In this document: one piece after another, positions 1-64,000 of the stretch
Layout: each line of letters opens with the position of its first letter
Position numbering within the stretch: position 1 is the first letter of the stretch
DNA from: an uncultured Actinomycetota bacterium
GTDB lineage: Bacteria; Actinomycetota; Humimicrobiia; Humimicrobiales; Humimicrobiaceae
Assembly (NCBI GenBank): GCA_964616545.1
Contig: CAZTUA010000053.1
Coordinates: 15,061-79,060, forward strand
Length of the DNA: 64,000 nt
Direction: 5' to 3'
Position numbers and translations under genes: made by a program
Notes under the pieces: generated by a model
Told to the model about the DNA's origin: nothing
What the model saw: only the letters and a program-made list of their open reading frames with translations
Databases searched by the model: none

Positions 1-674
1 TCAGCTGCCTCAAGTGATTTCTGTACCATATAGGAAGTGGCTACTATGGTTATATCTGTTCCTTCCCTTTTAATGTCACCCTTTCCCAGCGGTATCTCAT
101 ACATCTCCTCAGGAACATTCTGGACGCATTTTTTGTTTTTATAAAGCAGCTTATGTTCTATAAAAATTACAGGATTATTATCGTTTATTGACGAGATTAA
201 AAGCCCCTTCGCATCATATGGGCAGGAAGGCATAACGACTTTAAGGCCGGGTATATGCGCGACAAGCGCCTCCAGGCTCTGGGAGTGCTGGGCAGCAGCG
301 CCGGTTCCTCCGCCCCCTGCGGTTCTTATTACCATTGGCACGCTGGCTTTTCCGCCATACATGTAACATATTTTTGCAGCCTGGTTAACAATCTGGTCCA
401 TTGCTATTGTCATAAAATCCGAAAACATTATTTCAGCTATCGGCCTCATACCGGTGATTGCGCTTCCTGCTGCAACTCCGATTATAGTTTCTTCGGAAAT
501 TGGCGTATTTCTTATCCTTTCCTTTCCAAATTCTTTGAGCATCCCGACTGTTACGCCAAAGGCCCCTCCGTACTCGGCTATATCTTCTCCAATAAGATAA
601 ACATCGCTATCGTGACGCATCTTTTGCTGCATTGCCTCTCTTACCGCTTCAAGATATGTTAATTCTCTTTTCAT
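1..674 (-). CDS. 2-oxoacid (acetoin/pyruvate) dehydrogenase E1 component beta subunit, partial (3' end beyond window start)
   Basis: Minus-strand translation from ATG (rc of 672-674) reads [61 protein letters not shown]..., the typical transketolase-like E1 beta N-terminus; GGAGG RBS upstream; the listed + ORF 255..662 is its antisense artifact. Confidence 0.8.
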
Positions 675-811
675 TTAAAACTTCCTCCGGTTTTCCGCCC
701 TGCATTTACTTTATGCAATCACACTTAATCTTCCCTGAATATTTCCGGTATATGCTTTTTAAGCAAATATCCTCCTGGTACAGACAGAATTAAAAGACCA
801 GAATACTTTTT

Positions 812-1840
812 TTATGAATATACATCATCTTCAACTTCGGAAGGGTCCGGAAACGGGCTGTCCTGAGCATATTTTACTGCTCTTTTTATTCCAGAGATTA
901 CTTTGGCCTCAAGCTCTTTATCTTCTTTTTCTGTTAATGTCCCTCCGTCAAATAATATTTTTTTATACCTGCCTATCGGGTCTTTTTCTATCCATTCCTT
1001 AACTTCTTCCTTTGTTCTGTATACCTGGGCATCACTTTTGGAATGCCCGCCCCACCTGTATGTAAGACTCTCAATTAAAACCGGACCGCTGCCGGCCCTG
1101 CATGCATCTGCAAAGTGGGAAACCGTATTAAATACCTCTGCCAGGTTATTGCCGTCAATAGTGATCCCATCTATTCCATAGGCAAGTTTCCTATCTGATA
1201 TTTTTGCTATATTGAACGCTTCCTTTGCCGGTGTTGACATCCCGTATACGTTATTCTCACAGAGATAGATTACCGGAAGTCCCCATATGGAAGCTATGTT
1301 CAAAGAACCGTGGAATATTCCCTGGTTGGCAGCTCCATCTCCAAAAAAACACACAACAACCCGTCCATTTTTTTTCATTTTACATGTAAGAGCCGCACCG
1401 GTTGCAATACCAATGCTGCCGCCTACCACCCCGTTTGCACCGAGGTTTCCCGAGCTGACGTCAGCTATATGCATTGAACCGCCCTTGCCCCTGCAGTATC
1501 CGGTTCTTTTGCCAAAGAGCTCTGCCATCATTATATTAATGTCTGCATCTTTTGATATGCAGTGGCCGTGCCCCCTGTGAGTAGATGTTATATAGTCATC
1601 TTTATTTATAGCATATATAGCTCCTACAGCAGTTGCCTCTTCACCCGTATACAGGTGGCATGTCCCATGAATCATCCCCCTTATTATGAATTGTTCGGCC
1701 TCACGCTCAAAATGCCTTATTTTATACATTTTCTCAAGCATTTCTATCTTTACGCTATCCTTCAGACCCGTAAACTTATCTTTTATTCTGTGACCGTCAA
1801 TTTTTATATATTTTTCTTTTTCCTCTGAATCCTTATTCAC
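812..1840 (-). CDS. TPP-dependent 2-oxoacid dehydrogenase E1 component alpha subunit (AcoA/PdhA-like)
   Basis: 342 aa; TPP-binding GDGA..NQG and YRxxGHSxSD motifs; GTG start overlapping stop of upstream regulator (GTGA); alternative internal ATG start possible. Confidence 0.85.
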   Translation of the reverse strand: MNKDSEEKEKYIKIDGHRIKDKFTGLKDSVKIEMLEKMYKIRHFEREAEQFIIRGMIHGTCHLYTGEEATAVGAIYAINKDDYITSTHRGHGHCISKDADINIMMAELFGKRTGYCRGKGGSMHIADVSSGNLGANGVVGGSIGIATGAALTCKMKKNGRVVVCFFGDGAANQGIFHGSLNIASIWGLPVIYLCENNVYGMSTPAKEAFNIAKISDRKLAYGIDGITIDGNNLAEVFNTVSHFADACRAGSGPVLIESLTYRWGGHSKSDAQVYRTKEEVKEWIEKDPIGRYKKILFDGGTLTEKEDKELEAKVISGIKRAVKYAQDSPFPDPSEVEDDVYS

Positions 1841-2787
1841 AATTTCCCCTGCTTATTAATACTTATTGCAGTTTCTTCATCTGTAATTAGCATATTTATA
1901 AACTTTCCCCTTAAGGCTCCAAGAATTACTTTCACTTTCCTTTCTCCAAAGGCTATCCCAATAATATTTTTAACATTTTTTAATCTCTCCTGAGAGATTC
2001 TTACAATCCTCTCATCAATCCTGTTAGGAACATGCTCCCCATTCTCATTTATAAAAATAAGATTAACATCCCCGACCACTCCAAGGCTGCCCAGATATTT
2101 AAAATCTCCCATGCTAAAACAACCCGCTTTAATCAATGTAGAATCCGGACCAATATCACCCAGTCCCACAAGTGCCGTATTTATCCTTTCGGATAATTTA
2201 ATTATTTCCCGGGTATTGCTTTCATTTTCTACAATTTCTCTTATCTCCCTGCTGTCAAGTATGGCGGGAGAATGTATTACATAACTTATGCTTTCCAGTC
2301 TGTCTGCAATATTTTTCGCAACTGCGTTAGTATGAAATCCAGCCCCTGTTTTTCCTAGGCCGCCGATTATCGGTACAACTGTTATCCCTGACTTTCCCTT
2401 TACATGGATATAGTCGGCTGCTCCTTTAAGTGAACTTCCCCAGCCAATTCCAAGGTAACTTCCATCTTCCAGCACCCTTTCAAACAGGTCGTTCAGCGCA
2501 TCCCCTATCATCTTTAAAGTTTTTTCTTTTTTCTTAAAAGAGGGTACAACTATACATTCTTTTATTTTAAATTTTTTCTCAATCTCGTATTCCAGCAGAG
2601 AGTAGTATTCTTTTAAGGAATTTATTCTTATTTCAACGATTCCGTCTTTCCTTGCCCTGTTCAGGTATCTTGATACCCTGGTTCTTGATATATTTAATTT
2701 ATTTGCAATTTCCTGCTGGGTCAGCTCTTCCAGATAATAAAGGCCGGCTATTTTTGTTAAGAATTTTTTTCCAATGATATTTTCCAT
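1837..2787 (-). CDS. SorC/DeoR-family transcriptional regulator (HTH + sugar-phosphate binding domain)
   Basis: 316 aa; N-terminal HTH LTQQEIANKLNISRTRVSRYL, C-terminal CggR/SorC-like sugar-binding fold; 4-bp overlap with downstream E1 alpha gene implies operon. Confidence 0.7.
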   Translation of the reverse strand: MENIIGKKFLTKIAGLYYLEELTQQEIANKLNISRTRVSRYLNRARKDGIVEIRINSLKEYYSLLEYEIEKKFKIKECIVVPSFKKKEKTLKMIGDALNDLFERVLEDGSYLGIGWGSSLKGAADYIHVKGKSGITVVPIIGGLGKTGAGFHTNAVAKNIADRLESISYVIHSPAILDSREIREIVENESNTREIIKLSERINTALVGLGDIGPDSTLIKAGCFSMGDFKYLGSLGVVGDVNLIFINENGEHVPNRIDERIVRISQERLKNVKNIIGIAFGERKVKVILGALRGKFINMLITDEETAISINKQGKL

Positions 2788-2842
2788 TTATTTCAGGCGG
2801 TACAGTTTTATTTAAAACCATGTTATAGCTCTTGATAATTAT

Positions 2843-2856
2843 TGCACATTTGTGCA
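2843..2856. promoter_or_regulatory. Perfect 6-2-6 palindrome TGCACA-TT-TGTGCA, candidate operator upstream of the sorC-E1alpha-E1beta operon
   Basis: Seen directly; located ~55-70 nt upstream of regulator start codon on the minus strand in an AT-rich intergenic region. Confidence 0.3.
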
Positions 2857-2962
2857 GCTAATGAACATCTGCTTTTCTGTTAAAGGATACATTAAAAGAA
2901 TTATAATTTCAAGGTATCCGGGGATACGTGCTTTTTTCATATAAATCCCGGGTTTCGTTTCC

Positions 2963-3556
2963 TTACGCGCAGAGTTTTTTAACGATATAAATTATTATCA
3001 ATTTCACTGCATCTGTTTTTAAATAATGAGGGGCACTCCCGTCAAAAAGCATCCTTGCATCCGCCTCAAACTCCGTGCTTTTCTCATCAAAAATTATAAG
3101 AACCGGAAACATTTTAAAAGGATGTACAATGGAAGCAAACCTAAACTGTTTATATCTTTCCCCGCCAATTTCCAGAGACTTCTTAAGAAAGGCATCGCCA
3201 TCACTCTCGTATTTCTTTATGAGGGGTTCCAGCACTCCCGGAATGGTCTTCCAGTAAAAAAGCCCTCCGGGAAGTTCCCTGTATGAGACCCACCTGCCGG
3301 TAAGAGGAGTTCCGTCCGCATTTAGAAGATAATGCAGAACAAGTGAAGATGAATAGGCATCCAGCGGCTCTTCTGCTCCGGGTTCACCTTCACATGTGTA
3401 GAAGATTGCCTTCTTATAAGGCTCTACAATAATCTCTCTATTAAAAAAACTCAGCTTAATCCTGCGGCCGTCCAGAAGCTCAGAGCCGGCGGACCTCGAA
3501 ATACTGCCAATATCCCTGGTTATTAATTCCTCAAACATCTTATTGCAAATATCCAT
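2963..3556 (-). CDS. Hypothetical protein (possibly DUF3786-like)
   Basis: 197 aa ORF with good coding density, no recognisable catalytic motif; family assignment tentative. Confidence 0.4.
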   Translation of the reverse strand: MDICNKMFEELITRDIGSISRSAGSELLDGRRIKLSFFNREIIVEPYKKAIFYTCEGEPGAEEPLDAYSSSLVLHYLLNADGTPLTGRWVSYRELPGGLFYWKTIPGVLEPLIKKYESDGDAFLKKSLEIGGERYKQFRFASIVHPFKMFPVLIIFDEKSTEFEADARMLFDGSAPHYLKTDAVKLIIIYIVKKLCA

Positions 3557-3689
3557 ATAATCGCCCCGTTAAAATTTATCTCTTTTCAATATCTACATGC
3601 AATCATTTTTAATAATTGCCGCATCTGCCTTCAATTTATATTAAATAGTAAGTATAATATATCATCATCAGGAATTTAGGAATAATTTT

Positions 3690-4991
3690 ATGTCAGCTAC
3701 AGTTAACATTATTGAACATATAATAAACCTGGGCCCGGTTATTATAATACCGGCCCTTCTACTTATTATCAGTCTGATTATCACGGGGAAGCCTCTTAAA
3801 AATTTAAAAAACTGTGCCTTTATTTTTATTGGTATGACAGCTGTTTCTGTGCTGCTTTCTCTTTTCGTAAATTTTTTTGGGTCAATTGCCAGCACAATAG
3901 TCTTAAATTCAACCAGAGAATATACCGTTATTGACGCGGGCTGGCTCGTTTCCCGATCCGTAATTCTTAATTCCCCTGTTATCCTGCACATAATAATAGG
4001 CGTTTTTGTCTTAAATATAGTTATGCTCTTATTAAGATTTACAAGAACCATAAATATTGATTTCTGGAGTTACTGGAATTTTCTGCTTATTGGTTCGATT
4101 GTTTTTACCATTACCGGAATAGCATGGATATCAATACTGGTTGCATTAATCGCGGCAGCCATAACCCTTGTTTTATCAGACATATACGCAGTGTATATAA
4201 ACAGTTACTTTGGAATTAACGGCATATCAACTCCCCGGGCACAGATTATCTGCTGGGCACCCCTCTCGCATCTTATTAACATAATCATTAATAAAATACC
4301 TTTTATAAGGAAAATTCATATATTCTATGAAGAGATCCAATATAAGCTGGGACTCTTTTCAGAGCCGCTGATAGCTGGATTTATCTCGGGATTTATAATA
4401 GGAGCAATTACACGTTACAGTAATTTCTTCCTTGCTCCGGGTCAGAACCTGGCCTATGCCCTTACAAGCGGTGTGGGTATGTCCGTTTTTTTCATAATGA
4501 TTCCAAGAGCGGTAAATCTTCTTTTTATGGGTCTGGCGCCCACAATAAATGATATAAAAAATTTTATAAGCAAAAAAATAACAAAAAGAGAACTATATAT
4601 AGGCCTTGATCCTATAATTTTCGCCGGCATGCCTTCCACCCTTATTTTATCTGTTTTTATGATTCCCATGACTATCTATATTTCAACCATTCTGCCTGGA
4701 AACACAGTTCTGCCAAATGCAGACCTTATAATGATTCCGCTGATACTGGTCTGGGTTATCGCCCCTTCAAGAGGCGATATAATCAGGAGTGCTGTCTCTG
4801 CAATAATTATAATTCCTATTGTTTTGTGGCTAACAACCAGTATGGGTGATGTATTTACGAATTTTTTTCTTAAATATGATATGGAACTCGTAGAGGGCTA
4901 CAAGAGAATTTCAAGCATTGGAGGCAGTTCCAATATATTTTCCTGGATTTTGCTAAAAATCATTCAGCCAATGTTTAACTGGCTGCCATAG
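3690..4991 (+). CDS. PTS system galactitol-type EIIC permease (GatC family), orphan
   Basis: 433 aa polytopic membrane protein; blocks DAGW, KIPFIRKI, FSEP, IGLDP, LPNADL align with GatC-family IIC; no IIA/IIB genes adjacent. Confidence 0.65.
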   Translation: MSATVNIIEHIINLGPVIIIPALLLIISLIITGKPLKNLKNCAFIFIGMTAVSVLLSLFVNFFGSIASTIVLNSTREYTVIDAGWLVSRSVILNSPVILHIIIGVFVLNIVMLLLRFTRTINIDFWSYWNFLLIGSIVFTITGIAWISILVALIAAAITLVLSDIYAVYINSYFGINGISTPRAQIICWAPLSHLINIIINKIPFIRKIHIFYEEIQYKLGLFSEPLIAGFISGFIIGAITRYSNFFLAPGQNLAYALTSGVGMSVFFIMIPRAVNLLFMGLAPTINDIKNFISKKITKRELYIGLDPIIFAGMPSTLILSVFMIPMTIYISTILPGNTVLPNADLIMIPLILVWVIAPSRGDIIRSAVSAIIIIPIVLWLTTSMGDVFTNFFLKYDMELVEGYKRISSIGGSSNIFSWILLKIIQPMFNWLP

Positions 4992-4995
4992 AAAG

Positions 4996-5478
4996 TTATT
5001 CTTCCCTTTTACCTGTTACCCTGTGTGTTTGCTCCAGGTATAAATTTCTCCTTATAGCAGATTTTTCCCGGAAATTATCTATCCCTTTTCTTTCAAGAAT
5101 TGTCTTTATCCTGTTATCATCAAGCATTATAATTTTTCTTACATTAAAAAGATTTGTTCTTGAGACCCACAAATCAGTTTCCCGGGAAACATATGGGAAA
5201 AAGGAGCAGCTTTTTATTATTTCATCCCATGGAATCTGAATTTTATCGGCAAGGTCTATATAGCTAATTTCCGGAGTTTCTTCCAGGATGCTCTTCGCCT
5301 GTTTAAATACTTCCTGACCGGTTCTTTTTTCGATTCTCTTCAGATTGTAAGAAGACAGGGTCAAAAAAATCCCGTAGATAAGCACAACAGGGACTATAAA
5401 GTAATAATACCGGGATAAAAATAATAATATATATCTCCCTGTATTACCCAGGAATGTTTCAAGCCAGATACCGGTCAT
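4996..5478 (-). CDS. Hypothetical membrane-anchored protein
   Basis: 160 aa ORF, N-terminal hydrophobic segment; no recognised domain. Confidence 0.35.
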   Translation of the reverse strand: MTGIWLETFLGNTGRYILLFLSRYYYFIVPVVLIYGIFLTLSSYNLKRIEKRTGQEVFKQAKSILEETPEISYIDLADKIQIPWDEIIKSCSFFPYVSRETDLWVSRTNLFNVRKIIMLDDNRIKTILERKGIDNFREKSAIRRNLYLEQTHRVTGKREE

Positions 5479-5584
5479 ATTTCTTAATTCCTATAAAAAA
5501 TAACTTATGATTATTTTCACTGTCCCCACTGTTTGGGCTTTACTATAACGGAAGATACCAGAATAAAAATTATCTTAAATATAA

Positions 5585-5660
5585 TGGTGGAGATGAGCGG
5601 GATCGAACCGCTGACCTCCTGCTTGCAAGGCAGGCGCTCTCCCAACTGAGCTACACCCCC
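5585..5660 (-). tRNA. tRNA-Ala (anticodon TGC)
   Basis: rc reads GGGGGTGTAGCTCAGTTGGGAGAGCGCCTGCCTTGCAAGCAGGAGGTCAGCGGTTCGATCCCGCTCATCTCCACCA; cloverleaf with GC acceptor stem, TGC anticodon, encoded CCA. Confidence 0.9.
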
Positions 5661-5674
5661 ACATTTTAAAAAAA

Positions 5675-5752
5675 TGGTGGGCCTATCTGGACTCGAACCA
5701 GAGGCCTCATCCTTATCAGGGATGCGCTCTAACCATCTGAGCTATAGGCCCC
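5675..5752 (-). tRNA. tRNA-Ile (anticodon GAT)
   Basis: rc reads GGGGCCTATAGCTCAGATGGTTAGAGCGCATCCCTGATAAGGATGAGGCCTCTGGTTCGAGTCCAGATAGGCCCACCA; GAT anticodon, encoded CCA. Confidence 0.9.
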
Positions 5753-5759
5753 TACTTAA

Positions 5760-5803
5760 TTTTATACAGAGGAAAAAATAGCAATTTAATATTTTTTTGT
5801 CAA
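5760..5803 (-). promoter_or_regulatory. Putative promoter(s) for the tRNA-Ile/tRNA-Ala pair
   Basis: On minus strand an extended -10 TGtATAAAAT ends ~8 nt before tRNA-Ile 5' end; an additional TTGACA hexamer lies further upstream (spacing suggests tandem promoters). Confidence 0.3.
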
Positions 5804-5902
5804 GGTAAAACGTAACCGGTAGACGGTAACTTACAGGAAGATATTTATATATCAGAGTAATTACTTATTACTTATAATTTAATTTTAAAAATTCTGGTAA
5901 GC

Positions 5903-6295
5903 TTATTCCGATGCTTTGACTTCTTCCTTCTTTTCCGGTAAAAATCTTAACTCTATGCCTCCGCTTATCCTTAAGACAACATTTACTATCCATACCATTA
6001 TAGTGCCGACAGCTGCATAGAACACTGATGCAACCAGTCCGCCCACAATTAAAACAAGAATGGTTATGATACCGCCGCCACCAAAAAAACTAAATATAGC
6101 AAGATTCCCGAGGCCAAATACATCAAAAATGCTCTTAATGTCAATCCCGGAAAAAGATAAGCCCATCCATGCAATCAGCCCTATTATTGACATTACAATT
6201 ATTGAAAACAAAAAAAACAGCAAATAAAAAAACAGCAGAAACTTAAACATTGAAGACTCACTGACACTTTTAAATACTCTTCTTTCTACGGCCAT
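5903..6295 (-). CDS. Hypothetical small membrane protein (Gly-rich TM segments)
   Basis: 130 aa ORF, three predicted TM helices; no recognised domain. Confidence 0.35.
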   Translation of the reverse strand: MAVERRVFKSVSESSMFKFLLFFYLLFFLFSIIVMSIIGLIAWMGLSFSGIDIKSIFDVFGLGNLAIFSFFGGGGIITILVLIVGGLVASVFYAAVGTIMVWIVNVVLRISGGIELRFLPEKKEEVKASE

Positions 6296-6456
6296 AAATA
6301 CCTCCCATCATAGAATGCCAGATAACTTATATTCGAGTCCTGATCAATACCAGCGTATTCAAAAACTCCATTGCTCAAATTAATCCCTTAAAACAGAACT
6401 TTTATTAGATTCTGCTTTAAAAACTTTTCGTTACGAACTCTTTAACTTTATAAAAG

Positions 6457-6939
6457 TTATTTTGTATATTTTTCTGCTAAATTTCCGAAAAATGGGAACT
6501 TGTAAAGTTCTCCCTTGTTAGCCCTTGTAACTATTATAAGCCTGATAACAAATTCTGCTATTACTACTAGCCATGCTAATACGGTAAACAGTGTCCACCA
6601 TCCTGCACCATAATATAAGAGATAAGTCCTTACCATCATCCCTCTTATTACGTTGAATAAGACTACAAAAATAATTCTTAAAACCAGACCGGCAATTCCT
6701 ACTATCATCGACTGCATTGCATGGAATTTGACATACTTATTCTCTTTTTCAAGTATGTACATTATAAGTCCTGAAAGGAAACCACCCCATCCATACAGTA
6801 ATATTCCAGCGTGTGAAATCCACATAGCTATCTTTGCATCCAGTCCTGTGGAACTCTTCTTATTAAAATCTGGATGAACTTCCGCGTTTTTCGCTTCTGC
6901 CATTTTGTTTTCCTCCTTGTTCAAATTGGCATTTTGCAA
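6457..6939 (-). CDS. DUF4870-like membrane protein
   Basis: 160 aa; motif KYVKFHAMQS followed by TM helices resembles the DUF4870 (F/V)KFHA.Q signature. Confidence 0.45.
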   Translation of the reverse strand: MQNANLNKEENKMAEAKNAEVHPDFNKKSSTGLDAKIAMWISHAGILLYGWGGFLSGLIMYILEKENKYVKFHAMQSMIVGIAGLVLRIIFVVLFNVIRGMMVRTYLLYYGAGWWTLFTVLAWLVVIAEFVIRLIIVTRANKGELYKFPFFGNLAEKYTK

Positions 6940-7063
6940 ATAAAAAAAATTACATGTATTATTTACCTTAAAAGATACTTTCAGAAGATATGATAACAGA
7001 TATACTAATAGATTTATATAACAAATTTAAAATAAAATGATCGCTAACCGCCTCCGGCGCCAA

Positions 7064-9496
7064 TTAATTTTCCGATGCAACAATTGAATATGAGGCCACC
7101 CTTGCATTTTCTCCCAGGTTGATAACCCTGACTCCCTGCGTTGACCTCCCTGTTCTCGATATTGACCTGGCCGGAATTCTTATGAGCACACCGGTATTGG
7201 AAATAATCATAACATCATACTCATCCTTTAATATACCGGCACCGGCAATTTTCCCTTTTTTCTCTGTAAGCTTCAGTGTTCTGAGGCCGAGTCCGCCCCT
7301 TTTCTGCCTTTTGTACTCCGAAAGCATCGTTCTTTTTCCGTAACCGTTTTCCGTAAGAACAAAAAGATCCCCGCCTGCTTCTCTTGCTATCATCATAGAA
7401 AGAACCTCATCATCTTTTGAAAGCCTCATTCCTTTTACACCCTGTGAAGTTCTGCCCATGGGCCTGCAGTCTTTTTCGCTGAATCTTATAGCCTGGCCGT
7501 TTCTTGTAACCATAATAACTTCATCATTACCATTGGATTTTTCTACCGCTATCAACTCATCACCTTTCTTAATGCTTATGGCTATAATCCCGTCTTTTCT
7601 TGATGTATTATATGCTTCAATGGATGTTTTTTTAACCATTCCCCTTTTGGTTGCCATTATTAAGTACTGATCTTCTCCATAATCCTTGACTGCAATTATA
7701 GCAGCGACCATCTCTCCCGGTGAAAACGGCAGCAGATTAACAATAGCCTTCCCTTTAGATATCCTGCTTCCTGTGGGAATCTGGTGGACCTTCAGCCTGT
7801 ATACCTTGCCCCGGTTTGAGAAAAACATTATGTAATGATGAGTCGATGCTATAAACAGGTGCTTTACAAAATCATCTTCCTTTAAATTGGTCCCGGTCAC
7901 GCCCTTTCCGCCTCTTCCCTGTTTTCTGTATGTTGTTACCGGTACCCTCTTGATATACCCTGAATGGGATATTGATATTACATTTTCTTCTTCGGGTATT
8001 AAATCTTCAATCTCAATATCAGATTCATCGGCAGTTATGTCCGTTCTTCTCTCGTCGCCGTATTTCTTCTTTATTTCTTTGAGCTCTTCCTTGATTACAC
8101 TATATATTAAACTGTCATCCCCCAGAATTTTTTTCAGTTCAGCTATCCTTTCCATCAGTTGCTCGTGCTCCAGTTTTATTTTATCTCTCTCCAGGCCTGT
8201 CAAACGGTGTAATCTTAAATCCAGTATGGCCTGCGCCTGTATTACCGTTAGCTTGAATTTTTTTACCAGTCTCTCTCTCGCTGTAGGAACGTCTTTTGAT
8301 GATCTTATAGTTTTTATTACCTCATCCAGATTATCAAGGGCTATCAGGAGCCCCATCAGTATGTGTTCCCGTTCTTCAGCCTTTTTTAGTTCATATTTTG
8401 TCCTTTTTACCACTACATCGTATCTGTGCTTTGTGTATTCTTCTATAAGGCTTCGCAGATTTAGAGTTTTCGGTACTCCATCTGTCAGCGCCAGCATTAT
8501 GATTCCAAAAGTATCCTCAAGCTGGGTATTTTTATATAGAGAATTAATAACCACATTTGGAATAGCATCTTTTTTAAGTTCTATGGCCACTCTCATTCCG
8601 CTCTTGTCAGATTCATCTCTGAGGTCGCTTATTCCTTCTATTTTCTTGCTCCTTACAAGGTCGGCTATTTTTTCTATAAATCTTGATTTATTTACCTGGT
8701 AAGGGAGCTCACTTATTATAATCTGGGTTCTCCCCTTCTTCGGCTGTTCCTGGTGCACCCTTCCTCTGATTACTATATGGCCCCTTCCTGTCTCGTAAGC
8801 ATCTCTGATACCGCCTATCCCCATTATTATCCCGCCCGTGGGAAAATCCGGGCCTTTGACCTTTTTCATCAGGTCCTTAGCAGAGCATTCAGGATTGTCT
8901 ATGTAATGAATAACGCCATCTATAACTTCTATAAGGTTATGCGGCGGTATATTCGTAGCCATGCCTACCGCAATACCCGATGAACCATTTACCAGAAGAT
9001 TTGGGAATTTTGCCGGAAGAACTGACGGTTCTTTTAGAGAACTGTCAAAATTGTCAACAAAACTTATTGTATCCTTATCAATATCTGCCAGAAGTTCTTC
9101 CGAGATAGAAGAAAGCCTTGCTTCTGTATACCTCATGGCAGCAGCCCTGTCTCCATCCACTGAACCAAAGTTCCCGTGTCCGTCTATTAAAATATATCTC
9201 TGTGAAAAATCCTGTGCCATTCGCACCATCGTATCGTAAACTGCTGTATCTCCATGAGGATGATATTTTCCAAGCACCTCGCCAACAATACGGGCACACT
9301 TTTTATATGGCGCACTGGATCTCATCCCCATATCATTCATAGCATACAAAATCCTGCGGTGAACAGGCTTTAGTCCATCTCTTACATCGGGCAGGGCCCT
9401 GCCTATAATTACGCTCATCGCATAGCTCAGGTAGGAATCCTGCATTTCGGACTCAATTTCAATATTTTTTACTTTACCTCTTAATTCAAATACCAT
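7064..9496 (-). CDS. gyrA: DNA gyrase subunit A
   Basis: 810 aa; QRDR region [10 protein letters not shown], active-site Tyr context, C-terminal beta-pinwheel repeats. Confidence 0.95.
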
Positions 9497-9565
9497 TTAT
9501 CTATACTCCTGACTTTATCCTCTCTCCATTCTTTCTTTACTAATAACACCGGGCAACAGTACCGG

Positions 9566-11470
9566 CTATACATCTATAAAAGAAACCCCTCTTGCGTTTT
9601 TCTCAATAAATTCTCTCCTCGGCTCCACTTTATTTCCCATTAGAGTTGAAAAAACATCATCCGCAATCAGTGCGTCCTCAATTTCAACCTTGAGAAGGGT
9701 CCTTGCTTCAGGATTCATTGTTGTCTCCCACAGCTGCTCCGGGTCCATTTCTCCGAGACCCTTGTATTGCTGAACAGCAATTTTTTTATTTTCATATCTC
9801 TTCTTGAATCCCTCGAGCTCTTTATCGCTATAGGCATAAGAAACCTGCTTATCGCTTTTAACCTGATATAGAGGCGGCTGGGCTATATATACATAGCCGG
9901 AATCGATTAATTCCGGCATGTAGCGGTAAAGAAAAGTTAGAATTAAAGTTCTTATATGGGCTCCATCCACATCGGCATCGGTCATTATTATTATCTTATG
10001 GTACCTGGCGTTCTTAATATCAAAATCTTCGCCGACTCCGGAACCCATGGCTGTTACTATGGCCTGGATTTCCTGGCTGCTTAATATTTTATTTAACCTG
10101 GCTTTCTCAACATTTAAAATCTTGCCCTTTAAAGGGAGGATTGCCTGGAACCTTCTATCCCTGGCCTGTTTTGCGCTGCCTCCTGCCGAATCGCCCTCAA
10201 CCAGGAACAATTCACAGTATTTGGGGTCATTTATGGAACAATCGGAAAGCTTTCCTGGAAGTGAGCTGCTTTCCAGCAGCGACTTCTTCCTGGTAAGGTC
10301 CTTTGCTTTTTTTGCTGCTGCTCTTGCCCTGAAGGCTTCCATGCACTTGCTAACTATTACCCTGCCTATTGCCGGGTTTTCTCCCAAAAATTCAGAAAGT
10401 TTTGAATTCACGGTAGATTCAACAAAACCCTTAATTTCACTATTGCCCAGCTTGGTTTTGGTCTGTCCCTCAAATTGCGGGTTCTTTAGCTTTACGCTGA
10501 TTATTGCAGTCAGCCCTTCCCTTATGTCTTCACCCTGAAAATTTTCATCCTTTTCCTTAAGTATGTTGGCATTTCGGGCATAATCATTTATTGTCCTTGT
10601 AAGCGCACCTTTAAAGCCGCTCAGGTGCGTCCCGCCTTCAGTTGTATTTATATTGTTGGCAAATGAAAAGATACTCTCTGAGTAGCCGTTTGTATATTGC
10701 ATTGCAACTTCTACTTCATGGCTGGAAACTGCATTTTTAAAATATATTACTTTTTTATGGAGGATATCTTTCTTCTCGCATAAATACTTTACAAAATCCT
10801 CTATCCCCCCGTTATAATGAAATACTTCCTTTTTTTCCGGCTTTATTCTTGAATCTACAAGTGTAATCTTTAAACCTTTATTCAAAAAAGCCATTTCCTT
10901 CATCCGGCTGGAAAGTATCTCAAATTTGTAATCTATCTCTTCAAATATCTCCCTGTCAGGATAGAAGGAAATTGCCGTACCGTGGGTATTTGTTTTCTCA
11001 CCTTTTACAAGGTCCCCGGCAGGCTCTCCTCTTTTAAAATCCTGTCTGTAGATATTTCCGTCCCTTCTCACTTCCACACTCAGTTTTTCCGAGAGTGCAT
11101 TTACAACAGAAACTCCAACACCATGCAATCCTCCGGATACTTTGTAGCCTGCTCCCCCGAATTTACCTCCGGCGTGCAGCTTTGTTAAAACTATTTCAAC
11201 AGCCGGCCTGTTGAATTTTTCAACTTTTTTTACAGGAATACCGCGGCCATTATCCACAACGGTTACAGAATTATCTTCTTTTAACACAACCAATACATTA
11301 TCACAGTATCCGGCCATTGCCTCATCTATGCTGTTATCTATAACCTCGTAGATAAGATGATGCAGCCCTCTTGAACCCGTAGAGCCAATGTACATGCTCG
11401 GCCTTCTTCTGACTGCGGAAAGACCCTCAAGAACGGTTATGTCTTTTGCATCATAACTCGATTTTTTCAA
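9566..11470 (-). CDS. gyrB: DNA gyrase subunit B
   Basis: 634 aa; GHKL ATPase N-terminus (YDAKDITVLEGLSAVRRRPSMYIGST), TOPRIM EGDSAGG and PLKGK motifs. Confidence 0.95.
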   Translation of the reverse strand: MKKSSYDAKDITVLEGLSAVRRRPSMYIGSTGSRGLHHLIYEVIDNSIDEAMAGYCDNVLVVLKEDNSVTVVDNGRGIPVKKVEKFNRPAVEIVLTKLHAGGKFGGAGYKVSGGLHGVGVSVVNALSEKLSVEVRRDGNIYRQDFKRGEPAGDLVKGEKTNTHGTAISFYPDREIFEEIDYKFEILSSRMKEMAFLNKGLKITLVDSRIKPEKKEVFHYNGGIEDFVKYLCEKKDILHKKVIYFKNAVSSHEVEVAMQYTNGYSESIFSFANNINTTEGGTHLSGFKGALTRTINDYARNANILKEKDENFQGEDIREGLTAIISVKLKNPQFEGQTKTKLGNSEIKGFVESTVNSKLSEFLGENPAIGRVIVSKCMEAFRARAAAKKAKDLTRKKSLLESSSLPGKLSDCSINDPKYCELFLVEGDSAGGSAKQARDRRFQAILPLKGKILNVEKARLNKILSSQEIQAIVTAMGSGVGEDFDIKNARYHKIIIMTDADVDGAHIRTLILTFLYRYMPELIDSGYVYIAQPPLYQVKSDKQVSYAYSDKELEGFKKRYENKKIAVQQYKGLGEMDPEQLWETTMNPEARTLLKVEIEDALIADDVFSTLMGNKVEPRREFIEKNARGVSFIDV

Positions 11471-11680
11471 AAAAACCTCCAGCTTTCTGTTAATTTCTCT
11501 TATATTAGATACATAAATAAAGGGTAATAAGTAAGTAAAAAAAAACCATTTTAATACCCATTACCCTTGCTTGCCTGAATATAAATTATTTTCCAATAAT
11601 GTTTATGGTAATTTTAATATTTATTATCAAATATTATACCATATTTCCCCCGAAATTTGACTAAAACAGGGTGATAAATT

Positions 11681-11992
11681 TTAAAGATTTTGCCTGAATT
11701 TTATCCTTTTGACGGCATCTTCGCCAATAAAGGAGTTAATCCTTTCAACCAGCCGTGCAGACATCATATTAAGTTCATTCGCCCATGTAGAACTGGCTAC
11801 CGATACATATAAAGTATTTCTGCTTATCCTTTCAGGTTTTGTTTTTTTGCTTATTTCGCTACCTACTATTTCTTCCCAGTGGCTAAATATTTTAGAGGTT
11901 TTTAATCTTGAGCCAATATTTAAATCCTTTACCACATCATTTATTATGCTTCCTATATCCTTTATTTCTTTCATGTTTATATTATAATCCAT
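11681..11992 (-). CDS. DUF721 domain protein (RemB/YaaB-like, conserved between recF and gyrB)
   Basis: 103 aa; position between recF and gyrB is the conserved Firmicutes synteny; sequence WEEIVG..ISKKTKPERI..TLYVSVASSTWANEL matches DUF721. Confidence 0.75.
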   Translation of the reverse strand: MDYNINMKEIKDIGSIINDVVKDLNIGSRLKTSKIFSHWEEIVGSEISKKTKPERISRNTLYVSVASSTWANELNMMSARLVERINSFIGEDAVKRIKFRQNL

Positions 11993-12002
11993 CTACAGTG
12001 CT

Positions 12003-13187
12003 TTATAAATCCAGAACTGTAACCTTATTGTCTTTAACAAGCAGCCTGCTCCCGAATTCAAGATCAATCTTATCAAGATAGCTCATATTTGTAGTGGTTA
12101 CAAATGTCTGGAATTTATTCTTAACCGCTCTTACGAGTATTTTTTTTCTTTCTATGTCAAGCTCCGAAAACACATCATCCAGAAGAAGGACCGGGTCCCT
12201 TTTTATTTTTTTTCTCAATACATCCATTTCACAGAGTTTTAAACTTATTGAAGCAATTCTCTGCTGCCCCTGCGACCCGAAACATCTCACATTCTTCCCG
12301 CCAAGCAAAATTACAAAATCATCTCTGTGGGGTCCCACCCTTGTATTTTTATACTGCAGGTCCCTTTCAATGCTGTCTTTTAATTTACGGCCAAAAGTCT
12401 CTTCAAGGTTTTTAATCATTGAACTATCCCCGTCCCGGGCCTCTCTTTCAGTAAAGTCCAGAAGACTATCCGGCGCACTTTCCCTGTCCCAGCTGAAAAC
12501 ATAAAATATATCCGCGGAAGCTTCCTTAAAAAAACTTTTCATATAATTTTTGAATTCAGATTTTATTTCATTTATCAGCCTGAACCTTTTTTTCATGATA
12601 TCCGTTCCGTACTTTACCAGATTGTCATTCCACACTTCCAGGGATGAATTAATTCCTGTATCAATCTTTCCGCCGATGCTTTTAATGAGGCTGGTCCTGT
12701 GGGCAAGTATTTTCTGGTATTGCAGTCTCTGCCTGTAATAGCTCCTGTCGGTTTTTTCAAGCACGCCATCAAGAAAATTTCTCCTTTCAGACGGCCCGTA
12801 TTTTACAATCCTCATATCATCCGGAGAGAATATTACTGAAGGGAGCATTGATATAAAATCTGTTTTCTTCCTCCGGTTTATTTTATCCACTCTTATTCTT
12901 GTATTGTTGTCCTTACGTAGTTCTATCTCAATAAAATGCTCCAGCCCATCATTCTCCCCGGAGTCCACTATTGCCTTTATGAAGGAATAGCTGCTTGCCC
13001 AGTTAATAATTTCATCCTGGGTGTAAGTTCTGTGAGACCTGCCTGTGGACAGGTAATGTATGGATTCCAGCAGATTTGTCTTGCCATCTCCATTATTTCC
13101 AAGAATCAAAACGGTATTTTTATCAAAATTTAAATTGATATGATGGTAATTTCTGTAATTTTTTAATTCTAATTTTTTTAAATACAC
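12003..13187 (-). CDS. recF: DNA replication and repair protein RecF
   Basis: 394 aa; N-terminal Walker A GNNGDGKTNLLESI, SMC-like signature and Walker B LLLDDVFSELD. Confidence 0.9.
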   Translation of the reverse strand: MYLKKLELKNYRNYHHINLNFDKNTVLILGNNGDGKTNLLESIHYLSTGRSHRTYTQDEIINWASSYSFIKAIVDSGENDGLEHFIEIELRKDNNTRIRVDKINRRKKTDFISMLPSVIFSPDDMRIVKYGPSERRNFLDGVLEKTDRSYYRQRLQYQKILAHRTSLIKSIGGKIDTGINSSLEVWNDNLVKYGTDIMKKRFRLINEIKSEFKNYMKSFFKEASADIFYVFSWDRESAPDSLLDFTEREARDGDSSMIKNLEETFGRKLKDSIERDLQYKNTRVGPHRDDFVILLGGKNVRCFGSQGQQRIASISLKLCEMDVLRKKIKRDPVLLLDDVFSELDIERKKILVRAVKNKFQTFVTTTNMSYLDKIDLEFGSRLLVKDNKVTVLDL

Positions 13188-13438
13188 AATATTAAATATA
13201 GCATAAAATATATACTTTCTGCCTTAAATAATTTTTGTTCCGCCGGCAAAGCCGCATCGTTGCAGATTATTAATCATCAATTACTACCGGCCAGCAAATT
13301 TTTTTAAACAGACTATATTAAACCCGCGGTACGGCAACCTTGATTCTTATCTTTTAACTTTCTATTAATAATATCATTTATAGATTAAAAATTTAATTTT
13401 ACAGAGCGCTTATTTTGTTACAATTATTATAAATATTC

Positions 13439-13447
13439 TGTTATAAT
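13439..13447 (+). promoter_or_regulatory. Candidate extended -10 promoter (TGtTATAAT) for the formate dehydrogenase operon
   Basis: ctgTTATAAT ~70 nt upstream of the NuoE-like gene ATG; no good -35, consistent with extended -10 class. Confidence 0.3.
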
Positions 13448-13518
13448 TTTTGAAAACAAACCGGGAAAGTTTAAGTGTTTTAAAAAATTTTCTCTGTTTA
13501 AAAAGGAAAAACTATACT

Positions 13519-14019
13519 ATGGCAATAAGGATTTCTGATTTACCGGAATATAGATTAAAAACAGAAGAAATAAAAAAAATTAACAGCATAATACAGAAAA
13601 ATCGCGGCAAAAAAGAAGCTTTAATTCCGGTACTACAGAAAATACAGAAAGATGTTGGCTTCTTATCTGTAGAAACTCAGAAAAAGGTAGCAGATGCTTT
13701 AGAGCTTCCTGAAAAGGATGTTTACGGAGTAGTGACTTTCTACTCATTCTTTTCAATGACTCCAAGAGGAAAGAATAATATAAGAGTCTGCCTTGGGACT
13801 GCATGTTTTGTAAAAGGCGGTAAAAAAATATTAGATAAGATAATAAGAGAATTAAAAATCAAACCGGGCCAGACCACCTCCGATAGAATATATACCCTGC
13901 AGGTTAATCGTTGTCTTGGAGCATGCGGACTTGCTCCAATAGTTGTGATAAATGATAAAATTTTTCAGAAGGTAAATCCTGAAAAAGTTATGGATATAAT
14001 ATATTCTTATAAAAAATAA
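13519..14019 (+). CDS. NuoE-like thioredoxin-fold [2Fe-2S] subunit (FdsG/HndA-type)
   Basis: Cys motifs CLGTAC and CLGACGLAP; ALIPVLQKIQ N-terminal NuoE block; ATG at 13519 chosen over upstream in-frame TTG at 13450 because the latter overlaps the putative promoter. Confidence 0.75.
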   Translation: MAIRISDLPEYRLKTEEIKKINSIIQKNRGKKEALIPVLQKIQKDVGFLSVETQKKVADALELPEKDVYGVVTFYSFFSMTPRGKNNIRVCLGTACFVKGGKKILDKIIRELKIKPGQTTSDRIYTLQVNRCLGACGLAPIVVINDKIFQKVNPEKVMDIIYSYKK

Positions 14020-14074
14020 AAAATATTCTTTTAAATTACCCTGATATCCGGGCTTTAAAAAGAAGAGGTTTAAT

Positions 14075-15790
14075 TTGTTGAATAAGAAACCGATAAAAAT
14101 AAAAACAAAAGATGATCTTTTTAAAATAAAGAAAGAAACAACTAAAAAAAAGAATCTGAGCTCTTCAGGAACAGGATACAGAATAACGGTACACCTTGGA
14201 ACATGCGGTATCGCTTCAGGTGCTGATATTATAAAAGACCGGGTAAAAAAAGAACTAAATTTAAGAAATAAAAGTAGCATTGATTTTACCACTTCCGGAT
14301 GTGTGGGATTCTGTGCCCTGGAGCCGATGTTAACCATTGAATCATACCATATGGGGCCTGTTATTTATCATAGCCTTGATAAAGATAAAGTTAAAAGGAT
14401 CTTTAATGCACACATAGACAATGGAAAAATACTGGAAGAACTTGAACCCATAACAGAAGATTCCCCGCTCTCAAACTTTTATAAATACCAGGAATCCCGT
14501 GTTTTAAGAAACAGGGGGAAAATAGACCCCTTTAAAATTGAAGATTATATCACAAATGATGGATATCTCGCGCTCGCAAAAGTTATTGAGAGCGGCAGTC
14601 CTGAAAGAATAGTAAAAACTATTTCAGAATCAGGCCTTCGCGGCCGGGGAGGAGCAGGCTTTCCCACGGGAGCCAAGTGGGAGTTCTGCAGAAAGGCTCA
14701 ATCAAAAAATGGAGTTAAATATGTAATATGTAACGGTGACGAAGGGGACCCCGGTGCTTTCATGGACAGGAACCTGCTTGAATCAGATCCGCATTCTATC
14801 CTTGAAGGAATGATTATTGCAGCTTATTCAATTGGTTCAAATAAAGGTTATCTTTATATAAGAGCGGAATACCCTCTTGCAGTAAAAACAATGAAGCATG
14901 CAATAAGTCAGGCAAAAAATTATGGCCTTATAGGGAAAAATATACTGAACAGCGGCTTTAATTTTGAAGTTGAAATATATGAGGGCGCAGGAGCATTTGT
15001 ATGCGGCGAAGAAACCGCACTTATAAATTCAATTGAAGGTAAAAGAGGCATGCCCAGACCCAAACCTCCTTATCCTGCAAATGAAGGACTTTTTGGAGAG
15101 CCTACTCTTATAAATAATGTTGAAACCCTATCAAATATCCCACAGATAATCCTGAAGGGAGCTAAATGGTTCAGCAGCATCGGGACTGAAACAAGTAAAG
15201 GAACCAAAATATTTGCTCTTGCAGGAGCTGTTAAAAATGTGGGTCTGGTTGAAGTTCCTATGGGAATGACCTTAAGGGATATCATTTATAAAATTGGAGG
15301 TGGGATACCTGAGGGAAAAAATTTTAAAGCAGCGCAGTTCGGGGGGCCATCGGGAGGATGCATACCCCGCAAATTTTTAGATATACCTATTGATTACGAA
15401 AAAATAAAAGAGGCAGGTTCTATTATGGGCTCCGGCGGGATGATAGTTATTGATGAAGAAACCTGTATGGTAAACCTTGCAAGGTATTTTATGGATTTTA
15501 TTCAGGATGAATCATGCGGCCAGTGTGTCCCATGCAGAATAGGGACCAGAAGAATGCTGGAAATTTTAGAGAAAATAACACAGGGCAAGGGCAGTGAAGA
15601 CAGTATTGAAAAACTTGAAAAATTATCAGCTGTTATTAAAGAAACTTCTCTCTGTGGATTGGGAAAAACCGCCCCAAATCCTGTAATGAGCACTATAAAA
15701 TATTTTAGAGAAGAATTTGAAGAACATATCAGAACCCAAAAATCATGCAAAAGGCTTCATGCAAAAAAAGAAAAAAGTATAAAAACATAA
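14075..15790 (+). CDS. NuoF-like NAD(H)/FMN-binding subunit with N-terminal [2Fe-2S] domain (FdsB/HndC-type)
   Basis: 571 aa; GRGGAGFPTGAKW FMN/NADH site, ESCGQCVPCR 4Fe-4S motif; apparent TTG start after AGAAGAGG RBS; lacks C-terminal 2x[4Fe-4S] ferredoxin extension. Confidence 0.8.
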   Translation: MLNKKPIKIKTKDDLFKIKKETTKKKNLSSSGTGYRITVHLGTCGIASGADIIKDRVKKELNLRNKSSIDFTTSGCVGFCALEPMLTIESYHMGPVIYHSLDKDKVKRIFNAHIDNGKILEELEPITEDSPLSNFYKYQESRVLRNRGKIDPFKIEDYITNDGYLALAKVIESGSPERIVKTISESGLRGRGGAGFPTGAKWEFCRKAQSKNGVKYVICNGDEGDPGAFMDRNLLESDPHSILEGMIIAAYSIGSNKGYLYIRAEYPLAVKTMKHAISQAKNYGLIGKNILNSGFNFEVEIYEGAGAFVCGEETALINSIEGKRGMPRPKPPYPANEGLFGEPTLINNVETLSNIPQIILKGAKWFSSIGTETSKGTKIFALAGAVKNVGLVEVPMGMTLRDIIYKIGGGIPEGKNFKAAQFGGPSGGCIPRKFLDIPIDYEKIKEAGSIMGSGGMIVIDEETCMVNLARYFMDFIQDESCGQCVPCRIGTRRMLEILEKITQGKGSEDSIEKLEKLSAVIKETSLCGLGKTAPNPVMSTIKYFREEFEEHIRTQKSCKRLHAKKEKSIKT

Positions 15791-15808
15791 ATTCTATTTT
15801 TATAAGAT

Positions 15809-18511
15809 ATGAAAAATTCAAGTAATAAAATAAAAATTACCATTAACAGCAAACCCTATTACTGCTCGCCGGGATGCAGTGTTCTTGAAGCCTGTCTTGA
15901 GAATAATATTTTTGTTCCCCACCTGTGCTATGACCCGAGACTCAAATCTCAGGGAGCATGCAGGCTCTGCGTTGTTGAGATAGAAGGAATGCCGGAAGCA
16001 GCTGCTTCGTGTGTAACACAGGTAAGAGAAGGAATGAAAGTCAGGACAGACACCCCCCGCATAAGAGAGCTCGTAAAAACAAATCTTGAGCTGATAATAT
16101 CAGACCATCCTCTTGATTGCATGACCTGTGAGTCATCAGGAGATTGCATGCTGCAGGACCTTGCTTATATTTATGGCATTAAAGAAGTTCCATATAAGGG
16201 GAAAATCCATGAAAAGAAAGTTCTTGAAGATAATCCCTTTATACTAAGAGATAACCAGAAATGCATACTCTGCGGCAGATGTGTAAGAATGTGTGATGAA
16301 ATTGTGGGAGCCAGCGCCATTGGTTATGCCGGTAGGGGCTTTGAGAGTGAAATAGTTCCCGCATTTGAACAATCATTAAAAGAAACAGACTGTGTATTCT
16401 GCGGTAATTGCATCTCAACCTGCCCATCCGGCGCACTGCAGTCAAAACCTTACGCTGGCAAAGCCCGCATCTCCGGAACAGAAAAAATTCAGACCGTCTG
16501 CCCCTACTGCGGAGTGGGCTGTATAATTGATCTACATATCAGGAATAATAAAATTGTAAATGTAACCTCGGAAGTAGGAAAACATGTAAATAAAGGCAGT
16601 CTCTGCGTTAAAGGAAAATTCGGGCATGAATTTGTAGACAGCCCGGAAAGGCTTAAAGATCCCCTGATAAAAACACGGGACAGCGGATTTAAAAAAATAA
16701 GCTGGGAGAAAGCAATAGAAACTGTTTCGGACAGGCTGAGGACAATAAAGGATAAATACGGACCTGACTCTGTTGCTGTTTTAAGCTCTGCGAAGTGTAC
16801 AAATGAAGAAAATTTTTTAATGTCTAAATTAGCCCGGGCTGCAATCGGGACCAACAACATAGACCACTGCGCCCGCCTCTGCCATGCATCAACAATCACC
16901 GGTCTGGTGCAAACTTTTGGAAGCGGAGCAATGACAAATTCAATTGAGGATATAAAATGCGCTGATGCTGCTATAATAATCGGTTCAAATACAACGGAAG
17001 CTCACCCTGTGATAGGATATGAGATTATAAGGTGTGTTCAGGAAAATGGACTGAAACTTATCGTAATAGACCCGAGAAATATTCCCATAACAAAATATGC
17101 AGCTGTTCACCTGAGGCAAAAACCTGGAACTGATACTGCTGTTATTCTGGGAATTATAAAACTTATCTATGAGAACAATCTGCATGATAAAAATTTTATT
17201 GAAACAAGAACTGAACTTTTTGATGATTTTATAAAATGTTTTTCATCGTATACCCCCGAAAAAGTAGCAAAAATCTCCGGAGTTAACATTGCAGATCTTG
17301 TAAAGGCCGCGGATATTTATGGATCAGCAGAGAATGCTTCCATATTTTATGCAATGGGAATCACCCAGCATACATCCGGCACAGATAATGTCGTAGCCCT
17401 TGCAGACCTTGCGCTGCTTACCGGTAATATTGGCAGAAAAGGTACGGGTGTTAATCCATTGAGAGGCCAGAATAATGTACAGGGTGCATGTGATATGGGT
17501 GCGCTGCCGGACCTGCTGAGCGGTTATCAGAGTATTGAAAATGACGAATTGAGGTTGAAATTTGAAAATAAATGGTCAGTGAGTTTACCTGCTAAAAAGG
17601 GTCTGACCGTAACCGAGATCATTGACGGGGCATATTCGGGCAGCATTAAAGCTCTTTATATAATGGGCGAAAATATAATGCTCAGTGACCCTGATTTATT
17701 ACATGTGGCCGCAGCCCTGAAGAAACTTGAATTCCTGGTTGTCCAGGATATTTTCCTGACAGAAACGGGAGAGTTTGCCGATATTGTCCTGCCTGGAGCA
17801 TGTTTTGCAGAAAAAGACGGTACATTCACAAATACAGACAGGAGAATCCAGAGAGTCAGAAAAGCCATTGAGCCTCCAGGTAATTCTATGGCTGACTGGG
17901 AAATTATCAGTATGCTCTCAAACCGCATGGGTTATCCTATGAGCTATAACCACCCTTCGGAGATTATGGATGAAATTGCTTCTCTTACGCCAATATACGG
18001 AGGTATAAATTATAGTAGAATTGATATTGAAGCTTTACAATGGCCCTGCAGGAACTATAGTGACACAGGAACAGATATTCTTCATGTAGATAATTTTACA
18101 AGAGGCAGAGGTAGATTTATTCCCTTCGGGTATTCCCCTCCTGCTGAGACCCCGACCGGTGATTACCCCTTTATTCTTACTACCGGAAGAATTTTATACC
18201 ATTTCCACACCAGAACGATGACCGGCAGGGTTAGCGGTTTAAATGAAATTGCCCCGATAAATCTTGTCCAGATAAATGAAGATGATGCAAAAAGTCTTAA
18301 AATTAAAAGCGGAGATACCGTGGAAGTTAGCTCAAAAAGGGGAAAAATTACTGTATCATCACTGGTAAGTCCGAAAATAAAAAAAGGAGTTGTATTTATA
18401 CCGTTTCATTATGCAAGCTCTCCTGCCAATCTCCTGACCAACCCGGCTCTGGACCCCAGAGCAAAAATACCGGAATTTAAGGCCTGTGCCGTAAATTTAA
18501 GAAAAATTTAA
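15809..18511 (+). CDS. fdhA: Formate dehydrogenase catalytic (alpha) subunit, Mo/W-bisPGD, NAD-linked FdsA/FdhA-type, cysteine variant
   Basis: 900 aa; N-terminal NuoG-like 2Fe-2S + 4Fe-4S domains, MopB domain; active-site context HCARLCHAS has Cys at the position that is Sec in selenoenzymes (no in-frame TGA). Confidence 0.85.
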   Translation: MKNSSNKIKITINSKPYYCSPGCSVLEACLENNIFVPHLCYDPRLKSQGACRLCVVEIEGMPEAAASCVTQVREGMKVRTDTPRIRELVKTNLELIISDHPLDCMTCESSGDCMLQDLAYIYGIKEVPYKGKIHEKKVLEDNPFILRDNQKCILCGRCVRMCDEIVGASAIGYAGRGFESEIVPAFEQSLKETDCVFCGNCISTCPSGALQSKPYAGKARISGTEKIQTVCPYCGVGCIIDLHIRNNKIVNVTSEVGKHVNKGSLCVKGKFGHEFVDSPERLKDPLIKTRDSGFKKISWEKAIETVSDRLRTIKDKYGPDSVAVLSSAKCTNEENFLMSKLARAAIGTNNIDHCARLCHASTITGLVQTFGSGAMTNSIEDIKCADAAIIIGSNTTEAHPVIGYEIIRCVQENGLKLIVIDPRNIPITKYAAVHLRQKPGTDTAVILGIIKLIYENNLHDKNFIETRTELFDDFIKCFSSYTPEKVAKISGVNIADLVKAADIYGSAENASIFYAMGITQHTSGTDNVVALADLALLTGNIGRKGTGVNPLRGQNNVQGACDMGALPDLLSGYQSIENDELRLKFENKWSVSLPAKKGLTVTEIIDGAYSGSIKALYIMGENIMLSDPDLLHVAAALKKLEFLVVQDIFLTETGEFADIVLPGACFAEKDGTFTNTDRRIQRVRKAIEPPGNSMADWEIISMLSNRMGYPMSYNHPSEIMDEIASLTPIYGGINYSRIDIEALQWPCRNYSDTGTDILHVDNFTRGRGRFIPFGYSPPAETPTGDYPFILTTGRILYHFHTRTMTGRVSGLNEIAPINLVQINEDDAKSLKIKSGDTVEVSSKRGKITVSSLVSPKIKKGVVFIPFHYASSPANLLTNPALDPRAKIPEFKACAVNLRKI

Positions 18512-18535
18512 AATTTATAACGGTAAAATAAAAAT

Positions 18536-19363
18536 TTGAAAAGTAAAATCCCGGACCCCGGGGAAAAAATTAAAATTCAAAAGATTAAAGCTTCCTCCGG
18601 CAGGTTAGATTTCCTTGATATTATACCCCGTGAAGTTCTCTGTTCAATTTCATTAAACAGCCATACCGTTTCCACAGTTTCATGTTCTCCTGTTAATCTA
18701 ATTGAGCTTGCTGCCGGCTACCTGATAAATAACGGTTATATCAAGAATTACTCTAATATCAAGCTTCTAAAGATTTGCAGCTATGATAGAACCGGCACAA
18801 TCGGAAGCAATGATTTATCCTTAAGAGTAGAAGTAGAAGCGGCATCAACCGGTTATGAAGGTAAACAATCCCGCAAACCTGAATCCATACTGCCAGAATG
18901 CAGCAGTATTGATGATTTTATTTCAAAAAAACGCTTAAAAAAAGTGGGAAGCAATCTCAGAGTTTCTTACAATATTATTTTAGGGTTGAATATGAAAATG
19001 GTGAACAGCCAGAAATATAAAAAAGAATTTGGAGGATTGCACAGTGCAGCTTTGTTTGATAAAGATGGAAGCCTTATAAATACCATAGAGGATATTGGAA
19101 GGCACAATTGTATTGATAAAATTGCAGGCTATATTTCTATAAAAGGCCTGCCCTCCGATAATAAGATTATATTCACTTCAGGAAGACTGAGCATTGACCT
19201 CGTATCCAAAATATGCAAAATGAAAATTCCGTTTATTATTACAAACTCATCTGTAACTTTAGGTTCCGCTATCCTTGCAAAAAAAATGAATCTAACCCTT
19301 ATCGGTTATGCACGGGGCGGCAGGTTTAATATTTATTCATCTCCACGGAGAATAACAAAGTGA
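18536..19363 (+). CDS. fdhD: Formate dehydrogenase accessory sulfurtransferase FdhD
   Basis: 275 aa; conserved GRHNCIDK motif and overall FdhD architecture; immediately downstream of fdhA. Confidence 0.8.
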   Translation: MKSKIPDPGEKIKIQKIKASSGRLDFLDIIPREVLCSISLNSHTVSTVSCSPVNLIELAAGYLINNGYIKNYSNIKLLKICSYDRTGTIGSNDLSLRVEVEAASTGYEGKQSRKPESILPECSSIDDFISKKRLKKVGSNLRVSYNIILGLNMKMVNSQKYKKEFGGLHSAALFDKDGSLINTIEDIGRHNCIDKIAGYISIKGLPSDNKIIFTSGRLSIDLVSKICKMKIPFIITNSSVTLGSAILAKKMNLTLIGYARGGRFNIYSSPRRITK

Positions 19364-20262
19364 GTTTTACTGGAATAATTCTTGCAGGCGGCAGAGGGAG
19401 CAGATTTGGCTTAGATAAATTAAAACTCAGTATTGGCAGCGTGCCGCTTATGGTAGACCAGATTTTCAAACTTAGTTTTTTTTGTGATGAAATAATAATA
19501 AGTACTTCAAACAGGCAATACCCGGTCATTTCTTCAGAAATAAGTAAAATTGATTCATATAAGAAAGAATATAATTTTGACACTATAGCTGCAGCCGTAC
19601 CAGAAAAAGAATTTAATGTTTTTATTAAAAGGATTACACAACATCCGAACATAAAAATTATTTCTGATGAATACAATTTTAAAAATACACATATAAAAAA
19701 TGTTTTAAATGTCAGAAATATTAATAGCCCTGCCGAAAGACCAAATGAGGTATATAAAGAATGCGGACCAATAATGGGCATTTATTCGGGTCTCGTAAAT
19801 GCAGCTTACTTCTATTCTATTGTTACAGCATTTGATATGCCTTTTATTTCTTATAAGCTATTAAAATTTCTTACTGATGAATCCAGAACCGATACCGGGC
19901 ATGAAGTTACCGATAGTTACAGTAAAACATATTGTTCCGCAGATAGAAGAGACGCATGCATAATTAAAGGAGAAAAGGGGTTTGAGGTACTCTGTGGATT
20001 ATACTCAAAAAACTGCACCGGTATTTTAAAAAAAAATATCGAAATGCATAAATACAAAATATCAGATATTTTTAATTATCTTAATATGGAAATAATTACG
20101 GAGAAAAAATTGAGACTACCCGGGATTGACAATCTTAATTTTTTTAATATAAACTGGTTAGAAGACTATCTTAAATTTAAAAAAATATTACAGGATAAAA
20201 AAAATATTATGGGGTCATATAATACTTTTACAGACGTCTGGAATAATTTCTTTTTTAGATAA
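19360..20262 (+). CDS. mobA: Molybdenum cofactor guanylyltransferase MobA-like protein with C-terminal extension
   Basis: N-terminus GIILAGGRGSRFGLDKL matches MobA nucleotidyltransferase fold; 300 aa is ~100 aa longer than canonical MobA; 4-bp overlap with fdhD. Confidence 0.6.
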   Translation: MSFTGIILAGGRGSRFGLDKLKLSIGSVPLMVDQIFKLSFFCDEIIISTSNRQYPVISSEISKIDSYKKEYNFDTIAAAVPEKEFNVFIKRITQHPNIKIISDEYNFKNTHIKNVLNVRNINSPAERPNEVYKECGPIMGIYSGLVNAAYFYSIVTAFDMPFISYKLLKFLTDESRTDTGHEVTDSYSKTYCSADRRDACIIKGEKGFEVLCGLYSKNCTGILKKNIEMHKYKISDIFNYLNMEIITEKKLRLPGIDNLNFFNINWLEDYLKFKKILQDKKNIMGSYNTFTDVWNNFFFR

Positions 20263-20272
20263 TTCTATTGGA

Positions 20273-20659
20273 TTAATTAAGTTCAGCAAATACCAGTATA
20301 TAGCCATTACAATCCCTGACAATAAATTCAACAGCACCGTAATCAGTTTTATAAATACCTTTTATGACTTCTACTTTATTTTTTATTCTATTATATATCT
20401 CCACAGCATTTTCTGTTTCTATATAAATAACCATGGTTCCACCGGTTTCCATATTACTAAATTCAGGAATTGACCCGGTCAGACTATCTCTTGACTGAAA
20501 CATAATATCATTGTCTTCACATGTTACCAGAGCCCACTCAAACTTACCTTTCCCGGGATTAGAGGCAACTAAATCAAAACAGCATAAAATATCCATATAA
20601 AAATCTACAGTTTTATTTACATCATCTACCATCATATTAGGCGTAATTTTTTTCAACAT
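20273..20659 (-). CDS. VOC (glyoxalase/bleomycin-resistance) family protein
   Basis: ~128 aa from ATG at 20659 (MLKKITPNMMVDDVNKTVDFY...) with VOC beta-alpha-beta pattern; upstream in-frame GTG at 20713 less likely; start uncertain. Confidence 0.5.
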   Translation of the reverse strand: MLKKITPNMMVDDVNKTVDFYMDILCCFDLVASNPGKGKFEWALVTCEDNDIMFQSRDSLTGSIPEFSNMETGGTMVIYIETENAVEIYNRIKNKVEVIKGIYKTDYGAVEFIVRDCNGYILVFAELN

Positions 20660-20705
20660 CTTACTTTTTACACCTCCTCTCGAGTTAAAGATAACCGGGG
20701 GAAGA

Positions 20706-21329
20706 TTAATCACTTACCTGTGGAATTCTCTCTATGCCATAATTTGAAGGAAATACTCCTGTCGGGCACAGGTCCATGCATTCCATGCAATTTTCACAAT
20801 ATTTAAAGTAAGCAGATTCCGGAATAAATACAACCTTTTTATCTGTTCCCCTTCCAACAAATCCTATTGCATTATTTCTCTTAACTTCCCTGCAATACCT
20901 CACGCACAGGCCGCATAGAATGCAGTAATTATTTTCCTTCCTGAATCTTGTCTCGCTTAAGCCATACTTTTTTGCCAGCTTTTTTATTTCTGGATTGAAC
21001 GGAAATAATTCAAGGTACAGTTCAACAAGATTTTTTCTTATCTGTTCTACTTTTGGACTTTCGGTATGAACTATAAGCCCTTCCTCTACCGGATAGGCAC
21101 AGGAAGCAACTATTTTCGACCTTCCATTTTTCTCTATTTCTACAATACACAGCCTGCAGGCGCCATAGGGTTTTACTTTCTCGTGATAACACAGTGCGGG
21201 AATATGAATGCCAATTTTTTTTGCTGCTTTCAGTATGGTACTATTCTTATCTACGCCGACCTTCTGGCCGTCTATATTAATATTAATTTTCTTCTTATCT
21301 GAACTCTCTTTTTTTTCATTCATAATCAT
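20706..21329 (-). CDS. NuoG N-terminal-like ferredoxin: [2Fe-2S] + multiple [4Fe-4S] binding domains, no catalytic domain
   Basis: 207 aa; CYHEKVKPYGACRLC 2Fe-2S motif, CxxCxxC.C and CENCMECMDLCP 4Fe-4S motifs; resembles the N-terminal electron-input module of FeFe hydrogenase/FdhA/NuoG. Confidence 0.7.
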   Translation of the reverse strand: MIMNEKKESSDKKKININIDGQKVGVDKNSTILKAAKKIGIHIPALCYHEKVKPYGACRLCIVEIEKNGRSKIVASCAYPVEEGLIVHTESPKVEQIRKNLVELYLELFPFNPEIKKLAKKYGLSETRFRKENNYCILCGLCVRYCREVKRNNAIGFVGRGTDKKVVFIPESAYFKYCENCMECMDLCPTGVFPSNYGIERIPQVSD

Positions 21330-21373
21330 ATTCCCCCGGTTATAAAATGTTATTAAAATATTTTTTTATGGTC

Positions 21374-23311
21374 TTACTGTCCACCAGAGTCCGCCATACC
21401 TTTTACTTCTTCTTTCACTTCCTCTTCCTCCAGACCCGAACCCGTTTTTACATCAATTGCGCTGTATTTTTCCGGACAGGCTTCAATACATGAACCGCAC
21501 TTGATGCATACTTTGCTGTCTATTGCATGCGGCTTTTTATCCTCTCCGCTTATCGCGCCTACCGGACACACCTTTACACAGCTTCCGCAGCCGGCACATT
21601 TATCAGCATTTATGACATAATTTATTAAAGGCAGACATACCTTTGCAGGACAGGTATTGTAATAAATATGTGCCTCATATTCCTCCCTAAAATACTTTAG
21701 TGTTGTAAGTACTATATTCGGGGCAGTGGCTCCCAGGGCACACATGGAAGCTTCTCTAAGCAATAATGATAAATCTGCCAGAAGTTTTAGATCCTCCTCA
21801 CGACCTTTCCCTTCCATTATTCTTTCATAGATATAAATCATCTGTCTCAGGCCCTCCCTGCAGGGAACACATTTCCCGCAGGACTCATCGGCCAAAAATT
21901 TTAAGAAATAATGGGCTACATTTACCATGCAGGAAGTTTCGTCCATTACTACCATACCCCCTGAACCCATCATTGATCCTGCTTCTGTCAGTGCATCAAA
22001 ATCTACCGGCAGGTCAAGAAGCTGCTCTGGTATTACCCCGCCAGAAGGGCCCCCGGTCTGTACCGCCTTAAATTTTTTATTATCCTTTATTCCTCCACCA
22101 ATTTTATAAATAATATCCCTCAAGGTAGCGCCCATGGGTACTTCAACCAGTCCAGTATTTTTTACCTTGCCGACAAGAGAAAATATTTTTGTACCGCTGC
22201 TTTTTTTTGTTCCGATACTTCTAAACCAGCTGAATCCATTTTTAATAATTAACGGGACATTTGCGAATGTCTCTACATTATTTAAATTGGTTGGTTTTCC
22301 CCACAGACCACTTATAGAGGTATGTATATATTTCAATCTGGGTTCTCCCACACTGCCTTCAATCGCAGCAACAAGAGCGCTTGATTCTCCTGATACATAT
22401 GAGCCTGCCCCTCTATGAATTTTTAAATCAAAATCAAACCCCGAATTTAAAATATTTTTACCTATAAATCCATATTCTTCAGCCTGTTTAATTGCTATAT
22501 TTACATTTTCCACCGTTACAGGATATTCCTGCCTGACATAAATAAATCCTTTATTAGAGCCTATGGCATATGCTCCTATTATTAATCCTTCCAGAACGCT
22601 GTGCGGATTCCCTTCCAGTATTCCTCTATCCATATAAGCACCGGGGTCACCTTCGTCAGCATTGACAATTATATATTTTGGTTCACCTTCTGCATTCCTC
22701 GTAGTCTCCCATTTAATGCCAGCCGGAAAACCTCCTCCTCCCCGGCCCCTCAGGTTAGACTTCTTAACCTCTTCAATAACTTCTTCAGGACTCATCCTCT
22801 CAAGAACCTCTGCAAGAGCCTGGTATCCTCCAATCCTTATATAATCATCAATGCTCCCTGAATCTATCTTCAGGTGGCTATCCATAAGAACTCTTTTCTG
22901 GTACTTATAAAAAGGGATATCTGATTCTTTTTTAATTGGTTCCCCATCACTATCTTTATAAAGGAGCCTTTCTACTATTTCACCTTTTAAAGTTTTCTGG
23001 ATTATCTCTGCTATATCCTCCCTTTTTACCCTCAGGTAACAGACGTCCTGCGGGTATACCACCATAATCGGCCCCATTTCGCAGTACCCGTGGCAGCCCG
23101 TTCTCCGAATAATGATTTTATCTCTGTATTTTGAATGGTTTTTATTTATTTCATCAACCATACTGCTGTAAATGTCTCCTGATGAATAAGCTTTACATCC
23201 AGGCCCGTTGCACAGAGAAAATATTATATCAGCACTTTTTAATTCATCCTGCAGCTTATCTGCTTTTTTTTGCAAATCCTTAAGAGAATTTATTTTATTG
23301 CTGTCAGCCAT
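21374..23311 (-). CDS. NuoF-like flavoprotein of the electron-bifurcating HydB type (N-terminal 2Fe-2S plus C-terminal 2x[4Fe-4S])
   Basis: 645 aa; GRGGGGFPAGIKW, ESCGKCVPCR, plus N-terminal CNGPGC..GCHGYCEMGP and C-terminal CAGCGSCVKVCP / CIKCGSCIEACP ferredoxin motifs. Confidence 0.8.
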   Translation of the reverse strand: MADSNKINSLKDLQKKADKLQDELKSADIIFSLCNGPGCKAYSSGDIYSSMVDEINKNHSKYRDKIIIRRTGCHGYCEMGPIMVVYPQDVCYLRVKREDIAEIIQKTLKGEIVERLLYKDSDGEPIKKESDIPFYKYQKRVLMDSHLKIDSGSIDDYIRIGGYQALAEVLERMSPEEVIEEVKKSNLRGRGGGGFPAGIKWETTRNAEGEPKYIIVNADEGDPGAYMDRGILEGNPHSVLEGLIIGAYAIGSNKGFIYVRQEYPVTVENVNIAIKQAEEYGFIGKNILNSGFDFDLKIHRGAGSYVSGESSALVAAIEGSVGEPRLKYIHTSISGLWGKPTNLNNVETFANVPLIIKNGFSWFRSIGTKKSSGTKIFSLVGKVKNTGLVEVPMGATLRDIIYKIGGGIKDNKKFKAVQTGGPSGGVIPEQLLDLPVDFDALTEAGSMMGSGGMVVMDETSCMVNVAHYFLKFLADESCGKCVPCREGLRQMIYIYERIMEGKGREEDLKLLADLSLLLREASMCALGATAPNIVLTTLKYFREEYEAHIYYNTCPAKVCLPLINYVINADKCAGCGSCVKVCPVGAISGEDKKPHAIDSKVCIKCGSCIEACPEKYSAIDVKTGSGLEEEEVKEEVKGMADSGGQ

Positions 23312-23357
23312 TTTGAACCTTCCTCTTTATTTGTTTAAAATTCTTATATTTTTATTT

Positions 23358-24344
23358 TTAGTTAAATTGTTTTAATATTTTTTTCAATTCACCTGTAGAG
23401 GGATTGCTATAATACTTATTGCCTATCATTGCCACCGGACCCAGCGCACAGCAACCAAGACAATTAACCGTGCTTAAAGCAAACTTATAATCACCCGTGG
23501 TGTCTCCGGGTTTTATTCCCAGGATATTCACAATTCTCTGGAGCAGTTTCATTGCCCCCCTTACATGGCAGGCTGTGCCCATGCAAACTACAATTTGATT
23601 TCTGCCCTGCGGCTCCAGATTAAAATACTTATAAAAAGTAGTGATACCATAGATACTGGTAAGGGGGACGTCCAGTCTGTTGCTTATATACAGTAGAATG
23701 TGTTTTGGGAGCCACCTGTACTCGTTCTGGATATCAAGCAGTATCTGAATTAAATCACTTCTACGGTCATCATAGTTATTTATTATTTTATCTACTTTTC
23801 CAAAATCTTTTATTGCATCTTCCAATGCCCACTCCTTTTCTCTTTTTACTTTTTTTAAATCACCGAGCCATTCGGTTAGCTGACTCTGAATAGCGTTTAT
23901 TCTTTCCATATCCGCATAATTTTTCCGGGTACTTTCATAATTGAAATCTGGAGGATTTTCAGCATAAAATTCTGTATCTCTTTTAATGTTAGTTTCTTTT
24001 TTAACCTTTTGCTGTTTAATCTTCTCTTCTTTATAATCCTTACTGCGCCGGGCAATATCCAGGCCTGTTTTTATCCTATATACTGCCCTGTTATTCTCAT
24101 AACCCGCTTTTTCTATCACGCCCTCTTTTTCCAATAATTTTAAATTTCTATAAACCGTTGCCTGGCCTATTTTTGGATATTTCCTGTGCGATAATAAAAA
24201 TAGCTCTTCGGCACTTAGATTTTTGCTATTTTCCAGAAAGGTTTCCAGTAAGATTATCCGGGTCCCTGTAAGTCTTAAACCGCTGCTTTTAATCTTCTGC
24301 TTATACTTGCCGATATTTTTCTTACCGGCTTTTCGTGTACTCAT
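23358..24344 (-). CDS. Fusion protein: Fur-family winged-helix DNA-binding domain + NuoE-like [2Fe-2S] thioredoxin-fold domain
   Basis: 328 aa single ORF; residues ~20-95 GLRLTGTRIILLETF..LSAEELF..IGQATVYRNLKLLEKEGVI align with Fur DBD (E. coli GLKVTLPRLKILEVL..VSAEDLY..IGLATVYRVLNQFDDAGIV); Lys/Glu-rich linker; C-terminal half carries NuoE motifs CMGTAC and CLGCCALGP; no Fur metal-site His cluster. Confidence 0.75.
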   Translation of the reverse strand: MSTRKAGKKNIGKYKQKIKSSGLRLTGTRIILLETFLENSKNLSAEELFLLSHRKYPKIGQATVYRNLKLLEKEGVIEKAGYENNRAVYRIKTGLDIARRSKDYKEEKIKQQKVKKETNIKRDTEFYAENPPDFNYESTRKNYADMERINAIQSQLTEWLGDLKKVKREKEWALEDAIKDFGKVDKIINNYDDRRSDLIQILLDIQNEYRWLPKHILLYISNRLDVPLTSIYGITTFYKYFNLEPQGRNQIVVCMGTACHVRGAMKLLQRIVNILGIKPGDTTGDYKFALSTVNCLGCCALGPVAMIGNKYYSNPSTGELKKILKQFN

Positions 24345-24375
24345 TTTTTTAAATCTGACTGATTATATAATATTA

Positions 24376-24416
24376 GTGATAATGATAATGATTATCATTA
24401 TGATATATGATAATAC
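24376..24416. promoter_or_regulatory. Fur-box-like operator (GATAATGATAATGATTATCATTATGATATATGATAAT) in the promoter of the Fur-DBD::NuoE gene
   Basis: Seen directly: three to four overlapping GATAAT/ATTATC hexamers nearly identical to the classical Fur box GATAATGATAATCATTATC, 30-70 nt upstream of the minus-strand start codon. Confidence 0.55.
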
Positions 24417-24545
24417 TACCAGTTTTTATTTTGTCAATCTTTTTTATTTTTCGGACCAATTAAGCAGATAAGGAGAGGTTTTGTAAAAGTATAATTAGAG
24501 AGGTGCGATTTATGAAAACATTCTGTTTGCGTGGCTCCTAAAAGA

Positions 24546-25352
24546 TCAATAGATTATTACTTTCACGCCGAGCGGCAGCATCTCATACAGCCACCTGGCA
24601 TTTTCCACTTCCAGCCTGATACATCCATGGCTGGCAGGGCTTCCCAGCTTTTCGTATTCTTCCTCAATTATATTATTGTCTCCATCAAATGGGACACTGT
24701 GAAATAGATACTCATTATAAAATCTTACCCAGTGATAGGCTCCCATACTGTACTTTTTGGACCAGAAATATCCACCTTTATGTGTGGTCTTAAACTCTCC
24801 TACTGGAGTCGGCTTCTCATCCGTCCCCCCGGAGCATATCCATTCTTTTAACAGATTATCATTGTAATATATCAGAACCTTCTGGCTGCTTAGATCCACT
24901 TCTATCCTGAAATTGTCGCTGTCGCTGTAATCAACCTCTATTGTATTATCCTGAGAAGGATTATTACTTTCTTCTCTTATTTCTCCGCTGCCTGGCTGTT
25001 CCTTTTCTTCCATGATATTATCCTCTATAATTTCCTCTTCCTGATTTATTTCTTCCTCCCGATTTTTCATAGCGGTTCCACTTTCGAAATTACCTTCGCC
25101 TCCGGTTATCTCCTGTGGCTCTGGAAAAACCGGGCTTCCGGTACCGGCTACATAATCTCCTTTAAACTCTTCATTTCCTGCTGCAGAGATGTCAGTGCTG
25201 CCAATCCTGGCCGCTGCAGGCTTTCCTGTTATTATTCCGGTATTATCCGTGCATGAAATACAGATAACGCCGGCAAATATGAGAACCAGCAGGAGAATGG
25301 CTGCATTAATCCATGGCCTTATATTTCTTTTTATAAATTTAATCAATTCCAA
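24546..25352 (-). CDS. L,D-transpeptidase (YkuD domain) with N-terminal membrane anchor and Glu-rich linker
   Basis: 268 aa; catalytic HxxxxxxSHGCIRL motif near C-terminus. Confidence 0.7.
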   Translation of the reverse strand: MELIKFIKRNIRPWINAAILLLVLIFAGVICISCTDNTGIITGKPAAARIGSTDISAAGNEEFKGDYVAGTGSPVFPEPQEITGGEGNFESGTAMKNREEEINQEEEIIEDNIMEEKEQPGSGEIREESNNPSQDNTIEVDYSDSDNFRIEVDLSSQKVLIYYNDNLLKEWICSGGTDEKPTPVGEFKTTHKGGYFWSKKYSMGAYHWVRFYNEYLFHSVPFDGDNNIIEEEYEKLGSPASHGCIRLEVENARWLYEMLPLGVKVIIY

Positions 25353-25562
25353 CCACCAGTTTAAACATATTATATAATCATAGAACTCAGAAACAGATAG
25401 GTTTTATAAAAATAAGCTACTGCAACTATCAATAAATTATATAATAATCCAGAGAAACATTAAATTATATTAATAAATTTTGTCCCTGACTTTAATATTG
25501 CATTTCTAAAATGTTATAATGTAGTTTTAAAATAACATCTAAAATATTTTCCGGGCAATTTT

Positions 25563-26402
25563 ATGGCAAAAAATATTATTAAAGCAGACGGTACTGCAGA
25601 ACCTTATAACGAAGAAAAGGCAAGGTTATCTTTTTTAAAAGCCGGTGCTTCACAGAAAGTAGCCAGACGCGCCGCAAGAGAGCTTACCGGCTCAATAAAA
25701 AACAACATGACAACCACACAGATTTATGACAGAGCCCTTCACCAGCTGGAAAAGCTTGAGCCAAAATCTGCACTCAGGTATTCCCTTAAAAAAGCTATTA
25801 TGGATATGGGGCCGGAAGGGTTTGTTTTTGAGAAATATATAGCAAAAGTTTTACAGGAATATGGCTATAATGCTGAAGTTGGGCAATTCGTAAAGGGGTA
25901 TTGCATTGAGCACGAGGTTGATGTTATAGCAAAAAAAGAAGGTAAAATTTACATGATTGAGTGCAAGTACCGGAATTCGCCGGGGACAAAATCTGATGTG
26001 CAGACCGCGCTTTATCTAAACAGCAGATTTATGGATATAGAAAAAGCCTTTATAAAAAAAAATGGCATAACCGGCGGTTCTATCGAAGGCTGGCTGGTTA
26101 CCAATACAAAATGTACCTCTGACGCAAAAAAATACGCCCGCTGTGTCGGCTTAAAAATAATGGCCTGGCAATATCCTGAAGTTGAAAACCTTCAGTATTT
26201 TATAGAATCAAAAAAACTCTATCCTTTAAGCATCCTTCGTACAATTACGGGAAAACAAAAAGTAAAACTTTTTAATTCTAATATTATCCTCGTAAAAGAA
26301 CTCTTTAATTTTAAAATGGAAAGCCTTTCGGGGCTCTTATCAATAAACTACCAGAAAGCTGAGAATATTCTCCACGAATCAAAGATACTCATGCAGGATT
26401 AA
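25563..26402 (+). CDS. ATP-cone domain fused to PD-(D/E)xK (Mrr-like) restriction endonuclease-fold domain
   Basis: 279 aa; N-terminus IIKADGTAEPYNEEKARLSFLKAGAS is an ATP-cone; middle region FEKYIAKVLQEYGYNAEV..DVIAKKEGKIYMIECKYRN matches Mrr_cat D..ExK. Confidence 0.6.
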   Translation: MAKNIIKADGTAEPYNEEKARLSFLKAGASQKVARRAARELTGSIKNNMTTTQIYDRALHQLEKLEPKSALRYSLKKAIMDMGPEGFVFEKYIAKVLQEYGYNAEVGQFVKGYCIEHEVDVIAKKEGKIYMIECKYRNSPGTKSDVQTALYLNSRFMDIEKAFIKKNGITGGSIEGWLVTNTKCTSDAKKYARCVGLKIMAWQYPEVENLQYFIESKKLYPLSILRTITGKQKVKLFNSNIILVKELFNFKMESLSGLLSINYQKAENILHESKILMQD

Positions 26403-26449
26403 TTTAGGGCAGATAGTTTACCCCTGATACGAACATGGAAACAGAAGCT

Positions 26450-27220
26450 CTAATCCTGCCTGCTGAATAAAAACGCGCCCAGTATGCTGAATATCACGAT
26501 TAAAGACAGCATTACTGTAATATTTAACCAGACAGGATACAGCTGGAGCTCTCGGCTGCCCAGCATTGCAAATCTCATTGCATCAATTCCATAAGAAAGG
26601 GGATTGATTTTAGAAACTATATTCATCCACCTGACAGTATTATTTAGCGGAAAAAGCGCACCTGAAAGAAAAAACATCGGCATCAGCAAGAAATTGGTGA
26701 TTACCTGGAAGGCCTGCATAGATTTTATTACTGAAGCCAGCAGAATTCCCATTGTAGAAATTGTCATTGAAAGCAGGAACATAATAGCCAGTACTTTTAA
26801 GAATATTATAAAAGTAATTGGAATATTTAGAATTGGGCTAAAAAGCAGGATTATAGAGCCCTGGAACATGGCTATGGTAGAGCCTCCGAGAAGTTTCCCT
26901 ATAACAATAGAGGTTCTGGAAATAGGCGCCACTAGAATTTCCCTCAGAAATCCAAACTCCCTGTCCCAGACAATGGACATGGCACTAAAAAAAGAAGTAA
27001 AAAGAACAGTCATACCTACAATACCCGGGAACATAAAATTTAAGAACTCTTCCCCTCCCCCGCTTCCAAAGGCGCTGAAGGAGCTTGCGATTCCTGTTCC
27101 GAGGACAAATAAAAAAAGTACCGGCTGGGCAAAAGACCCTATTATTCTTGGTTTGTCCCTGTAATATCTTTTAATGTCCCTCAGCCATACCGTGTATATT
27201 CCGTTCAATTCTCCTTTCAA
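26450..27220 (-). CDS. ABC-2 family transporter permease
   Basis: 256 aa, six TM helices, typical ABC-2 exporter permease; 4-bp overlap with upstream ATPase. Confidence 0.75.
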   Translation of the reverse strand: MKGELNGIYTVWLRDIKRYYRDKPRIIGSFAQPVLFLFVLGTGIASSFSAFGSGGGEEFLNFMFPGIVGMTVLFTSFFSAMSIVWDREFGFLREILVAPISRTSIVIGKLLGGSTIAMFQGSIILLFSPILNIPITFIIFLKVLAIMFLLSMTISTMGILLASVIKSMQAFQVITNFLLMPMFFLSGALFPLNNTVRWMNIVSKINPLSYGIDAMRFAMLGSRELQLYPVWLNITVMLSLIVIFSILGAFLFSRQD

Positions 27221-28215
27221 TGTCCCATTCTCCTTCTCATCCGCATTCTCATGTTATCCCTGGAACTCGCATTTTCTTCTCTTATTTCTCTTCCTGTAAG
27301 ATCAAGGAATACATCATTCAGTGTCGGTTTTCTGGCACTGATTGATAAAATTTTAACAGGGCTGTTTTTTATAAATTCAGGGATGAAACTGGAACTATCT
27401 TTAACCTCAAACCTGGTCCTTCCCTCTTCCAGTTCATGAGTCTCGCTGCCTGTTGTCTCATTTATATATTTTTTCAGCTTATCATTATTTTCAGAGAGTA
27501 TTGTTATAATATCCCCTCCAATGATCTTTTTAAGATTATCAGGACTATCAAGGGCAATGATTTTACCATGGTCTATTATGGCTATCCTGTCACATATTTC
27601 AGTCTCTTCCATATAATGTGATGTTAAAAAAATAGTAATTTTTTTATTCTTCTTTAATTTGACTATGTAATCCCAGATCTTATTTCTTGTCTGGGGGTCA
27701 AGACCGAGAGTCGGTTCATCCAGAAATAAAACTTTTGGATAGTGCAGAAGTCCCCTGGCAATCTCAAGCCTCCTTCTCATCCCGCCTGAGTAAGTCATAA
27801 CAAGACTGTCCTTCCGGCTTATAAGGTCCACCATCTCCAGAACTTCTTCGGACCTTTTTTTTAGTTCGCCGCGTGGAATGTTATAGAGAAGGCCATGGAA
27901 ATATAAATTTTCGAGTGCCGTTAGCCTGTCGTCAAGACTGGGGTCCTGGAATACTATACCTATGCTGTTTCTTATTTTATTTCTTTCTCTTGCCGCGTCG
28001 AATCCATTTAGAGTAATTTCCCCTGATGTTTTTGAGAGAAGCGTGCATATCATATTTATTGTGGTAGTTTTGCCTGCGCCATTGGGACCGAGGAAACCAA
28101 AAATCTCATCTTCCTTTACCGAAAAAGTAATATTGTCAACAGCTGCCAGTTCTTTAAATTTTTTTACCAGGTTTTTTACTTCTATAATGTTGTTTTCTGC
28201 ACCTGTATCGTCCAC
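27217..28215 (-). CDS. ABC transporter ATP-binding protein (ABC-2/exporter type)
   Basis: 332 aa; Walker A GPNGAGKTT, signature SGGMRRRLEIA, Walker B LFLDEPT. Confidence 0.85.
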   Translation of the reverse strand: MDDTGAENNIIEVKNLVKKFKELAAVDNITFSVKEDEIFGFLGPNGAGKTTTINMICTLLSKTSGEITLNGFDAARERNKIRNSIGIVFQDPSLDDRLTALENLYFHGLLYNIPRGELKKRSEEVLEMVDLISRKDSLVMTYSGGMRRRLEIARGLLHYPKVLFLDEPTLGLDPQTRNKIWDYIVKLKKNKKITIFLTSHYMEETEICDRIAIIDHGKIIALDSPDNLKKIIGGDIITILSENNDKLKKYINETTGSETHELEEGRTRFEVKDSSSFIPEFIKNSPVKILSISARKPTLNDVFLDLTGREIREENASSRDNMRMRMRRRMGH

Positions 28216-28515
28216 TTACAGTCCCGCCTTTTTATAGTTCTATCTCTTTTTACTATCATTATCTTTTTTCTACCATCAGGGGCGCCTTCCGGAAATTTCC
28301 TTTTTAGTAAAAGAAAATATATTAAGTAGATATAAAGTGGCCACACCAAAGATAGACTAAATATATTTTTTAAACTTAACAAATTTTATAAAAAATAATA
28401 ATAATGTCAATATTTTAAACTTTCCTGTATTTTTGAGGTGAGTGAAATCAATTGCTTTGAAGACTACTGGCATGGCCTGTTCCTGTGTGTTTTATAAAAA
28501 ACAGTCGCTTTATTA

Positions 28516-28749
28516 TTATCTGCCGCCCGTGCAGGTGCTGCAGCTTCCGCCCATACAGGTGCTGCATGATGAGGAGCTGCCGGAATAGCCATCTCCGCCG
28601 CGAGGGTTTTTAAATCCTACAGAAGAAAATACTCTTACCATATTTTTACTTCCGCATTTGCTGCACTTTATTTCTGCTTTATTGTCTCCGGTAATGGTTA
28701 CTTCTGTAATATTTTTACATACTTCACATTTATAATCTAAAAATCTCAA
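28516..28749 (-). CDS. FmdB-family zinc-ribbon protein with Gly/Ser/Cys-rich C-terminal tail
   Basis: 77 aa; CEVC...CSKCGS zinc ribbon then GGDGYSGSSSSCSTCMGGSCSTCTGG tail. Confidence 0.6.
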   Translation of the reverse strand: MRFLDYKCEVCKNITEVTITGDNKAEIKCSKCGSKNMVRVFSSVGFKNPRGGDGYSGSSSSCSTCMGGSCSTCTGGR

Positions 28750-28938
28750 AGATTATCACCTTTAATTAATGTTTAATATATATAATAAAAATACATCCAT
28801 TTTAAGGACAGCATACTATATTATTTTAAATATATGCCATGAATTATTATAAACAAATGGTGCCGTTAACTTCAAGCAGATTAAAAAAGCAGTTATAAAA
28901 ATTTTAAAAGGTAAAAGTTATTCAAATATTACCAGAGA

Positions 28939-29973
28939 TCACCTCTGCACTCTTCCCGAAGCATCGCCAGTCATTAACTTTTCAACCTCGCCTACCGAAA
29001 CTCTATTGTAATCTCCAGATATCGAGTGTTTCAGGCAGCTTGCTGCTGTTGCAAACTCCAGTGCCTTCTGCTTATCTTTATAAGCATTCAGCCCGTATAT
29101 TAATCCAGATGCAAATGCATCTCCGCCGCCTACCCTGTCCACAATATCTGTAATTTCATATTTTCTGCTTAAATAAAATTTCTTCCTGTCATTCATGCAG
29201 GCAGACCAGCCGTTTATGCTGGCGCTTTTACTTTCCCTTAAGGTTATAGCTACAGCTTTAAGATCTGGAAATGTCTCTAAAACTTTTTCACTGAGCGCTT
29301 CATATTTCTTCACATCAAGTTTTCCGCTTTCCACATTTATATCAACTTTAATACCGAGAGATTTCTGGCAATCTTCTTCATTTGCAATTCCGTAATCTAC
29401 ATATCTTACGAGTTCAGGCATTACCCCGGTTGCATCTTTTCCGTATTTCCAGAGCTTGCCTCTGTAATTAAAATCACATGATATAATTATTCCTTTTTCC
29501 TTTGCCTTCTTTACTGCTTCAAAGGATAGCTCCATTGCACTTTCTGAAATTGCAGGAGTGATACCGGTAATATGGAACCACTCTGCATTACTGAATACCT
29601 TTTCCCAATCTATATCACCGGGTTTTGCCATTGATATTGCCGAATAACTTCTGTCATATACTACTATAGACGGCCGCTGGTTCACGCCGCTTTCCAGATA
29701 ATAGGTACCCATTCTCCCCTGATTGCGTATTATCAGGGAAGTATCAATGCCCCATTTTTTTAACTCGCTCTCACAGGCACTCCCTATTCTGTTTTCAGGC
29801 AATGCCGTGCAAAAAGCAACATCAAAGCCAAAATTTGCAAGAGAAATAGCAACATTTGCCTCGCCTCCTCCAAAGGTCGCTTCCAGCACTGGTGACTGGA
29901 ACAGCCTCTCAAAGCCAGGCGATTTTAATCTCAACATCACTTCACCAAAAGTTATTATCCTTTTTCTTTCCAT
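28939..29973 (-). CDS. kdgK: 2-dehydro-3-deoxygluconokinase (PfkB family)
   Basis: 344 aa; PfkB signatures GGGEANVA and DRVGGGDAF; clustered with eda/kduD/kduI. Confidence 0.8.
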
Positions 29974-29987
29974 TTATATATCCCTCC

Positions 29988-30947
29988 TTATTTCTGTAAA
30001 AGGTGTACTGCAAAACCATTTATCTCTTTTTCAAAATAAACTGCAGCAGGCCTATCTTCCGGGCCTTTCCTTGTGCTCCAGTCTATCTTATAGCCTTTTT
30101 TGCCGAGATAATATGCGGCTCTTGAGATACTGTTTGTCCTGATAGCAATATGGCCCATTTCCCCCCGACCTTTTGCTTTATTGACTTCAATTCCAGTACC
30201 GGAAAAATTAGATGAGTTTCCCTCTTTAAGCTTAAAACCAAAAGCATCCGAAAACGCCTCTGCAATAGCCAGCGACTCCTTTTCGTTTTCTGCATTAATC
30301 CCGATATGGGCAAGCTCAAACCCCAGCAATATATCAATAGATTCCTTTACAATGCCGGATATCTTGGTAAAATTTTTATCATTAATATCAGATGCTTTGC
30401 ATAGCCAGCTTCCCCCTACTGCATGTATATAAAGCTTATCCGCAAAATCTGCAAGATTTTTATTGCTCACCCCCCCGGTCGGTATAAATTTAACCATTCT
30501 GTACGGGCCATACAGTGCCTCACAGCCCTTTATCCCTCCAAAAATACCTCCCGGGAAAAACTTAAGTATATTGATATTATAGCTAAGAGCCTGCTGTACT
30601 TCTGTCGGAGTAACGACCCCCGGTGTTACAACCACTTCTTTATTCTGGCACCACTCAACAAGCTCCGGATTTAATCCCGGGGACACGACAAACTCAGCAC
30701 CAGCGTTTACAACTTCTTCGGCTTGCTCTATTGAAAGAACTGTACCGGCCCCTACCAGCATATCAGGGACGGCTTCTTTTATCTTTCTTATTGATCTTAT
30801 TCCTTCATCAGTACGCAGGGTAATCTCCATAACATCAAGTCCGCCGTCCATTACTGCTTTTGCCGCGGATGCCGCAAGCCGGGCATCATCAACGACTACA
30901 ACCGGAACAAGACCTGCATTCCCTATTCTCTTTAAAACATCATTCAT
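29988..30947 (-). CDS. eda: KDPG/KHG aldolase (Eda) with C-terminal VOC-like extension
   Basis: 319 aa; first ~205 aa is the Eda TIM barrel (GLVPVVVVDD.., VGAGTVL, FPGG); last ~110 aa (FELAHIGINAEN...GHIAIRTNSI) shows a glyoxalase/VOC-like pattern. Confidence 0.75.
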   Translation of the reverse strand: MNDVLKRIGNAGLVPVVVVDDARLAASAAKAVMDGGLDVMEITLRTDEGIRSIRKIKEAVPDMLVGAGTVLSIEQAEEVVNAGAEFVVSPGLNPELVEWCQNKEVVVTPGVVTPTEVQQALSYNINILKFFPGGIFGGIKGCEALYGPYRMVKFIPTGGVSNKNLADFADKLYIHAVGGSWLCKASDINDKNFTKISGIVKESIDILLGFELAHIGINAENEKESLAIAEAFSDAFGFKLKEGNSSNFSGTGIEVNKAKGRGEMGHIAIRTNSISRAAYYLGKKGYKIDWSTRKGPEDRPAAVYFEKEINGFAVHLLQK

Positions 30948-31107
30948 TATAATCTCCCATAAATTTCATTTTTCAATATTACGGCCTTAACACCAAACTT
31001 ACTTTTAGTCCACCGTCATACCGGTAGATATTTTTACACAATTCCATACAGCCGCGTAAAAATATCTTATTTAACAAATTTTTATATTTTAAAATTATTT
31101 TTTAAAT

Positions 31108-31869
31108 TTACCTGGCCAGCCACCCGCCATCTACAGCAAGTGTATATCCGTTAACATAATCTGAGGCTTCAGATGCCAGAAAAACAGCAGGTCCTGCAAC
31201 ATCTTCGGGCAATCCCCATCTCCCGGCCGGAATCCTGTCCAGTATAGCTTTGCTTCTGGCTTTATCTTCCCTTAATGCTTTTGTATTATTTGTAGCCATA
31301 TAGCCCGGGGCAATAGCATTAACATTTATATTATATTTTGCCCATTCATTGGCCAGTGCTCTTGTTAGCCCCATAACTGCGCTCTTGCTTGCAGTATATG
31401 AAGGAACCCTGATTCCGCCCTGGAAAGAAAGCATTGAGGCAATATTTATTATTTTACCGCCTGTTTTCTGTTTAACAAATTGTCTGGCGATAGCCTGCGA
31501 AAAGAAGAACACAGTTTTAGCATTGATATCTATAACGTCATCCCAGTCCTTCTCGGTAAAATCTATTGCATCTTCTCTTCTGATAATGCCTGCATTATTA
31601 ATAAGGATATCTACTTTGCCGTATTCTTTTACTGTCTGCTCTATTATGCTTTCTATTGGTTCCGTAGTTAACAGGTTTGCCTTAATCTCTAAAAATCTTC
31701 TCCCTATTTTTTTAACTTTTTCCCCGGTTTCAGCTGAATCTACATAATCCACTCCTGTTATATCTGCACCTGCTTCAGCAAGGCCTATTATCATCCCCTG
31801 GCCGAGACCGGTACTGCTTCCGGTTACAATTGCAACTTTCCCTTCCAGATTTAATTTGTCCAGCATCAT
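31108..31869 (-). CDS. kduD: 2-dehydro-3-deoxy-D-gluconate 5-dehydrogenase (SDR)
   Basis: 253 aa; TGSSTGLG Rossmann motif, YxxxK catalytic dyad (YTASK), overall KduD-like. Confidence 0.8.
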   Translation of the reverse strand: MMLDKLNLEGKVAIVTGSSTGLGQGMIIGLAEAGADITGVDYVDSAETGEKVKKIGRRFLEIKANLLTTEPIESIIEQTVKEYGKVDILINNAGIIRREDAIDFTEKDWDDVIDINAKTVFFFSQAIARQFVKQKTGGKIINIASMLSFQGGIRVPSYTASKSAVMGLTRALANEWAKYNINVNAIAPGYMATNNTKALREDKARSKAILDRIPAGRWGLPEDVAGPAVFLASEASDYVNGYTLAVDGGWLAR

Positions 31870-31897
31870 AAATCTTCATCCCTTTCTTTTGTATAAG

Positions 31898-32740
31898 TTA
31901 TTTCATATCTTTTGTTTCAATAGCATCCATATCGGTAAATGTCTGGTTTTCTCCAACCATTCCCCAGATAAACGAATATGCACAGGTACCGCACCCTGAA
32001 TGTATGGACCAGCTTGGTGTTATTGCTGCCTGTTCATTCCTCATAACGAGATGCCTTGTCTGGCCGGGTTCTCCAATAAAATGAAAAACTATTTGATCTT
32101 CCGGCAGGTCGAAGTACGCATATACTTCCATTCTCCTCTGATGAGTATGGCAGGGCATTGTGTTCCATACATTTCCAGGCGCCATCTGTGTCAGACCCAT
32201 ACATAACTGGCAGCTTTCCACCACACCTGGCTGGATATACTGATTTATCACTCTTTTATTACTGTTTTCATCACTACCCATATCAACTTTATTGGCTTTA
32301 TTAATATCTATATGAGTAGTCTCACAGGTCTTATGTGCCGGGGCGCTTAACGTATAAAATTTTGCCGGTTTAGACGAATCTGCACTCTCAAACAGTACTT
32401 CTTTTGCGCCTTTGCCCACATAGAGCCCGTCCCTCGGATTCATCTCATATTTCTTTCCATCAACAGTAATACTGCCTTTCTGTCCCATATTGATAACCCC
32501 GAGTTCTCTTCTTTCCAGAAAGTAATCTGTGCCGAGATTATGCATTATATCCAGATTCTGCCCCAGCTCGATTGCTTTCGCTGCCGGCATCACGCCTATA
32601 ACAATTATTCTGTCAATCTGACTGTAAACTCTTTTAATCTCTCCGCTTAGAAATAAGTTTTCAACTAAAAATTCTTCCCTTAGTCGCTCTGTTGTATAAT
32701 GCTTTGCATCCTTTGAATTCATTGATTCTCTAATTTCCAT
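31898..32740 (-). CDS. kduI: 5-dehydro-4-deoxy-D-glucuronate isomerase
   Basis: 280 aa cupin; N-terminus ...HYTTERLREEFLVENLF and length match KduI. Confidence 0.85.
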   Translation of the reverse strand: MEIRESMNSKDAKHYTTERLREEFLVENLFLSGEIKRVYSQIDRIIVIGVMPAAKAIELGQNLDIMHNLGTDYFLERRELGVINMGQKGSITVDGKKYEMNPRDGLYVGKGAKEVLFESADSSKPAKFYTLSAPAHKTCETTHIDINKANKVDMGSDENSNKRVINQYIQPGVVESCQLCMGLTQMAPGNVWNTMPCHTHQRRMEVYAYFDLPEDQIVFHFIGEPGQTRHLVMRNEQAAITPSWSIHSGCGTCAYSFIWGMVGENQTFTDMDAIETKDMK

Positions 32741-32929
32741 TTTTTCTCCCCTTTTATTCCTTTATTAATTATCTTCTTCTTATACCACTTATAACCATTA
32801 AATATAAATTTTCAAATATTAAAAAATTTAAGTTATAACTTCAAAACAAATATATATATTTGCCTGTCAGTGATAACCGGCAATTTTAAGTATCCAGAAT
32901 ACTGCGACTGAAACTGATATAGATAAAGC

Positions 32930-34213
32930 TTATTTAAATACCAATCCCGGTAACCATAATGAAAGTGCCGGAATGAAAGTAACCAGCAGTAAAATTATGA
33001 AATTACATACTATATAGGGCAGGGCACCTTTGAATATATCTGTTATATCCATTTTAGAAATCTTTGCAGCTGCATTCAGGCACATACCGACAGGCGGCGT
33101 AACCAGACCAATGGCGACACCTACTATCATAATAGCTCCAAACTGCAGGGCACTTACTCCCAGGCCTTCCATTACAGGCAGTAATATTGGCACTACAAGC
33201 AATAATGCCGGCGTAACATCAATAAACGTACCGATAATCAGGATGATAATGTCCAGCATTAACAAAATCCATACCCTATGGACCTGCAATCCCAGGAAAA
33301 ATTCGGCAATCGTCTGAGGCACCTGTTCTATTGCCAGAATCCACGAAAAAATCATGGAAAAACCAATAATAATCATAATGCTGCTTGATGATAGAAAGGC
33401 TCTTTTTAGCGCGTTAAGAAGTGCGCCACCTTTTAATTCTCTGTACACCAGAAACCCTAATAATGTTGCATATAAAACAGCAACCCCTGCAACTTCGGTT
33501 GGTGTTGCAATACCAAATGATATTGCCAGAACAATAACAACAGGCATAAGAACTGCAAGAGAGCCGTCCCTCATTGTAAGGCCAAAATGCCTTTTATCAA
33601 ACTTTGTAAATTCTGGATGATAATGATTCTTTTTTGAAATAATATAGACCAGTGCAGTCTGCGTCAGGCCGATCAATATTCCCGGTATTGCTCCTGCCAG
33701 AAACAGGGCTCCCACTGATTCCCCCGATATCATTGCATACATAAGCATTGGTATGCTGGGCGGTATAATCATTCCTACCGTGGATGAGGCTACCGTAATA
33801 CCAACTGCTACCGGTTTCGGGTATCCTTTTTCAACCATCTGAGGAATAAGCACTGAGCCTATTGCCGAAGTATCGGCAACCGATGAGCCGGAGATGCCGC
33901 CAAAAATCATGCTTGCAATTACATTGACTTCACCGAGACCGCCCCTAACAGGCCTAACTACATAACCACAAAAATTTATAATTCTCTTTGTCACTCCACC
34001 ATGATTCATTAATTCCCCTGCCAGTATAAATAACGGGAGCGCAATCATCACGAAACTATTTGTACCAGCCCAGATTCGCTGGGGTATCATAGAAATATAA
34101 CCTGGATTATAAACTACAAAATATAATAAACTTGATGCTCCTATAGCAAATGCAATCGGGACTCCTATTGCTGCAAGTAAAAAAAAAGTTCCTATCAATA
34201 GTCCTACCGACAT
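32930..34213 (-). CDS. TRAP transporter large permease (DctM family)
   Basis: 427 aa, ~12 TM helices, DctM-type conserved blocks. Confidence 0.85.
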   Translation of the reverse strand: MSVGLLIGTFFLLAAIGVPIAFAIGASSLLYFVVYNPGYISMIPQRIWAGTNSFVMIALPLFILAGELMNHGGVTKRIINFCGYVVRPVRGGLGEVNVIASMIFGGISGSSVADTSAIGSVLIPQMVEKGYPKPVAVGITVASSTVGMIIPPSIPMLMYAMISGESVGALFLAGAIPGILIGLTQTALVYIISKKNHYHPEFTKFDKRHFGLTMRDGSLAVLMPVVIVLAISFGIATPTEVAGVAVLYATLLGFLVYRELKGGALLNALKRAFLSSSSIMIIIGFSMIFSWILAIEQVPQTIAEFFLGLQVHRVWILLMLDIIILIIGTFIDVTPALLLVVPILLPVMEGLGVSALQFGAIMIVGVAIGLVTPPVGMCLNAAAKISKMDITDIFKGALPYIVCNFIILLLVTFIPALSLWLPGLVFK

Positions 34214-34247
34214 TTAGTTATTCTCCTCCTAAAAATTTTAGATATAA

Positions 34248-34811
34248 TTAAGATTTACCAGTTACCTTTTTAAAATCAATAAATTTTAATACAATTTCCC
34301 TTAATTCATATATGGCAATCATTACAAAAGAGATTGTAAACATATAGTAAACTGTTGAATATTGTAATTTAAGCCCTGAGCTTATCTTGCCGCCCACCTT
34401 TTCAATCCAGCCCAGACTCAGGTATGCTGCCATTAATACAGTAATTAAAGTGATTATACTTATTAGAACTTCTAAGAATATTTTAACTTTTGGGGGTAAT
34501 TTATCTTTTAATATTGATACTTTAATATGCTCATCCCATCTTACCCCCAGTATTATTCCAAAATAAGTCGTTGCAATAAATATAAAAACAATAAGTTCTT
34601 CCGTCCAGTTAAATACAATGTTAAAAAGATATCTTAAGGATACTGATGCTATGACCAGAACAACCAGTCCGCTCATAAGTCCAATATCAAGATAAAATAA
34701 ACTTTTATCCATACCGATAAATAACCCATTAAATATTTTTTTTAATATTTTCACTATTTCTCTCCCTGAGATACTATTTTCTATATAAGAAAGAGAAAAG
34801 TGACCGGGCAC
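34248..34811 (-). CDS. TRAP transporter small permease (DctQ family)
   Basis: 187 aa, four TM helices, positioned between DctP and DctM. Confidence 0.7.
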   Translation of the reverse strand: MPGHFSLSYIENSISGREIVKILKKIFNGLFIGMDKSLFYLDIGLMSGLVVLVIASVSLRYLFNIVFNWTEELIVFIFIATTYFGIILGVRWDEHIKVSILKDKLPPKVKIFLEVLISIITLITVLMAAYLSLGWIEKVGGKISSGLKLQYSTVYYMFTISFVMIAIYELREIVLKFIDFKKVTGKS

Positions 34812-34856
34812 TTTCTCTTTCTTATATAGAGTACGTTCTTATATTACTTTATTCTA

Positions 34857-35933
34857 CTACTCAATTGAGCTTCTTACTTTATCCAGCAGCTCGGCAGTAA
34901 ACCATCCTTCATCAATAAAGTAATCATATACTGGTGCACATTTTTCAATAAATGCTGCTATATTTTCATCTGTAAGATACGTTATTTCCATGTTTTCTTC
35001 CATAACAGGCACTACAGCTTCTGCTCTTTCAGTCATTAATATATCGTTGTGTTTCATTGATTCTTTTGCTGCATCAGTAACTATTTCCTGCAGATATGGC
35101 TCCAATGACTGATACCAATCATTGCTTACAAACATTGGGTCCGGGTGTATCTGGTAATTGGACATTGTCATATACTTTTGTACTTCATAGAATTTTTTAT
35201 CATCAATATTAACCAGCGGGTTCTCCTGTCCGTCTGCAACACCCGTCTTTAATGCCATGTATAGTTCAGCATAGGGAATAGAAACCGGGTTTGCTCCCAG
35301 TGCTTCCATAATCTTTATAATGCTTTCTATTGGCGGGGTCCTCATCTTTAATCCTACAATATCTTCAGGAGTTTCAATTGGTTTTACATTGTTTGTCCAC
35401 TGCCTGAGTCCACCTGCATCTCCTGTTGCCGGTATATAAATACCTACGTCCAGAGCAGCTGCGGCAATTTCGTCTCCAATAGGACCGCTCGCAATTGCTG
35501 TAAATTCAGCCGGTTCATTAAACAGAAAAGGCATCATATAAACTGATAATTCAGTTGCAACATCATCAAAGCTCCCGCCTCTGGTTGCCTGCAATGTTCC
35601 CATTTGAACCTGTTCAAGCATCTCGGCTTCAGTTCCAAGCTGGCCTGCCGGATACAGCTCGACATCTATAGCACCTTCTGAATTTTTCTCTACCAGCTGC
35701 TCAAAAACCAGTAAAGACATATGTCTTGGTGCACTGGTTGAGTGTGAATGGCCAATCTTCATCGTATATGTGCCAGGAGCTACTTTTTCTACTTCTTCTA
35801 CTACTTCCTCTGCTGCTTCTTCAACTTCTTCTACTACTTCCTCTGCTGCTCCCTCGCATCCTACAAGTGAAAAAGTTGCAATTGTTGATATACTCAACAT
35901 CAACATTATTAACCATAATAATGTTTTCTTCAT
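34857..35933 (-). CDS. TRAP transporter substrate-binding lipoprotein (DctP family) with acidic EEVVEEVE repeat linker
   Basis: Start placed at MKKTLLWLIML...LVGC (lipobox) with AAAGGA RBS rather than the upstream in-frame ATG at 36077; DctP fold downstream of (EEVVEEVE)x2 linker. Confidence 0.8.
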   Translation of the reverse strand: MKKTLLWLIMLMLSISTIATFSLVGCEGAAEEVVEEVEEAAEEVVEEVEKVAPGTYTMKIGHSHSTSAPRHMSLLVFEQLVEKNSEGAIDVELYPAGQLGTEAEMLEQVQMGTLQATRGGSFDDVATELSVYMMPFLFNEPAEFTAIASGPIGDEIAAAALDVGIYIPATGDAGGLRQWTNNVKPIETPEDIVGLKMRTPPIESIIKIMEALGANPVSIPYAELYMALKTGVADGQENPLVNIDDKKFYEVQKYMTMSNYQIHPDPMFVSNDWYQSLEPYLQEIVTDAAKESMKHNDILMTERAEAVVPVMEENMEITYLTDENIAAFIEKCAPVYDYFIDEGWFTAELLDKVRSSIE

Positions 35934-36210
35934 TTCAAATCCTTTCTTAAAAAAATCTATTATATAAAGTATTTTTATCTCTTTTACCACCCCCTGTACT
36001 TTACTTTTAATATTTTTCCTGATAAATTCCTGTTGAGATTTGTTTGTGTTATCCTCTAATATAATCGGGCAAAACATCAGATTATATTAGCTACATAAAC
36101 AAATCTCTTTTTACTTCATTTTCCATCACCTCTCTTTATATTATTTACGCGGCATATTTTAATATTTCTATGGCTAATAGAAATTCCCTTAATTGCCCGG
36201 ATATTTAGAA

Positions 36211-36963
36211 TTACCCTTCAATAAATCCCAGTTCTTTAGAAATCATATCCGATTTCTCTATCAGGACATCCTTGAATGTAACCAATTTTGATAAATTCAT
36301 TCTTGATTTTATTGCAGATATACTTGCAGCATACCTGACATTTCTACTGTAATCCCTTATCGGTGCAGCTATACAGCAAATATTTTCCTCGTGTTCCGAG
36401 TTGTCAACAGCATATCCATCCTGTCTGATATCTTCCAGGATTTTAAGAAACTCTTCTTTATCAGTGATTGTATTTTTTGTAAGTGGTATAAAATCAAGAT
36501 CTTTAATTATGTCATTTATAACTTCATTTTTTTGAAATGCCAGAATTACTTTACCTGCCGCAGTACAGCTAATAGGGGCCACATTTCCAATTCTTGAATA
36601 CATTCTTATGGGTTTTGCACTCTCAATTTTATCTATATAAACAACTCTCTTCCCGTCAAATGTTGTTAGATGAATTGTCTCATTTGTATATTTTTCAAGT
36701 TCTAAAAGATATGGGTGAGCGATATTTCTGATATCTATGGAGTCAATTATTTTTGTGGATATATTTAAGAATTTTAACCCGAGACTGTATTTTTTATTGG
36801 CAGGGTTCATCTTAACATAATTATATTTAAGGAGCGTTTTTAGAAATCTGTAAACTGTGCTTTTGTCTATACCTAATTTATCAGAAATATCCTTAAGCCT
36901 TAATTCACTGCTATTTTCTAATAAATCAATTATTTTGAAGAACCTTATTAATGTTTCTACCAT
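36211..36963 (-). CDS. IclR-family transcriptional regulator (KdgR-like)
   Basis: 250 aa; N-terminal HTH LGIDKSTVYRFLKTL and C-terminal IclR effector domain; divergent from FAH gene and adjacent to the KDG cluster. Confidence 0.8.
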   Translation of the reverse strand: MVETLIRFFKIIDLLENSSELRLKDISDKLGIDKSTVYRFLKTLLKYNYVKMNPANKKYSLGLKFLNISTKIIDSIDIRNIAHPYLLELEKYTNETIHLTTFDGKRVVYIDKIESAKPIRMYSRIGNVAPISCTAAGKVILAFQKNEVINDIIKDLDFIPLTKNTITDKEEFLKILEDIRQDGYAVDNSEHEENICCIAAPIRDYSRNVRYAASISAIKSRMNLSKLVTFKDVLIEKSDMISKELGFIEG

Positions 36964-37177
36964 TTAAAAAAGTTTCTAATAATGAAATATAGTTTTATTA
37001 AGTGAAATTAAAATACCAGAATGGATAATTTTTGTCAAGTGTTAAAGGCAGTGTGTCATTTACGATTTAAAATTGCACACTTATCTATAAGATTTATGTT
37101 TGAGCTCTTCCATTAAAATGCCAAAGAAATTAAAATATAACCTTTATAGAATTAAAATAAAACCATAAGGAGCAGTT

Positions 37178-37846
37178 ATGTTTTTTAAACCAGATATCAA
37201 CAATTATACCCCTGGCAAAATAATATGCGTTGGAATGAACTACAAATCTCATATCAAAGAACAGGATGGCCGTTTCCCTGAAAAGCCAGTACTATTTTCC
37301 AAAGCAAGGAGCTGCGTTGTAAAAAATAAAGAACCCGTAATATATCCTCCTGAGGTTAAAGAGCTTGATTATGAAGTTGAACTTGCAGTTGTAATAGGAA
37401 AAAAAATGAAAAACACTCCCGGGGACAGAGTATCGGATTATATTTACGGATATACAATAATGAATGATATTACGGCCAGGGACATCCAGAAAAATGAATC
37501 ACAGTGGTACCGTTCAAAAAGTTTTGATACTTTTGGACCGGTAGGCCCGGTTATTGTCAGTAAAAATGAGATATCCGACCCGCAGAACCTCAGCCTGAAA
37601 TCTTATGTAAATGGTGAACTCAGGCAGAATGGAAATACAAACGATATGATATTCGGAGTCTATGAACTCTTATCATTTATTTCAAAATCAATTACTCTGG
37701 AGGCAGGAGATATAATATCAACGGGGACTCCGTCAGGAGTCGGTGTTTTCATGAAACAAAAAAAATTACTCAGGCCCGGAGATACAATAATATGCGAAAT
37801 TGAAAAAATAGGGAGGCTTGAGAATAAAATAGCAGCAGGATTATGA
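37178..37846 (+). CDS. Fumarylacetoacetate hydrolase (FAH) family protein
   Basis: 222 aa; KIICVGMNYKSH..., ELAVVIG, metal-binding E/D pattern typical of FAH family. Confidence 0.75.
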   Translation: MFFKPDINNYTPGKIICVGMNYKSHIKEQDGRFPEKPVLFSKARSCVVKNKEPVIYPPEVKELDYEVELAVVIGKKMKNTPGDRVSDYIYGYTIMNDITARDIQKNESQWYRSKSFDTFGPVGPVIVSKNEISDPQNLSLKSYVNGELRQNGNTNDMIFGVYELLSFISKSITLEAGDIISTGTPSGVGVFMKQKKLLRPGDTIICEIEKIGRLENKIAAGL

Positions 37847-38493
37847 GCGATATTTTTCAAATATTTTTCGGATCAATGATTGTCGCTTTTTCGGGCGCGC
37901 TTGTTCCGGGACCCATGCTGACCCTCGTAATAAGCAGCGTTGCCAGAAAAGGATTCTGGACTTCTTTTTTTATTGTGCTGGGGCATTCATTACTTGAGCT
38001 TGCAGTTGTAATATGCTTTATATTCGGGATACTTAAATTTCTGGATAATCCCCTTGCTGCAAAAATAATAGGTATTCTGGGAGGTATTTTCCTGCTGTAC
38101 CTGGGGATTGATATCATAATATCAATTTTTAAGAATAAATTTACCATAGACTTTAAGTCAACAATAAAAGAGAAAACAATAACAGGAAAATCAACTATTA
38201 CGCTGATATTCAGGGGTATTCTTATAAGTCTTATGAATCCTTACTGGTTTATCTGGTGGATGAGTATTGGAGCGGCTTTTCTTTTAAAAAGCGTGGAATT
38301 TAATTTTACCGGTGTTACATCTTTTTATGTGGGGCATATAAGCGCCGACTTTATCTGGTATCTATTCATCGGGTTTCTCGTGAGTTCCGGCCGCAGATTT
38401 TTTAACCAGAAAATATACAATGGCATTTTAACAGCCTGCAGCATATTTTTATTTTACCTGGGGATAAAATTTATAATTGACGCTTTAATGTAA
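37843..38493 (+). CDS. LysE/RhtB-family amino acid exporter
   Basis: 216 aa, six TM helices, N-terminal GALVPGPM motif; 4-bp overlap with FAH gene. Confidence 0.7.
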   Translation: MSDIFQIFFGSMIVAFSGALVPGPMLTLVISSVARKGFWTSFFIVLGHSLLELAVVICFIFGILKFLDNPLAAKIIGILGGIFLLYLGIDIIISIFKNKFTIDFKSTIKEKTITGKSTITLIFRGILISLMNPYWFIWWMSIGAAFLLKSVEFNFTGVTSFYVGHISADFIWYLFIGFLVSSGRRFFNQKIYNGILTACSIFLFYLGIKFIIDALM

Positions 38494-38610
38494 AAAGCTT
38501 TCGGTTAAACTTAAGCTGCTGCCTGATTTTAGCAGCCATATTCTTTTTATCCATTTTTTCTGATAAAATTTTTAAACTGCTTTCTGTTAAAAAAGTAAAA
38601 AGGAGTAATT

Positions 38611-39414
38611 ATTTTCATACCCGTATTAAAAACAAAAAAAACTTTTTTTTTATACACATTAATAGCCTTACTTCTTTTATGCGCAATTACTTACGCTATT
38701 ATTTCAATCATTCGCACAGACACCGGCAGCAATTACGGCCAGCTTGTTATCAATAAAAGTTCTTATTCCAGCCCCGGAATTATGAAAGACTTAAATAATC
38801 CCGGAAGAAGTATAATATCCCTGAATTTAAAATCTGGTAGTGGTAAAACTGATATCACCAGAGTAAATCTACTGCTTGATAAAACCCTGGATGAATCATG
38901 TGAAAAAATTTATCTCGGCCAAGAAGAATCCTCACTGGGTATAGCAGGGTTTCAGGAATCAACATCAAGACCTGCTGTATATTCAGAAAGTTCCGCTGCT
39001 GAAGAAAGCCGGAACCTGAATCCAGACAATATGGAAACACAGCTCCTTTTTTATATCAACAACATCAGAACCAGGAATGGTCTTTGTGCGCTGGGTTCAA
39101 ACCAGACCCTTGTAAATATTGCAGATTCAAGATGCAGGGATATGCTCAGCAGAAATTATTTTAACCACGTAACTCCTGAAGGTAAAAATATATTTAACAT
39201 ACTTCAAGAAAACAGGGTTATGTATGCCTCTGCAGGTGAAAACCTGTACGGGTGCTCTCCGCCGTCAGCTGGACCTGTGGAGGTTATAATAAGTACCTGG
39301 CTGGGCAGCGGCGGCCACAGAGAAAATTTATTTAACCCGCATTATACCCGGGTGGGAATAAAGATAGTTGACGGAGAAAATAGAAGAGTGGTCACTGCGA
39401 TATTTTTAAATTAA
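38611..39414 (+). CDS. Secreted CAP/SCP-domain protein (YkwD-like); likely non-canonical ATT start
   Basis: CAP domain motifs (NYFNHVTPEGK, GENLYGC); first ATG is at 38782 but the in-frame region upstream (open from 38599) encodes a classic signal peptide KTKKTFFLYTLIALLLLCAITYA with no ATG/GTG/TTG; AGGAG + 5 nt + ATT at 38611. Confidence 0.6.
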   Translation: MFIPVLKTKKTFFLYTLIALLLLCAITYAIISIIRTDTGSNYGQLVINKSSYSSPGIMKDLNNPGRSIISLNLKSGSGKTDITRVNLLLDKTLDESCEKIYLGQEESSLGIAGFQESTSRPAVYSESSAAEESRNLNPDNMETQLLFYINNIRTRNGLCALGSNQTLVNIADSRCRDMLSRNYFNHVTPEGKNIFNILQENRVMYASAGENLYGCSPPSAGPVEVIISTWLGSGGHRENLFNPHYTRVGIKIVDGENRRVVTAIFLN

Positions 39415-39453
39415 TTTTTTATAGCTCTGATTAAATAAGTACACATACAACTT

Positions 39454-39897
39454 CTATAGTTTGCTATCCTGCTTTTTTGATTCCTGAGACATTATAAGGA
39501 AGGCAATTAAAATTATTACTATGTTTGCTGGTATTTGAAAAAGCCACATCATATATATATTTCCGAAAGAAGTTAAATACCCCTGAGTAATATAGTGGAG
39601 AGGGACAAATATCACCGGCAGCCAGGCAAAAGAAAATATAAGAATTAACAAAAATTCCAGCCATCCCTGAGGAAATAATTTTGTAATATTTTTATATTTT
39701 AAAATTACTATCCAGGATGTAAAAATTATAACGGAAAAAACTACTGCAATAGGAACCTGGATAGCAAGCTGGTTATACTGTATAAAGTAATGATAAACTC
39801 CAAAACCGAAGACAATTGAAGCTACATTTACTATTGCAAGAATAAAGCTGTGTAAAATTACTTTAAAAACTCTCATAAACTTCCGGGTTAATAGCAT
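39454..39897 (-). CDS. Hypothetical membrane protein
   Basis: 147 aa, four hydrophobic helices; no recognised domain. Confidence 0.3.
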   Translation of the reverse strand: MLLTRKFMRVFKVILHSFILAIVNVASIVFGFGVYHYFIQYNQLAIQVPIAVVFSVIIFTSWIVILKYKNITKLFPQGWLEFLLILIFSFAWLPVIFVPLHYITQGYLTSFGNIYMMWLFQIPANIVIILIAFLIMSQESKKQDSKL

Positions 39898-40161
39898 TTC
39901 AGCTGTATTTTAATAAGTAATTATATTCCATTTAAATCCAAATACCAATTAGTAATTGTATTCAGTTGCACGTACCGTATAATATGTATATGAATTGCTG
40001 CACAATCAAAAGCAAAGGGTTTCAGGTTTACATCAGGAATATAAAATCCAGATTTATAAATGTTTTCGTTTTATTTTTTTTGTGAATAATTTATAATTTG
40101 TTTTGTTTTACTAAAATTATAATCACTTTTTGCTATTGTAAATTCAAATTTACTATAATTT

Positions 40162-41799
40162 ATGTATTATAAATTAGTTATAGAAGTACTGGGTGGATTA
40201 GCACTTTTTATTTTTGGCATTAATAGACTCAGTAGCAGTCTTCAGAAAGTTACTTCCAACAAATTAAAATCAGTCATAAATACACTTACAAAAAGATCCT
40301 GGACAACAGTTCTTGTAGGTATGTTTACAACCATGCTTATACAGAGCAGCAGCGCCACCTCAGTAATGACTGTTGGTTTTGTAAATGCAGGGCTGATAAC
40401 CTTAAGACACGCAATTGGAATAATAATGGGCGCAAATATCGGTACTACAGTAACTGCTCAAATAGTATCCTTTAAAATAGATATACTTGCATTCCCACTG
40501 ATAATCATAGGGTTCCTTATTCACTTTTTAAGCAAGAGAAGAAGAATTAAAAATATTGGAATGACAATAATCGGGCTGGGAATTTTATTTCTTGGTATGA
40601 CCGTCATGAAATCAGCGCTTGAGCCTTTAAGGGATAACGAGGGTTTTAAAAGCTTCCTTTTGCTTTTCAGCAAAAATCCATTTCTTGGTATTTTAGCAGG
40701 GCTTTTTTTAACCACCCTGCTGCAAAGCAGTTCGGCTACAATCGGGCTTCTAATAGCCCTTGCAGCCCAGGGCCTTATTCCCATTGAAGCTGCAATACCA
40801 ATTCTTATAGGAGATAATATCGGTACCTGTTCTACTGCATTAATATCAAGCATAGGAACAACTGTTACGGCCAAAAGAACTGCCTTCTCTCATCTTATGT
40901 TTAATATCTTTGGTACAATAATCTTTGTCACTCTTTTATACGGCTTCAAACTGCAGCCTGCAATTGTAAGATTAACGGGTACAAGCGTACCTCACCAGAT
41001 TGCCAATATTCATACCTCCTTTAACATACTCACTACCATAATACTTTTCCCGATGATTGGTTTATTTGAGAAAGTTGTCTTAAAATTAATTCCCGGCAAA
41101 GATATTACGGTGCACAAGAATGCTTTACATCTGGACGGCAGATTAATCAGCACTCCCGCATTATCACTTGAACAGACAAACAAGGAATTATTAAGAATAA
41201 CCAAAATTGACAAGACAATGCTTAACCTTGCATTTGAGCGATTACAGAATAAGGAAGTTTTAATTGAAAAAAAATTACTTGATAGAGAAGCTGCCGTTGA
41301 CAGTATTACGGAGGATATAATAAGGTATCTTACCAAAATATCTCAAAAGTCCCTTGGCTTAAGGCTATCAAATAAACTTACAAACCTGCTTCATGTTGCC
41401 TATGATGCAGAAAGAGCCGGAGACCATGCAGAAAGCATACTCTATCTTATACTTGTAAAAGACGAAAATAATATTTCTTTCAGCAAAGCTGCCCTTGAAC
41501 AACTTGAGCTGGCACATAATAAGGTTGACCATCTTTACGACATACTTATATCAGGAATGGAAAACAACAACTTAAAAAAGCTCAAACAGTGTGAGAAAAT
41601 TGAATCCGAAATAGACCTCCTTGTTAAAGAAACCCGAACCGACCATTTGAAGAGGCTTCAGAACGGTGACTGCGTTCCGCTTTCTGGAGTAGTTTTTTCA
41701 GATATCATTATGCATCTTGAAAGAATAGGAGATCTGCTTTACGGTATATCAAGAAATCTCCTGAATATTAAAGAATACAAGATAGGCCAGAATAGATGA
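40162..41799 (+). CDS. Na+/phosphate cotransporter family protein (NptA/YjbB-like) with C-terminal PhoU-like repeats
   Basis: 545 aa; duplicated QSSSAT motifs of Na/Pi cotransporter II-like proteins; C-terminal PhoU-like helical domain. Confidence 0.8.
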   Translation: MYYKLVIEVLGGLALFIFGINRLSSSLQKVTSNKLKSVINTLTKRSWTTVLVGMFTTMLIQSSSATSVMTVGFVNAGLITLRHAIGIIMGANIGTTVTAQIVSFKIDILAFPLIIIGFLIHFLSKRRRIKNIGMTIIGLGILFLGMTVMKSALEPLRDNEGFKSFLLLFSKNPFLGILAGLFLTTLLQSSSATIGLLIALAAQGLIPIEAAIPILIGDNIGTCSTALISSIGTTVTAKRTAFSHLMFNIFGTIIFVTLLYGFKLQPAIVRLTGTSVPHQIANIHTSFNILTTIILFPMIGLFEKVVLKLIPGKDITVHKNALHLDGRLISTPALSLEQTNKELLRITKIDKTMLNLAFERLQNKEVLIEKKLLDREAAVDSITEDIIRYLTKISQKSLGLRLSNKLTNLLHVAYDAERAGDHAESILYLILVKDENNISFSKAALEQLELAHNKVDHLYDILISGMENNNLKKLKQCEKIESEIDLLVKETRTDHLKRLQNGDCVPLSGVVFSDIIMHLERIGDLLYGISRNLLNIKEYKIGQNR

Positions 41800-42467
41800 G
41801 AAAAGCATTCTACGATAAGATTGATGAAATTTCAAAAGATGTTTTATCGATGAGTACGCTTGTGCAGGAGGCGGTATCAAATGCAGTAAGAGCCCTGCTT
41901 GAGGCAGATACTGATACGGCACAAAAAGTAATAGACAATGACCAAAAAATAAATGATTATGAAATTTTAATTGAAGAAAAATGCGTAGTGCTTCAGGCAG
42001 AGCATCAGCCGGTTGCGGCAGACCTGAGATATCTGCATTCCATAAGCAATATAATAATACATCTTGAGAGAATCGGTGACCTTTCCGTTAATATTGCCCG
42101 AATTGCTAAAAATCTTTCCGGATTAACAATACAATACCTGGATGCAGAAATGAAAAAACTTCTGCTGGAAATGTTTAACCTTGTAAAGCCCGTGCTTGAT
42201 AAAGCTATTTCTGCTTTTAAAGAAAATGACCTCAAACTGGCTTCTGGAATTGATAAGATAGACAATGCCGTAGACGATATTCAAAAAACTATTATTAAGA
42301 AATTATACTGCTCCGTATTTAACAAAAAAGATAATATAAAAATTATTGCAGACCTGTCTCTTGTGGCAAGATATCTTGAAAGAATTGGAGATCACTCCGT
42401 AAGTATCGGGGAAAGAGTTCAATATTACCAGACTGGCGACTACAGCGTCTTTCACAGTGACGCTTAG
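41796..42467 (+). CDS. phoU: Phosphate signalling protein PhoU (paralog 1)
   Basis: 223 aa; two PhoU repeats with ERIGD motifs; 4-bp overlap with Na/Pi transporter gene. Confidence 0.85.
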   Translation: MRKAFYDKIDEISKDVLSMSTLVQEAVSNAVRALLEADTDTAQKVIDNDQKINDYEILIEEKCVVLQAEHQPVAADLRYLHSISNIIIHLERIGDLSVNIARIAKNLSGLTIQYLDAEMKKLLLEMFNLVKPVLDKAISAFKENDLKLASGIDKIDNAVDDIQKTIIKKLYCSVFNKKDNIKIIADLSLVARYLERIGDHSVSIGERVQYYQTGDYSVFHSDA

Positions 42468-42499
42468 AAATTTTTACAGAAACTTCTAAAATATTATAC

Positions 42500-43393
42500 T
42501 CAAAAACATTCACCATCCCTTAATCTGCAGAACTCACTTTCATATTCAACTTCTATTGTAGAATGTTCAAGCCCGAGGGGGTTTATAATTTCTCTTACTT
42601 TTCTTTTTATGCCGTTTATCTCTTCTGCGGCTGTACCATCTTTTATTACGATATGGGTGGACAGTACATTATTTAAGCTGTCCATAGACCAGACATGTGT
42701 GTGGTGTATACTTACAACATTTTCTATTTTTAGAATTTCTTCTTCAATTTTTTTTATACTTATCCCTTCCGGTACCGCCTGCAGAAAGACAGAAAAAGTC
42801 TTTTTTAAATTAATAATCACCCTGTATAAAATATAAATTGTAATCAATATTGATAATACCGGGTCCAGTATTGGAATGCTTTTGAAAATCATTATGATGC
42901 TTATAATAAGAATCGCCGCCCAGCCCAGAACGTCTTCAAAAAGATGCAGAGCTACGATTTTTTCATTTAATGATTTTCCCCGTCTGACTCTTAACGCAGC
43001 AACCCCATTTACTATAATACCGACTATCGCAAAAAGCACCATTCCTTTTGCATCCGGCTGCTCTGGATTGAACAGCCTGGGTACAGCTTTTGATAATATG
43101 TAAACTGAACCTGTAATTAATATCAAACTGTTTATCAGTGCTGCAAACAAAGAATATCTCCTGTAACCATAAGAATATTTCTCATCCTTTTTCTTCCCTG
43201 AATATTTTTCCAGAATCCACGATAATCCCAGGGAGAAACTGTCTCCCAGGTCATGCAGAGCATCGGATATAATAGCCATGCTGTTAGTCCAGAGTCCACC
43301 TACAATTTCAAAAATAACAAACCCGAGGTTTAAAAAGAATGCTAATTTTATATTTTTGATATTTTCCTGCTTATTACTATTAATATGCACCAT
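42500..43393 (-). CDS. Cation diffusion facilitator family transporter (CzcD-like)
   Basis: 297 aa; six TM helices with HDLGDS motif and C-terminal cytoplasmic domain. Confidence 0.85.
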   Translation of the reverse strand: MVHINSNKQENIKNIKLAFFLNLGFVIFEIVGGLWTNSMAIISDALHDLGDSFSLGLSWILEKYSGKKKDEKYSYGYRRYSLFAALINSLILITGSVYILSKAVPRLFNPEQPDAKGMVLFAIVGIIVNGVAALRVRRGKSLNEKIVALHLFEDVLGWAAILIISIIMIFKSIPILDPVLSILITIYILYRVIINLKKTFSVFLQAVPEGISIKKIEEEILKIENVVSIHHTHVWSMDSLNNVLSTHIVIKDGTAAEEINGIKRKVREIINPLGLEHSTIEVEYESEFCRLRDGECF

Positions 43394-43490
43394 TATATTC
43401 TTATTTATTTTTTAATTTTTTATATATAAATTCAAAATATGTCTATTCTTAATCCTGGAAGTATCCTATAAATGCATATATTTATACCTT

Positions 43491-43907
43491 TTAAAGGAGC
43501 CTTTTTTCTCCCTTAATTTCTTTAATATCCGTAATATCCTGGGTAACTTCCAGGCATCCTCTGTAATTATCCCTGTTGTCATAAATCGGGAAATACCTGA
43601 TATAAACAAAGCGGTTATCCAGGTTAATCCAGAATTCAGCCACTTCTCTTTTTTTTGCCCTGAAATCATCAAGTATTTTCTGTACTTTATCAATGCTTTT
43701 TTTGGGATGGCAATTCTGAACTTTTAAACCAATTACAGAAGTTGACCTTTTAAATATCCTGCTTTCCGGTTTATTAAAATACCTTACTTCGTCATTCTCT
43801 CCAACAAATGTTATATCAACCGGTATTGTTTCCAGTATAAGTCCAGCCTCTTCAGCGTTTATCTTCCCTGTTTTAAATTCCAGAATCTTTTCGCTGCCCT
43901 TATTCAT
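43491..43907 (-). CDS. DUF438 domain protein
   Basis: 138 aa; blocks PVDITFVGENDEVRYF, VIGLKVQNCHP, VAEFWI, RYFPIYDNRDNYRGCLEVTQDITDIKEIKGEKRLL match the DUF438 family. Confidence 0.5.
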   Translation of the reverse strand: MNKGSEKILEFKTGKINAEEAGLILETIPVDITFVGENDEVRYFNKPESRIFKRSTSVIGLKVQNCHPKKSIDKVQKILDDFRAKKREVAEFWINLDNRFVYIRYFPIYDNRDNYRGCLEVTQDITDIKEIKGEKRLL

Positions 43908-44331
43908 AATATACCTCCTGTAATTTATAAGTTTTTTAAAAAATTCCTCCCTGAATTATTCTTCCTTAAAATCCTTCGCTTTCGATTGGCGGATTTTATT
44001 TTAAGCACATAACTTAAATATATAATCCTTTTTTAAAAAAATAAACAAAATTTATAATCATTTATCATCGCTATTTTATAAATTAATATATATTTTAATT
44101 AATTATAATACTAATATATACATTACTATATATATCTTTTTATTACATCTTGTATCAATATATTTAATAATTAATTTAAATTAAAAATTTTATAAATTTC
44201 TATTGACATTTGTTTTTATATAGTGTATTTTAAACCCGTTAAATTCTTTTAGTTGTGAATGTAAAAAAATTAGATGCTATGAAGTTTTCCTTAAATTTGG
44301 ACGCTTGAGGGAAATGGAGCAAATAGCGTAA

Positions 44332-44357
44332 CCGGCTAATTTAGCCGGTTTTTTTTA
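44332..44357 (+). terminator. Rho-independent terminator closing a short leader/sRNA upstream of the GGDEF-HD-GYP gene
   Basis: CCGGCTAA-T-TTAGCCGG stem (GC-rich core) followed by TTTTTTTT; no plus-strand CDS upstream of it. Confidence 0.6.
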
Positions 44358-44448
44358 TTTCATATAAGAATAAATGACCGGCAAATTGATAAGATAATCT
44401 TAAAATATAATAGAGATATAATTATCATTTTATAGCAGGTTATTTAAA

Positions 44449-46527
44449 ATGTTCTGGCAAAATATAAACTTTTTTATTCCTCTTATTTCTGTAGTTGCTC
44501 TGGCTGTCCTTGGCACCTTTTATATATGGATATACAGAAAAGGAGTCCAGGATATTGCAGGTATCGGGATAATGGTTCTTTCTATTATCTGGATAATGGC
44601 ATATATACTCCAGCAGAGTATAGCACCAGATCATTTAAAAGTGCTTTTTGATAAGATTCAATACACCGGTGTCTTTCTTTTACCGGTTGGACTATTCCTT
44701 ATTGCAGCCGGCTACAGCAATTGCAAAAAAATCTTTAAACCAAAATATATCCTTCTTATCAGTGCATTTCCTGTTATTGCCATCTTTCTTGCCTTTACGA
44801 ATGAAATCCACAGGCTTGTCTGGGCTAATGCAAGTCTTGTTTTATTCGATTCTTTTAGTCTTGTAGTTAAAGAATATAATACCCTGTATTTTATTTCGGT
44901 TCTGTATTCAAGTATCCTGACACTTGCCGGTATAACAATAATAATTACAGACATCGTAAAATCATACAGGAAACCTGACGGACAGAGCCGCTGGAAAAAA
45001 TTTCTTCTTATTCCATATGTATCCATCTCCTGGCTAATAATACTGGCAAAATATCTTGGCTTTAATCCCTTCCCCTACGTAGAGGAGACACCCATAGTAA
45101 CTGTAATTTTCACTCTTGCAATCATTGCAGTACTAAATAAAACACGGATAAGAGAGATAATGCCTGTTGCCTTTGAAACTATTTTTGAAAATATGGATGA
45201 CGGTCTTATACTTGTTGACGGAAAAGAAAATGTTTTAAAACTGAACCCGGCCTCCCTGAAAATATTTAAAACTCAATTCAATGAGATAGCCGGTAAACCA
45301 GTCAACCATCTATTAACAGACCAGGGTGAAAATACAGATATTTTCCTGGGGAATAAAGATTTAAAAATAGGAAATAATGGAAGTCAGTGCTTTTACAATA
45401 CAAAGCAGACAGAGATGAAAAGTGATAAAGGAAAACCCCTCGGCAAAGTAATAGTATTAAGAGATATAACAGAAATAAGAAAAGCAGAAGAGGATATAAA
45501 ATACCTCAGTTTTTACGATAAATTAACCGGTGTTTACAACCGGGCATTCTTTGATATTGAACTAAAAAGACTTAATGCCAGCCGCCAGATGCCGTTAAGT
45601 CTGGTAATAGGAGACGTAAACGGATTAAAATTAACTAATGATGCTTTCGGGCATGCATATGGAGATGAGCTTCTTAAAAAAATTGCGGATATACTTAAAT
45701 CATGTTTCAGAAAAGAAGATATCATAGCCAGGTGGGGTGGAGATGAATTTAGTATTTTAATGCCCAATACATCTTATTCGGCTACCATGCAGATTGTGAA
45801 CCGGGTTCATAAAAAATGCAAAGAATTAAGCACGGATACTATGGTGATAAGTATATCAACAGGGATTGCAACCAAAGAAAGAACCCGCGGGAGCACGGAT
45901 GTATTATTAAAAGAAGCAGAAGACAGAATGTACAAACACAAGCTTATGGAGAATCAGAGTATCCGCAGCTCTATAATAGCTTCACTTGGAAAAGCTCTTG
46001 AAGAAAAAGATTATGAAACAGAAGAGCATACCAGAAGAATGAAAAAATATAGTTTACTCTTTGGCCAGTTGCTTAAACTCCAGGATTCCAGGCTGGATGA
46101 ATTGAGCCTTCTGTCTAAGTTACATGATATTGGAAAAATAGGCATACCCGATAATATTATTTTAAAACCAGGAAAACTTAATAAAAATGAGTGGAAAATT
46201 ATGAGCAAGCATTCAGAAATCGGTTACAGAATAGCACTGTCCACTCCAGATCTCGCTCACATAGCAAAGTCTATTCTTCATCATCACGAAAGGTGGGATG
46301 GAAGTGGTTATCCTTACGGCCTGTCTGAATTTGAAATCCCGATAGCTTCAAGAATAATATCTATTATTGACGCATACGATGCCATGGTAAATGACAGACC
46401 CTATAGAAAAGCTATGACAAGAGAAGCCGCCATAGAAGAATTAAATAAATGCAGGGGCACACAATTTGATCCTGCTCTTGTAGATGTTTTTATGAATAAA
46501 TTACTCTTAAAAGAATGCGTAAGCTGA
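44449..46527 (+). CDS. Membrane sensor with 7TM N-terminal domain, PAS-like region, GGDEF diguanylate cyclase and HD-GYP phosphodiesterase domains
   Basis: 692 aa; GGDEF motif in context RWGGDEFSIL with upstream YDKLTGVYNR; HD-GYP motifs HD(IGK) and HHERWDGSGYP. Confidence 0.85.
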   Translation: MFWQNINFFIPLISVVALAVLGTFYIWIYRKGVQDIAGIGIMVLSIIWIMAYILQQSIAPDHLKVLFDKIQYTGVFLLPVGLFLIAAGYSNCKKIFKPKYILLISAFPVIAIFLAFTNEIHRLVWANASLVLFDSFSLVVKEYNTLYFISVLYSSILTLAGITIIITDIVKSYRKPDGQSRWKKFLLIPYVSISWLIILAKYLGFNPFPYVEETPIVTVIFTLAIIAVLNKTRIREIMPVAFETIFENMDDGLILVDGKENVLKLNPASLKIFKTQFNEIAGKPVNHLLTDQGENTDIFLGNKDLKIGNNGSQCFYNTKQTEMKSDKGKPLGKVIVLRDITEIRKAEEDIKYLSFYDKLTGVYNRAFFDIELKRLNASRQMPLSLVIGDVNGLKLTNDAFGHAYGDELLKKIADILKSCFRKEDIIARWGGDEFSILMPNTSYSATMQIVNRVHKKCKELSTDTMVISISTGIATKERTRGSTDVLLKEAEDRMYKHKLMENQSIRSSIIASLGKALEEKDYETEEHTRRMKKYSLLFGQLLKLQDSRLDELSLLSKLHDIGKIGIPDNIILKPGKLNKNEWKIMSKHSEIGYRIALSTPDLAHIAKSILHHHERWDGSGYPYGLSEFEIPIASRIISIIDAYDAMVNDRPYRKAMTREAAIEELNKCRGTQFDPALVDVFMNKLLLKECVS

Positions 46528-46587
46528 TTGATTTTATATTATATATTCTGAGTCGATATTTTTTAGTTAGAAGAAGGTTAAATCATT

Positions 46588-48753
46588 ATGGGGAGAATTA
46601 AATCTAATAAGCTGTTTAAATGCTCTTTAACACTGTTTATATATGCAGTAATATTTTTCTTTCTTGTATTTAACTTACCTGAATATATTTATACTGATGA
46701 TATTGGGCCTGAAAATAATATTGAATCGGGAGAAAATAATGAGTCCGGTGAAGATGAAGAACCGGGTGATGATGATCCCGGAGATGACGGGGAGCCGGGA
46801 GAAGAGCCAGGGTCCGATGATGATGAAGAACCGGGAGAAAACTTAAAGCCCCATCCAATAGATGAAGAACCGGGTGATGATGATTCCGGAGATGACGGGG
46901 AGCCGGGAGAAGAGCCAGCGTCCGATGATAATGAAGAACCGGGAGAAAACTTAAAGCCCCATCCAATTATGGTACTCAATTTTACAGATACAGCCTCAGT
47001 TAATTTTGATGGTTCAAAATCCTTTGATACAGATGGAACAATCATATCATACAGCTGGGACTTTGGTGACGGAAATACCGGAAGCGGAGTGACTGCCGCC
47101 CATACATACAGCGAAGACGGGATTTATCTTACAACACTTACTGTAACAGATAACGGAGGGCTGCAGAATACAATAAGTAGAAATGTAAATATAAGGTCCG
47201 GTGAAGATGAAGAACCGGGTGATGATGATTCCGGAGATGACGAGGAGCCGGGAGAAGAGCCAGGGTCCGATGATGATGAAGAACCGCGAGAAAACTTAAA
47301 GCCCCATCCAATTATGCAATGCAGTTTCCCTGATATTGATACAGTATATCTTGATGGTTCGGATTCTTTTGATACAGACGGAACCATTATCTATTATCAC
47401 TGGGATTTCGGGGATGGCAATACAGAAAGCGGAGTGACTGCCGCCCATACATATAGTGAATCCGGGATTTACCGTGTAACACTTACTATAACAGATAACG
47501 GGGGTCTGCAGAATTCATGTGAAAAAAATGTAAATATTAGTTCCAAAAAACCCAATCCAATTATGCAATATACTTTTTCAGAAAACGATGGAGCCACCGT
47601 AAATTTTGATGGTTCGGATTCTTTTGATATTGACGGTACAATAGTATCCTACAGCTGGGACTTTGGCGACGGGAACACTGGAAGGGGTTCAACTATTAAC
47701 CATACATACGATACTCAAGGACTTTACCGTGTAACACTTACTGTAACAGATAATGATGAGCTGGAGAACTTATGTGAAAAAAATTTAAATATAAAGTCCG
47801 GTGATGATGAAGAGCCCGGTAAAGAGCCGGGACCCGGTGAAAGCAAAAAGTCTGAAAATGATAATAGCCCCGGGCAAAGCAAAAAACCTGAAGAAAGTAA
47901 GAAGCCTGAAGACAATGAGGGCGCCGGCAAAAAAGATATGGTTCCTGCAGAGAATGCCGTTGCCGCTACTGGAAGTATAAAACCCGGTGAAAATACCGGT
48001 AACGCTATTGGAGATACAAAATCCGGTGAAAATACAGTTGCAGCCATAGTATTTCCAGAACTTAAAGAAAATAAAAAGCCCCATGCAAAGATTGAATATA
48101 GTTTCTCAAAAACTAATGCAAACAAGGTATATGTTAATGGCTCGGATTCCTTTGATACAGACGGGACAATTATTTATTACCACTGGGATTTCGGGGATGG
48201 AAATACAGAAACCAGGGCATCTTCTACCCATACCTATGGTAAGCCAGGTCAATACAGCATAACCCTTACAGTAACAGATAATGAAGGCCTCATGAATTGC
48301 ACCAGCCGTACCGTTAATATAAAATCAAATAAAATAAATAATACAGATAATAATTATAACGAAAGCATTCCGCATAATAACAGAGAAGAACATATAAAAA
48401 ATATGGGTGTAAATTTGAATGAATTTAAAGATATAAAAATCAGTCCGCCGGAAGAACCAGATGATCTTACACTTAAAGCTAACAATATATTGAAAAAACT
48501 ATTGAATGTTAAACAGGATAAAAATGTAGATATACCTGGCATAAATATAAATAGCATAGGAGAGCTATTAGATATCCAGAAAATAACCGAAAATCATAAT
48601 CTTAAAGAAGTAATAGACCTTGATGAGCTCATCGATATTAACTACGAAAGAGATACAGGCAAATACAGAGATAACATTCCGGATAAAAAGTTAAAATTAC
48701 CGGAGTTTTTATTAAATTTCTGGAATAAATTCAAAGAGCTTGTGACACTATAG
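46588..48753 (+). CDS. Secreted/surface protein with four PKD domains separated by acidic low-complexity linkers
   Basis: 721 aa; N-terminal signal/anchor; four repeats of the PKD hallmark WDFGDGNT...H.Y...G.Y.VTLTVTDN; EEPGDDD acidic linkers. Confidence 0.75.
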   Translation: MGRIKSNKLFKCSLTLFIYAVIFFFLVFNLPEYIYTDDIGPENNIESGENNESGEDEEPGDDDPGDDGEPGEEPGSDDDEEPGENLKPHPIDEEPGDDDSGDDGEPGEEPASDDNEEPGENLKPHPIMVLNFTDTASVNFDGSKSFDTDGTIISYSWDFGDGNTGSGVTAAHTYSEDGIYLTTLTVTDNGGLQNTISRNVNIRSGEDEEPGDDDSGDDEEPGEEPGSDDDEEPRENLKPHPIMQCSFPDIDTVYLDGSDSFDTDGTIIYYHWDFGDGNTESGVTAAHTYSESGIYRVTLTITDNGGLQNSCEKNVNISSKKPNPIMQYTFSENDGATVNFDGSDSFDIDGTIVSYSWDFGDGNTGRGSTINHTYDTQGLYRVTLTVTDNDELENLCEKNLNIKSGDDEEPGKEPGPGESKKSENDNSPGQSKKPEESKKPEDNEGAGKKDMVPAENAVAATGSIKPGENTGNAIGDTKSGENTVAAIVFPELKENKKPHAKIEYSFSKTNANKVYVNGSDSFDTDGTIIYYHWDFGDGNTETRASSTHTYGKPGQYSITLTVTDNEGLMNCTSRTVNIKSNKINNTDNNYNESIPHNNREEHIKNMGVNLNEFKDIKISPPEEPDDLTLKANNILKKLLNVKQDKNVDIPGININSIGELLDIQKITENHNLKEVIDLDELIDINYERDTGKYRDNIPDKKLKLPEFLLNFWNKFKELVTL
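46747..47312 (+). repeat. Three near-identical ~110-bp direct repeats (46747-46860, 46861-46968, 47200-47312) encoding the acidic EEPGDDDSGDDGEPGEEPGSDDDEEPGENLKPHPI linker
   Basis: Seen directly; copies differ by only a few nucleotides; two are tandem, the third is ~230 bp downstream. Confidence 0.8.
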
Positions 48754-48808
48754 CTATAAATTCAAAATTTTTTCAATCAATTCCATCACACTGGTTAATC
48801 ATGAAGAA

Positions 48809-49762
48809 TCAACTTTTTTCCCTGTTCTTCATGAAACTGTTTCTATAAAGATAATCATTTGCACTCATATCTACCCTGACATCCCTAACCAGGTTTCTAA
48901 AATCTTCTGAAAGTTTTACCATCTCATTCTTTGCAGAATCTGCATGTCCTGATAACGCTACTCTCCCGAATTCAGAATCAATTAAATTTTTTAATTTTCT
49001 TTTTAAAAAAAATGCAGGTATAAATTTCATTATTTTAAATTTTTCTGGCAGTATCTTTACTCCTATCTCTTCCAATGCTTTTAGATTTTCCCTGAAAGCC
49101 TTAATTCCTTTTGTTATTAATCTATCCTCATCTGTGATTTTTTTATTTCTATTTTTCGCTGCGTAACTCGCCATTACCAGCGCACATATAAACGCAGCAT
49201 GGGTTTTTAACCAGGCATCAATATTTTCTGGAATATCAACTTTAATCTGTGAATCCTGAAAAACACTTTTAATCATCTCTACACGACTGCTAATTGACCC
49301 ATCAGGTTCACCAAAATATAAAATAGTGTGGTCTTTTACGTAAGCAGCAATAACAGAGTGCCCTTCACGGTATCCACCGGGACCTCCAAAACCCAGCATG
49401 ACTCTATCTCTATCAAGAAACTTCAGATATTCTTCGGCTCCATTCACATTGTTGCCCATAAAAATAAAGAAAGGAATTTTTCTATTTCTCTTTAAAACCG
49501 GCAGTATCTCGCTTACCTGCTGCCGCTGCATTATTATTAAAGCAACATCATAATAATCATCCGGTTTTAATTCATCTGTAGTTTTAATATCAGTTTCAAA
49601 CCGCTCATTAAGTATTACATCCTTAATGATAACTCCGTACTTTTTTAACTGTTCAAGCCTCCTGCCTCTCGCCAGAACTGTAACATCATTCCCACCATTT
49701 TTAAGCTTATATGCAAAAATGCTGCCAATTACCCCGGCTCCATAAATTAAAATTTTTATAAT
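48809..49762 (-). CDS. panE: 2-dehydropantoate 2-reductase (ketopantoate reductase, ApbA/PanE family); likely non-canonical ATT/ATA start
   Basis: ORF track only detects the C-terminal 240 aa (first ATG); the same frame is open to 49798 and encodes the Rossmann N-terminus (I)IKILIYGAGVIGSIFAYKL with no ATG/GTG/TTG; GAGGAG + 5 nt + ATT (49760-49762) or + 8 nt + ATA. Confidence 0.7.
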   Translation of the reverse strand: MIKILIYGAGVIGSIFAYKLKNGGNDVTVLARGRRLEQLKKYGVIIKDVILNERFETDIKTTDELKPDDYYDVALIIMQRQQVSEILPVLKRNRKIPFFIFMGNNVNGAEEYLKFLDRDRVMLGFGGPGGYREGHSVIAAYVKDHTILYFGEPDGSISSRVEMIKSVFQDSQIKVDIPENIDAWLKTHAAFICALVMASYAAKNRNKKITDEDRLITKGIKAFRENLKALEEIGVKILPEKFKIMKFIPAFFLKRKLKNLIDSEFGRVALSGHADSAKNEMVKLSEDFRNLVRDVRVDMSANDYLYRNSFMKNREKS

Positions 49763-49906
49763 TTTAACTCCTCTATAATTAATATATGTTAGGTCTGCCT
49801 AACATTATATTATAAATATAAAATTTTTCAACTACATATATGGTTTTTTAAAATTAATTATTAAGGTCTGGATTGCCGAGCGTCTTGAAAAAGTTTCATA
49901 AAGCAC

Positions 49907-49980
49907 TGGCTGGGGAGGGAGGATTTGAACCTCCGATCACGGGACCAAAACCCGTTGCCTTACCTCTTGGCTACTCCCCA
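49907..49980 (-). tRNA. tRNA-Gln (anticodon TTG)
   Basis: rc reads TGGGGAGTAGCCAAGAGGTAAGGCAACGGGTTTTGGTCCCGTGATCGGAGGTTCAAATCCTCCCTCCCCAGCCA; Gln-type D-arm, anticodon loop TTTTGGT, encoded CCA. Confidence 0.85.
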
Positions 49981-50093
49981 ATAAGGCTAATAAATTTTAT
50001 ATCAGAAACAGCCAAAATTCAAACCTCTAAGGCATATTATTTTAAAATTTTTGATTATGACTCTTAATGTTTCCGGAAACTCATCCGCAAACA

Positions 50094-51011
50094 TTAACCA
50101 TGAATTGTCAGACTACTGGGTGTTGTATGAGTCAGGAAGACTTTTGAAGATGCAGGCCTCAGTCCTTTGTATACACATGTTGCAGTTTTCAAGTCATCAC
50201 AGAAAGCAAAGACAGTCGGACCGCTCCCTGTCATCTGGGAGGCAATTGCTCCCAGTCTGTTGGCCTTTTCTTTGATTATTAATATCTCTTTATCTTCAAT
50301 TGTTACAACTCTTTCAAGGTCATTCTGTAATTTTTTAAAGAAATTACTAAAATCTCTTTCAATTATATTGTTTGCCAGTTCTGTGTGTATTGGCTTTTGT
50401 TCTTCCCCCACAAGATCAAACTTCCCATAAATATCCCGGGATAAAAACTTACCTCCATTTGTAGCCAGTATTATCCAGTAAAAGGGTAGATGCGGTAGTT
50501 CTGAAAGCTTTTCTCCTCTGCCTTCAGCCAGGATTGTTCCGCCTCTTATGCAGAAAGGAACATCAGAACCCACCTTCCCCGCAATATTCATTAAATCAGA
50601 TATTTCCATGTTTAATTCAAACAGTTCGTTCAATGCAACCAGCGTAGCGGCAGCATTTGTACTGCCCCCCGCAAGCCCTGCGCATACAGGAATATGCTTT
50701 TCTATATTAATTTTTACAGAATATCTGCTCCTTAAATCATCCTTATCCAGAATAAGCGCCGCTGCCTTATGAACCAGATTTTTCTCATCAAGCGGAATAT
50801 CTTCATTGTTGCAGGTAATATAAATTCCATTTCTATCCATTGTTTTGGAGATATCATTTTTCTTTTCTATTTCAAAGGTAAGCTCATCAGAAAGGCTTAT
50901 ACTCTGCATAATGGATTTTATTTCATGATAGCCGTCTGTTCTGCCATTTTTTGCAACATTTAGATAAAGATTTATTTTGCCTGAAGCTCTTAATTTTATA
51001 AATTTTCTCAT
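50094..51011 (-). CDS. ispE: 4-diphosphocytidyl-2-C-methyl-D-erythritol kinase
   Basis: 305 aa; GHMP kinase fold, N-terminus KINLYLNV..R.DGYHEI and PxGxGLGGGSTNAA motif. Confidence 0.85.
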   Translation of the reverse strand: MRKFIKLRASGKINLYLNVAKNGRTDGYHEIKSIMQSISLSDELTFEIEKKNDISKTMDRNGIYITCNNEDIPLDEKNLVHKAAALILDKDDLRSRYSVKINIEKHIPVCAGLAGGSTNAAATLVALNELFELNMEISDLMNIAGKVGSDVPFCIRGGTILAEGRGEKLSELPHLPFYWIILATNGGKFLSRDIYGKFDLVGEEQKPIHTELANNIIERDFSNFFKKLQNDLERVVTIEDKEILIIKEKANRLGAIASQMTGSGPTVFAFCDDLKTATCVYKGLRPASSKVFLTHTTPSSLTIHG

Positions 51012-51047
51012 TATTATTCCGCTCTATGATAGCATATTTGCCTTATA

Positions 51048-51926
51048 TTAGATATTCAGTTTTTTATACAGGTAAATATAATCATCAAGAGATAGCTCCT
51101 CTGCTCTTACATCCTTTTTTTTATTAATTCCGGTTAGCAATTTTAATATTAATTCTATTTTATCGCAATATCTACTATCTCTGCCGGACAATGAATTTAC
51201 CATTTTTTTTCTTCTGTGTAAAAAACAGCCATTTATGAAATCAAAAAAATTCCTTATATCAAAATCAGGGCTCCCGGCAAGTTTATTTTCCTTTCTATTC
51301 ACTTCTATAACAACCGAATCCACAAAAGGTTTTGGAATAAAACAGTTCCGTGATATCCCGAAACAATATTTAAATGAGGCAAGGAATTGTGCTTTTATAG
51401 TATAAGAGCTGTAATTTTTATCTCCGGGTGATGCCAGCAGCCTTTCGGCAATGTCTTTCTGGATGGTCAGGAACATTTCTTTTATACTCTTTGCTTCAAG
51501 AAGAATCTTCAGCAAAAGTGTCGCAGCAATGCTATAGGGCAGATTTGATACCACCTTGCTTATCCCGTATCTGGCTGCAACATCTTCGTAATCCAGCTTC
51601 ATTGCATCAGTATGTATTAATTCTATTTTTGGCTTTTTCTCCATTTTTACACCGAATATATCTTTAAATGCTTTAATAAGTGATTTATCTATCTCAACAC
51701 ATACAACTCTCTTTGCGGCTGCAAGTATAATTTCGGTAAGACTGCCTATACCGCTTCCTATCTCCAGAATAATATCATTAGAACCAACTCCTGCACACTT
51801 TATTATCTTTTTAGCGCTGTTGGTATCAATCAGAAAATTCTGACCGAGCCTTTTTTTAAGCCTTATATCATATTCACTTAAAATTCTGGCAGTATTTCCC
51901 GGAGAGCTTATGTAATTTGAATGCAT
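51048..51926 (-). CDS. rsmA: 16S rRNA (adenine1518/1519-N6)-dimethyltransferase RsmA/KsgA
   Basis: 292 aa; LGQNFLID and EIGSGIGSLT SAM-binding motifs. Confidence 0.9.
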   Translation of the reverse strand: MHSNYISSPGNTARILSEYDIRLKKRLGQNFLIDTNSAKKIIKCAGVGSNDIILEIGSGIGSLTEIILAAAKRVVCVEIDKSLIKAFKDIFGVKMEKKPKIELIHTDAMKLDYEDVAARYGISKVVSNLPYSIAATLLLKILLEAKSIKEMFLTIQKDIAERLLASPGDKNYSSYTIKAQFLASFKYCFGISRNCFIPKPFVDSVVIEVNRKENKLAGSPDFDIRNFFDFINGCFLHRRKKMVNSLSGRDSRYCDKIELILKLLTGINKKKDVRAEELSLDDYIYLYKKLNI

Positions 51927-51941
51927 TTTATAAAATTTATT

Positions 51942-52760
51942 TTATTTTAAAGAAAAGAATTCTTCCGCATTTTTTGAAGTAATATCTGCAATTTCATCAA
52001 TGCTTAGATTTTTAATCTCTGCAATCTTTTCAGCAACATATTTAACAAAACCAGGATAATTTTCCCTGCCCCTTTTCGCCTGAGGGGCCAGAAACGGTGA
52101 ATCAGTTTCTATAAATATCCTCTCAAGAGGGACTTTTTCAACTACCTTAATTAAATCGCGGGCATTGGGGAAAGTAATTACACCCGTAAATGAAATATAC
52201 AACCCCAGTTCAAGACATTGCCTGGCAAAATTGATGTCTCCGGAAAAACAATGCACAACAGCTCTAAAATTTTTTTTACCTGCATATTTTTTTACAGCAT
52301 CAAGAGTTTCCCTGTGGGCATCCCTATCATGAATTATTACCGGTATATTATATTTTAAAGCCATCTCTATCTGGGAGATAAATGCTTTCTCCATGTCTTT
52401 TTTTGGACTCAAATTTCTGTAAAAGTCAAAACCTGTCTCACCTATTGCCACGACTCTTTCATATTTTTTATCTTTGCTGCCATCGCTATTTGTCAGGCCT
52501 CCAGATTCCCCCTGTACCAGTGACTCAAGTATTTTTACTTCTCTGTCTCCAAAGTCTTTAACATAGTGGGGGTGAATTCCGACACTTGCAAAAACATTTG
52601 CAAACCTTCCGGCAAATTCTACTGATTTTCTGCTGCCTTCGAGACTTGAGCCTACATTTATTATATACCTTACGCCTTCGCTTTCTGATTGTGCCACCGC
52701 CTCTTCCGGGGTTAATTTCTTTAGCATATCTATATGGGCATGAGTATCTATAAAATACAT
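51942..52760 (-). CDS. tatD: TatD-family metal-dependent DNase/hydrolase (YabD-like)
   Basis: 272 aa; N-terminal FIDTHAHID and internal HCFSG motifs; conserved position next to metG. Confidence 0.85.
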   Translation of the reverse strand: MYFIDTHAHIDMLKKLTPEEAVAQSESEGVRYIINVGSSLEGSRKSVEFAGRFANVFASVGIHPHYVKDFGDREVKILESLVQGESGGLTNSDGSKDKKYERVVAIGETGFDFYRNLSPKKDMEKAFISQIEMALKYNIPVIIHDRDAHRETLDAVKKYAGKKNFRAVVHCFSGDINFARQCLELGLYISFTGVITFPNARDLIKVVEKVPLERIFIETDSPFLAPQAKRGRENYPGFVKYVAEKIAEIKNLSIDEIADITSKNAEEFFSLK

Positions 52761-52821
52761 GTTCTTATCCTTAAGGTTCTTATTTTAGAATAGTGATTAC
52801 CTGTTTTATTTAATTACTGAA

Positions 52822-54360
52822 CTACTTATTTTCATTTATCCTGGGGAAAAGTATCTCTCTGCGGCCAACTTTTGTTCCGCCTTCAAATTTACCCCACTCG
52901 CCATCTTGTTTAATAGCTATTTCTTCAATACTCTTATTTATGCCAATCTGGGTAAAAATCTTCTGGCATGTTGAAGGCATAAAAGGCACCAGCAAAATAG
53001 CAGACAGCCTTATTATCTCTACTGCTTCATAGAGCACTGCATCAAGTTTTTTACGGTTCTCTTCATTTTCATTTTTTACAAGGTTCCAGGGCTGGCTATC
53101 TTCAATATGCTTGTTGGCCATATTTATAAATTCCCAGACTTTTATAAGATAATCCGGGAATTTGAAATCGCTCATATATCCGGCGGCCTCTTTTTTTATC
53201 TCGCACCATTTTTCCTTGAAAACCGGATTTAAAGTTCTGGCAGGTATTACACCATCCCGGTATTTTTCTATCATTGCAAGGGTTCTGGAAACGAGATTAC
53301 CTATATCATTGCTCAGGTCTGAATTATACCTTCTAATAAAAGCGTCATCTGTAAAAGAACCATCCTGCCCGAATGAAATTTCGCGGGTAAGGAAATATCT
53401 TATACCGTCTACACCATATTTTTCTAACATATCATCCGGGTCAAGGGTAATGCCCTTGGATTTTGACAATTTTTCCTCCCCCATTAAAAGCCAGCCATGC
53501 ACCACAATATGTTCGGGAAGCTCTATGCCAAGCGACATCAATATAGCCGGCCAGATTATGGCATGAAACTTTAATATATCCTTTCCTATATGGTGCTGGT
53601 TGGCAGGCCAGTAGCGCTTGAATAGCTCATCTTGTCCCGAGCTGTAACCAAGAGCAGAAATATAATTTATCAGAGCATCCACCCACACATAGCAATAGTG
53701 GCCCGGGTCAAAAGGTATGGGCACTCCCCATTTGACTGCTGTTCTTGAAATGCTGATATCCTTAAGTCCCTGTTTTAGAATTCCCATCACTTCGTTTTTT
53801 CTGGTTTCCGGGATAATAAAGCCGGGGTTATCTTCAATATGTTTTATTATTTTTTCTTCATATTTAGATAATTTGAAGAAATAATTTTCTTCTTTTACAT
53901 TCTCTACATCCCTCCTGCAGTCCGGACACTTACCATCTATAAGCTGGGAGTCCGTAAAAAATGTTTCGCAGGGTACGCAATATTTTCCTTCGTAAACACT
54001 TTTATAGAGGTCGTCATTATCTTTTAGTTTTGCAAGTATCTTCTGGACTATTGTCTCATGATTCTTTTCTGTTGTTCTTATGTATAAATCATTGCTGATG
54101 TTATATAACTTTAAAAGCCTTTTCATGTCATCAGTCATAATGTCAACATATGCCTGTGGAGACATTCCTTTTTCCTGCGCGCTTTTATTTATTTTCTGCC
54201 CGTGTTCATCGGCACCTGTTAAAAAAAGAGTATCCCTTCCTGATAATCTGTGGAAACGTGCCACAACATCTGTCAGTATAAATTCATATACCTGTCCCAG
54301 ATGGAGTTTTGCATTCATATACGGGATTGCGGTTGTGATATAAAATTTTTCCTTATTCAA
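52822..54360 (-). CDS. metG: Methionine--tRNA ligase (short form without C-terminal tRNA-binding domain)
   Basis: 512 aa; class I HLGQ (HIGH-type) and KLSKS (KMSKS) motifs, zinc knuckle CPDC. Confidence 0.9.
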   Translation of the reverse strand: MNKEKFYITTAIPYMNAKLHLGQVYEFILTDVVARFHRLSGRDTLFLTGADEHGQKINKSAQEKGMSPQAYVDIMTDDMKRLLKLYNISNDLYIRTTEKNHETIVQKILAKLKDNDDLYKSVYEGKYCVPCETFFTDSQLIDGKCPDCRRDVENVKEENYFFKLSKYEEKIIKHIEDNPGFIIPETRKNEVMGILKQGLKDISISRTAVKWGVPIPFDPGHYCYVWVDALINYISALGYSSGQDELFKRYWPANQHHIGKDILKFHAIIWPAILMSLGIELPEHIVVHGWLLMGEEKLSKSKGITLDPDDMLEKYGVDGIRYFLTREISFGQDGSFTDDAFIRRYNSDLSNDIGNLVSRTLAMIEKYRDGVIPARTLNPVFKEKWCEIKKEAAGYMSDFKFPDYLIKVWEFINMANKHIEDSQPWNLVKNENEENRKKLDAVLYEAVEIIRLSAILLVPFMPSTCQKIFTQIGINKSIEEIAIKQDGEWGKFEGGTKVGRREILFPRINENK

Positions 54361-54450
54361 TTTAAACCTCTGTAAATACTTTCTTTTTAATTTTTAATTT
54401 TATTATTCTTTTAATAGTTTTCTATTATTTTACCGGATTGAAATATCATC

Positions 54451-55281
54451 TTAAATTTTTGTTGAAATATTATACAATCTTTGCTTATCTATGTCATACC
54501 TTGACTGTATTATCTTAAGGGCATTTTTTTTGACAATACCCTCTTTTAACAAACGGATTATTTCATTTGCTATATCTTCATCGGTGAAATTCTTTATAAG
54601 TTCCTTTCTGTACCCTTCAACAACAAGGACTATCTCTCCCTTTACTTTTTTGGCTCTTATCCGTCCCAGGATGTTGCTTAAATTTCCTCTAATTGCTTCC
54701 TCGTATATTTTTGAAATTTCCCTTACAAGGGCTGCTCTCCTGTCTCCGGATATCTCAATAATTTCAGAAATTAATTTCTCAATCCTTGCAGGTGATTCAT
54801 AAAAGATTAGAGTATATGGCAGCAGAGCAAGTTCCCGGAGCTTATTTTTTCTTTTAGATTTTCCCTTTGGGAGGAAGCCGGCAAATACAAAATTATCGGT
54901 GGGGAGTCCCGATAGGACAATGGCGCTTATCGCAGCATTGGGCCCCGGTATTATCGTAAGTGGAATATCATTTTTTATGCACTCTTTTATGATTTTAAAC
55001 CCCGGGTCCTGAACTGCCGGTACCCCGGATTCTGATACAAAAGCAACGTTTTTCCCTGCATCAAGCTCGCCTATTATATAGCCAATTCTTCTCTCTCTAT
55101 TATGATCGTTATAGCTTATTATATCTTTTTTTAGAATACTGTACCTCAGGAGCAGTTTCTTTATTGTCCTGGTATCTTCTGCAACAATTAAATCAGCTTC
55201 CTTCAGTGTCCGTACAAGCCTGAAACTTGCATCCTCAAGGTTTCCGATTGGAGTTGCACATATGTAAAAAGTACCGCTAAT
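54451..55281 (-). CDS. rsmI: 16S rRNA (cytidine1402-2'-O)-methyltransferase RsmI; apparent ATT start, no in-frame ATG/GTG/TTG
   Basis: Not in ORF track. Minus-strand frame open from 55314 to stop at 54451-54453 translates (M)ISGTFYICATPIGNLEDASFRLVRTLKEADLIVAEDTRTIKKLLL...GKNVAFVSESGVPAVQDPGF...LVRELTKIYEE..., a full-length TP-methylase fold (TPIGNLED block matches RsmI) in the conserved position upstream of metG; start assigned to ATT 55279-55281 preceded by GGGG + 5 nt. Confidence 0.7.
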   Translation of the reverse strand: MSGTFYICATPIGNLEDASFRLVRTLKEADLIVAEDTRTIKKLLLRYSILKKDIISYNDHNRERRIGYIIGELDAGKNVAFVSESGVPAVQDPGFKIIKECIKNDIPLTIIPGPNAAISAIVLSGLPTDNFVFAGFLPKGKSKRKNKLRELALLPYTLIFYESPARIEKLISEIIEISGDRRAALVREISKIYEEAIRGNLSNILGRIRAKKVKGEIVLVVEGYRKELIKNFTDEDIANEIIRLLKEGIVKKNALKIIQSRYDIDKQRLYNISTKI

Positions 55282-55309
55282 TTTTACCCCGCAATAATGG
55301 TCTCTATTT

Positions 55310-55810
55310 TTATTTTATTTCTTCAAATACTTCTTCTGGGTTGCCGCACACAGGGCATTTCCCCGGTGCTTCACCCTCTACTGTATTCCCGCAGACCCCG
55401 CATACAAATATGGGTGTATCAGGATTATTTCCGAGGTTTTCCAGGTATTTCTTATAAAGACCGGCGTGTATTTTTTCTACTTTATTTGCATAAGTAAAAC
55501 TTATTTTTGCTTCATTTTTATTTTCATTTCTGGCATCCTCAATCATTTGCGGATACATCTTTTCAAATTCAAATGTCTCACCATCAATTGCTTCTTTTAA
55601 ATTTTGACCTGTTGACTTAACTCCGTCCATTGCATTCAGGTGATTTAATGCATGAACAGTCTCCGCTTCTGCGGCAGCCCGAAATAATTTTGCCACCTGA
55701 TGATAGCCCTCCTGTTCAGCTTTTTCTGCAAAAGCCACATATTTTCTATTTGCCTGAGATTCTCCTGCAAAAGCATCCATCAAATTTTTTATAGTATTAT
55801 CGCCTGCCAT
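55310..55810 (-). CDS. Rubrerythrin (ferritin-like diiron domain + C-terminal rubredoxin-like CxxC..CxxC)
   Basis: 166 aa; ExxH diiron ligands and C-terminal CGVCGN...CPVCGNP; GGAGG RBS. Confidence 0.85.
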   Translation of the reverse strand: MAGDNTIKNLMDAFAGESQANRKYVAFAEKAEQEGYHQVAKLFRAAAEAETVHALNHLNAMDGVKSTGQNLKEAIDGETFEFEKMYPQMIEDARNENKNEAKISFTYANKVEKIHAGLYKKYLENLGNNPDTPIFVCGVCGNTVEGEAPGKCPVCGNPEEVFEEIK

Positions 55811-55949
55811 ATTTTCTCCTCCCGCTTATTAACAAATTTACGTATTTCTATCTCTATATTCTATTCTTTTATATAATAATTGTTATCACTAATCAAATAA
55901 ATTCAATCAAAACTTGAAAAAAAACCTATATTGGGTCAAAATTTAATAC

Positions 55950-56969
55950 ATGAAGTTTAAAAATTCACCTCAATTTCCCAGAAGAATTGTTGTATCTATA
56001 ATTATTTTGATTCTGATTTATTTTCTCGGCTCTTTCGGGTATATGCTAATTGAGGATATGTCCTTTCTGGATTCCCTTTTTATGACCACCATAACCATAA
56101 CCACCGTTGGTTATCAACTGGTAAAACCATTATCGGCAGCAGGGACAATATACACCATTATTCTGGTGTTAATAGGTACAGGTACAGCAGCCTATATTTT
56201 AATAAATCTGGTAGACTTTGTACTGAGTGAATTTTTTTTTGGAAGAATAGAAAAAAGAAGGAAGATAAAAATGATTTCAAAACTAAAAAACCATTATATA
56301 ATCTGCGGACTTGGAAGAGTGGGATTTGAAATTGCCAGTGATCTGGCAGAAAATAACGTTGAATTTCTGGTTATTGATAAAGCTGACGGGCCCATTGAAA
56401 CTGCAAAACAGCATAACTGGCTGTATGTTCAGGGAGATGCATCCAATGACGAAACACTGATGGAAGCACGGATAACTCATGCCAGATGTTTATTTGCCGC
56501 CCTGGATACAGATGCAGAAAATGTTTACATAACACTTTCTGCTAAATCATTAAATCCTTCAATTCTTGTAGTGGCAAGGGCAATAGTCCATGAAACTATC
56601 AGTAAACTGGAAAAAGCAGGAGCAGATAAGGTTGTCTCACCCCAGATTATCGGTGGAAGAAGAATGGCATCCATGGCTCTCCAGCCTTCAATATGCGATT
56701 TCCTGGATACCATAATGAAAACAGAGGAAAGCGAAATTAGACTGGCTGAAATTGAAATTAAAAAAAACAGCCGGATAGATGGTATAAGCATAAGAGAAGC
56801 CGGGGGGAAATTCGGTATTGAAACTCTCATCGTTTCTGTTATTGAAGAGGGCGAAAAAATTTCAGTTAAAAAAGCAAGCGGCGATACAGAAATGAAAAGC
56901 GGCCACAGGATAATTGCCATAGGGACAGGAGATCAAATACGTCATCTTACAGATCTTGCTGCCAGATAG
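55950..56969 (+). CDS. Two-TM potassium-channel-like protein with cytoplasmic RCK (TrkA-N/TrkA-C) domains; atypical filter TTVGYQ
   Basis: 339 aa; pore helix + filter-like TITTVGYQL, Rossmann IICGLGRVGFEIASDL (TrkA-N), C-terminal TrkA-C. Confidence 0.75.
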   Translation: MKFKNSPQFPRRIVVSIIILILIYFLGSFGYMLIEDMSFLDSLFMTTITITTVGYQLVKPLSAAGTIYTIILVLIGTGTAAYILINLVDFVLSEFFFGRIEKRRKIKMISKLKNHYIICGLGRVGFEIASDLAENNVEFLVIDKADGPIETAKQHNWLYVQGDASNDETLMEARITHARCLFAALDTDAENVYITLSAKSLNPSILVVARAIVHETISKLEKAGADKVVSPQIIGGRRMASMALQPSICDFLDTIMKTEESEIRLAEIEIKKNSRIDGISIREAGGKFGIETLIVSVIEEGEKISVKKASGDTEMKSGHRIIAIGTGDQIRHLTDLAAR

Positions 56970-57098
56970 ATGCAGGTATTAATTATTAAACCGGTATTTT
57001 ATTCTCTGACTTTATTGACCATATAAAAATTTTCACAAAGTAAGTTTAAATGACTTTAATAAATAAATAAATTTAAAATCATACAAACGGGTGTTATT

Positions 57099-58322
57099 AT
57101 GAATCGGGATAAACTGGAAAAATGCCTCTCTCAGATTGAAAAAGAATTAAAAACAAATATACTCCCCTTCTGGGCATACAAAACCCCTGACGAAGAAAAT
57201 GGCGGATATCATGGATTAATTTTAAATGATTTAACCATTGACACCCATGCCCCAAAAGGCTCTGTTCTCTGTTCCAGAATCCTGTGGACTTTTTCCCGCG
57301 CCCATGCCATATTTGGAGATAAACTCTATCTGGACCGCGCAGTCCGTGCCTACAGGTACCTGATTGATAACTTCATAGATAAGATTTATGGCGGTGTATA
57401 CTGGACTGTTGACTATAAGGGGAAACCATTAGAGACAAAAAAACAGATATATGCCCAGGCTTTTGCCGTGTATGCACTTTCGGAGTATTATAATGCATCA
57501 GGCTCCGATGAAGCTCTGGGTCTTGCAAAAGATATTTTCCACCTGATAGAAAAATTCGGTTTTGAAGAGCAGTATGGCGGCTACTATGATGCATGCAGAC
57601 GCGATTGGTCACCGGCTTCTGACATGAAGCTGGGGAAAGAAGATATGAATGCTCCCAAGACAATGAATACCAGCCTGCATATCCTGGAAGCATACACAAA
57701 TCTTATCCGCCACTGGGATAACCGGTACCTTCGCGGCCAGTTAAAAGACCTGATAAATGTTATCACCGCACATATTTTAGATTCTTCAACCTACCACTTT
57801 AAGCTTTTTTTTAACAGAGAGTGGAAGAGCCTTTCGGATATCATTTCTTACGGCCATGATATAGAAGGCAGCTGGCTTTTGCTGGAAGCTGCGGATGTAC
57901 TGGGTGAAAAGCCTCTAATAGAGACCATTAAAAAAATTTCCGTTAGGATGGCAGAAGTTACTTTTAAAGAGGGAATTGCCCCTGATGGCGGGCTGTACTA
58001 TGAAGGCAGCCGGAAGGGTGCGACCAAGTTAAACACTGACTGGTGGCCCCAGGCAGAAGCTGTGGTGGGGTTTTTAAATGCATACCAGCTCAGTGGCAGG
58101 GAATATTTCTTAAAAGCATCTCTTGATAGCTGGGATTTTATAATGGAGTTTCTTATAGATAAAAAGTATGGTGAATGGTTCTGGTCAGTAGATAAAAACA
58201 GAAAAGTAAATCAGAAACTCGAAAAAGTTGGCCCCTGGAAATGTCCATATCATAATGCTCGTGCCTGTATAGAGGCCGGAGGGAGATTGAGCAATATCAT
58301 TAATTCGCATAATATTACTTAA
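57099..58322 (+). CDS. N-acylglucosamine 2-epimerase (AGE) family protein, cellobiose/mannobiose 2-epimerase-like
   Basis: 407 aa (alpha/alpha)6 barrel protein; AGE-family blocks (ILPFWA, QAFAVYALSEYY, catalytic His contexts); upstream of GH130 gene. Confidence 0.75.
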   Translation: MNRDKLEKCLSQIEKELKTNILPFWAYKTPDEENGGYHGLILNDLTIDTHAPKGSVLCSRILWTFSRAHAIFGDKLYLDRAVRAYRYLIDNFIDKIYGGVYWTVDYKGKPLETKKQIYAQAFAVYALSEYYNASGSDEALGLAKDIFHLIEKFGFEEQYGGYYDACRRDWSPASDMKLGKEDMNAPKTMNTSLHILEAYTNLIRHWDNRYLRGQLKDLINVITAHILDSSTYHFKLFFNREWKSLSDIISYGHDIEGSWLLLEAADVLGEKPLIETIKKISVRMAEVTFKEGIAPDGGLYYEGSRKGATKLNTDWWPQAEAVVGFLNAYQLSGREYFLKASLDSWDFIMEFLIDKKYGEWFWSVDKNRKVNQKLEKVGPWKCPYHNARACIEAGGRLSNIINSHNIT

Positions 58323-58369
58323 TTTAACAATTTCTACAGCTTCAATTAATAAATAAGCTGGAGGCAACA

Positions 58370-59362
58370 ATGATTAAAAACAGTCAGACAATCATCGGTT
58401 CCGGACTGCCCAATATTCCCTGGGAAGATAAACCCGCAGGTCTCAGGGATGTGGTGTGGCGCTATACAAAAAATCCTATAATACCGAGGGACCTTATACC
58501 TTCATCCAATAGTATCTTTAACAGTGCTGTTGTGCCATTCAAAGGAGAATTTGCAGGAGTTTTCCGCTGCGACGACAGAAGACGCTTCATGCAGATTCAC
58601 AGCGGCAGGAGCAAAGACGGTATTAACTGGGAGATAAAAAACCGGCGTATTTCATTTATCTGTGACGACTCCGAAATATCAGAATTTGTTTACAGCTATG
58701 ACCCCCGTGTCTGCTGGATTGAAGATAGATATTATATTACATGGTGTAATGGGTACCACGGTCCTACAATAGGAGTGGGGTATACATACGACTTTGAGAA
58801 ATTTTACCAGATGGAGAATGCATTCCTTCCTTTTAACAGGAACGGGGTATTGTTCCCCAGGAAAATAAAAGGCAAATATGCTATGCTCAGCCGTCCGAGC
58901 GATAACGGGCATACGCCATTTGGTGATATTTTTTACAGTGAAAGCCCTGATATGTGCCACTGGGGTAAACACCGGCATGTTATGTCCCCGAGGGGCAGGT
59001 GGGAAAGCACCAAGATAGGAGCCGGGCCGACGCCTATTGAAACAACTGAAGGATGGCTCCTTATTTATCACGGTGTTCTGACTTCGTGTAACGGGTTCCA
59101 GTACAGTATGGGCGGGGCCATACTTGATATTGATGAGCCCTGGAAAGTATTATACAGAGCAGAACCATATTTGCTTGCACCTGTAAAGCTTTATGAGTGT
59201 GTGGGAGATACTCCAAATGTTGCATTCCCCTGCGCTGCTCTATGTGATGCCCCGACAGGACGCATAGCTATATATTATGGGGGTGCCGACACCGTTACAT
59301 GCCTTGCATTTACACAGGTGGATGAACTTATTGAATTTATTAAATCAAATTCAGTTGTGTGA
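58370..59362 (+). CDS. Glycoside hydrolase family 130 phosphorylase (4-O-beta-D-mannosyl-D-glucose phosphorylase-like)
   Basis: 330 aa beta-propeller; GH130 blocks [42 protein letters not shown]. Confidence 0.75.
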
Positions 59363-59374
59363 TTAGAGAAATTG

Positions 59375-60043
59375 TTACAGGCCGTCATAAAAAACCGTAT
59401 AATCGCCGCTTGAAAAATACCGTACTCTTTCTCCTATATTTACAGACTGGTCGCCAATTCTTTCCAGATACCTGCTTGCAAGTACGATATTGGTCACAAA
59501 CTTTATGTCCCTGTTGCTTCTACGGTAAGAAAATAATTTATCGAGAATCATGCCCTGAATCGTATTTACCATGCTGTCTGATTTTCCCAATTTAGAAGCC
59601 AGTTTTGCATCCCTGTTTTTAAATGATTCAATGGCTCCGTTAAGTTCTGATTTAACAAGATTTCCCATCTCGTTAAAAAGGTTCATTATTTCCTTATCAA
59701 GATGTCTTCTTTCCTCGCCGGCCAGCCTTATTGCAATCCTGGAAATATTAACTGACAGGTCGCCAATCCTCTCCAGATATTTTATGATTATACTTATAGA
59801 ATGCAGGTATCTTAAATCCTTAGCCACGGGCTGGTGCTCTGCCTGCAGAATTATGCATTTTCCCTCAATTAAGATATCATACTCATTAATCTTTTCATCC
59901 CTGTTTATAACTTTCTGCGCTATTTCTGTGTTCATTTCTATTAAAGCCTGCAGTGCACCATAGACCGCTTCCTGCACCAGGCCAGCCATTAATATAACAT
60001 CCTGATTAATCTCTTTTAACCTATCATGAAATGTTTTTCTCAC
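59375..60043 (-). CDS. phoU: Phosphate signalling protein PhoU (paralog 2, pst-linked)
   Basis: 222 aa; ~60% identical by eye to the PhoU at 41796-42467; directly follows pstA. Confidence 0.85.
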   Translation of the reverse strand: MRKTFHDRLKEINQDVILMAGLVQEAVYGALQALIEMNTEIAQKVINRDEKINEYDILIEGKCIILQAEHQPVAKDLRYLHSISIIIKYLERIGDLSVNISRIAIRLAGEERRHLDKEIMNLFNEMGNLVKSELNGAIESFKNRDAKLASKLGKSDSMVNTIQGMILDKLFSYRRSNRDIKFVTNIVLASRYLERIGDQSVNIGERVRYFSSGDYTVFYDGL

Positions 60044-60044
60044 A

Positions 60045-60917
60045 TTATTCCTTCCTCATTAATCTTAACCGTCTTCTTATAAAACTTCCAGGGACTGCAA
60101 AAATTAATACAATTATTAATAGCACCAGGGCAGTTCCCCACTGCATATCTTCTGGCGTATCCGTTAACTGTGTTGCAAGAACGTACAGATGATAGGGCAA
60201 TGCCATAACCTGGCTAAAAATGGAGTCCGGGAGATTCGGCTGTGAAAATGCTGCAACCGTAAACATTATAGGCGCAGTTTCCCCTGCCGCTCTTCCAATT
60301 CCTATAACCGAACCCGTTATTATTCCCGGCAAAGCACGGGGCAGCACAACCTTTATTACCGTCTGCCATCTTGTAGCTCCGAGTGCCAGTGATGCATGGC
60401 GGTAAGAATCGGGAACTGTTTTTAAAGCCTCCTCAGTTGCTGTTATAATAACAGGCAAAATAAGCAGTGCCAGGGTCAGTGAGCCTGCAAGAATTGACCT
60501 GCCAAATTTAAGCATCATAACGAAAAATCCGAGCCCGAACAATCCATAAACCACAGAAGGCACACCGGACATATTTATAATAGAGAGTCTTATTACCCTT
60601 GTTAGCCTGTTCTTTGATGCATATTCATTCAGATAGATTGCTGCCATTATTCCGATGGGCAGTGAGAATACAAAAGTCCCTATTATTAAATAAAAAGTCC
60701 CGAGGATTGCAGGAAATATTCCGCCTTCCCTCATGCCTGCCTCCGGTTTCCGGGATAAAAACTCCCAGTTTATTGCACCGCTCCCTTTAACTATCAGATA
60801 TATAACTATCCCCAGAACAAAAGCTACAACTATCAGTGTTAAAAACAGCAAGAAAGCATGGGATAATTTTTCTATAATTTTTTTTCTTTTTTTACTTATT
60901 TCTTTTGCTTCACGCAT
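60045..60917 (-). CDS. pstA: Phosphate ABC transporter permease PstA
   Basis: 290 aa; EAA-loop region ASLALGATRWQT and six TM helices. Confidence 0.85.
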   Translation of the reverse strand: MREAKEISKKRKKIIEKLSHAFLLFLTLIVVAFVLGIVIYLIVKGSGAINWEFLSRKPEAGMREGGIFPAILGTFYLIIGTFVFSLPIGIMAAIYLNEYASKNRLTRVIRLSIINMSGVPSVVYGLFGLGFFVMMLKFGRSILAGSLTLALLILPVIITATEEALKTVPDSYRHASLALGATRWQTVIKVVLPRALPGIITGSVIGIGRAAGETAPIMFTVAAFSQPNLPDSIFSQVMALPYHLYVLATQLTDTPEDMQWGTALVLLIIVLIFAVPGSFIRRRLRLMRKE

Positions 60918-61003
60918 AAAATTTTAAAATTTTTACCGGTTTACTCTTATATTTTTTTTACATTAATAAATTTTCTTTAGCGTCTGGCGCCCGGTACCGC
61001 ATT

Positions 61004-61897
61004 TTAACTTTCCCTGATTCTATTTATAAATCTGTCAGATATAAAATTTATTAGAAATGTAATAATAAATAAGATAAGACCAATTGCAAAAAGTGCTGAA
61101 TAATGCAGCCCTCCCTGGACAGTTTCTCCCATTTCTGCAGCTATCGTTGCCGTAATGGTCCTTATCGGCTGCAGCCATGAAAAAACAATTCTCGGCGAGT
61201 TACCGGTTATCATAAGAACTGTCATGGTTTCTCCAACGATTCTACCCAGGCCAAGCATTACGGCAGCTACCATACCGGATGATGCAGAGGGTACAACTGT
61301 TCTTAAAGTAGTCTCCCATTTTGTTGCACCAAGGGCGATTGAAGCATATCTGTATCTGTCAGGAACAGCATTTATTGCATCTTCCGATATTGATATTATT
61401 GTGGGCAGGCTCATAAAAGCAAGCATTACAGAGCCGGTAAGTGCAGTGAGCCCTATGCTGAGATTGAAGAGTTCCTTAATTACGGGAGCAAGAAGCTTGA
61501 TCCCTATAAACCCTATTACTACTGAAGGTATGGTTGACAGTACTTCAATGATTGGTTTTAATGTCTCTCTTACCGGCCGTGGTGCCAGTTCTCCAATATA
61601 AATGGCGCTTCCTATACCAAGCGGTACCGCAATTACTATTGCTCCGAATGTAATCAATGCAGAACCTGTCAGCAGCGGGAGGAATCCAAATTTTTCAAGT
61701 ACTGTAGGGGACCATTTCTGGCCGGTTAAAAAGTCCAGGATGGGATAGGAAGAAAAAAATCTTATTGAATTTGCAATAAGGAAAGCCAGTATCAGCGCCA
61801 GGACTATAATTGAAATTATGCCGTTTAAAAAAATAAACCTGTAAATTAAAAAACTCTTTATTTTTCTTATCCTGTTTTTAAGCCGGGTCATAAGCAT
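61004..61897 (-). CDS. pstC: Phosphate ABC transporter permease PstC
   Basis: 297 aa; EAA-loop ASIALGATKWETT and PstC topology. Confidence 0.85.
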   Translation of the reverse strand: MLMTRLKNRIRKIKSFLIYRFIFLNGIISIIVLALILAFLIANSIRFFSSYPILDFLTGQKWSPTVLEKFGFLPLLTGSALITFGAIVIAVPLGIGSAIYIGELAPRPVRETLKPIIEVLSTIPSVVIGFIGIKLLAPVIKELFNLSIGLTALTGSVMLAFMSLPTIISISEDAINAVPDRYRYASIALGATKWETTLRTVVPSASSGMVAAVMLGLGRIVGETMTVLMITGNSPRIVFSWLQPIRTITATIAAEMGETVQGGLHYSALFAIGLILFIITFLINFISDRFINRIRES

Positions 61898-62062
61898 ATT
61901 TTAAAATAATTATGTTCTTTTTACTATTTCAAATTTTAAAAATCTACCGGCAATAAGCAAAGCTATGGAATAATTTTTTTTCAAAACTTTCCACAGCTTT
62001 GCTTATTTTAACTACCCGGATACATTACAGTAAAAATCAAGAATCTCTCTTTAAAATAACCT

Positions 62063-63025
62063 TTAATTTACCGGAACAAATCCTTCTTCCAAACCTATCT
62101 GCTGCCCTTCATCACTCAATACAAAATCCATATAAGCCTGGCCTATCTCTGTTAGTTCTTTATCAGGAGCATAAATATATAAACCCCTGGATATAGGGTA
62201 AGAGCCATTCTCTACAGTTTCTATCGAAGGCTCGATGCCCCCAACTTTTACAGTCTTTAGGGATTCCTCAAGATAGCCCAGACCTATATAACCGATCGCG
62301 CTATCATTATTTTTAATCTGGTTTACAACATCCGCATTTGACTGCAGCCTCAGAGCATTCTCAGAATAATCATTATCTTTAATAGTCTTGCCCAGTTGAA
62401 TTATTTCTTCCAGAAAATACTCTCCCGTGCCCGAACTGGAATCTCTGGCAATTACGACAATTTTTGAATCATCTCCGCCGATATCCTTCCAGTTAGTGAT
62501 TTCTCCTGTATATATTCCGGACAATTCTTCAACCGATAAATCATCTATAGAAACATTGCTGCTTACCACAACTGCAATTCCATCATAAAGAACGGTGTAT
62601 TCCTGAATATCATAACCGGCATTTTTTGCAGCTTCTATTTCTTCATCTTTAATCTGCCTTGAAGCATTGGCAAGTTCATTTATACCATTAATTAAATCAG
62701 CAATACCGCCACCGGAACCTCCACCGTTAACAATTATTGTACCGCCGTATTTTTCCATAAATGCCGATGCCCATGCTTCTGAGACCTGAAGAAGAGTTGT
62801 TGACCCTGATATTACAAGTTCCTGTCCTTCATAGGGAAGCCCTGAAGTATCATTATCTCCATTTGCGGCTTCCTCATTTTTTTCTGTACTTTCTGTAGCA
62901 GCTTCTCCTCCAGAATTTTTTTCAACTGAGCCGCAACCCGCCAGTGCCATACCGCCTATAAGGAAAAACGATATACATGCAGCAATCAATGATAAAAACT
63001 TACTTTTTCTAATCAATTCTCTCAC
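62063..63025 (-). CDS. pstS: Phosphate ABC transporter substrate-binding lipoprotein PstS
   Basis: 320 aa; lipoprotein signal ...LAGC, PBP fold with GSTT/SGGG phosphate-binding loops. Confidence 0.8.
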   Translation of the reverse strand: MRELIRKSKFLSLIAACISFFLIGGMALAGCGSVEKNSGGEAATESTEKNEEAANGDNDTSGLPYEGQELVISGSTTLLQVSEAWASAFMEKYGGTIIVNGGGSGGGIADLINGINELANASRQIKDEEIEAAKNAGYDIQEYTVLYDGIAVVVSSNVSIDDLSVEELSGIYTGEITNWKDIGGDDSKIVVIARDSSSGTGEYFLEEIIQLGKTIKDNDYSENALRLQSNADVVNQIKNNDSAIGYIGLGYLEESLKTVKVGGIEPSIETVENGSYPISRGLYIYAPDKELTEIGQAYMDFVLSDEGQQIGLEEGFVPVN

Positions 63026-63119
63026 TCTCCTTATTTATAGCTATTTTAAAACATAAAGAGATTAACATATAAAACGCAGCTTTTGGTTAAAAAAGAATTA
63101 AATAAATATTAAAAAAATA

Positions 63120-63830
63120 TTAAATGCTATCCGTCATTTTATAACCGTAACCGTGTACTGTTTTTATAAATTTTTTGCTGAAACCCCTGTAGGCCATTTT
63201 TTTTCTTATTCTTCTTATATGCACATCAAGCGTTCTTGTATCTCCGTAATAATCGTCACCCCATACCATTTTTATAAGCCCCATCCTGGGTATAAGAACA
63301 TTTATATTTTCCAGCAGTCTTAAAATTATCTTAAATTCTTTTGGATTTAATTGGATTCTTTTTGAATCAAGGAAAACTTCGTGCTTTGCTTCATCCACAA
63401 ACAGCTTTATTTCTTCAAAATCAAATTCTTTTTTAAATTTTTTCTTCGATTCATTCTGCGCACCATTATCAATCCTCCTTAATATATTCTTTACTCTGGC
63501 CAGTAGCTCCCTCACACCAAAGGGTTTTGATATATAATCGTCTGCACCCAGCTCAAGCCCCAGAACCCTGTCCAGTTCCTCGCCTTTCGCACTTAAGATA
63601 ATTACCGGGACCCCGGCTTCATTTTTAATCTGCCTGCAGATATCAAGTCCATCCATATCCGGCAGCATTAAATCAAGAATAACCAGGTCCGGTTTTAACA
63701 GGTTAAATGAGCTTAAAAAACTACCGCCATTTTTAAAGCTTTTAACCTCATAGCCGTTCTTCATCAGATTATATTCCAGAATTTCAAGTATATTTTCTTC
63801 ATCATCAACAACATATATTAATTTTCCCAT
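63120..63830 (-). CDS. OmpR-family response regulator of the phosphate regulon (PhoB/PhoP-type)
   Basis: 236 aa; receiver domain with phospho-Asp (LVILDLMLPDMDG) and winged-helix C-terminus; adjacent to pst genes and phoR. Confidence 0.85.
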   Translation of the reverse strand: MGKLIYVVDDEENILEILEYNLMKNGYEVKSFKNGGSFLSSFNLLKPDLVILDLMLPDMDGLDICRQIKNEAGVPVIILSAKGEELDRVLGLELGADDYISKPFGVRELLARVKNILRRIDNGAQNESKKKFKKEFDFEEIKLFVDEAKHEVFLDSKRIQLNPKEFKIILRLLENINVLIPRMGLIKMVWGDDYYGDTRTLDVHIRRIRKKMAYRGFSKKFIKTVHGYGYKMTDSI

Positions 63831-63850
63831 AAACTGCCTTTTACTATTTT

Positions 63851-64000
63851 TTAATAACCTGGTCCCCTGCGGGGTAATGTTACTTCAAATACTGTTTCTT
63901 TGCCTGGAATACTCCGGACACTTATTTTCCCTCCATGAAGCTCAACAGTATGTTTTACTATAGAAAGACCGAGGCCTGAGCCAATCTGTTTTGAGGATTG
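63851..64000 (-). CDS. Sensor histidine kinase (PhoR-type), C-terminal fragment (5' part beyond window end)
   Basis: rc translation ...[49 protein letters not shown] = HATPase_c G2 box and C-terminus. Confidence 0.6.

Follow-up and report, generated by a model that had tools for sequence, protein, structure and literature searches.

Layout of the region

Two sets of NuoE- and NuoF-like genes meet here around a single formate dehydrogenase (FDH), which raises the question of whether the second set, a minus-strand trio encoding no catalytic subunit, is a partner of that FDH, one possibility raised in a first-pass annotation, or serves some other enzyme. The genes and domains named in that annotation are all present (Table 1): open reading frames are uninterrupted for every gene listed, and domain checks used Pfam and NCBIfam. 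Convergent, with ends 10 bp apart, the two sets form separate transcription units. The reading towards which we lean, with roles that are predicted, is that they are independent: an NAD-type FDH operon and a BfuCBA bifurcation module. The window (the whole 64-kb stretch analyzed) and the 10 kb past its right end contain no hydrogenase, CODH/ACS or aldehyde oxidoreductase genes.

A glyoxalase/VOC-family gene, left out of the first-pass annotation, sits between the two sets. It is downstream of the trio, with which it may be co-transcribed but is not conserved; among related loci it is found only in one (L016).

Table 1. Features of the FDH operon, the trio, and the trio promoter (positions are those of the window).
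Feature	Position	Strand	Basis or remark
NuoE/FdsG-like [2Fe-2S] subunit (NuoE1), 166 aa from ATG	13519..14019	+	PF01257, E 5e-49
NuoF-like flavoprotein (NuoF1), 571 aa	14075..15790	+	PF01512, SLBB, PF10589 (Pfam)
FdhA, Cys-type Mo/W-bis-MGD FDH catalytic subunit, 900 aa	15809..18511	+	TIGR01591, 865 bits (cut-off 666)
FdhD sulfurtransferase (FDH maturation)	18536..19363	+	PF02634, E 6e-56; TIGR00129, 155 bits (cut-off 141)
MobA-like molybdenum cofactor guanylyltransferase	19360..20262	+	PF12804, in two stretches
Glyoxalase/VOC-family protein	20273..20713	-	PF00903, E 2.5e-9
Short BfuA, 207 aa (205 aa in databases)	20706..21329	-	Pfam; Cys positions
BfuB, full-length, 645 aa	21374..23311	-	Pfam; motif positions
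BfuC (NuoE-like) fused to Fur-type winged-helix domain	23358..24344	-	PF01475, PF01257
Two overlapping 19-bp Fur boxes, one mismatch each	24378..24402		Candidate operator of trio promoter
Sigma-70-type promoter, TTGACA-16-TATTAT	24410..24437	-	Top promoter match in 13000-25600, 11/12 positions

The formate dehydrogenase operon

FdhA matches FdsA chains over its full length (9wxb_B, 790 bits; 6tg9_A, 788 bits). Its N-terminus is NuoG-like (Fer2_4, NADH-G_4Fe-4S_3, and Fer4_Nqo3), with sites for a 2Fe-2S, a His-ligated 4Fe-4S, and two further 4Fe-4S clusters. Cys358 of CARLC358H, the metal ligand, aligns with the Cys of the FdsA motif CARVCH; fdhA has no in-frame TGA, and RGQNN552-556 is conserved. 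The likeness to FdsGBA(CD) of Rhodobacter capsulatus (6TGA) and Cupriavidus necator thus extends to the Cys-His motif and the NuoG-like cluster domain, and the operon also has NuoE-like and NuoF-like genes and an FdhD, the FdsC equivalent. It differs in that no FdsD was seen and that mobA lies inside the operon. The NTP_transf_3 domain of the MobA-like protein is interrupted by an insert, and its MobA NCBIfam matches fall under the cut-offs. The nuoE-nuoF-fdhA-fdhD-mobA operon would then encode a cytoplasmic Cys-type Mo/W FDH built like FdsGBA, trading electrons with NAD(H) via its own flavoprotein.

NuoE1 has NCBIfam matches to NuoE, HoxE, and FdsG. The ATG at 13519 has an AAGGA ribosome-binding site ahead of it, although the ORF could reach a TTG at 13450.

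NuoF1 keeps the FMN/NADH site and the B1 [4Fe-4S] site, but ends directly past EEHIRTQKSC558, without a B3/B4 ferredoxin domain; Pfam finds no Fer4 domain in it, and the 18-bp gap before fdhA leaves no space for one. Its N-terminus gives a partial thioredoxin-like match (E 7e-5) with just three Cys (C44, C76, and C80), the pattern also seen in the solved homolog StnC. Since the B5 position of solved relatives holds either [2Fe-2S] or Zn (PMC11829005), a cluster here is not certain: the earlier description of this protein, as having an N-terminal 2Fe-2S domain and no C-terminal ferredoxin domains, stands in its second part, while the first is in doubt.

By sequence score NuoF1 is of the Bfu lineage, a point not made in the first-pass annotation: it scores 577-666 bits against solved BfuB/HydB/NfnB/StnC, vs. 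367-421 bits against FdsB and Nqo1. Unlike FdsB, it retains a thioredoxin-like domain at the N-terminus and some of the Zn/B2 site. It resembles the NfnABC/StnABC flavoproteins (638-653 bits against StnC and NfnB) in the three-Cys N-terminal domain. The A subunit of Nfn/Stn has a GltD-like domain, and B3/B4 are present in its BfuB; in sibling genomes NuoF1 carries a fused C-terminal GltD-like NADPH/FAD domain and a Fer4_20 domain. The window protein has neither of these additions and no B3/B4. BfuB-like proteins stopping at ~550-575 aa are common.

In T. kivui HydABC, deletion of B3/B4 abolishes bifurcation (PMC11829005). The FDH flavoprotein lacks these sites, and the enzyme is therefore probably NAD(H)-only, predicted not to bifurcate. 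A Bfu-type flavoprotein without this C-terminal domain might still interact with ferredoxin in some undescribed way.

The minus-strand trio

BfuB has the full set of sites: a four-Cys thioredoxin-like domain (B5) at the N-terminus, an FMN/NAD(H) site and B1 cluster, a Zn/B2 site (C461, H548, C554, and C559), and two C-terminal CxxCxxCxxxCP motifs (residues 572-583 and 602-613) for the B3/B4 2x[4Fe-4S]. Other BfuBs have Thr or Cys where this one has Met499. The closest solved match is WorB (9mqx_B, 744 bits), followed by NiFe-HydB (724) and T. kivui HydB (707); scores are 637-744 bits against all solved bifurcating BfuBs, vs. ~295-370 bits against non-bifurcating Nqo1/FdsB. The proposal that this NuoF homolog carries hallmarks of bifurcating subunits (N-terminal domain and C-terminal 2x[4Fe-4S]) is borne out, the Zn/B2 site being a further BfuB/HydB hallmark.

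BfuA has 12 Cys, in one [2Fe-2S] site (C47/C58/C61/C77) and two [4Fe-4S] sites (C136/139/142/146 and C178/181/184/188). Pfam and motif positions give no His-ligated cluster, H-cluster, or MopB/catalytic domain, in agreement with its earlier description as a ferredoxin with 2Fe-2S and 4Fe-4S sites but neither an H-cluster nor a MopB domain. Its closest solved match is WorA (9mqx_A, 122 bits), which lacks the same cluster, and it stops ~19 residues past the last cluster Cys. Across more than 100 protein clusters its identity is 70-88%, while that of BfuC drops to 42-53%; this fits constrained partner surfaces.

BfuC is fused to a Fur-type domain (PF01475, residues 21-93, E 1e-13; PF01257, residues 184-327, E 1e-46), with [2Fe-2S] ligands C254/C259/C295/C299. 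In the AlphaFold model the winged helix (residues 5-91) has pLDDT 81-93, residues 95-143 are disordered, and a helix spans 136-189, so that a disordered linker and a long helix connect the two domains. T26, R29, A62, T63, Y65, R66, and the four Cys are invariant among 76 homologs, as are the recognition-helix residues ATVYR. Fold search with the NuoE domain gives HydC/WorC as top matches, and also StnA. The winged helix has the Fur-family recognition-helix signature IGxATVYR, but in place of the Fur dimerisation and metal-sensing domain there are the linker, the long helix, and the [2Fe-2S] NuoE domain. Three module types are fused to BfuC in trios with short BfuA: Fur winged helix, ribbon-helix-helix-like, and receiver domain, the last in versions preceded by a histidine kinase and a sigma-54 response regulator.

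In searches of solved-structure sequences and folds the trio proteins are nearest to bifurcating subunits, their cofactor motifs are all intact, and by the criteria of Schut et al. (2022) the trio is a Bfu. WorABC, from the bifurcating tungsten aldehyde oxidoreductase WorABCSL of Acetomicrobium mobile (PDB 9MQX), the top solved match for both BfuB and BfuA, is a “Type 2” Bfu (Schut et al., 2022). Like WorA, the trio BfuA is short, with [2Fe-2S] and two [4Fe-4S] but without the A3 His-ligated cluster or a hydrogenase-like C-terminus, and like WorB, BfuB has B1, Zn/B2, B3/B4, and B5. Unlike WorA, BfuA has no C-terminal zinc finger and WorS-recruiting helix adaptor, and differences from WorABC are the Fur-type domain fused to BfuC and the Fur box of the operon; WorS/WorL (aldehyde oxidoreductase) genes are found neither in the window nor in any related locus. 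The trio appears to be a complete BfuCBA core of WorABC-like “Type 2,” from which we infer bifurcation.

In such a core, BfuB would bind NAD(H) at FMN, with ferredoxin reduced or oxidised via B3/B4; BfuC, whose cluster domain is what moves and switches conformation in solved Bfu enzymes (PMC11829005), would hold the gating [2Fe-2S] cluster; and short BfuA would be a three-cluster wire for mid-potential electrons to or from a separately encoded partner. With NAD(H) and ferredoxin sites alone the trio cannot bifurcate without a third partner, and none was identified in the 64-kb window.

A Fur box at the trio promoter

The candidate operator includes a perfect 7-1-7 TGATAATCATTATCA; the 7-1-7 form TGATAATnATTATCA we take to be the classical Fur consensus. 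It is the sole site in the window at up to three mismatches, where 0.14 are expected. The predicted promoter lies directly upstream, ~65 bp ahead of the trio ATG, and the box covers the predicted transcription start, the geometry typical of repressors. The FDH operon has a separate promoter and no Fur box. This box, a new observation, is at the same place in all 34 Fur-fused loci, with the upstream TTGACA kept in related loci, and in none of 47 unfused loci, low-GC Actinomycetota included.

BfuC relatives in other phyla have a ribbon-helix-helix-like N-terminus in place of the Fur domain, and their trios a conserved promoter palindrome, GTTAAAC-N-GT(T/A)AAAC (~24 loci, in bacteria and archaea). 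Both operators are absent at loci with plain or receiver-fused BfuC. Operator type thus co-varies with the type of DNA-binding domain on BfuC, and within loci of 10-20 kb the operator is seen only at the trio's own promoter. With a Fur-type domain on BfuC and a Fur box over the predicted start, the operon would be repressed at this box, with its own BfuC, a Fur paralog, or the two together as repressor. Alternatively, the box could serve a housekeeping Fur alone, for iron control without the fused domain.

Synteny in related genomes

Trio gene order is the same in ~30 Humimicrobiia (Actinomycetota) genomes, at every locus long enough to tell. Among fused-type loci with enough flank, a convergent FDH operon adjoins the trio in six, all of the window's own clade (BfuC identity down to 59%), and in ~11 others the trio adjoins a CODH/ACS cluster, including RACo and CooC, and a standalone Fur gene. 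In two unfused Actinomycetota loci the trio is within or ends an acs operon: L043 reads AcsE-CooC-[trio]-RACo-CooC, and in L044 an acs operon is followed by NuoE-BfuB. One locus (L018) has FdhD and MobA beside the trio without FdhA; L013 has a trio without FDH and, like L023 and L028, no Wood-Ljungdahl gene within the available flanks. Overall, the trio is linked to an acs or fdh cluster in ~19 of ~22 informative loci. In the Fur-fused type II loci and in the window it is divergent from or convergent with the Wood-Ljungdahl genes, which is adjacency rather than co-transcription.

The convergent arrangement is thus conserved in relatives, but just within one clade. Other genomes consistently link the trio to a different catalytic system, CODH/ACS, an observation that the first-pass annotation itself had named as refuting its proposal; because of this, the trio does not look like a dedicated FdhA partner. 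Of the overall first-pass proposal, the BfuB hallmarks and the BfuA without a catalytic domain hold up, and this part is not supported. The trio is beside CO2-reducing Wood-Ljungdahl enzymes across Humimicrobiia, and we therefore infer an NAD(H)/ferredoxin redox hub of that pathway: the most fitting reading is of a module that regulates itself and serves these enzymes. The neighbouring enzyme is CODH/ACS in most Humimicrobiia lineages and formate dehydrogenase in that of the window. A comparable case is the Codh-Bfu of Firmicutes, with Type 2 BfuABC within CODH gene clusters, a prediction only (Schut et al., 2022). The trio of Actinomycetota relatives is likewise inside or beside an acs cluster; the window differs in having no nearby CODH, and the Fur-fused lineages in having a Fur gene, and often a strand switch, between trio and acs genes.

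Alternative roles for the trio

The trio might instead dock onto FdhA, with contact between exposed BfuA clusters and the NuoG-like domain, to form a formate:NAD+/ferredoxin bifurcating or confurcating FDH. The two units abut, and do so in six genomes; the trio has all that bifurcation needs except a catalytic partner; the FDH flavoprotein has no ferredoxin-side domain, so the two sets look complementary; formate (~-430 mV) would suit as a mid-potential third substrate; and in a Chloroflexia locus (L057) a trio with short BfuA is followed by FdhA-like catalytic genes on the same strand. Characterised Fdh-Bfu enzymes do exist (Schut et al., 2022). HylCBA-FdhF2 (Gottschalkia acidurici) and Hyt-Fdh (Clostridium autoethanogenum) similarly have an H-cluster-free ABC module near an FDH, and a BfuB with cluster domains at both termini. 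However, HylA, with clusters A1-A5, is of the long BfuA type, and FdhF2 is a separate selenocysteine/tungsten subunit without its own NuoEF (Schut et al., 2022), while here BfuA is of the short A1/A2/A4 type, FdhA is Cys-type and shares an operon with its cognate NuoE and NuoF, and the units are convergent, with an FDH link limited to one clade. The analogy to HylABC-FdhF2 drawn earlier therefore fails on anatomy. Also against docking are the separate promoters, with a Fur box on the trio only; the linkage to CODH/ACS instead of FDH outside this clade; and the loci with FdhD/MobA but no FdhA (L018) or with no FDH (L013). Upstream YkuD and ABC-transporter genes are syntenic in the FDH clade too, so inheritance, not selection, may explain the adjacency. 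We think docking unlikely, and no more likely that a docked trio-FdhA would work like HylCBA-FdhF2 or Hyt-Fdh.

The range of modules fused to BfuC, specifically in trios with short BfuA, points in another direction: that the trio is mainly a regulator, sensing NADH/ferredoxin poise or Fe-S status and acting via the BfuC DNA-binding domain. The match of operator to domain type, the two-component genes ahead of receiver-fused forms, the many trios with no catalytic neighbour (e.g., L042, between SecA and UDG/RNase J), and the conformational switching of BfuC in solved enzymes (PMC11829005) would agree with this. Retention of all cofactor motifs and the very strong conservation of BfuA/BfuB are rather as for an active enzyme, an operator confined to the trio's own promoter fits autoregulation better than a regulon, and unfused trios sit inside acs operons like ordinary subunits. 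A mainly regulatory role seems quite unlikely, as does electron transfer serving as signal rather than metabolic flux. Very unlikely, in our view, is a standalone, non-bifurcating NADH:ferredoxin/flavodoxin oxidoreductase under Fur iron control with no third partner, and an incidental position by the FDH and CODH/ACS genes is just as unlikely. In the window the trio comes with no gene for a catalytic subunit, BfuA ends without the WorA-type adaptor, a canonical Fur box suggests iron regulon membership, and a flavodoxin gene is a few genes downstream in L007; but the acs/fdh link is hardly incidental at such frequency, a complex with ~26 iron atoms would be an odd choice for derepression under iron starvation, and the retention of so conserved a BfuA, its terminal cluster exposed at the surface, is hard to explain if there is no partner. 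The Fur box, moreover, is missing from all unfused trios, which ties it to the fused domain and not to general iron control.

Gene Content of the Locus

The genes named in the first-pass annotation are all intact ORFs, with domains confirmed by HMM searches (see the table), in a window of about 38% G+C. The plus-strand formate dehydrogenase (FDH) operon, nuoE-nuoF-fdhA-fdhD-mobA, converges on a minus-strand trio consisting of a Fur::NuoE fusion (BfuC), a NuoF homolog (BfuB), and a short ferredoxin resembling the NuoG N-terminus (BfuA), with 10 bp separating the ends of the two operons. A glyoxalase-family gene, absent from that annotation, lies between the coding sequences of the two sets. The locus is flanked by recF, dciA, gyrB, and gyrA on one side and by a YkuD transpeptidase gene on the other. 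Metagenome contigs of up to 107 kb carry identical copies of it, and the names attached to its homologs (Candidatus Hydromicrobium, Candidatus Humimicrobiaceae) are those of the class Candidatus Humimicrobiia, Actinomycetota.

Features of the window and their coordinates
Feature	Position	Strand	Unit
DUF3786 protein	2963-3556	-	
tRNA-Ala(TGC) and tRNA-Ile(GAT) pair	5585-5751	-	
gyrA, gyrB, dciA-like gene, recF	7064-13187	-	
NuoE-like gene	13519-14019	+	FDH operon
NuoF-like gene, 571 aa	14075-15790	+	FDH operon
FdhA, 900 aa	15809-18511	+	FDH operon
SECIS_3-like stretch within fdhA	16877-16935	+	FDH operon
FdhD	18536-19363	+	FDH operon
MobA-like gene	19360-20262	+	FDH operon
Glyoxalase-family gene	20273-20713	-	
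NuoG-N-terminus-like iron-sulfur protein (BfuA), 205-207 aa	20706-21329	-	trio
NuoF homolog (BfuB), 645 aa	21374-23311	-	trio
Fur-domain::NuoE fusion (BfuC)	23358-24344	-	trio
Two overlapping Fur boxes	24378-24402		trio promoter region
Sigma-70-like promoter	24437-24410	-	trio promoter region
Hexuronate/KDG catabolism cluster	28939-36963		
Rubrerythrin with rubredoxin-like domain	55310-55810	-	

Formate Dehydrogenase Operon

The whole of FdhA aligns with FdsA of solved NAD+-dependent formate dehydrogenases (790 bits to 9wxb_B, 788 bits to 6tg9_A). The alignment spans the NuoG-like cluster domain, bearing out the NuoG-like N-terminus that had been proposed for it, and the MopB domain carries a Cys metal ligand: its active-site motif CARLC358H corresponds to CARVCH in FdsA, and FdhA is therefore of the Cys type, also as proposed. 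FdsGBA-type enzymes are already known; FdhA shares the cluster domain, MopB domain, and Cys ligand of their FdsA, whereas the flavoprotein of the operon is closer to BfuB than to FdsB. Judged, like BfuB, from bit scores against solved structures, this 571-aa NuoF homolog gives 577-666 bits to BfuB, HydB, NfnB, and StnC, vs. 367-421 bits to FdsB or Nqo1.

The flavoprotein has a partial Zn/B2 site (C464, T502, H551, C558) and terminates 13 residues past Cys558, the first Cys of an H-x5-C-x4-C motif, with the fdhA start 18 bp further on. It had been described as having an N-terminal 2Fe-2S domain and no C-terminal ferredoxin domains. The second part holds: Pfam found no Fer4 match in the protein, so that the B3/B4 2x[4Fe-4S] domain is absent. 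The N-terminal domain is thioredoxin-like with three Cys and may or may not carry a cluster. Deletion of exactly this domain abolished bifurcation by the Thermoanaerobacter kivui HydABC (PMC11829005), and non-bifurcating homologs are without it (PMC11829005; PMC9304861). For this reason the enzyme encoded by the FDH operon is predicted to be, most likely, NAD(H)-linked and non-bifurcating.

In three sibling loci (L011, L018, and L019) the FDH flavoprotein runs on into a GltD-like NAD(P)H/FAD domain of about 500 residues with Fer4_20. This extension is lost in the window and in the related locus L016, where the flavoprotein has the same length and end; the window protein thus derives from a more complex flavoprotein by shortening. 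A pseudogene could be ruled out, given the identical end in L016, the agreement of JGI gene calls, and the many 50%-identity clusters of its relatives that end at this point (550-575 residues). In L018 the fusion (1054 aa, NuoF plus GltD-like Fer4_20/Pyr_redox_2; 15437-18601, minus strand) lies beside FdhD and MobA with no FdhA; L011 and L019 have it at the equivalent position. A 3-kb contig, L026, carries (3-2612) the C-terminal part of an FDH-type NuoF homolog lacking the C-terminal domain (76% identity) directly upstream of a Fur::BfuC gene; the two share a strand, and FdhA is missing from between them.

An Rfam search of 12900-25700 found no riboswitch or other RNA element, just a spurious snoRNA match and, within fdhA, a match to the bacterial model SECIS_3 that stays below threshold (34.4 bits, gathering score 63, E 1e-4). 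The latter starts one codon before the Cys358 codon, has UGC vs. UGA in the model, and keeps the apical hairpin. A selenocysteine ancestor may have left this match behind as a relic, or it may merely reflect conserved coding sequence.

The Trio as a Bfu Core

Electron bifurcation by BfuABC enzymes is central in anaerobic energy metabolism. The trio BfuB matches PF01512, PF10531, and PF10589, with Fer4 families at 565-615, and has two CxxCxxCxxxCP motifs (572-583 and 602-613; B3/B4). Its N-terminal domain is thioredoxin-like with four Cys, and the FMN/NADH region and B1 cluster motif are both present. Its Zn/B2 site (C461, H548, C554, C559) corresponds to C438, H525, C531, and C536 of Acetomicrobium mobile HydB; in non-bifurcating homologs the conserved His and Cys of this site are missing (Schut et al., 2022). 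The counterpart of A. mobile C476 is Met499, a position occupied by Thr in two-thirds of BfuBs. Among solved proteins its top match is WorB, from the bifurcating tungsten aldehyde oxidoreductase WorABCSL (9mqx_B, 744 bits), followed by NiFe-HydB, T. kivui HydB, and Acetobacterium woodii HydB. All features of a BfuB are thus present, in agreement with the bifurcating-type N- and C-terminal cluster extensions first noted for this protein.

BfuA has 12 Cys, enough for one [2Fe-2S] and two [4Fe-4S] sites, no His-ligated cluster, and matches to PF13510 and Fer4_Nqo3. Its best solved match is WorA (9mqx_A), likewise without a His-ligated cluster, and by its motifs it is a “Type 2” BfuA (clusters A1, A2, and A4) in the scheme of Schut et al. 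BfuC (328 aa) has a PF01257 NuoE domain with four invariant cluster Cys, whose best fold matches are HydC, WorC, and StnA. The three genes lie on one strand with gaps of 46 and 44 bp. With the BfuB domains, the B2/Zn residues, and BfuC and BfuA in the same operon, the trio has the genes and motifs of a BfuABC, and is by homology a predicted complete Bfu core of the WorABC kind, presumably with bifurcating activity.

It differs from WorABCSL in that WorS and WorL (polyferredoxin and aldehyde oxidoreductase) were not found among the Pfam-scanned window genes or in the Pfam-annotated related loci. BfuA also lacks the C-terminal zinc finger and helix adaptor of WorA, ending about 19 residues past the last cluster Cys, vs. 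about 60 more residues in WorA.

The Fur Domain and a Candidate Operator

The N-terminus of BfuC matches PF01475 (E 1e-13, profile positions 2-75 of 121) and the Fur NCBIfam models. T26, R29, A62, T63, Y65, and R66, including the ATVYR run, are invariant in 76 homologs; we take these to be T16, R19, A53, T54, Y56, and R57 of E. coli Fur, in or near the DNA-recognition helix. An AlphaFold model has a confident winged helix of four helices and a beta-hairpin (residues 5-91), then a disordered linker (95-143), a 54-residue helix, and the NuoE domain (184-327). Beyond profile position 75 there is no further Pfam match to Fur, and the model continues with linker and NuoE domain: BfuC thus has a winged helix with the Fur recognition helix but, unlike the Fur family, not the C-terminal dimerization domain and metal sites. 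In a fold search with the full model the NuoE domain dominated, with no independent match for the N-terminal domain; the assignment to Fur rests on the HMM matches, the invariant residues, and predicted secondary structure.

The best sigma-70-like promoter match in the region (TTGACA-16-TATTAT) is 5′ of the fusion gene. Immediately after it come two 19-bp Fur boxes that overlap, each with a single mismatch; they contain a perfect TGATAATCATTATCA. This site is the only one in the 64 kb, where 0.14 would be expected (at up to three mismatches). The FDH promoter has none, and so nothing indicates that the two operons share a regulator. Among fused loci (those in which BfuC carries the Fur domain), all 34 with an upstream region have TTGACA, a −10 element, and then TGATAATCATTATCATTATCA upstream of the fusion gene, the core being perfect in 19, and hardly any further copies of the motif occur in these loci. 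It was found in none of 47 unfused loci, two from low-GC Actinomycetota among them. The Fur box is therewith a candidate cognate operator of the trio promoter, and the fused domain is likely to bind DNA there, at its own promoter.

Conserved Neighborhoods in Related Genomes

A scan of species-representative genomes identified 33 loci with fused BfuC, all in Actinomycetota MAGs, and every sufficiently long one has the order Fur::BfuC, BfuB, short BfuA. Clustering of all neighboring ORFs, together with Pfam-annotated contexts, distinguished three arrangements. In Type I (the window, L011, L014, L016, L018, and L019; BfuC identity at least 57%) the trio lies between YkuD and the convergent FDH operon; within this clade, L013 does not have the arrangement and L018 has lost FdhA. 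In Type II (six loci), an operon for CO dehydrogenase/acetyl-CoA synthase (CODH/ACS) precedes an oppositely oriented standalone Fur gene, and the trio comes next. Type III (four loci; L040 is a fifth, partial and rearranged) places standalone Fur, RACo, CooC, CdhD, CODH, and ACS after the trio, all on its strand. Three more fused loci have just the standalone Fur after the trio. Two unfused Actinomycetota loci are similar: L043 reads AcsE-CooC-[trio]-RACo-CooC, and in L044 the acs operon runs directly into NuoE-BfuB.

The trio had initially been proposed to act as a module of the formate dehydrogenase. The observation named at the outset as refuting this is what other genomes show, a steady linkage of the trio to another catalytic gene, CODH/ACS, which adjoins it in Types II and III, L043, and L044; FDH accompanies it in one clade only. 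Formate dehydrogenase and CODH/ACS are the two CO2-reducing enzymes of the Wood-Ljungdahl pathway, and this pathway is the common thread of the trio contexts. The predicted Codh-Bfu enzymes have Bfu and CODH genes in one cluster; there is no CODH near the trio in the window, but such clusters are found in its relatives L006, L089, L090, L091, L043, and L044.

The standalone gene encodes a full-length Fur-family protein (about 151-164 aa, with CxxC motifs) and adjoins the trio in clades other than that of the window (L006, L007, L089, L090, L091, and 14 loci from the clustering of neighboring ORFs), either divergent and sharing the Fur-box intergenic region or immediately 3′ of the trio. No such paralog was found in the window.

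Parallel Fusions in Other Phyla

The three-gene unit (BfuC of 152-386 aa, BfuB of about 640 aa, BfuA of about 190-240 aa) is widespread, occurring in Chloroflexota, Desulfobacterota, Halobacteroidaceae, Pirellulales, Geobacteraceae, Bathyarchaeia, and Hecatellales. At the N-terminus of many 230-276-aa BfuCs there is a stretch reminiscent of strand-helix-helix, FVGVRLTEEQ…LSKSELLLKGLE. Such BfuCs are found in Chloroflexota, Desulfobacterota, Halobacteroidaceae, Bathyarchaeia, and Hecatellales; examples from the set L042-L088 are L053 1903-2625, L062 4904-5632, and L049 9815-10531. These extensions have weak Pfam matches alone (TraY, E 0.019; NikA-like, E 0.023), which hint at a possible ribbon-helix-helix fold. 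About 24 such loci, archaeal ones included, have a palindrome, GTTAAAC-N-GT(T/A)AAAC, that follows a TTGAC-like element and precedes the start codon. There is none in loci with plain or receiver-fused BfuC, and none at the Fur-type promoters, where only two 2-mismatch matches were found, far upstream. Operator type thus co-varies with the type of DNA-binding domain on BfuC, and this is the strongest evidence that the N-terminal domains bind DNA at their own promoters.

In Pirellulales MAGs and one Acidobacteriota MAG, BfuC is fused to a response-regulator receiver domain (PF00072, E down to 5e-29; L074 771-5496, L073, and L080-L084). In L074, Pfam identified a Cache/HAMP histidine kinase and a sigma-54 response regulator/activator preceding the receiver-BfuC gene on the same strand; genes of identical sizes precede BfuC in the other receiver-fused loci.

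Other neighbors were observed in these phyla. In Syntrophobacteraceae, a trio of the ribbon-helix-helix type is divergent beside a 1294-aa single-chain pyruvate:ferredoxin oxidoreductase and a PPDK-like gene (L049 5616-9500 and 2671-5535; likewise L046, L050, L060, L065, and L066), an arrangement that fits the predicted Por-Bfu class. In a Chloroflexia MAG (L057, about 13800-19700), a trio with a short BfuA is followed by three same-strand genes with FdhA-like/NuoG-like regions; GltD-like segments occur at two places within this stretch.

Searches of the accessible literature found no description of a DNA-binding BfuC, NuoE, or HydC, or of a Fur-NuoE fusion; Schut et al. (2022) do not mention Actinobacteria or regulatory fusions, and the trio is not treated by Merino (2020). 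Already known are the Bfu family, Type 2 BfuA subunits, and function-less Bfu clades (PMC9304861). What appears to be new is the fusion of a Fur DNA-binding domain to BfuC with a Fur box conserved throughout, the parallel fusions of BfuC to ribbon-helix-helix-like and receiver domains, and the association of the trio with acs and fdh clusters in Humimicrobiia.

Possible Functions of the Trio

With activities taken from homology, and synteny, motifs, and operator statistics observed directly, we lean toward two separate units. The FDH operon would encode an NAD(H)-linked enzyme, and the trio would be an autoregulated Bfu core serving the Wood-Ljungdahl machinery, exchanging electrons between NAD(H) and ferredoxin together with a third, mid-potential partner touching BfuA; this partner would itself be part of that machinery. 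In line with constrained partner surfaces on BfuA, that subunit remains 70-88% identical among relatives, and BfuC goes down to about 42-53%. In the window's own clade, FdhA could instead be the trio's physical partner, giving the bifurcating formate dehydrogenase of the first-pass annotation. The two lie together throughout most of that clade, but adjacency by itself is no ground for calling this formate dehydrogenase bifurcating. In the known HylCBA-FdhF2 (Fdh-Bfu type 3), a long BfuA (A1-A5) and a separate FdhF are encoded in one gene cluster, whereas here BfuA has only A1, A2, and A4 equivalents, the FDH operon is convergent to the trio and has its own promoter and its own NuoEF, and the FDH link is limited to the one clade. 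We consider this partnership improbable.

Somewhat less probable again is that the trio is chiefly a regulatory redox sensor, as its DNA-binding domain and operator might suggest. It seems quite unlikely that the trio is a standalone iron-regulated NADH:ferredoxin oxidoreductase. No third-substrate subunit for it was identified in the window, and a Pfam search of 50 larger ORFs in the window and 10 kb past its right end found no hydrogenase, CODH/ACS, or aldehyde oxidoreductase, the sole redox protein being a rubrerythrin 31 kb off. In all known cases the electrons of a “Type 2” BfuA are supplied by extra catalytic subunits (Schut et al., 2022, PMC9304861).

Many Bfu clades are without an assigned third substrate (Schut et al., 2022). 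The contexts described here tie one such orphan trio to the Wood-Ljungdahl pathway of uncultured Actinomycetota, through both CODH/ACS and formate dehydrogenase clusters, and nominate the trio as the enzyme that keeps NADH and ferredoxin in balance in these bacteria, which are putative acetogens. That a predicted bifurcating enzyme has a subunit with a DNA-binding domain, and that the cognate operator is perfectly conserved, also makes a testable case of a complex regulating its own promoter. Other phyla have a second, unrelated domain/operator pair, and the operator motifs could help to trace such modules, with their regulons, in metagenomic data.

It is conceivable, although we hold this only tentatively, that BfuABC units with a short BfuA are widespread DNA-binding “trigger enzymes” exerting redox- or cofactor-responsive control of transcription. 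The gating subunit, BfuC, would carry the N-terminal DNA-binding or signaling module, and promoter occupancy would directly report a conformational switch driven by NAD(H), or the state of the clusters. NADH/ferredoxin poise or iron-sulfur status might in this way be coupled to transcription of the module, and possibly also to control of Wood-Ljungdahl genes co-transcribed downstream of it.

Other Features of the Window

The gyrA, gyrB, dciA-like, and recF genes directly adjoin the FDH operon; this gene set is usual near a chromosomal origin, but here there is no adjacent dnaN or dnaA. The tRNA-Ala and tRNA-Ile genes form a pair typical of rRNA operon spacers, and there is no large ORF at 5478-6457. 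The MobA-like protein has 300 aa, with an insert of about 75 residues splitting NTP_transf_3 into two stretches, and all its MobA NCBIfam scores are under the cut-offs. A DUF3786 protein is encoded near the left end. “Type 4” Rub-Bfu enzymes are predicted to pair with rubrerythrin (Schut et al., 2022), but the rubrerythrin gene of the window is 31 kb away from the trio. The hexuronate/KDG cluster comprises KduI, a short-chain dehydrogenase, KDPG aldolase, a PfkB kinase, a TRAP transporter (DctPQM), and an IclR regulator, so the organism is evidently also a sugar-acid fermenter.

Follow-up and report, generated by a model that had tools for sequence, protein, structure and literature searches.

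Proteins of the Fur family (Fur, PerR, and Zur) are understood as metal- or peroxide-gated dimers with an N-terminal winged-helix fold, structural Zn CxxC pairs, and His/Glu regulatory sites, and autoregulated fur genes carry a classical box, TGATAAT-N-ATTATCA or GATAATGATAATCATTATC, that overlaps the promoter. In PutA, a trigger enzyme, the polypeptide of a redox flavoenzyme (proline dehydrogenase) bears an N-terminal DNA-binding domain with operators in its own control region, and the switch consists of flavin reduction driving membrane binding. The iron-sulfur transcription factors IscR, NsrR, RsrR, SoxR, and FNR are likewise single polypeptides that both bind DNA through a dedicated domain and hold an Fe-S cluster; the cluster is in or beside the dimeric regulator fold and reshapes it directly. 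The Bfu family comprises HydABC-like electron-bifurcating enzymes with a BfuBC core that is described as invariant (Schut et al. 2022, PMC9304861). Extensions of BfuC by a DNA-binding or receiver domain are not mentioned in the paper defining the family (PMC9304861), and a full-text literature search found no description of a NuoE, HydC, or BfuC protein fused to a Fur, ribbon-helix-helix (RHH), or receiver (REC) domain.

The window, i.e., the whole 64-kb stretch of DNA that was analyzed, contains an uninterrupted open reading frame with an ATG start in which a Fur-type DNA-binding domain and a complete NuoE-type [2Fe-2S] domain form part of a single polypeptide (Table 1), as a preliminary description of this DNA had proposed; both domains score above their Pfam cutoffs. 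The FUR profile matches aa 21 to 93 with 51.9 bits (cutoff, 23.1) over positions 2 to 75 of 121, which is the DNA-binding half only. The C-terminal dimerization and metal-binding half is missing, as also claimed previously, and its absence is evident in alignments with E. coli Fur, B. subtilis PerR, and full-length neighbors. A sequence search of the PDB identified the iron-Fur proteins 9ire and 4raz as the nearest solved relatives of the fused domain (E values of matches to Fur proteins, 1.7e-9 to 1e-5), and AF2 predicts an H-H-H-H-E-E topology for aa 5 to 91 with a pLDDT of about 80 to 88. Pairwise BLASTP aligned the domain collinearly with E. coli Fur, with one gap, at 31% identity and 60% similarity over 75 residues; the earlier wording of an almost residue-for-residue match was therefore overstated. 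Because aa 1 to 189 include one His and no Cys, the metal sites of Fur, i.e., the structural Zn CxxC pairs and the His/Glu regulatory sites, are absent. Without the C-terminal domain, DNA binding cannot be switched through direct sensing of Fe2+, Zn2+, or peroxide as in other family members, and another part of the protein or its partners must provide dimerization.

Table 1. Features of the fusion operon and its control region (positions in the window)
Feature	Position	Strand	Evidence
Glyoxalase/VOC-fold gene	20273..20713	-	8-nt overlap with the end of bfuA
Minimal BfuA/HoxU-like FeS subunit, 207 aa	20706..21329	-	Pfam; conserved third gene of the module
BfuB/HydB-like flavoprotein subunit, 645 aa	21374..23311	-	Pfam; orthologues in related loci
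Fusion gene, Fur DNA-binding domain/BfuC (NuoE/HydC-like), 328 aa	23358..24344	-	ORF calls; Pfam; both domains in 119/120 best clusters
NuoE/HydC/BfuC thioredoxin-like [2Fe-2S] domain, aa 190-328	23361..23777	-	Pfam; PDB and Foldseek matches; Cys ligands
Long conserved amphipathic helix, aa 136-189	23778..23939	-	AF2; conservation; periodicity
Disordered, Lys-rich, non-conserved linker, aa 94-135	23940..24065	-	AF2 pLDDT; pairwise identity
Fur-type winged-helix DNA-binding domain, aa 16-93	24066..24299	-	Pfam FUR; PDB relatives; AF2; invariant residues
Fur-box operator array, overlapping 21-bp sites, GATAAT/ATCATT hexamers	24374..24406	-	19-mer match; PWM; conservation
7-1-7 inverted-repeat core TGATAAT-N-ATTATCA	24383..24397	.	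Perfect match
-10 hexamer TATTAT, 16-nt spacer	24410..24415	-	TATAAT-like hexamers aligned in related loci
-35 hexamer TTGACA of operon promoter	24432..24437	-	Best promoter-like match; TTGAC(A/T) in 20 related loci

The C-terminal part of the fusion has the features of an ordinary BfuC, HydC, or NuoE subunit. The 2Fe-2S_thioredx profile covers aa 184 to 327 (158.5 bits; positions 1 to 144 of 145), the best PDB sequence matches of the domain are to the HydC entries 8a6t and 7p5h (E value of about 1e-40), and the best Foldseek matches of the protein are BfuC/HydC chains. The closest solved chains are HydC of the T. kivui and T. maritima HydABC enzymes and the C subunits of WOR-Bfu, Nfn-ABC, and Stn. 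The four Cys ligands of the [2Fe-2S] cluster (C254, C259, C295, and C299) are invariant across 72 fusion proteins, in agreement with the previous observation that both Cys pairs are kept, and BfuB and small BfuA genes follow. The fusion differs from these subunits by approximately 190 extra N-terminal residues, consisting of the DNA-binding domain, the linker (AF2 pLDDT of <50 for aa 95 to 141), and a long helix. AF2 predicts that aa 136 to 189 form a single helix, which has a hydrophobic periodicity peak of 3.5 residues and is a candidate dimerization or docking helix. Current annotation describes the fusion proteins only as “NADH-quinone oxidoreductase subunit E.”

The same architecture recurs in other genomes. 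Both domains were found in one protein in 119 of the best 120 clusters at 90% identity, a lower bound (at least 119 clusters) drawn from independent assemblies and reaching down to 45% identity, and the named sources are Actinomycetota of the class Ca. Humimicrobiia. A frameshift or missed stop between the halves, the assembly artifact that the preliminary description had proposed to check, is excluded by this recurrence. In one relative (L093), an in-frame stop is located within the linker. Among the 72 fusions, pairwise identity is 49% in the DNA-binding domain and 53% in the long helix, and it is 13% in the linker, the length of which ranges from 16 to 90 aa. The contrast between 49% identity in the DNA-binding domain and 13% in the linker shows that the domain is under purifying selection. 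T26, R29, A62, T63, Y65, and R66 are invariant in 72/72 fusions, and R/K24 is present in 71/72. T26, R29, T63, Y65, R66, and R/K24 align with Thr17, Arg20, Thr54, Tyr56, Arg57, and Lys15 of MgFur, all of which touch DNA in the crystal structure of Fur with a Fur box, and the R57A substitution in MgFur abolishes DNA binding (PMC4506495). The preservation of these aligned residues indicates that DNA binding is what maintains the domain.

The genes downstream of the fusion place it in an enzyme. BfuB comprises an N-terminal [2Fe-2S] thioredoxin-like domain (2Fe-2S_thioredx, aa 28 to 106), an FMN/NADH core of the NuoF type (Complex1_51K, SLBB, and NADH_4Fe-4S), and a C-terminal pair of [4Fe-4S] sites (two Fer4 motifs), and its orthologues, which are 57 to 86% identical, come after the C subunit in related loci. 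BfuA contains Fer2_4 and Fer4_Nqo3/Fer4 domains ([2Fe-2S] and [4Fe-4S]) without a catalytic domain, and no catalytic domain is encoded in the operon. The glyoxalase/VOC-fold gene is probably the last gene of the operon and is also located downstream in L091. A BfuB with a NuoF core and extra FeS domains that adjoins BfuC, together with a BfuA bearing [2Fe-2S] and [4Fe-4S] clusters, is the arrangement found in the Bfu family, and the predicted product is a BfuCBA-type, NADH-dependent FeS flavoenzyme that is electron bifurcating in type by family membership. The fusion is the sole C subunit of the BfuC-BfuB-BfuA operon in the window and in related operons, and the three-gene module has orthologues across many phyla, among them modules whose C subunit is plain. 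Judged from sequence and gene order, the fusion protein is the gamma (C) subunit of the adjacent NuoF/NuoG-like module. The preliminary description had offered this role alongside that of a detached sensor; the former stands, and the latter is unlikely because the three-gene module encodes no C-type subunit other than the fusion.

Upstream of the fusion gene, the operon promoter (TTGACA-16 nt-TATTAT) matches the consensus at 11/12 positions and is the best promoter-like site within positions 20000 to 24700. The Fur-box array starts at the -10 hexamer, spans the expected transcription start, and is located 30 to 69 nt upstream of the ATG. The sequence GATAATGATAATGATTATC at positions 24378 to 24396 agrees with the 19-bp Fur consensus at 18/19 positions, which bears out the earlier report of a canonical Fur box, and a second, overlapping match is located at positions 24384 to 24402. 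These two are the sole sites with ≤3 mismatches to the 19-mer in 64 kb, where 0.14 would be expected. The core, TGATAATNATTATCA, is a perfect 7-1-7 inverted repeat whose two-fold symmetry implies a dimeric binder. Scored with a position weight matrix (PWM) of the operator, the minus strand of the window carries sites of 31.4, 24.8, and 19.3 bits, and no further site of ≥14 bits is present anywhere in the window.

The scans of related loci covered approximately 10 kb of DNA on each side of each fusion gene. A strong sigma-70-type promoter followed directly by a Fur-box array was present in 21/21 related loci with readable upstream DNA, and the intergenic DNA flanking the promoter and box was otherwise divergent among these 21 loci. 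TTGAC(A/T) occurs at the equivalent place in 20 related loci, and the 7-1-7 core has 0 to 2 mismatches across 20 aligned loci. No PWM site of ≥14 bits was found outside the fusion promoters in 237.6 kb of fusion loci. The 756 kb around 74 orthologous non-fusion loci contained one PWM match of ≥12 bits and no 19-mer with ≤3 mismatches. The Fur domain and the Fur box co-occur strictly. The autoregulation proposed previously gains strong comparative support from the constant promoter position in fusion loci and the absence of the box around non-fusion orthologues. The reading of the box as a common AT-rich intergenic motif, which had been raised as a possible objection, is rejected for the scanned DNA, given that the box is unique in 64 kb and absent elsewhere in the ~238 kb of related loci.

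We consider it reasonably probable that the fusion is a self-repressing enzyme subunit resembling PutA. Under this model, the subunit, as a dimer or higher oligomer that is either free or within the assembled enzyme, would bind the Fur-box array at its own promoter, where the array overlaps the -10 hexamer and the start region, and thereby repress the bfuC-bfuB-bfuA(-glyoxalase) operon, i.e., autogenous control in the manner of PutA. Three components of the model are inferred: that the box is occupied by the fused domain rather than by another Fur-family protein, that binding represses transcription, and that the long conserved helix, the oligomeric enzyme, or both bring two DNA-binding domains together. 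The likeliest signals would be negative feedback on the abundance of the subunit or complex, or release from DNA upon a change in the assembly, the cluster, or the NAD(H)/redox state of the enzyme. As in trigger enzymes, a DNA-binding domain is fused to an enzyme polypeptide with the operator in its own control region. The fusion differs from PutA in that an FeS/FMN NADH oxidoreductase subunit takes the place of proline dehydrogenase, the Fur winged helix is a different DNA-binding fold, and the flavin-reduction/membrane-binding switch has no evident counterpart. Counting against self-repression, the Fur dimerization domain is missing, yet the operator is two-fold symmetric; in addition, the box may descend from the promoter of an ancestral fur gene, and another Fur paralogue may act on it.

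The box could instead be occupied by a separate, full-length regulator of the Fur family, either a canonical iron-Fur encoded elsewhere in the genome or a neighboring Cys-rich paralogue, which would place the operon in a conventional metal or peroxide regulon and make the fused domain a competitor, an anti-repressor, or a protein that binds elsewhere. In a metagenome scan, canonical fur genes were often preceded by this box, equally far from the start (e.g., L111, L136, L144, L146, and L094/95), and a Cys-rich, full-length Fur paralogue with a recognition helix (ATVYRTLELL) nearly identical to that of the fusion adjoins the fusion operon in at least eight loci (L005, L081, L082, L084, L092, L096, L097, and L099). 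However, the promoter of this paralogue carries a distinct palindrome, ATAGTAACAATTATTACTAT, that occurs once per locus and nowhere else in 1.45 Mb, which indicates that the paralogue has a site of its own, and no adjacent paralogue accompanies the Fur box in the window or in its closest relatives. The box is also present in 0/74 non-fusion orthologous loci, though many of those phyla use Fur; the Fur-contact-aligned residues of the fused domain are invariant; and an iron-loaded Fur that repressed an iron-rich enzyme would run counter to the usual logic of Fur regulons. We regard a separate regulator as unlikely. When the 64-kb window was searched by tblastn, neither E. coli Fur nor B. subtilis PerR as the query revealed a canonical Fur; the E. 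coli Fur query missed even the fusion at an E value of ≤10, despite their 31% pairwise identity. As to the origin of the fused domain, the adjacent Cys-rich paralogue was rejected as the donor, being ~28 to 30% identical to the domain and no nearer than E. coli Fur, which does not support a recent local duplication. The closest canonical Fur (L094/95; 45% identity) is not beside Bfu genes, and no ancestral fur-bfuC gene pair was found.

The fusion might alternatively be a free-standing redox or iron sensor in which the state of the [2Fe-2S] cluster gates DNA binding, as in SoxR and IscR, and which is not part of the enzyme and controls a wider regulon including formate dehydrogenase. The cluster ligands are intact, and the C1 cluster domain of BfuC moves upon NAD(H) binding in Bfu enzymes (PMC9304861). 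Formate dehydrogenase genes (window, L002, L089, and L091) or CODH/ACS genes (L081, L084, and L093) are recurrent neighbors of the module. Against this stand the fusion being the only C subunit where the B subunit needs one, the description of the BfuBC core as invariant (PMC9304861), and the orthology of the trio to modules with plain C subunits. The preliminary description had also suggested control of the neighboring formate dehydrogenase operon, but this claim is not supported: NuoE and NuoF genes of its own are part of that operon, and 19-mer and PWM scans found no Fur-box-like site at its promoter, nor, apart from the fusion promoters, was one found in the rest of the window or in the ~238 kb of related loci. 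In contrast to the iron-sulfur transcription factors, the cluster of the fusion is located in a bona fide enzyme-subunit domain that is tethered to the DNA-binding domain by a disordered linker, the variable length of which (16 to 90 residues) argues against tight allosteric coupling. A free-standing sensor thus appears improbable. Least probable is that the Fur domain is left over from a fusion to an autoregulated fur gene upstream and has ceased to bind DNA, with the box and domain decaying or co-opted for protein-protein contacts. The promoter, box, and DNA-binding domain do look like the first half of a fur gene that regulates itself, and the linker stop in L093 would fit decay, but both domain and box are conserved down to 45% protein identity while the linker is randomized, and the contact-aligned residues have not changed.

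Self-repression by a C subunit, our preferred reading, may not be confined to Fur fusions. In other phyla, orthologous C subunits have an RHH-like N-terminus, and their promoters bear the palindrome GTTAAAC-N-GTTTAAC in the corresponding place; further orthologues carry a REC domain at the N-terminus; a helix homologous to aa 136 to 189 is present in both kinds. The RHH assignment is based on sub-threshold Pfam matches (RHH_3, E = 0.017; NikA-like, E = 0.045 to 0.07), a profile search of PDB sequences with the RHH-like N-terminus gave no match, and the AF2 model (extended segment-helix-helix) is compatible with RHH without being proof. The RHH-like orthologues resemble the RHH arrangement of PutA more closely than the Fur fusion does. 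From sequence comparison, the DNA-binding module and the operator appear to covary at the C-subunit gene, and the RHH-like and receiver versions in other phyla suggest that the N-terminus of the C subunit is a general regulatory port. We tentatively propose, while regarding it as somewhat doubtful, that in a whole clade of Bfu-type, NADH-dependent FeS flavoenzymes from anaerobic bacteria and archaea the C subunit doubles as a sequence-specific DNA-binding protein, RHH-like in many phyla and Fur in Ca. Humimicrobiia, each with a matching operator at its own promoter. Transcription would in this way respond directly to the enzyme, whether to its assembly, its cluster, or its NAD(H) redox state.

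In the fusion, the sensing and dimerizing half of a Fur-family protein is swapped for a redox-enzyme subunit. The uncultured hosts are no bar to testing, for which recombinant protein and 40 bp of DNA suffice. If the subunit binds its own promoter, this would be a new input logic for the Fur family, in which, for the first time, one of its domains takes its input from an enzyme and not from a metal site. It would also be the first sign that Bfu/HydABC-type enzymes, which are central to acetogenic, syntrophic, and subsurface metabolism, control their own synthesis via a subunit, and it would extend the PutA principle to electron-bifurcating enzymes.

The preliminary description claimed that one uninterrupted ORF joins a Fur DNA-binding domain to a NuoE domain, and both Pfam domains were indeed detected in the 328-aa product (see the table). 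The AlphaFold2 model, computed from an alignment of 72 homologues, places a disordered stretch and a single long helix between the winged helix and the NuoE fold. With the fusion protein as the query, 119 of the best 120 clusters (at 90% identity) contained both domains; these clusters derive from many independent assemblies, with identity to the fusion as low as 45%. Judged from these sequences, the fusion is real and old. The source organisms are uncultured and, where named, mostly Actinomycetota MAGs, such as "Candidatus Hydromicrobium americanum" and "Candidatus Humimicrobiaceae" (both class "Candidatus Humimicrobiia"), although two clusters, P0079 and P0107, carry the label Nitrososphaeraceae archaeon. 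Source annotations read "NADH-quinone oxidoreductase subunit E," "NAD(P)H-dependent oxidoreductase subunit E," or "hypothetical." For the 72 aligned fusions, the pairwise identities are 49% (Fur domain), 13% (linker, 16 to 90 aa long), 53% (long helix), and 71% (NuoE part). At one related locus (L093, ∼5992-6879), an in-frame stop within the variable linker leaves a 113-aa Fur-domain ORF and the NuoE part; the split gene follows a CooC-like gene, its upstream Fur box is intact, and the stop may stem from a sequencing error or mark a pseudogene or a gene that is naturally split.

The nearest solved sequences to the Fur half are true iron-Fur proteins (9ire, E 1.7e-9; Magnetospirillum Fur, 4raz). 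A likeness to Escherichia coli Fur described as almost residue for residue was overstated: the two are collinear, but identity is only 31%. In crystal structures of Magnetospirillum Fur on the Fur box, the bases are read by Tyr56 and Arg57, the latter touching a conserved G; Lys15 reads the narrow minor groove, Thr17, Arg20, and Thr54 contact the backbone, and the R57A substitution abolishes DNA binding (PMC4506495). The aligned fusion positions are, respectively, Y65, R66, R24, T26, R29, and T63. Position 24 is occupied by R or K in 71 of the 72 fusions; the other five are invariant. Because these residues are kept, DNA reading is probably preserved. The reported absence of the Fur C-terminal domain was borne out, as no trace of it is left and residues 1 to 189 include one His and no Cys; the metal switch and dimer interface of Fur are therefore gone. 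The protein belongs to the NuoE/BfuC family and only by half to the Fur family, whose defining C-terminal domain was looked for and is missing.

The C-terminal half is nearest to HydC of electron-bifurcating hydrogenases (8a6t and 7p5h, E ∼1e-40) and is also close to the C subunits of WOR-Bfu, Nfn-ABC, and Stn. It retains both Cys pairs, as described earlier, the four cluster cysteines being invariant in the 72 fusions. The next two genes encode BfuB- and BfuA-type subunits, and a glyoxalase-fold gene overlaps the end of the latter. The trio matches the BfuABC family (Schut et al., PMC9304861) but has a minimal BfuA. Modules of the same three genes, with B subunits mostly 57 to 65% identical, are found in Dehalococcoidia, Desulfobacterota, Acidobacteriota, Bacillota, Geobacter, and others. 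At every fusion locus the fusion is the sole C subunit and must therefore serve the enzyme, in agreement with the earlier suggestion of a subunit of the adjacent NuoF/NuoG-like module. In the window and its closest relatives, the module and a formate dehydrogenase operon are convergent; the operon of the window is of the FdsGBA NAD-linked type, with diaphorase subunits of its own and a NuoF without the C-terminal ferredoxin domain. In several Actinomycetota relatives, it lies within or beside CODH/ACS (Wood-Ljungdahl) clusters (L007, 3938-7450; L081, 1-9030; L084, 14136-20876). These neighbors, formate dehydrogenase or CODH/ACS, point to a role for the module around the Wood-Ljungdahl pathway, via some catalytic partner. 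Elsewhere in the window, a gene for a 279-aa protein with an ATP-cone domain and an Mrr/PD-(D/E)XK nuclease domain stands beside a YkuD gene, an arrangement conserved in the related loci L001 and L088.

Directly downstream of the fusion gene's promoter lie GATAAT/ATCATT hexamers. The canonical Fur box proposed for this promoter was recovered twice, in overlapping positions; no other such site occurs in the 64-kb window, against an expectation of 0.14, and a common AT-rich motif is not what was seen there. The earlier observation stands, given the two-domain ORF and a promoter with a Fur box unique in 64 kb.

Features of the fusion locus and of related loci (window positions unless a locus or aa is given)
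Feature	Position	Strand	Description
Fusion gene	23358-24344	−	328 aa
FUR match	aa 21-93		Pfam, 51.9 bits (cutoff, 23.1); profile 2-75 of 121, winged-helix half only
2Fe-2S_thioredx (NuoE)	aa 184-327		Pfam, full match, 158.5 bits
Winged helix	aa 10-91		AlphaFold2, confident
Disordered stretch	aa 95-141		AlphaFold2, pLDDT < 50
Single long helix	aa 136-189		AlphaFold2
NuoE fold	aa 190-328		AlphaFold2
−35, TTGACA	24437-24432	−	Best sigma-70-like promoter of the region
−10, TATTAT	24415-24410	−	16-nt spacer from −35; promoter matches 11/12
Fur box, 19-bp consensus	24378-24396, 24384-24402		18/19 positions matched
7-1-7 core, TGATAATNATTATCA	24383-24397		Perfect match
HydB/BfuB-type flavoprotein	21374-23311	−	N-terminal [2Fe-2S], NuoF core, C-terminal 2x[4Fe-4S]
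Small BfuA	20706-21329	−	207 aa, NuoG/HydA FeS domains only
Formate dehydrogenase operon	13450-20262	+	Convergent; own NuoE (189 aa), NuoF (571 aa), FdhA (900 aa), FdhD, MobA
ATP-cone/Mrr gene	25563-26402	+	279 aa
Rubrerythrin gene	55310-55810	−	
Weak site, ATATAATAATTGTTATCACTA	55871-55891		Upstream of rubrerythrin gene; 11 bits, Fur-box matrix
Cys-rich Fur paralogue	L081 9033-9518	−	
Cys-rich Fur paralogue	L082 13906-14394		
Cys-rich Fur paralogue	L084 13593-14048		
GTTAAAC-N-GTTTAAC	L008 7030; L010 6783; L011 6792; L012 3357; L015 6788; L036 3229		
REC-bearing BfuC genes	L013, L019, L027, L028, L033, L042		REC at N terminus

Upstream DNA was available for 21 related fusion loci (besides the window, L001 to L006, L081, L082, L084, L087 to L093, and L096 to L099; the L098 contig ends after the Fur domain and was counted on its Fur half). 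All 21 have TTGAC(A/T), a 16- to 17-nt spacer, and a TATAAT-like −10, followed immediately by three to six hexamers that include the 7-1-7 core (TGATAAT-N-ATTATCA) with 0 to 2 mismatches; the rest of the intergenic DNA around the box is not conserved. Some loci (L084 and L099) have a second site upstream of −35. A position weight matrix built from the fusion-locus sites scores them at 18.7 to 31.4 bits, and, scanning ∼10 kb either side of each gene, no further site of ≥14 bits was found in 237.6 kb of fusion-bearing DNA. Around 74 orthologous modules without a Fur domain (756 kb), there was one matrix match of ≥12 bits and no 19-mer match with ≤3 mismatches; among the 74, L007 (Actinomycetota) has a plain C subunit inside an acs operon and no promoter of its own. 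Thus, comparing the 21 fusion loci with the 74 other modules, the Fur domain and the box occur together or not at all. The position of the box, from −10 through the predicted start site, is that of a repressor.

In a metagenome scan, this box was often seen before ordinary fur genes too, spaced from the start as in the fusion genes. From promoter through box to DNA-binding domain, the fusion thus resembles the first half of a fur gene under autoregulation, and it looks as if such a half had become joined to bfuC. The same finding lends weight to the alternative that the box may be occupied by another Fur, of the canonical kind, encoded elsewhere in these genomes, against which stands the invariance, in the fused domain, of residues aligned with the DNA contacts of Fur. 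Another candidate is a full-length Fur-family protein encoded beside the operon in at least eight more distant fusion loci (L081, L082, L084, L005, L092, L096, L097, and L099). This Cys-rich paralogue (151 to 162 aa) has two CxxC pairs, three more conserved Cys, and no His-rich site. However, its own promoter bears a different operator, the near-palindrome ATAGTAACAATTATTACTAT, found once per locus on that promoter and nowhere else in 1.45 Mb, and this neighbor is missing from the window and its nearest relatives, which nevertheless have the Fur box. The separate operator, the box without the neighbor, and the invariant aligned residues together favor the fused domain itself as the binder of the Fur box. 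The weak site upstream of the window's rubrerythrin gene shares the core AACAATTATTA with the paralogue's operator, which hints at a PerR-like regulator of this kind elsewhere in the window's genome.

Orthologous C subunits of ∼238 to 268 aa, all annotated only as NuoE, form >120 clusters and are common in Syntrophobacteraceae, Thermodesulfovibrionales, Chloroflexota, Acidobacteriota, and archaea. A conserved N-terminal module of ∼45 residues (KxKSxFVGVRxTEEQxxxLSxLQKxSxLSKTDILLRGLExLxEYY) is followed by the same long helix. Its residue pattern, subthreshold Pfam matches to RHH_3 and NikA-like, and AlphaFold2 topology (extended segment, helix, helix) indicate a probable ribbon-helix-helix (RHH) domain. 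The perfect palindrome GTTAAAC-N-GTTTAAC precedes such genes, just after a promoter-like element; it occurs six times with ≤1 mismatch in 1.45 Mb, always ∼20 to 35 bp before such a gene, with variants in three more loci (L018, L026, and L029). In Acidobacteriota, Planctomycetota, Myxococcota, and some Dehalococcoidales, this position is taken by a response-regulator receiver (REC) domain, after which come a remnant of the second RHH-like helix and then the long helix. Four Dehalococcoidia loci (L020, L021, L025, and L032) encode a BfuC of 219 to 226 aa with another type of extension (e.g., "...VLTRISDELGIPVSQVSQM..."), which resembles a helix-turn-helix or a duplicated NuoE helix pair. With Fur, RHH-like, and REC modules at the same place, the BfuC N terminus is a recurrent site for regulatory modules. 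Wherever the module is (predicted to be) DNA binding, the operator type changes with it; of the indirect arguments that the subunit is autoregulatory, this covariation is the strongest.

Complexes of the HydABC type are built from two or four heterotrimers, and the long helix of the fusion has a periodicity of 3.5 residues over ∼aa 143 to 166. Pairing of two or more Fur domains could come from this conserved amphipathic helix, from the oligomeric enzyme, or from both; the paired domains would then occupy the symmetric core together with the hexamers flanking it and keep the operon repressed. A multivalent enzyme sitting on the hexamer array is plausible by analogy, since one 19-bp box holds two Fur dimers in a crystal structure (PMC4506495). 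DNA release governed by cluster loss, reduction, or the NAD(H)-driven motion that the C subunit undergoes in Bfu enzymes (PMC9304861) is attractive but unsupported, and in the Fur version the floppy linker speaks against close coupling. The simplest function would be a negative feedback through which subunit or complex limits its own abundance. No description of Fur-fused or related BfuC architectures was found in the literature searched, including the Bfu family paper (PMC9304861). The nearest functional likeness may be to PutA-type trigger enzymes, and the fusion matters to workers on Fur regulators, Fe-S sensing, and electron bifurcation.

Follow-up and report, generated by a model that had tools for sequence, protein, structure and literature searches.

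AUU and AUA are known, but rare, as initiation codons in bacteria, and the closest parallels to the cases below come from two organisms. In Escherichia coli, the AUU starts of infC and pcnB are the two confirmed examples in the genome, and AUA, AUC, AUU and CUG initiate at 1–2% of the level of AUG (bioRxiv 10.1101/063800). In Staphylococcus aureus, four conserved starts per genome, those of cvfC1 (AUU), ccpN (AUA), citZ (AUA) and infC (AUA), are preceded by extended Shine–Dalgarno (SD) sequences and reach about 10% of AUG (bioRxiv 10.1101/2025.06.19.660503).

Here we describe three genes of this kind in a 64 kb stretch of DNA, referred to below as the window, from an uncultured low-GC member of the Actinomycetota: rsmI, a gene for a CAP-domain protein, and a gene for a PanE/ApbA-like oxidoreductase. 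As in infC and pcnB of E. coli, synthesis of a conserved protein would start solely, and inefficiently, at an AUU behind an SD, and the evolutionary conservation of the infC AUU has its parallel in rsmI and the CAP gene. The genes themselves are different ones, however, and they amount to about 3 of 77 genes in the sequence sampled, compared with two per genome in E. coli. The S. aureus starts resemble those described here in their low-GC, Gram-positive-type setting, in the combination of AUU or AUA with strong start-proximal SDs, and in being conserved in related organisms; citZ, like the PanE-like gene, shows a change specific to its lineage. Retapamulin ribosome profiling served to map the S. 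aureus starts and reporters to quantify them, while those in the window are proposed from sequence comparison. The mechanism is a known and rare one, unusually frequent here, and what is new is the set of genes.

Reading frames open upstream of any canonical start

A mechanical survey of the window found the first ATG, GTG or TTG far inside the open frame in 3 of 58 non-overlapping long ORFs (after 61, 89 and 254 open codons); the remaining 55 have at most 30 open codons before their first canonical start. In rsmI, the PanE-like gene and the CAP gene, the frame holds no ATG, GTG or TTG from the preceding stop to the point where the conserved protein begins. Coding sequence reaches 5' of every canonical codon, none of which offers an alternative start, and an SD stands at the right distance. 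The arrangement GGAG-N5-ATT occurs 23 times on the two strands of the window; that two of the genes have it at the very place where homology puts their N-terminus is therefore not a coincidence. The same 5 nt between SD and start is also found in ATG genes of the window, for example at 37178, 55810 and 58370.

The rsmI gene, encoding 16S rRNA (cytidine1402-2'-O)-methyltransferase (276 aa), occupies 54451–55281 on the minus strand. Its reading frame runs for 287 codons from a TAA at 55317–55315 to a TAA at 54453–54451, open throughout, and does not contain a single ATG or GTG from end to end. An earlier note on this DNA had described the frame as lacking TTG as well; there are in fact two, at 54552 and 54477, but as codons 254 and 279 of 287 they sit at the 3' end of the frame and are unusable as starts. 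The proposed initiation codon, an ATT at 55279–55281 placed 5 nt (taaaa) after an SD-like GGGG (55287–55290), is where that note had put it. The identity of the product is secure: it scores 215 bits against TIGR00096, above the curated equivalog cut-off of 167.9 over its full length (residues 5–273 on model positions 2–271 of 275), contains the TPIGN motif, and has orthologues that align from residue 1 of the proposed protein.

An ATT in the same alignment column, behind a GGAGG-type SD, is found in six of eight relatives (L005, L006, L007, L008, L154 and L155), whose GGAGG or GGAGGG aligns with the GGGG of the window. Among the seven ATT sequences, the window included, only L008 has an in-frame canonical start, a TTG without an SD. 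Among these sequences, dN/dS is 0.06–0.16 at a saturated dS of 0.9–2.7; since ATT makes up only 39% of the Ile codons in this genome, its retention over such divergence is not neutral. The NCBI annotation of two related MAGs, GCA_034660395.1 (JAYEJA010000054.1) and GCA_004376325.1 (SOKC01000126.1), already places the rsmI start at ATT. These records agree with the window in gene, codon position, SD plus ATT, and a 276-aa product ("MSG..."), although they are automatic and do not cover the CAP and PanE-like genes; our literature search found no paper describing the ATT-start rsmI annotations of related MAGs. N-terminally truncated calls number 16 among the best 120 RsmI clusters. On the other side, the SD of the window rsmI (GGGGT) is weaker than those of its relatives, which counts against the near-cognate start. 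Three loci, L004, L008 and L156, carry a canonical codon (ATG, TTG or GTG) in frame 4–5 codons 5' of the ATT or ATA, just where the SD-like element has its 5' end, so some lineages may start rsmI canonically, and the G-run may simply be Glu-Gly codons. The distant rsmI loci, about 75 from other phyla, all have ATG.

The CAP gene (38611–39414, plus strand) encodes a 267-aa protein with an N-terminal hydrophobic segment. An in-frame TAA (38596–38598) immediately precedes the SD, AAGGAG at 38600–38605, which is followed after 5 nt (taatt) by the proposed ATT start at 38611–38613. The first canonical start, ATG 38782, lies 57 codons downstream, and a protein begun there loses the hydrophobic segment; the earlier placing of this ATG, and of AGGAG + 5 nt + ATT as the candidate start, was borne out. 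The protein scores 48.3 bits against PF00188 (cut-off 21.1) and 78 bits against the YkwD model TIGR02909, below its cut-off of 171; it is a CAP/SCP-domain protein that is only YkwD-like. Its orthologues share the N-terminal region that lies 5' of the first ATG. GGAG + 5 nt + ATT is present at 8 of 10 orthologous loci (L141–L147 and L094), the other two (L087 and L095) having ATA, and the spacing from GGAG is unchanged in all orthologous loci with DNA read. In-frame stops are found 4–5 codons upstream of the ATT in the window, L144 and L147. Further upstream, a terminator-like hairpin (38515–38536, plus strand) after a LysE-family gene would set the CAP gene apart from the preceding transcription unit. 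A putative extended -10-like element, TGATAAAAT (38561–38569, plus strand), was not picked up by a consensus promoter scan; as TGRTAAAAT it is conserved in the window, L141/L142 and L145/L146.

The PanE-like gene

The third gene (48809–49762, minus strand; 316–317 aa) has two adjacent candidate initiation codons at 49757–49762, ATT at 49762–49760 and ATA at 49759–49757, located 5 nt (ttaaa) and 8 nt, respectively, after a GAGGAG SD at 49768–49773. Both options had been proposed; the ATA fits the comparison with relatives best, although the sequence by itself allows either. The first canonical start is ATG 49531, 77 codons downstream, and the prediction that a protein starting there would lose its Rossmann N-terminus holds, since the GAGVIGS motif is encoded 5' of this ATG. 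Upstream on the minus strand, a promoter-like TTGAAA-16-TATAAT (49804–49831; 11 of 12 consensus matches) would give a leader of about 35 nt, and hence an mRNA that is not leaderless. Between its -10 element and the SD lies a 20-nt palindrome, ATGTTAGGCAGACCTAACAT (49786–49805), that might serve as an operator or fold into a hairpin in the leader.

The name panE, under which the gene had been introduced, did not survive the profile search. TIGR00745 gives 70.7 bits against a cut-off of 141.35, PF02558, the ApbA/PanE N-terminal domain, matches with 58 bits (model position 1 at residue 4), and the C-terminal ApbA domain PF08546 gives no match. We have therefore rejected an identity as 2-dehydropantoate 2-reductase and use the name PanE/ApbA-like NAD(P)-binding oxidoreductase.

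The orthologues, of about 310 aa, begin MKILIYGAGVIGS. In the alignment, the close relatives L084–L100 read '...aATT ATG AAA ATA' and the window reads 'ATT ATA AAA ATT'. The ATA of the window is thus orthologous to the ATG of these relatives, which have GGAG 8 nt before it, and their ATT is 5'-UTR. The near-cognate codon of this gene is not a conserved one, and the ATA is a lineage-specific substitution of ATG; initiation would be at the ATA or at the adjacent ATT, either of which could serve. Expression of the gene may be reduced or lost. Its dN/dS is 0.09–0.10. Probable Asgard-archaeal homologues of the gene show an exchange of ATG, ATT and ATA behind GGTGA.

Errors, decay and downstream starts

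Since the source is metagenome assemblies, the missing starts could stem from faulty sequencing or assembly, or the genes could be decaying pseudogenes without translation; the PanE-like change from ATG to ATA is lineage-specific, as expected of the first step of gene loss, and split genes do occur elsewhere in one relative, L154. This is most improbable. Independent assemblies of different samples carry the locus at 100% (JGI 3300001335 and Logan SRR1179181) and 99.99% identity (JGI 3300077562), and no indel-hidden ATG was found at any of the three starts. All three ORFs are intact over 267–317 codons at 37.5% GC. The pseudogene status that the earlier note had raised for rsmI is contradicted by the purifying selection on this gene, measured at saturated dS among lineages that all do without a canonical start, and the PanE-like gene has a dN/dS of 0.09–0.10. 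Orthologues of rsmI and the CAP gene keep the ATT together with its SD in many species. It is also highly unlikely that ribosomes begin at the first downstream canonical codon and make N-terminally short CAP (210 aa) and PanE-like (240 aa) proteins. Such proteins match the public gene calls, and the PanE-like protein has an internal Met (MQRQQ) that is almost invariant in the family. But rsmI offers no canonical codon until codon 254, the downstream ATGs have no SD, and ATG 38782 of the CAP gene aligns with Lys or Asn in the orthologues. The short PanE-like protein would be without its GxGxxG dinucleotide-binding motif and the short CAP protein without an export or anchor segment; in both families the upstream residues are conserved as protein.

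The public gene calls on the same contigs are accounted for by the near-cognate starts. Prodigal-type callers miss rsmI and shorten the PanE-like and CAP genes to the lengths given above; the 240-aa PanE-like call recurs on four contigs from several sources, and the entries for the CAP and PanE-like proteins of this organism in the protein collection are all truncated calls, the NCBI source included. The alternative offered at the outset, that gene callers systematically truncate or miss these genes, is true, but it is a consequence of the ATT and ATA starts and not a rival to them.

Probable near-cognate initiation and its frequency

Very probably, then, all three are functional genes whose translation begins at AUH codons, with AUU serving rsmI and the CAP gene, and AUA or the AUU beside it serving the PanE-like gene; the proposal of recurrent ATT/ATA initiation in this organism is supported by the comparative data for all three. 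We infer the use of these codons by the ribosome, its efficiency, its dependence on IF3 and the reason for its selection as follows. The helix between the SD (GGAG or GGAGG, 5 nt upstream) and the anti-SD would position the 30S subunit, and initiator fMet-tRNA (anticodon CAU) would pair with the first two bases of the codon, the mismatch at the third base being tolerated. With fMet-tRNA at AUU or AUA, the product would begin with (f)Met rather than Ile. Such initiation would be inefficient and disfavoured by IF3, giving a low expression that possibly responds to IF3 activity. The proteins are under purifying selection. For rsmI and the CAP gene, both the SD and the weak codon are kept throughout a clade of uncultured low-GC Actinomycetota, judging from the aligned loci, and the codon is hence maintained rather than accidental. 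The PanE-like start would be a recent ATG-to-ATA down-mutation, tolerated and fixed in this population.

The estimate of about 3 in 77 genes is based on roughly 82 kb of one genome, of which the 18 kb or so beyond the window held no extra ATT or ATA case. A simple screen was positive for 10 of the 248 ORFs examined from the clade and for 4 of the 453 from low-GC control loci, a comparison that carries an ascertainment bias, since the related loci were chosen for carrying the three genes; when the control loci were screened by homology, every hit proved on inspection to be an artefact. Further candidates in the relatives are a SAM-methyltransferase (L085/L086, ATG to ATA) and a secreted protein (L092).

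Two wider readings can be set against gene-by-gene use of weak starts. One, possible but on the doubtful side, is a lineage-wide relaxation of start selection through an altered IF3, initiator tRNA or C1402 state, whereby AUU and AUA would be near-normal codons and not gene-specific attenuators. The frequency of about 3 in 77, against two confirmed cases in E. coli and four in S. aureus, and the extra candidates just named speak for this, yet ATG, GTG and TTG still start more than 90% of genes, and about 200 ORFs of the relatives outside the three ascertained families yield just one or two uncertain cases. The genes for IF3 (infC), tRNA-fMet and rsmH do not occur in the sequence analysed. The other would make the rsmI ATT an infC-like autoregulatory sensor, under-modified ribosomes initiating better at AUU and so restoring RsmI. 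The RsmI target, C1402, contacts the P-site codon, and the ATT has persisted throughout the clade while synonymous sites became saturated. The m4Cm1402 of E. coli touches the third-base phosphate of that codon, and AUU initiation rises 1.8-fold when its N4-methyl group is lost (PMC2831307). That effect belongs to rsmH, however, deletion of rsmI alone having left AUU initiation unchanged (PMC2831307); neither the CAP nor the PanE-like gene is connected with the ribosome, so the data are more simply explained by weak starts being tolerated in general, and about 75 rsmI genes of other phyla use ATG. We consider the sensor improbable.

The proposed near-cognate starts of these three genes represent a known but rare mode of initiation that is unusually frequent in the sampled 82 kb or so of this bacterium. 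A bolder extension, which we regard as rather unlikely, is that AUU and AUA are regular starts on some 1–5% of genes throughout a class of uncultured low-GC Actinomycetota, that the rsmI AUU couples P-site modification to start stringency, and that the habit may reach the Asgard-archaeal PanE-like homologues. If AUU and AUA were indeed regular in the class, Prodigal-type annotation would systematically lose or truncate part of its proteome.

Genes without a canonical start in the window

The window has a GC content of 37.5%. When its stop-to-stop open reading frames were listed and the 58 long, non-overlapping ones kept, 55 had their first ATG, GTG or TTG no more than 30 codons into the frame, while in the other three it lies 61, 89 and 254 codons in. 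This confirms the earlier note, which had singled out the same three genes: rsmI (54451-55281, minus strand), a PanE-like gene (48809-49762, minus strand) and a CAP-domain gene (38611-39414, plus strand). An assembly error is contradicted by independent assemblies, since the locus is 100% identical in the JGI metagenome 3300001335 (contig ML8_10000160) and in the Logan assembly SRR1179181, 99.99% identical in JGI 3300077562, and also present in further samples. The gene calls in the JGI and Logan records leave a gap at the position of rsmI, and those in public records give the PanE-like protein 240 aa and the CAP protein 210 aa; the shortened PanE-like call recurs on four contigs from several sources. 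The genes are missed or shortened because canonical starts are absent. The alternative once offered, that gene callers systematically truncate or miss such genes, is therefore true as a description, but it is a consequence of the unusual starts and no rival to them.

Some other features of the window are worth recording. A cyclic-di-GMP-II riboswitch (RF01786; 68.8 bits, gathering score 53.5) is found at 44263-44346 on the plus strand, about 100 nt 5' of a gene for a 692-aa protein with 7TM sensor, PAS, GGDEF and HD domains (44449-46527). A tRNA-Ile(GAT) and tRNA-Ala(TGC) pair at 5585-5751 (minus strand) is ordered as in a typical 16S-23S spacer, but the search for rRNA found none in the 64 kb. 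An origin-proximal set at 7064-13187 (minus strand) comprises a recF-like gene (SMC_N), DciA (PF05258), gyrB and gyrA, with gyrB apparently starting at a TTG 4 nt past GGAGGT and recF at a GTG.

Proposed start sites of the three genes and their relatives

The rsmI frame is open from a TAA at 55317-55315 and contains neither ATG nor GTG, as had been claimed; the claim did not hold for TTG, which occurs twice (54552 and 54477), both near the 3' end. In the start region, GGGG (55290-55287) is followed by taaaa, by ATT (55281-55279) and then by SGTFYICATPIGNLED, and the product matches TIGR00096 with 215 bits (cut-off 167.9) in an alignment starting from residue 5. A scan of GTDB species genomes gave five close relatives (L004-L008), titled uncultured Actinomycetota, with 66-84% amino-acid identity and a GC content of 34-38%. 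Four of these (L005-L008) have ATT at the column of the window ATT, 4-5 nt past GGAGG or GGGGG; L005-L007 lack any canonical start ahead of the TPIGN motif, and L008 has an in-frame TTG without an SD (Shine-Dalgarno sequence) of its own. The fifth, L004, has ATA at this column and an ATG five codons upstream, within the stretch homologous to the SD of the others. All of about 75 distant rsmI loci from other phyla have ATG.

A protein search for RsmI found many more members of the clade. Among the 120 best clusters, 16 were N-terminally truncated calls, and other entries start at an ATG, GTG or TTG 4-5 codons upstream ('MEGKIKGT', 'LTGGNIKGT'), right at the 5' margin of the GGAGG. In two NCBI MAG records the annotated product has 276 aa and begins 'MSG...', and the DNA reads ccGGAGGaaaaaa-ATT (L154) and ttGGAGGGaaaag-ATT (L155), so the ATT start of rsmI is already annotated there. 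Pairwise dN/dS for rsmI is 0.06-0.16 at dS of 0.9-2.7, and ATT makes up 39% of the Ile codons in the window genome. Since the ATT is kept, the SD spacing fixed and purifying selection strong over saturated divergence, we would argue that rsmI is functional and that this ATT is maintained as its initiation site; the proposal of ATT at 55279-55281 is thus well supported by the same codon in L005-L008, L154 and L155. A frameshift fusion with the upstream rubrerythrin gene is unlikely, as conservation of that gene does not extend to every relative.

The PanE-like and CAP genes were sought by synteny in 80 rsmI loci and found in none of them, and separate homologue searches were therefore made. The CAP gene reads TAA (38596-38598), AAGGAG, taatt and ATT (38611), followed by a stretch rich in Lys and then by a hydrophobic segment, about 23 residues long, that could act as signal peptide or as membrane anchor. 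Its first ATG (38782) lies 57 codons past the ATT. Orthologues with 49-60% identity have the N-terminal hydrophobic region in common with the window protein, and the Met at 38782 aligns with Lys or Asn in them. DNA was compared for seven orthologous loci that share the window's gene neighbourhood (FAA hydrolase, LysE, CAP, Na/Pi cotransporter and cation-efflux genes), and GGAG + 5 nt + ATT-TCy-ATA was found in all seven. In the window and in two of the relatives (L144, L147), in-frame stops lie 4-5 codons 5' of the ATT. The starts called in the relatives are non-conserved TTGs: L141/L142 have theirs upstream of this site, L145/L146 two codons past it, and L143, L144 and L147 within the hydrophobic segment. 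What looks like 'coding' conservation farther 5' we infer to be a conserved TGRTAAAAT, an extended -10-like motif positioned after a terminator-like hairpin; the TTG called in L141/L142 falls within this element. Three extra orthologues adjoin PanE-like genes, and their start column holds ATT in L094, ATA without a canonical start for 142 codons in L087, and ATA plus an ATG nine codons downstream in L095. The seven-locus pattern and the ATT of L094 support initiation at 38611 as proposed earlier.

The PanE-like gene has GAGGAG + ttaaa + ATT + ATA, then KILIYGAGVIGS. Starting at the first ATG (49531) would cost 77 residues including the GxGxxG motif, so the earlier note was right about the loss of the N-terminal NAD-binding part; its identification as panE did not stand, as PF02558 (N-terminal ApbA) alone was detected and the TIGR00745 score is under the cut-off. 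By these domain matches it is PanE-like and not a proven panE. Close orthologues (65-86% identity, about 310 aa) start MKILIYGAGVIGS, and their DNA reads GGAG + 8 nt ...aATT ATG AAA ATA, compared with ATT ATA AAA ATT in the window. With the orthologous ATG at its column, the window ATA (49759-49757) is a G-to-A change of an ancestral ATG, and the ATT, the other start put forward, belongs to the ancestral 5'-UTR. The SD distances (8 nt for ATA, 5 nt for ATT) are both usable, and judged from the sequence the two codons are candidates on an equal footing. Against two orthologues (L084 and L085), dN/dS is 0.09-0.10. A promoter-like TTGAAA-16-TATAAT, rated strong with 11 of 12 consensus matches, lies 42 nt 5' of the gene. 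Between its -10 element and the SD there is also a perfect palindrome with 8-bp arms (49786-49805; ATGTTAGG-CAGA-CCTAACAT), possibly an operator or a hairpin in the leader, either of which might contribute to the control of this presumably weakly initiated gene.

Two farther PanE-like groups likewise lack canonical starts. In a clade with a GC content of 29-33% and GGTGA as its SD (L101-L122, one member named Promethearchaeota), ATG-ATT-AAA alternates with ATT-ATT-AAA, or with ATT or ATA and no canonical start (L106 2477, L108 10001, L103 6657, L111 1902, L112 5330), and an HVO_0163-type HTH gene is close by. Near-cognate starts may thus be used in these probable Asgard archaea too. In four contigs of about 50% GC (L129, L131, L136, L138), GGAGGT + 8-9 nt + ATA-AAA precedes reductases of this family, with no canonical start ahead of the GxGxxG motif. 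Two oddities were seen on contigs of the low-GC clade. An acetoacetyl-CoA synthetase-like gene (L116 590-2614) has ATC at the position of its orthologues' ATG. A CoA-transferase family III gene adjoining the PanE-like gene on metagenome contigs of about 30% GC carries a 31-nt insert (L108 11150-11180, L110 3661-3691, L111 3404-3434), at the same site in three divergent contigs, between ...GAEVIKVE and PPPFGE.... The inserts differ in sequence but all end CTATAA, and removing them restores the frame; L109 has an uninterrupted gene, and in L108 and L111 the gene is broken a second time, about 75 nt upstream. The inserts may represent mini-introns, sites of recoding or very small mobile inserts of probable Asgard archaea.

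Frequency and rival readings

About 18 kb more sequence from this genome added no case, giving about three in 77 genes; together with the orthologue comparison, this supports the suggestion of recurrent ATT or ATA initiation. A simple screen took ORFs of 200 codons or more and flagged those whose first canonical start lies 40 or more codons in. The counts were 10 of 248 for the clade, 4 of 453 for low-GC control loci and 25 of 286 for the high-GC ones, in which frames stay open by chance; the clade loci had been chosen as carriers of the three genes, which biases the comparison with controls. When N-terminal homology was screened at a threshold of 6 codons, 15-28% of ORFs were flagged in clade and control loci alike, and on inspection the control matches were artefacts of out-of-frame conservation (high GC), domain fragments and a probable TGA-interrupted gene. 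The last is a conserved peroxiredoxin-like fragment ('TNQIPAYE...') of about 110 codons, directly past an in-frame stop on five Zixibacteria/Ignavibacteria contigs (L022 14478-14807, L023 8290-8625, L011, L034, L049), which may belong to a selenocysteine (TGA) gene that standard translation cuts in two.

The homology screen was therefore used with gaps of at least 15 codons, each inspected by eye. Outside the three families, only two candidates were found. A SAM-dependent methyltransferase (L085/L086 10975-11541, plus strand) has ATA where eight orthologues carry ATG, and a conserved ATG 12 codons downstream could serve as a substitute. A 330-codon ORF (L092 3366-4358, minus strand) for a signal-peptide-bearing, Asn/Asp/Glu-rich protein has 274 codons without ATG, GTG or TTG; ACG stands at the ATG position of its orthologues (window 46588, L084, L085), 6 nt past AAGAGG, and ATA follows three codons later. 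Lying on a single 5-kb contig, it is possibly an error or a pseudogene. Rejected were L088 6977-7594, with a plausible ATG at codon 50, and the truncated or frameshifted DUF3048 gene of L097/L098; a PKD fragment (L088 416-1435) was among the extra matches. A fair estimate is that near-cognate starts would serve about 1-4% of genes. The density here is roughly 20-30 times that given for E. coli, with two confirmed non-canonical starts, infC and pcnB (bioRxiv 10.1101/063800), or S. aureus, with four mapped by initiation-site profiling (bioRxiv 10.1101/2025.06.19.660503).

The best explanation is ordinary SD-directed initiation with fMet-tRNA on near-cognate AUU or AUA, the weak codon being maintained in rsmI and the CAP gene and a recent, tolerated down-mutation in the PanE-like gene. 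Near-cognate codons reach 1-2% of AUG efficiency in E. coli (bioRxiv 10.1101/063800) and, where the SD is extended, about 10% in S. aureus (bioRxiv 10.1101/2025.06.19.660503), and IF3 proofreading acts on such sites (PMC2831307; bioRxiv 10.1101/2025.06.19.660503). Downstream canonical starts are contradicted by the conserved N-termini upstream of them and, in rsmI, by TTGs only near the 3' end; pseudogenes are contradicted by the purifying selection on rsmI and the PanE-like gene. Leaderless initiation is unlikely with promoter-like elements about 35-45 nt upstream.

An infC-like feedback loop acting on rsmI through its AUU has some appeal, in that m4Cm1402 touches the P-site codon at its third base (PMC2831307). 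However, deletion of rsmI alone has no effect on AUU initiation in E. coli, and it rose, 1.8-fold, only when the RsmH methyl group was lost (PMC2831307); for the former reason we regard autoregulation as very improbable. A clade-wide relaxation of start-codon selection seems less remote, though still unlikely. Neither infC nor rsmH (tblastn with approximate E. coli queries) nor an initiator tRNA was found in the window and collected loci.

Meaning for the lineage

Near-cognate initiation is of a known kind, and the rsmI ATT stands in two NCBI annotations already. What is new, as read from aligned sequences, is the conserved ATT start on both rsmI and the CAP-domain gene in a clade of uncultured low-GC Actinomycetota. 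New as well are how densely such starts occur locally and the record of standard gene calling failing on them. In this lineage, callers limited to ATG, GTG and TTG drop rsmI, which modifies the ribosome and is universally conserved, and they remove the cofactor-binding segment of the PanE-like protein or the export segment of the CAP protein; genes missed or shortened in this way distort the completeness estimates, metabolic reconstructions and protein-family databases drawn from such MAGs. Natural, conserved AUU starts, one on rsmI and the other on a CAP protein that is secreted or anchored, would extend a very short documented list, and they make it testable whether start-codon stringency is relaxed in the clade or rsmI expression is tied to initiation fidelity.

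Follow-up and report, generated by a model that had tools for sequence, protein, structure and literature searches.

A predicted class II cyclic-di-GMP riboswitch in the leader of a GGDEF-HD-GYP sensor gene from an uncultured Actinomycetota bacterium

The leader of a c-di-GMP-turnover gene in an uncultured Actinomycetota bacterium very probably carries a class II c-di-GMP riboswitch, which would act as a transcriptional ON switch of this gene and thereby form part of an autoregulatory loop. The locus lies in a stretch of 64,000 nucleotides which is called here the window. The assignment of the leader RNA to class II is supported by the presence of every defining feature of the Rfam family c-di-GMP-II (RF01786) that can be tested in silico; from the sequence we also infer ligand binding and ON logic in vivo. 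The leader adds one more member to an RNA family that is well known, and it involves no new mechanism. Its value is that the regulation of a sensor operon from uncultured bacteria, so far uncharacterised in other respects, can be annotated with confidence; expression of the operon should mirror the c-di-GMP level of the cell and in turn influence it. The features of the locus are collected in Table 1.

The whole window was searched with cmscan at the Rfam gathering thresholds, and three tRNAs and one riboswitch were returned. The riboswitch was c-di-GMP-II, which scored 68.8 bits where the gathering score is 53.5 (15 bits above it); the E value of 2.4e-13 over the 64 kb is far beyond chance for an RNA element. 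The match ran over model positions 1-84 of 84 and was not truncated. A permissive Rfam scan was also carried out on positions 43900-44500; there the class I family, c-di-GMP-I (RF01051), gave no match even at E values up to 10. A second family of the clan CL00127 showed a weaker overlapping match at the permissive threshold, which fell below its own gathering score and was outscored by RF01786. The matches to AaHKsRNA82, Ysr202, Trp_leader and others in the same scan were driven by the terminator and were far below gathering, and these candidates were discarded. A previous inspection of the same DNA, made without database searches (the sequence-only reading), had proposed at this place a conditionally terminating leader, probably a c-di-GMP riboswitch, though no consensus could be matched by eye, and the full-length match bears this out and settles the class, with c-di-GMP-II found and c-di-GMP-I absent.

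By the cmscan alignment, all 18 pairs of the nested helices P1, P2 and P3 are standard in the window, and the conserved core (GA after P1, UGA, GGAG and AACCGGC) is completely present and invariant in the 8 orthologues. The sequence-only reading had also noticed that an ACGCT...AGCGT helix could form next to the terminator stem. This helix was recovered and is the class II pseudoknot; with respect to the Rfam consensus GCAC/GUGC, two of its pairs are altered on both strands and the pairing is kept. The window departs from the consensus at two conserved positions, both of which are A in it: U32, in the P3 loop, and G61. Of 125 relatives, about 30 have A and about 80 have G at position 61, so that the A there looks like ordinary variation. 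The ligand contacts were placed tentatively on the leader according to the contact positions of 3Q3Z, the crystal structure of the C. acetobutylicum class II aptamer.

Table 1. Position of the riboswitch elements and of the genes downstream in the window, and of tandem aptamers on related metagenomic contigs.
Feature	Position	Strand	Details
Sigma-70-type promoter	44203-44231	+	-35 TTGACA 44203-44208; 17-nt spacer; -10 TATTTT 44226-44231
c-di-GMP-II aptamer	44263-44346	+	RF01786 full-length match
P1, 5' strand AAAUUAG	44267-44273	+	pairs with CUAAUUU 44336-44342; 7 pairs, one G-C
P2	44275-44321	+	UGC 44275-44277 with GCA 44319-44321; cmscan alignment
Kink-turn strands	44278-44283 and 44316-44318	+	UAUGAA and GGA; enclosed by P2; cmscan alignment
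P3 hairpin	44284-44291 with 44308-44315	+	loop 44292-44307; cmscan alignment; compensatory changes in orthologues and in the wider set
Pseudoknot	44301-44329	+	P3-loop ACGCU 44301-44305 with AGCGU 44325-44329; 5 of 5 pairs standard
Intrinsic terminator (predicted)	44330-44356	+	AACCGGCUA 44330-44338, loop AUU, UAGCCGGUU 44342-44350, U-run 44349-44356
HisKA_7TM-PAS-GGDEF-HD_5 (HD-GYP) protein, 692 aa	44449-46527	+	Pfam
Protein of 721 aa	46588-48753	+	signal anchor at the N-terminus; acidic linkers; four PKD domains; conserved domain of about 100 aa at the C-terminus; Pfam PKD
Tandem aptamers, metagenomic contigs	L014 11085-11308; L049 5118-5353; L051 1335-1584; L060 3589-3801; L066 234-473

A review states that the class II aptamer also accepts circular analogues such as c-GpAp, with a KD of 10 nM or better (PMC9495366), and we considered a class II look-alike of altered specificity, which would recognise 3'3'-cGAMP or another dinucleotide in the way of GEMM-Ib or of the c-di-GMP-II-GAG and c-di-GMP-II-GCG variants. 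The overlap with one other CL00127 family and the match of the HD-GYP domain of the downstream protein with a cGAMP-specific phosphodiesterase (PDB 5z7c) would agree with it. The score of that clan competitor is lower, however, and RF01786 alone reaches gathering in the window; besides, neither the AA of AACCG nor the GA after P1 is altered, and the GGDEF domain keeps the N...D pair that indicates a c-di-GMP rather than a cGAMP synthase. Hypr GGDEF enzymes carry Ser at the site of this pair, and N...D marks the c-di-GMP synthases. An altered specificity is thus extremely improbable in our estimation, and the leader is treated below as a c-di-GMP aptamer.

The 3' end of the aptamer runs into a G+C-rich palindrome, CCGGCTAATTTAGCCGG, at 44332-44348, which extends to AACCGGCTA/TAGCCGGTT at 44330-44350 and is followed by eight T at 44349-44356. 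The consensus scan predicted here a terminator of 9 pairs, 5 of them G-C, with a 3-nt loop and U8, and the computed energy of its hairpin was -13 kcal/mol. The shorter stem with its T8 had been pointed out in the sequence-only reading, and so had the improbability of a minus-strand origin; both points stand. In the reverse reading the hairpin is followed by TACGCT, with no T-run, and there is no convergent minus-strand gene, and a minus-strand terminator was accordingly rejected.

The 5' arm of the terminator, AACCGGCUA, is made up of the conserved aptamer core AACCGG and of the three bases with which the P1 3' strand begins; the rest of that strand supplies the hairpin loop and one base, the first, of the 3' arm. 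Bases 44330-44342 are therefore common to the aptamer and the terminator, and the two folds are mutually exclusive. This refines the sequence-only reading, whose coordinates are all confirmed: the aptamer and the terminator overlap and are not placed side by side.

The energies computed for the competing structures were -7.3 kcal/mol for the nested helices of the aptamer, -0.5 kcal/mol for P1 alone and -19.5 kcal/mol for the terminator together with P2 and P3. In the absence of ligand, the terminator state was thus about 12 kcal/mol more stable than the aptamer fold by computation, and the minimum-free-energy folds always contained the terminator. The pattern was alike in 8 of 8 loci (P1 from -1.7 to +3.9 kcal/mol, terminator from -10 to -13 kcal/mol). 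By a rough estimate in which kinetics is ignored, the pseudoknot (-5 to -6.6 kcal/mol) and a ligand of pM-nM affinity (-11 to -14 kcal/mol) can offset the gap. In some orthologues P1 has no more than 4-5 pairs, so that switching must lean on the tertiary and ligand energy.

Two further pairings of the minimum-free-energy folds, an apo-state helix AUGCUAU/AUAGCGU and the pairing of an A-run (44261-44269) with the U-run, were conserved in no orthologues and were set aside. Attenuation by a leader peptide was also rejected: judged by eye, the AUG frames of the leader have 1-9 codons only, lie inside the conserved aptamer and lack a Shine-Dalgarno sequence.

Given that the terminator state is the more stable one without ligand, an ON switch is predicted, in which c-di-GMP prevents termination. 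Transcription would start near 44238 from a conserved sigma-70-type promoter, and the nascent RNA would form P3, P2 and the kink-turn. In the presence of c-di-GMP, the P3 loop and AGCGU would pair in the pseudoknot and AACCGG and the weak, AU-rich P1 would close around the ligand. The ligand-bound fold would then occupy 44330-44342 and block the terminator hairpin, so that RNA polymerase would read on into the 7TM-PAS-GGDEF-HD-GYP gene and probably into the PKD surface-protein gene too. When no ligand is bound, P1 would be too weak, the -13 kcal/mol hairpin with its U8 would form, and an RNA of about 115 nt would be released.

The same aptamer might be wired with the opposite logic, as an OFF switch in which c-di-GMP promotes termination; many class I (GEMM-I) leaders work in this way. 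Either wiring is possible for a riboswitch class, and the minimum-free-energy folds point to termination as the default here. Nevertheless, both folds need 44330-44342, and whatever stabilises the aptamer must weaken the terminator; there is no conserved element that would act as a separate anti-terminator. In C. difficile, the class II riboswitches that have been tested turn transcription ON, whereas the class I leaders of that organism are OFF switches (PMC11477304). For these reasons OFF logic is judged very unlikely indeed, and the prediction of an ON switch is kept.

The conservation of the arrangement was examined in orthologous loci. The exact protein encoded at 44449 is also found on JGI and Logan metagenome contigs, and eight orthologues with 67-80% amino-acid identity are present in species-representative genomes, all of them labelled uncultured Actinomycetota. 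The eighth of these (L006) was left out, its upstream DNA being an N-filled scaffold gap, and the 8-locus comparisons accordingly consist of the window plus the other seven loci. RF01786 was matched with 64-73 bits in 7 of 7 orthologous loci with contiguous upstream DNA, at 163-188 nt before the start codon; in the window the aptamer is 186 nt upstream of 44449. Across the 8 loci the pairs of the aptamer were 94% standard, with compensatory changes in P3, and the terminator was likewise 94% paired, a G-C to A-U compensatory change being found in 3 of the 8. The ACGCU/AGCGU pseudoknot was invariant in the 8 orthologues, and rare relatives show further compensated versions of it.

A pattern search for the ACGCU/AGCGU version of the pseudoknot retrieved at least 120 metagenomic contigs. 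A covariance model was built from the 8 leaders, and with it 125 aptamers were aligned, giving 113 distinct rows. In these, 93% of the cells were paired and 21 of the 23 pairs changed on both sides, P1 being among the covarying helices. An alignment fitted to the model leans towards structure, but the margin is still large, as the pairing values of the 113 relatives were reached by none of 500 shuffles and slid controls were 26-43% paired. A terminator 5' arm based on AACCGRC was found in 79 of 131 related metagenomic aptamers, and the direct overlap of a terminator with this core appears to be a general ON-switch platform of the subgroup.

Some metagenomic contigs carry a tandem pair of class II aptamers, separated by 130-170 nt (Table 1); the window has a single one. 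In 14 related aptamers (L015, L021, L072 and L076, for example) a second CL00127 family passes its own gathering score, though it scores below RF01786; for the window aptamer no second CL00127 family at its own gathering score was seen in the whole-window cmscan. The boundary between the standard class and the GAG/GCG variants may be soft in this subgroup.

The leader occupies part of an intergenic region of 541 bp, between a divergent PAS_10 gene (43491-43907, minus strand) and the plus-strand gene that starts at 44449. There is no plus-strand gene upstream of the terminator, and hence none for which it would serve as 3' end. This agrees with the sequence-only reading, which had seen no protein-coding gene on this strand ahead of the terminator and had, in addition, picked out the TTGACA hexamer. 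The hexamer is present and pairs with TATTTT at a 17-nt spacing, a combination which gave 10/12 matches in the consensus scan. As a class, promoter-like sites in this AT-rich region are at chance level, with 7 found against 8.2 expected, but this particular one is conserved: TTGACA, a spacer of exactly 17 nt and a TAWWTT -10 are kept in 8 of 8 loci (the window and the seven others). Between the -10 and P1 the 8 leaders have from 14 to 42 nt. From the position of the promoter, the transcription start is placed near 44238.

The spacer from the U-run to the start codon measures 92 nt, and the consensus scan marked in it weak promoter-like hexamers with 9/12 matches, at 44400-44428 and 44422-44450, which could allow riboswitch-independent expression of the downstream gene. 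This layout, with a strong terminator after the aptamer, could also be read as serving mainly to make an independent RNA of about 115 nt (an sRNA acting in trans or a sponge for c-di-GMP), with the downstream gene transcribed from its own promoter. Hexamers of this kind, however, occur at the chance frequency given above for AT-rich DNA. Moreover, the aptamer keeps its place before this gene, at almost the same distance, in 8 species and on further metagenomic contigs, and the overlap of aptamer and terminator is the usual cis-regulatory design. A free-standing RNA is, to our judgement, very unlikely. The short terminated transcript suggested in the sequence-only reading is retained in the riboswitch model, as the RNA of about 115 nt predicted at low c-di-GMP; its interpretation as an sRNA is not needed.

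Two other features were observed in the same intergenic region. About 200 bp at 44000-44200, upstream of the riboswitch promoter and between the divergent genes, are extremely A+T-rich, with many TATA and TAAT runs, and could be an UP-element or curved-DNA region. A weak terminator-like hairpin of 6 pairs, followed by TTTTATTTTA, is located at 43975-43993 (plus strand), just upstream of the divergent PAS_10 gene; since it has no plus-strand gene to terminate, it is probably a chance occurrence or part of the leader of the PAS_10 gene.

The regulated gene encodes a sensor in which both catalytic domains look competent, to judge from their motifs. The GGDEF domain (Pfam E value 5e-35) has in translation the intact series RKED-IIARW-GGDEF, that is, the I-site RxxD five residues upstream and the active site, and its guanine-contacting N...D pair is contained in NDAFGHAYGD, with a spacing equivalent to that of N335/D344 in PleD. 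In the HD-GYP domain (HD_5, E value 9.5e-37) the motifs HDIGK and HHERWDGSGYP are intact, and about 180 residues of it align with PDB 4mcw at an E value of 7e-42. That structure belongs to PmGH, the HD-GYP c-di-GMP phosphodiesterase of Persephonella marina, with which the regulated protein has the HD...HHExxDGxGYP motifs in common; unlike PmGH, the regulated protein joins its HD-GYP domain to a 7TM-PAS sensor and to an apparently active GGDEF domain with an I-site.

Because the GGDEF, I-site and HD-GYP motifs are intact, the riboswitch circuit would constitute an autoregulatory loop. In GGDEF enzymes the cyclase undergoes product inhibition through the I-site. Since the cyclase would be inhibited by its product in this manner, negative feedback via the HD-GYP domain seems somewhat more likely to us than positive feedback, as a guess.

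The gene that follows, at a distance of 61 nt, encodes a protein with PKD domains. No plus-strand terminator-like site was detected by the scan in this 61-nt gap, and a homologue of the PKD gene comes after the GGDEF gene in 7 of the 7 orthologous loci that extend past the latter. It is thus probably co-transcribed as the second gene of the operon, and its product would be a co-induced surface protein, which would fit the regulation of adhesins and pili by class II riboswitches (PMC11477304). The orthologues of the PKD gene keep only about 38 aa at the N-terminus and about 100 aa at the C-terminus, and the number of PKD units differs among them. Within the gene, tandem repeats of 108 bp (97% identical) and 345 bp were observed at 46752-47514 (plus strand); they encode the acidic Pro/Glu/Asp linkers and PKD modules, which suggests rapid evolution of repeat number in a surface protein. 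Among 83 ORFs downstream of the related metagenomic aptamers, GGDEF with HD_5 was the commonest pair of domains (8 of the 83, 6 of these with HisKA_7TM), and the next commonest domains were those of surface proteins (SpaA, Flg_new, DUF7507, sortase) and glycosyltransferases.

By comparison with RF01786, the leader has the same P1-P2-P3 fold, kink-turn strands, P3-loop pseudoknot and AACCG core, as well as the 5' leader position, the terminator platform with predicted ON logic and the association with c-di-GMP-turnover and cell-surface genes. It departs from the family in the sequence of the pseudoknot, in the lack of a group I ribozyme partner and in its hosts, which are labelled uncultured Actinomycetota, the window having about 37% G+C. 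The class was reportedly described by Lee et al. 2010 and its structure by Smith et al. 2011; the Cdi2 riboswitches of C. difficile belong to it as well. With c-di-GMP-I (GEMM-I) the leader would have in common the ligand, the association with cyclase, phosphodiesterase and surface genes and the use of terminator platforms in leaders, but the fold of that family is unrelated. The CL00127 variants c-di-GMP-II-GAG and c-di-GMP-II-GCG are alike in overall fold, and one of them is the weak, outscored match mentioned above.

The link of the motif with genes for c-di-GMP synthesis and degradation was noted already at its discovery (PMC12564702), tandem and terminator-based arrangements of class II are known (PMC9481103), and clostridia and Deinococcus are given in reviews as its typical hosts (PMC9495176). 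A literature search on class II riboswitches in Actinobacteria gave nothing relevant. What is mildly new is the presence of the class in hosts labelled Actinomycetota and its conserved pairing with a bifunctional sensor and a PKD surface protein. The range of class II is in this way modestly extended to Actinomycetota-labelled genomes, and the aptamers are abundant in sediment, soda-lake and hypersaline metagenomes. A wider proposal, which we put forward tentatively and hold to be somewhat less than an even chance, is that class II riboswitches belong to the regulatory repertoire of a low-G+C, deep-branching lineage labelled Actinomycetota and that one of these riboswitches is a conserved RNA-based homeostat, in which c-di-GMP induces an I-site cyclase/HD-GYP sensor together with a PKD surface protein. 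If this were true, control of the messenger set-point would be coupled directly to an output at the cell surface.

Some observations concern other parts of the window. No rRNA was matched by the Rfam cmscan anywhere in its 64 kb; adjoining genes for tRNA-Ile(GAT) and tRNA-Ala(TGC), a pair usual in 16S-23S spacers, are located at 5585-5751 (minus strand). A sub-threshold match to SECIS_3 was found at 16877-16935 (plus strand), with 34.4 bits against a gathering score of 63 and an E value of 6e-4. It lies inside the ORF 15809-18511, which encodes a molybdopterin oxidoreductase of 900 aa resembling the alpha subunit of formate dehydrogenase, with the active-site motif NIDHCARLCH and a TGC cysteine codon. 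The selenoprotein versions of this oxidoreductase carry UGA at that codon, and the ORF is probably a Cys homologue that keeps a SECIS-like sequence.
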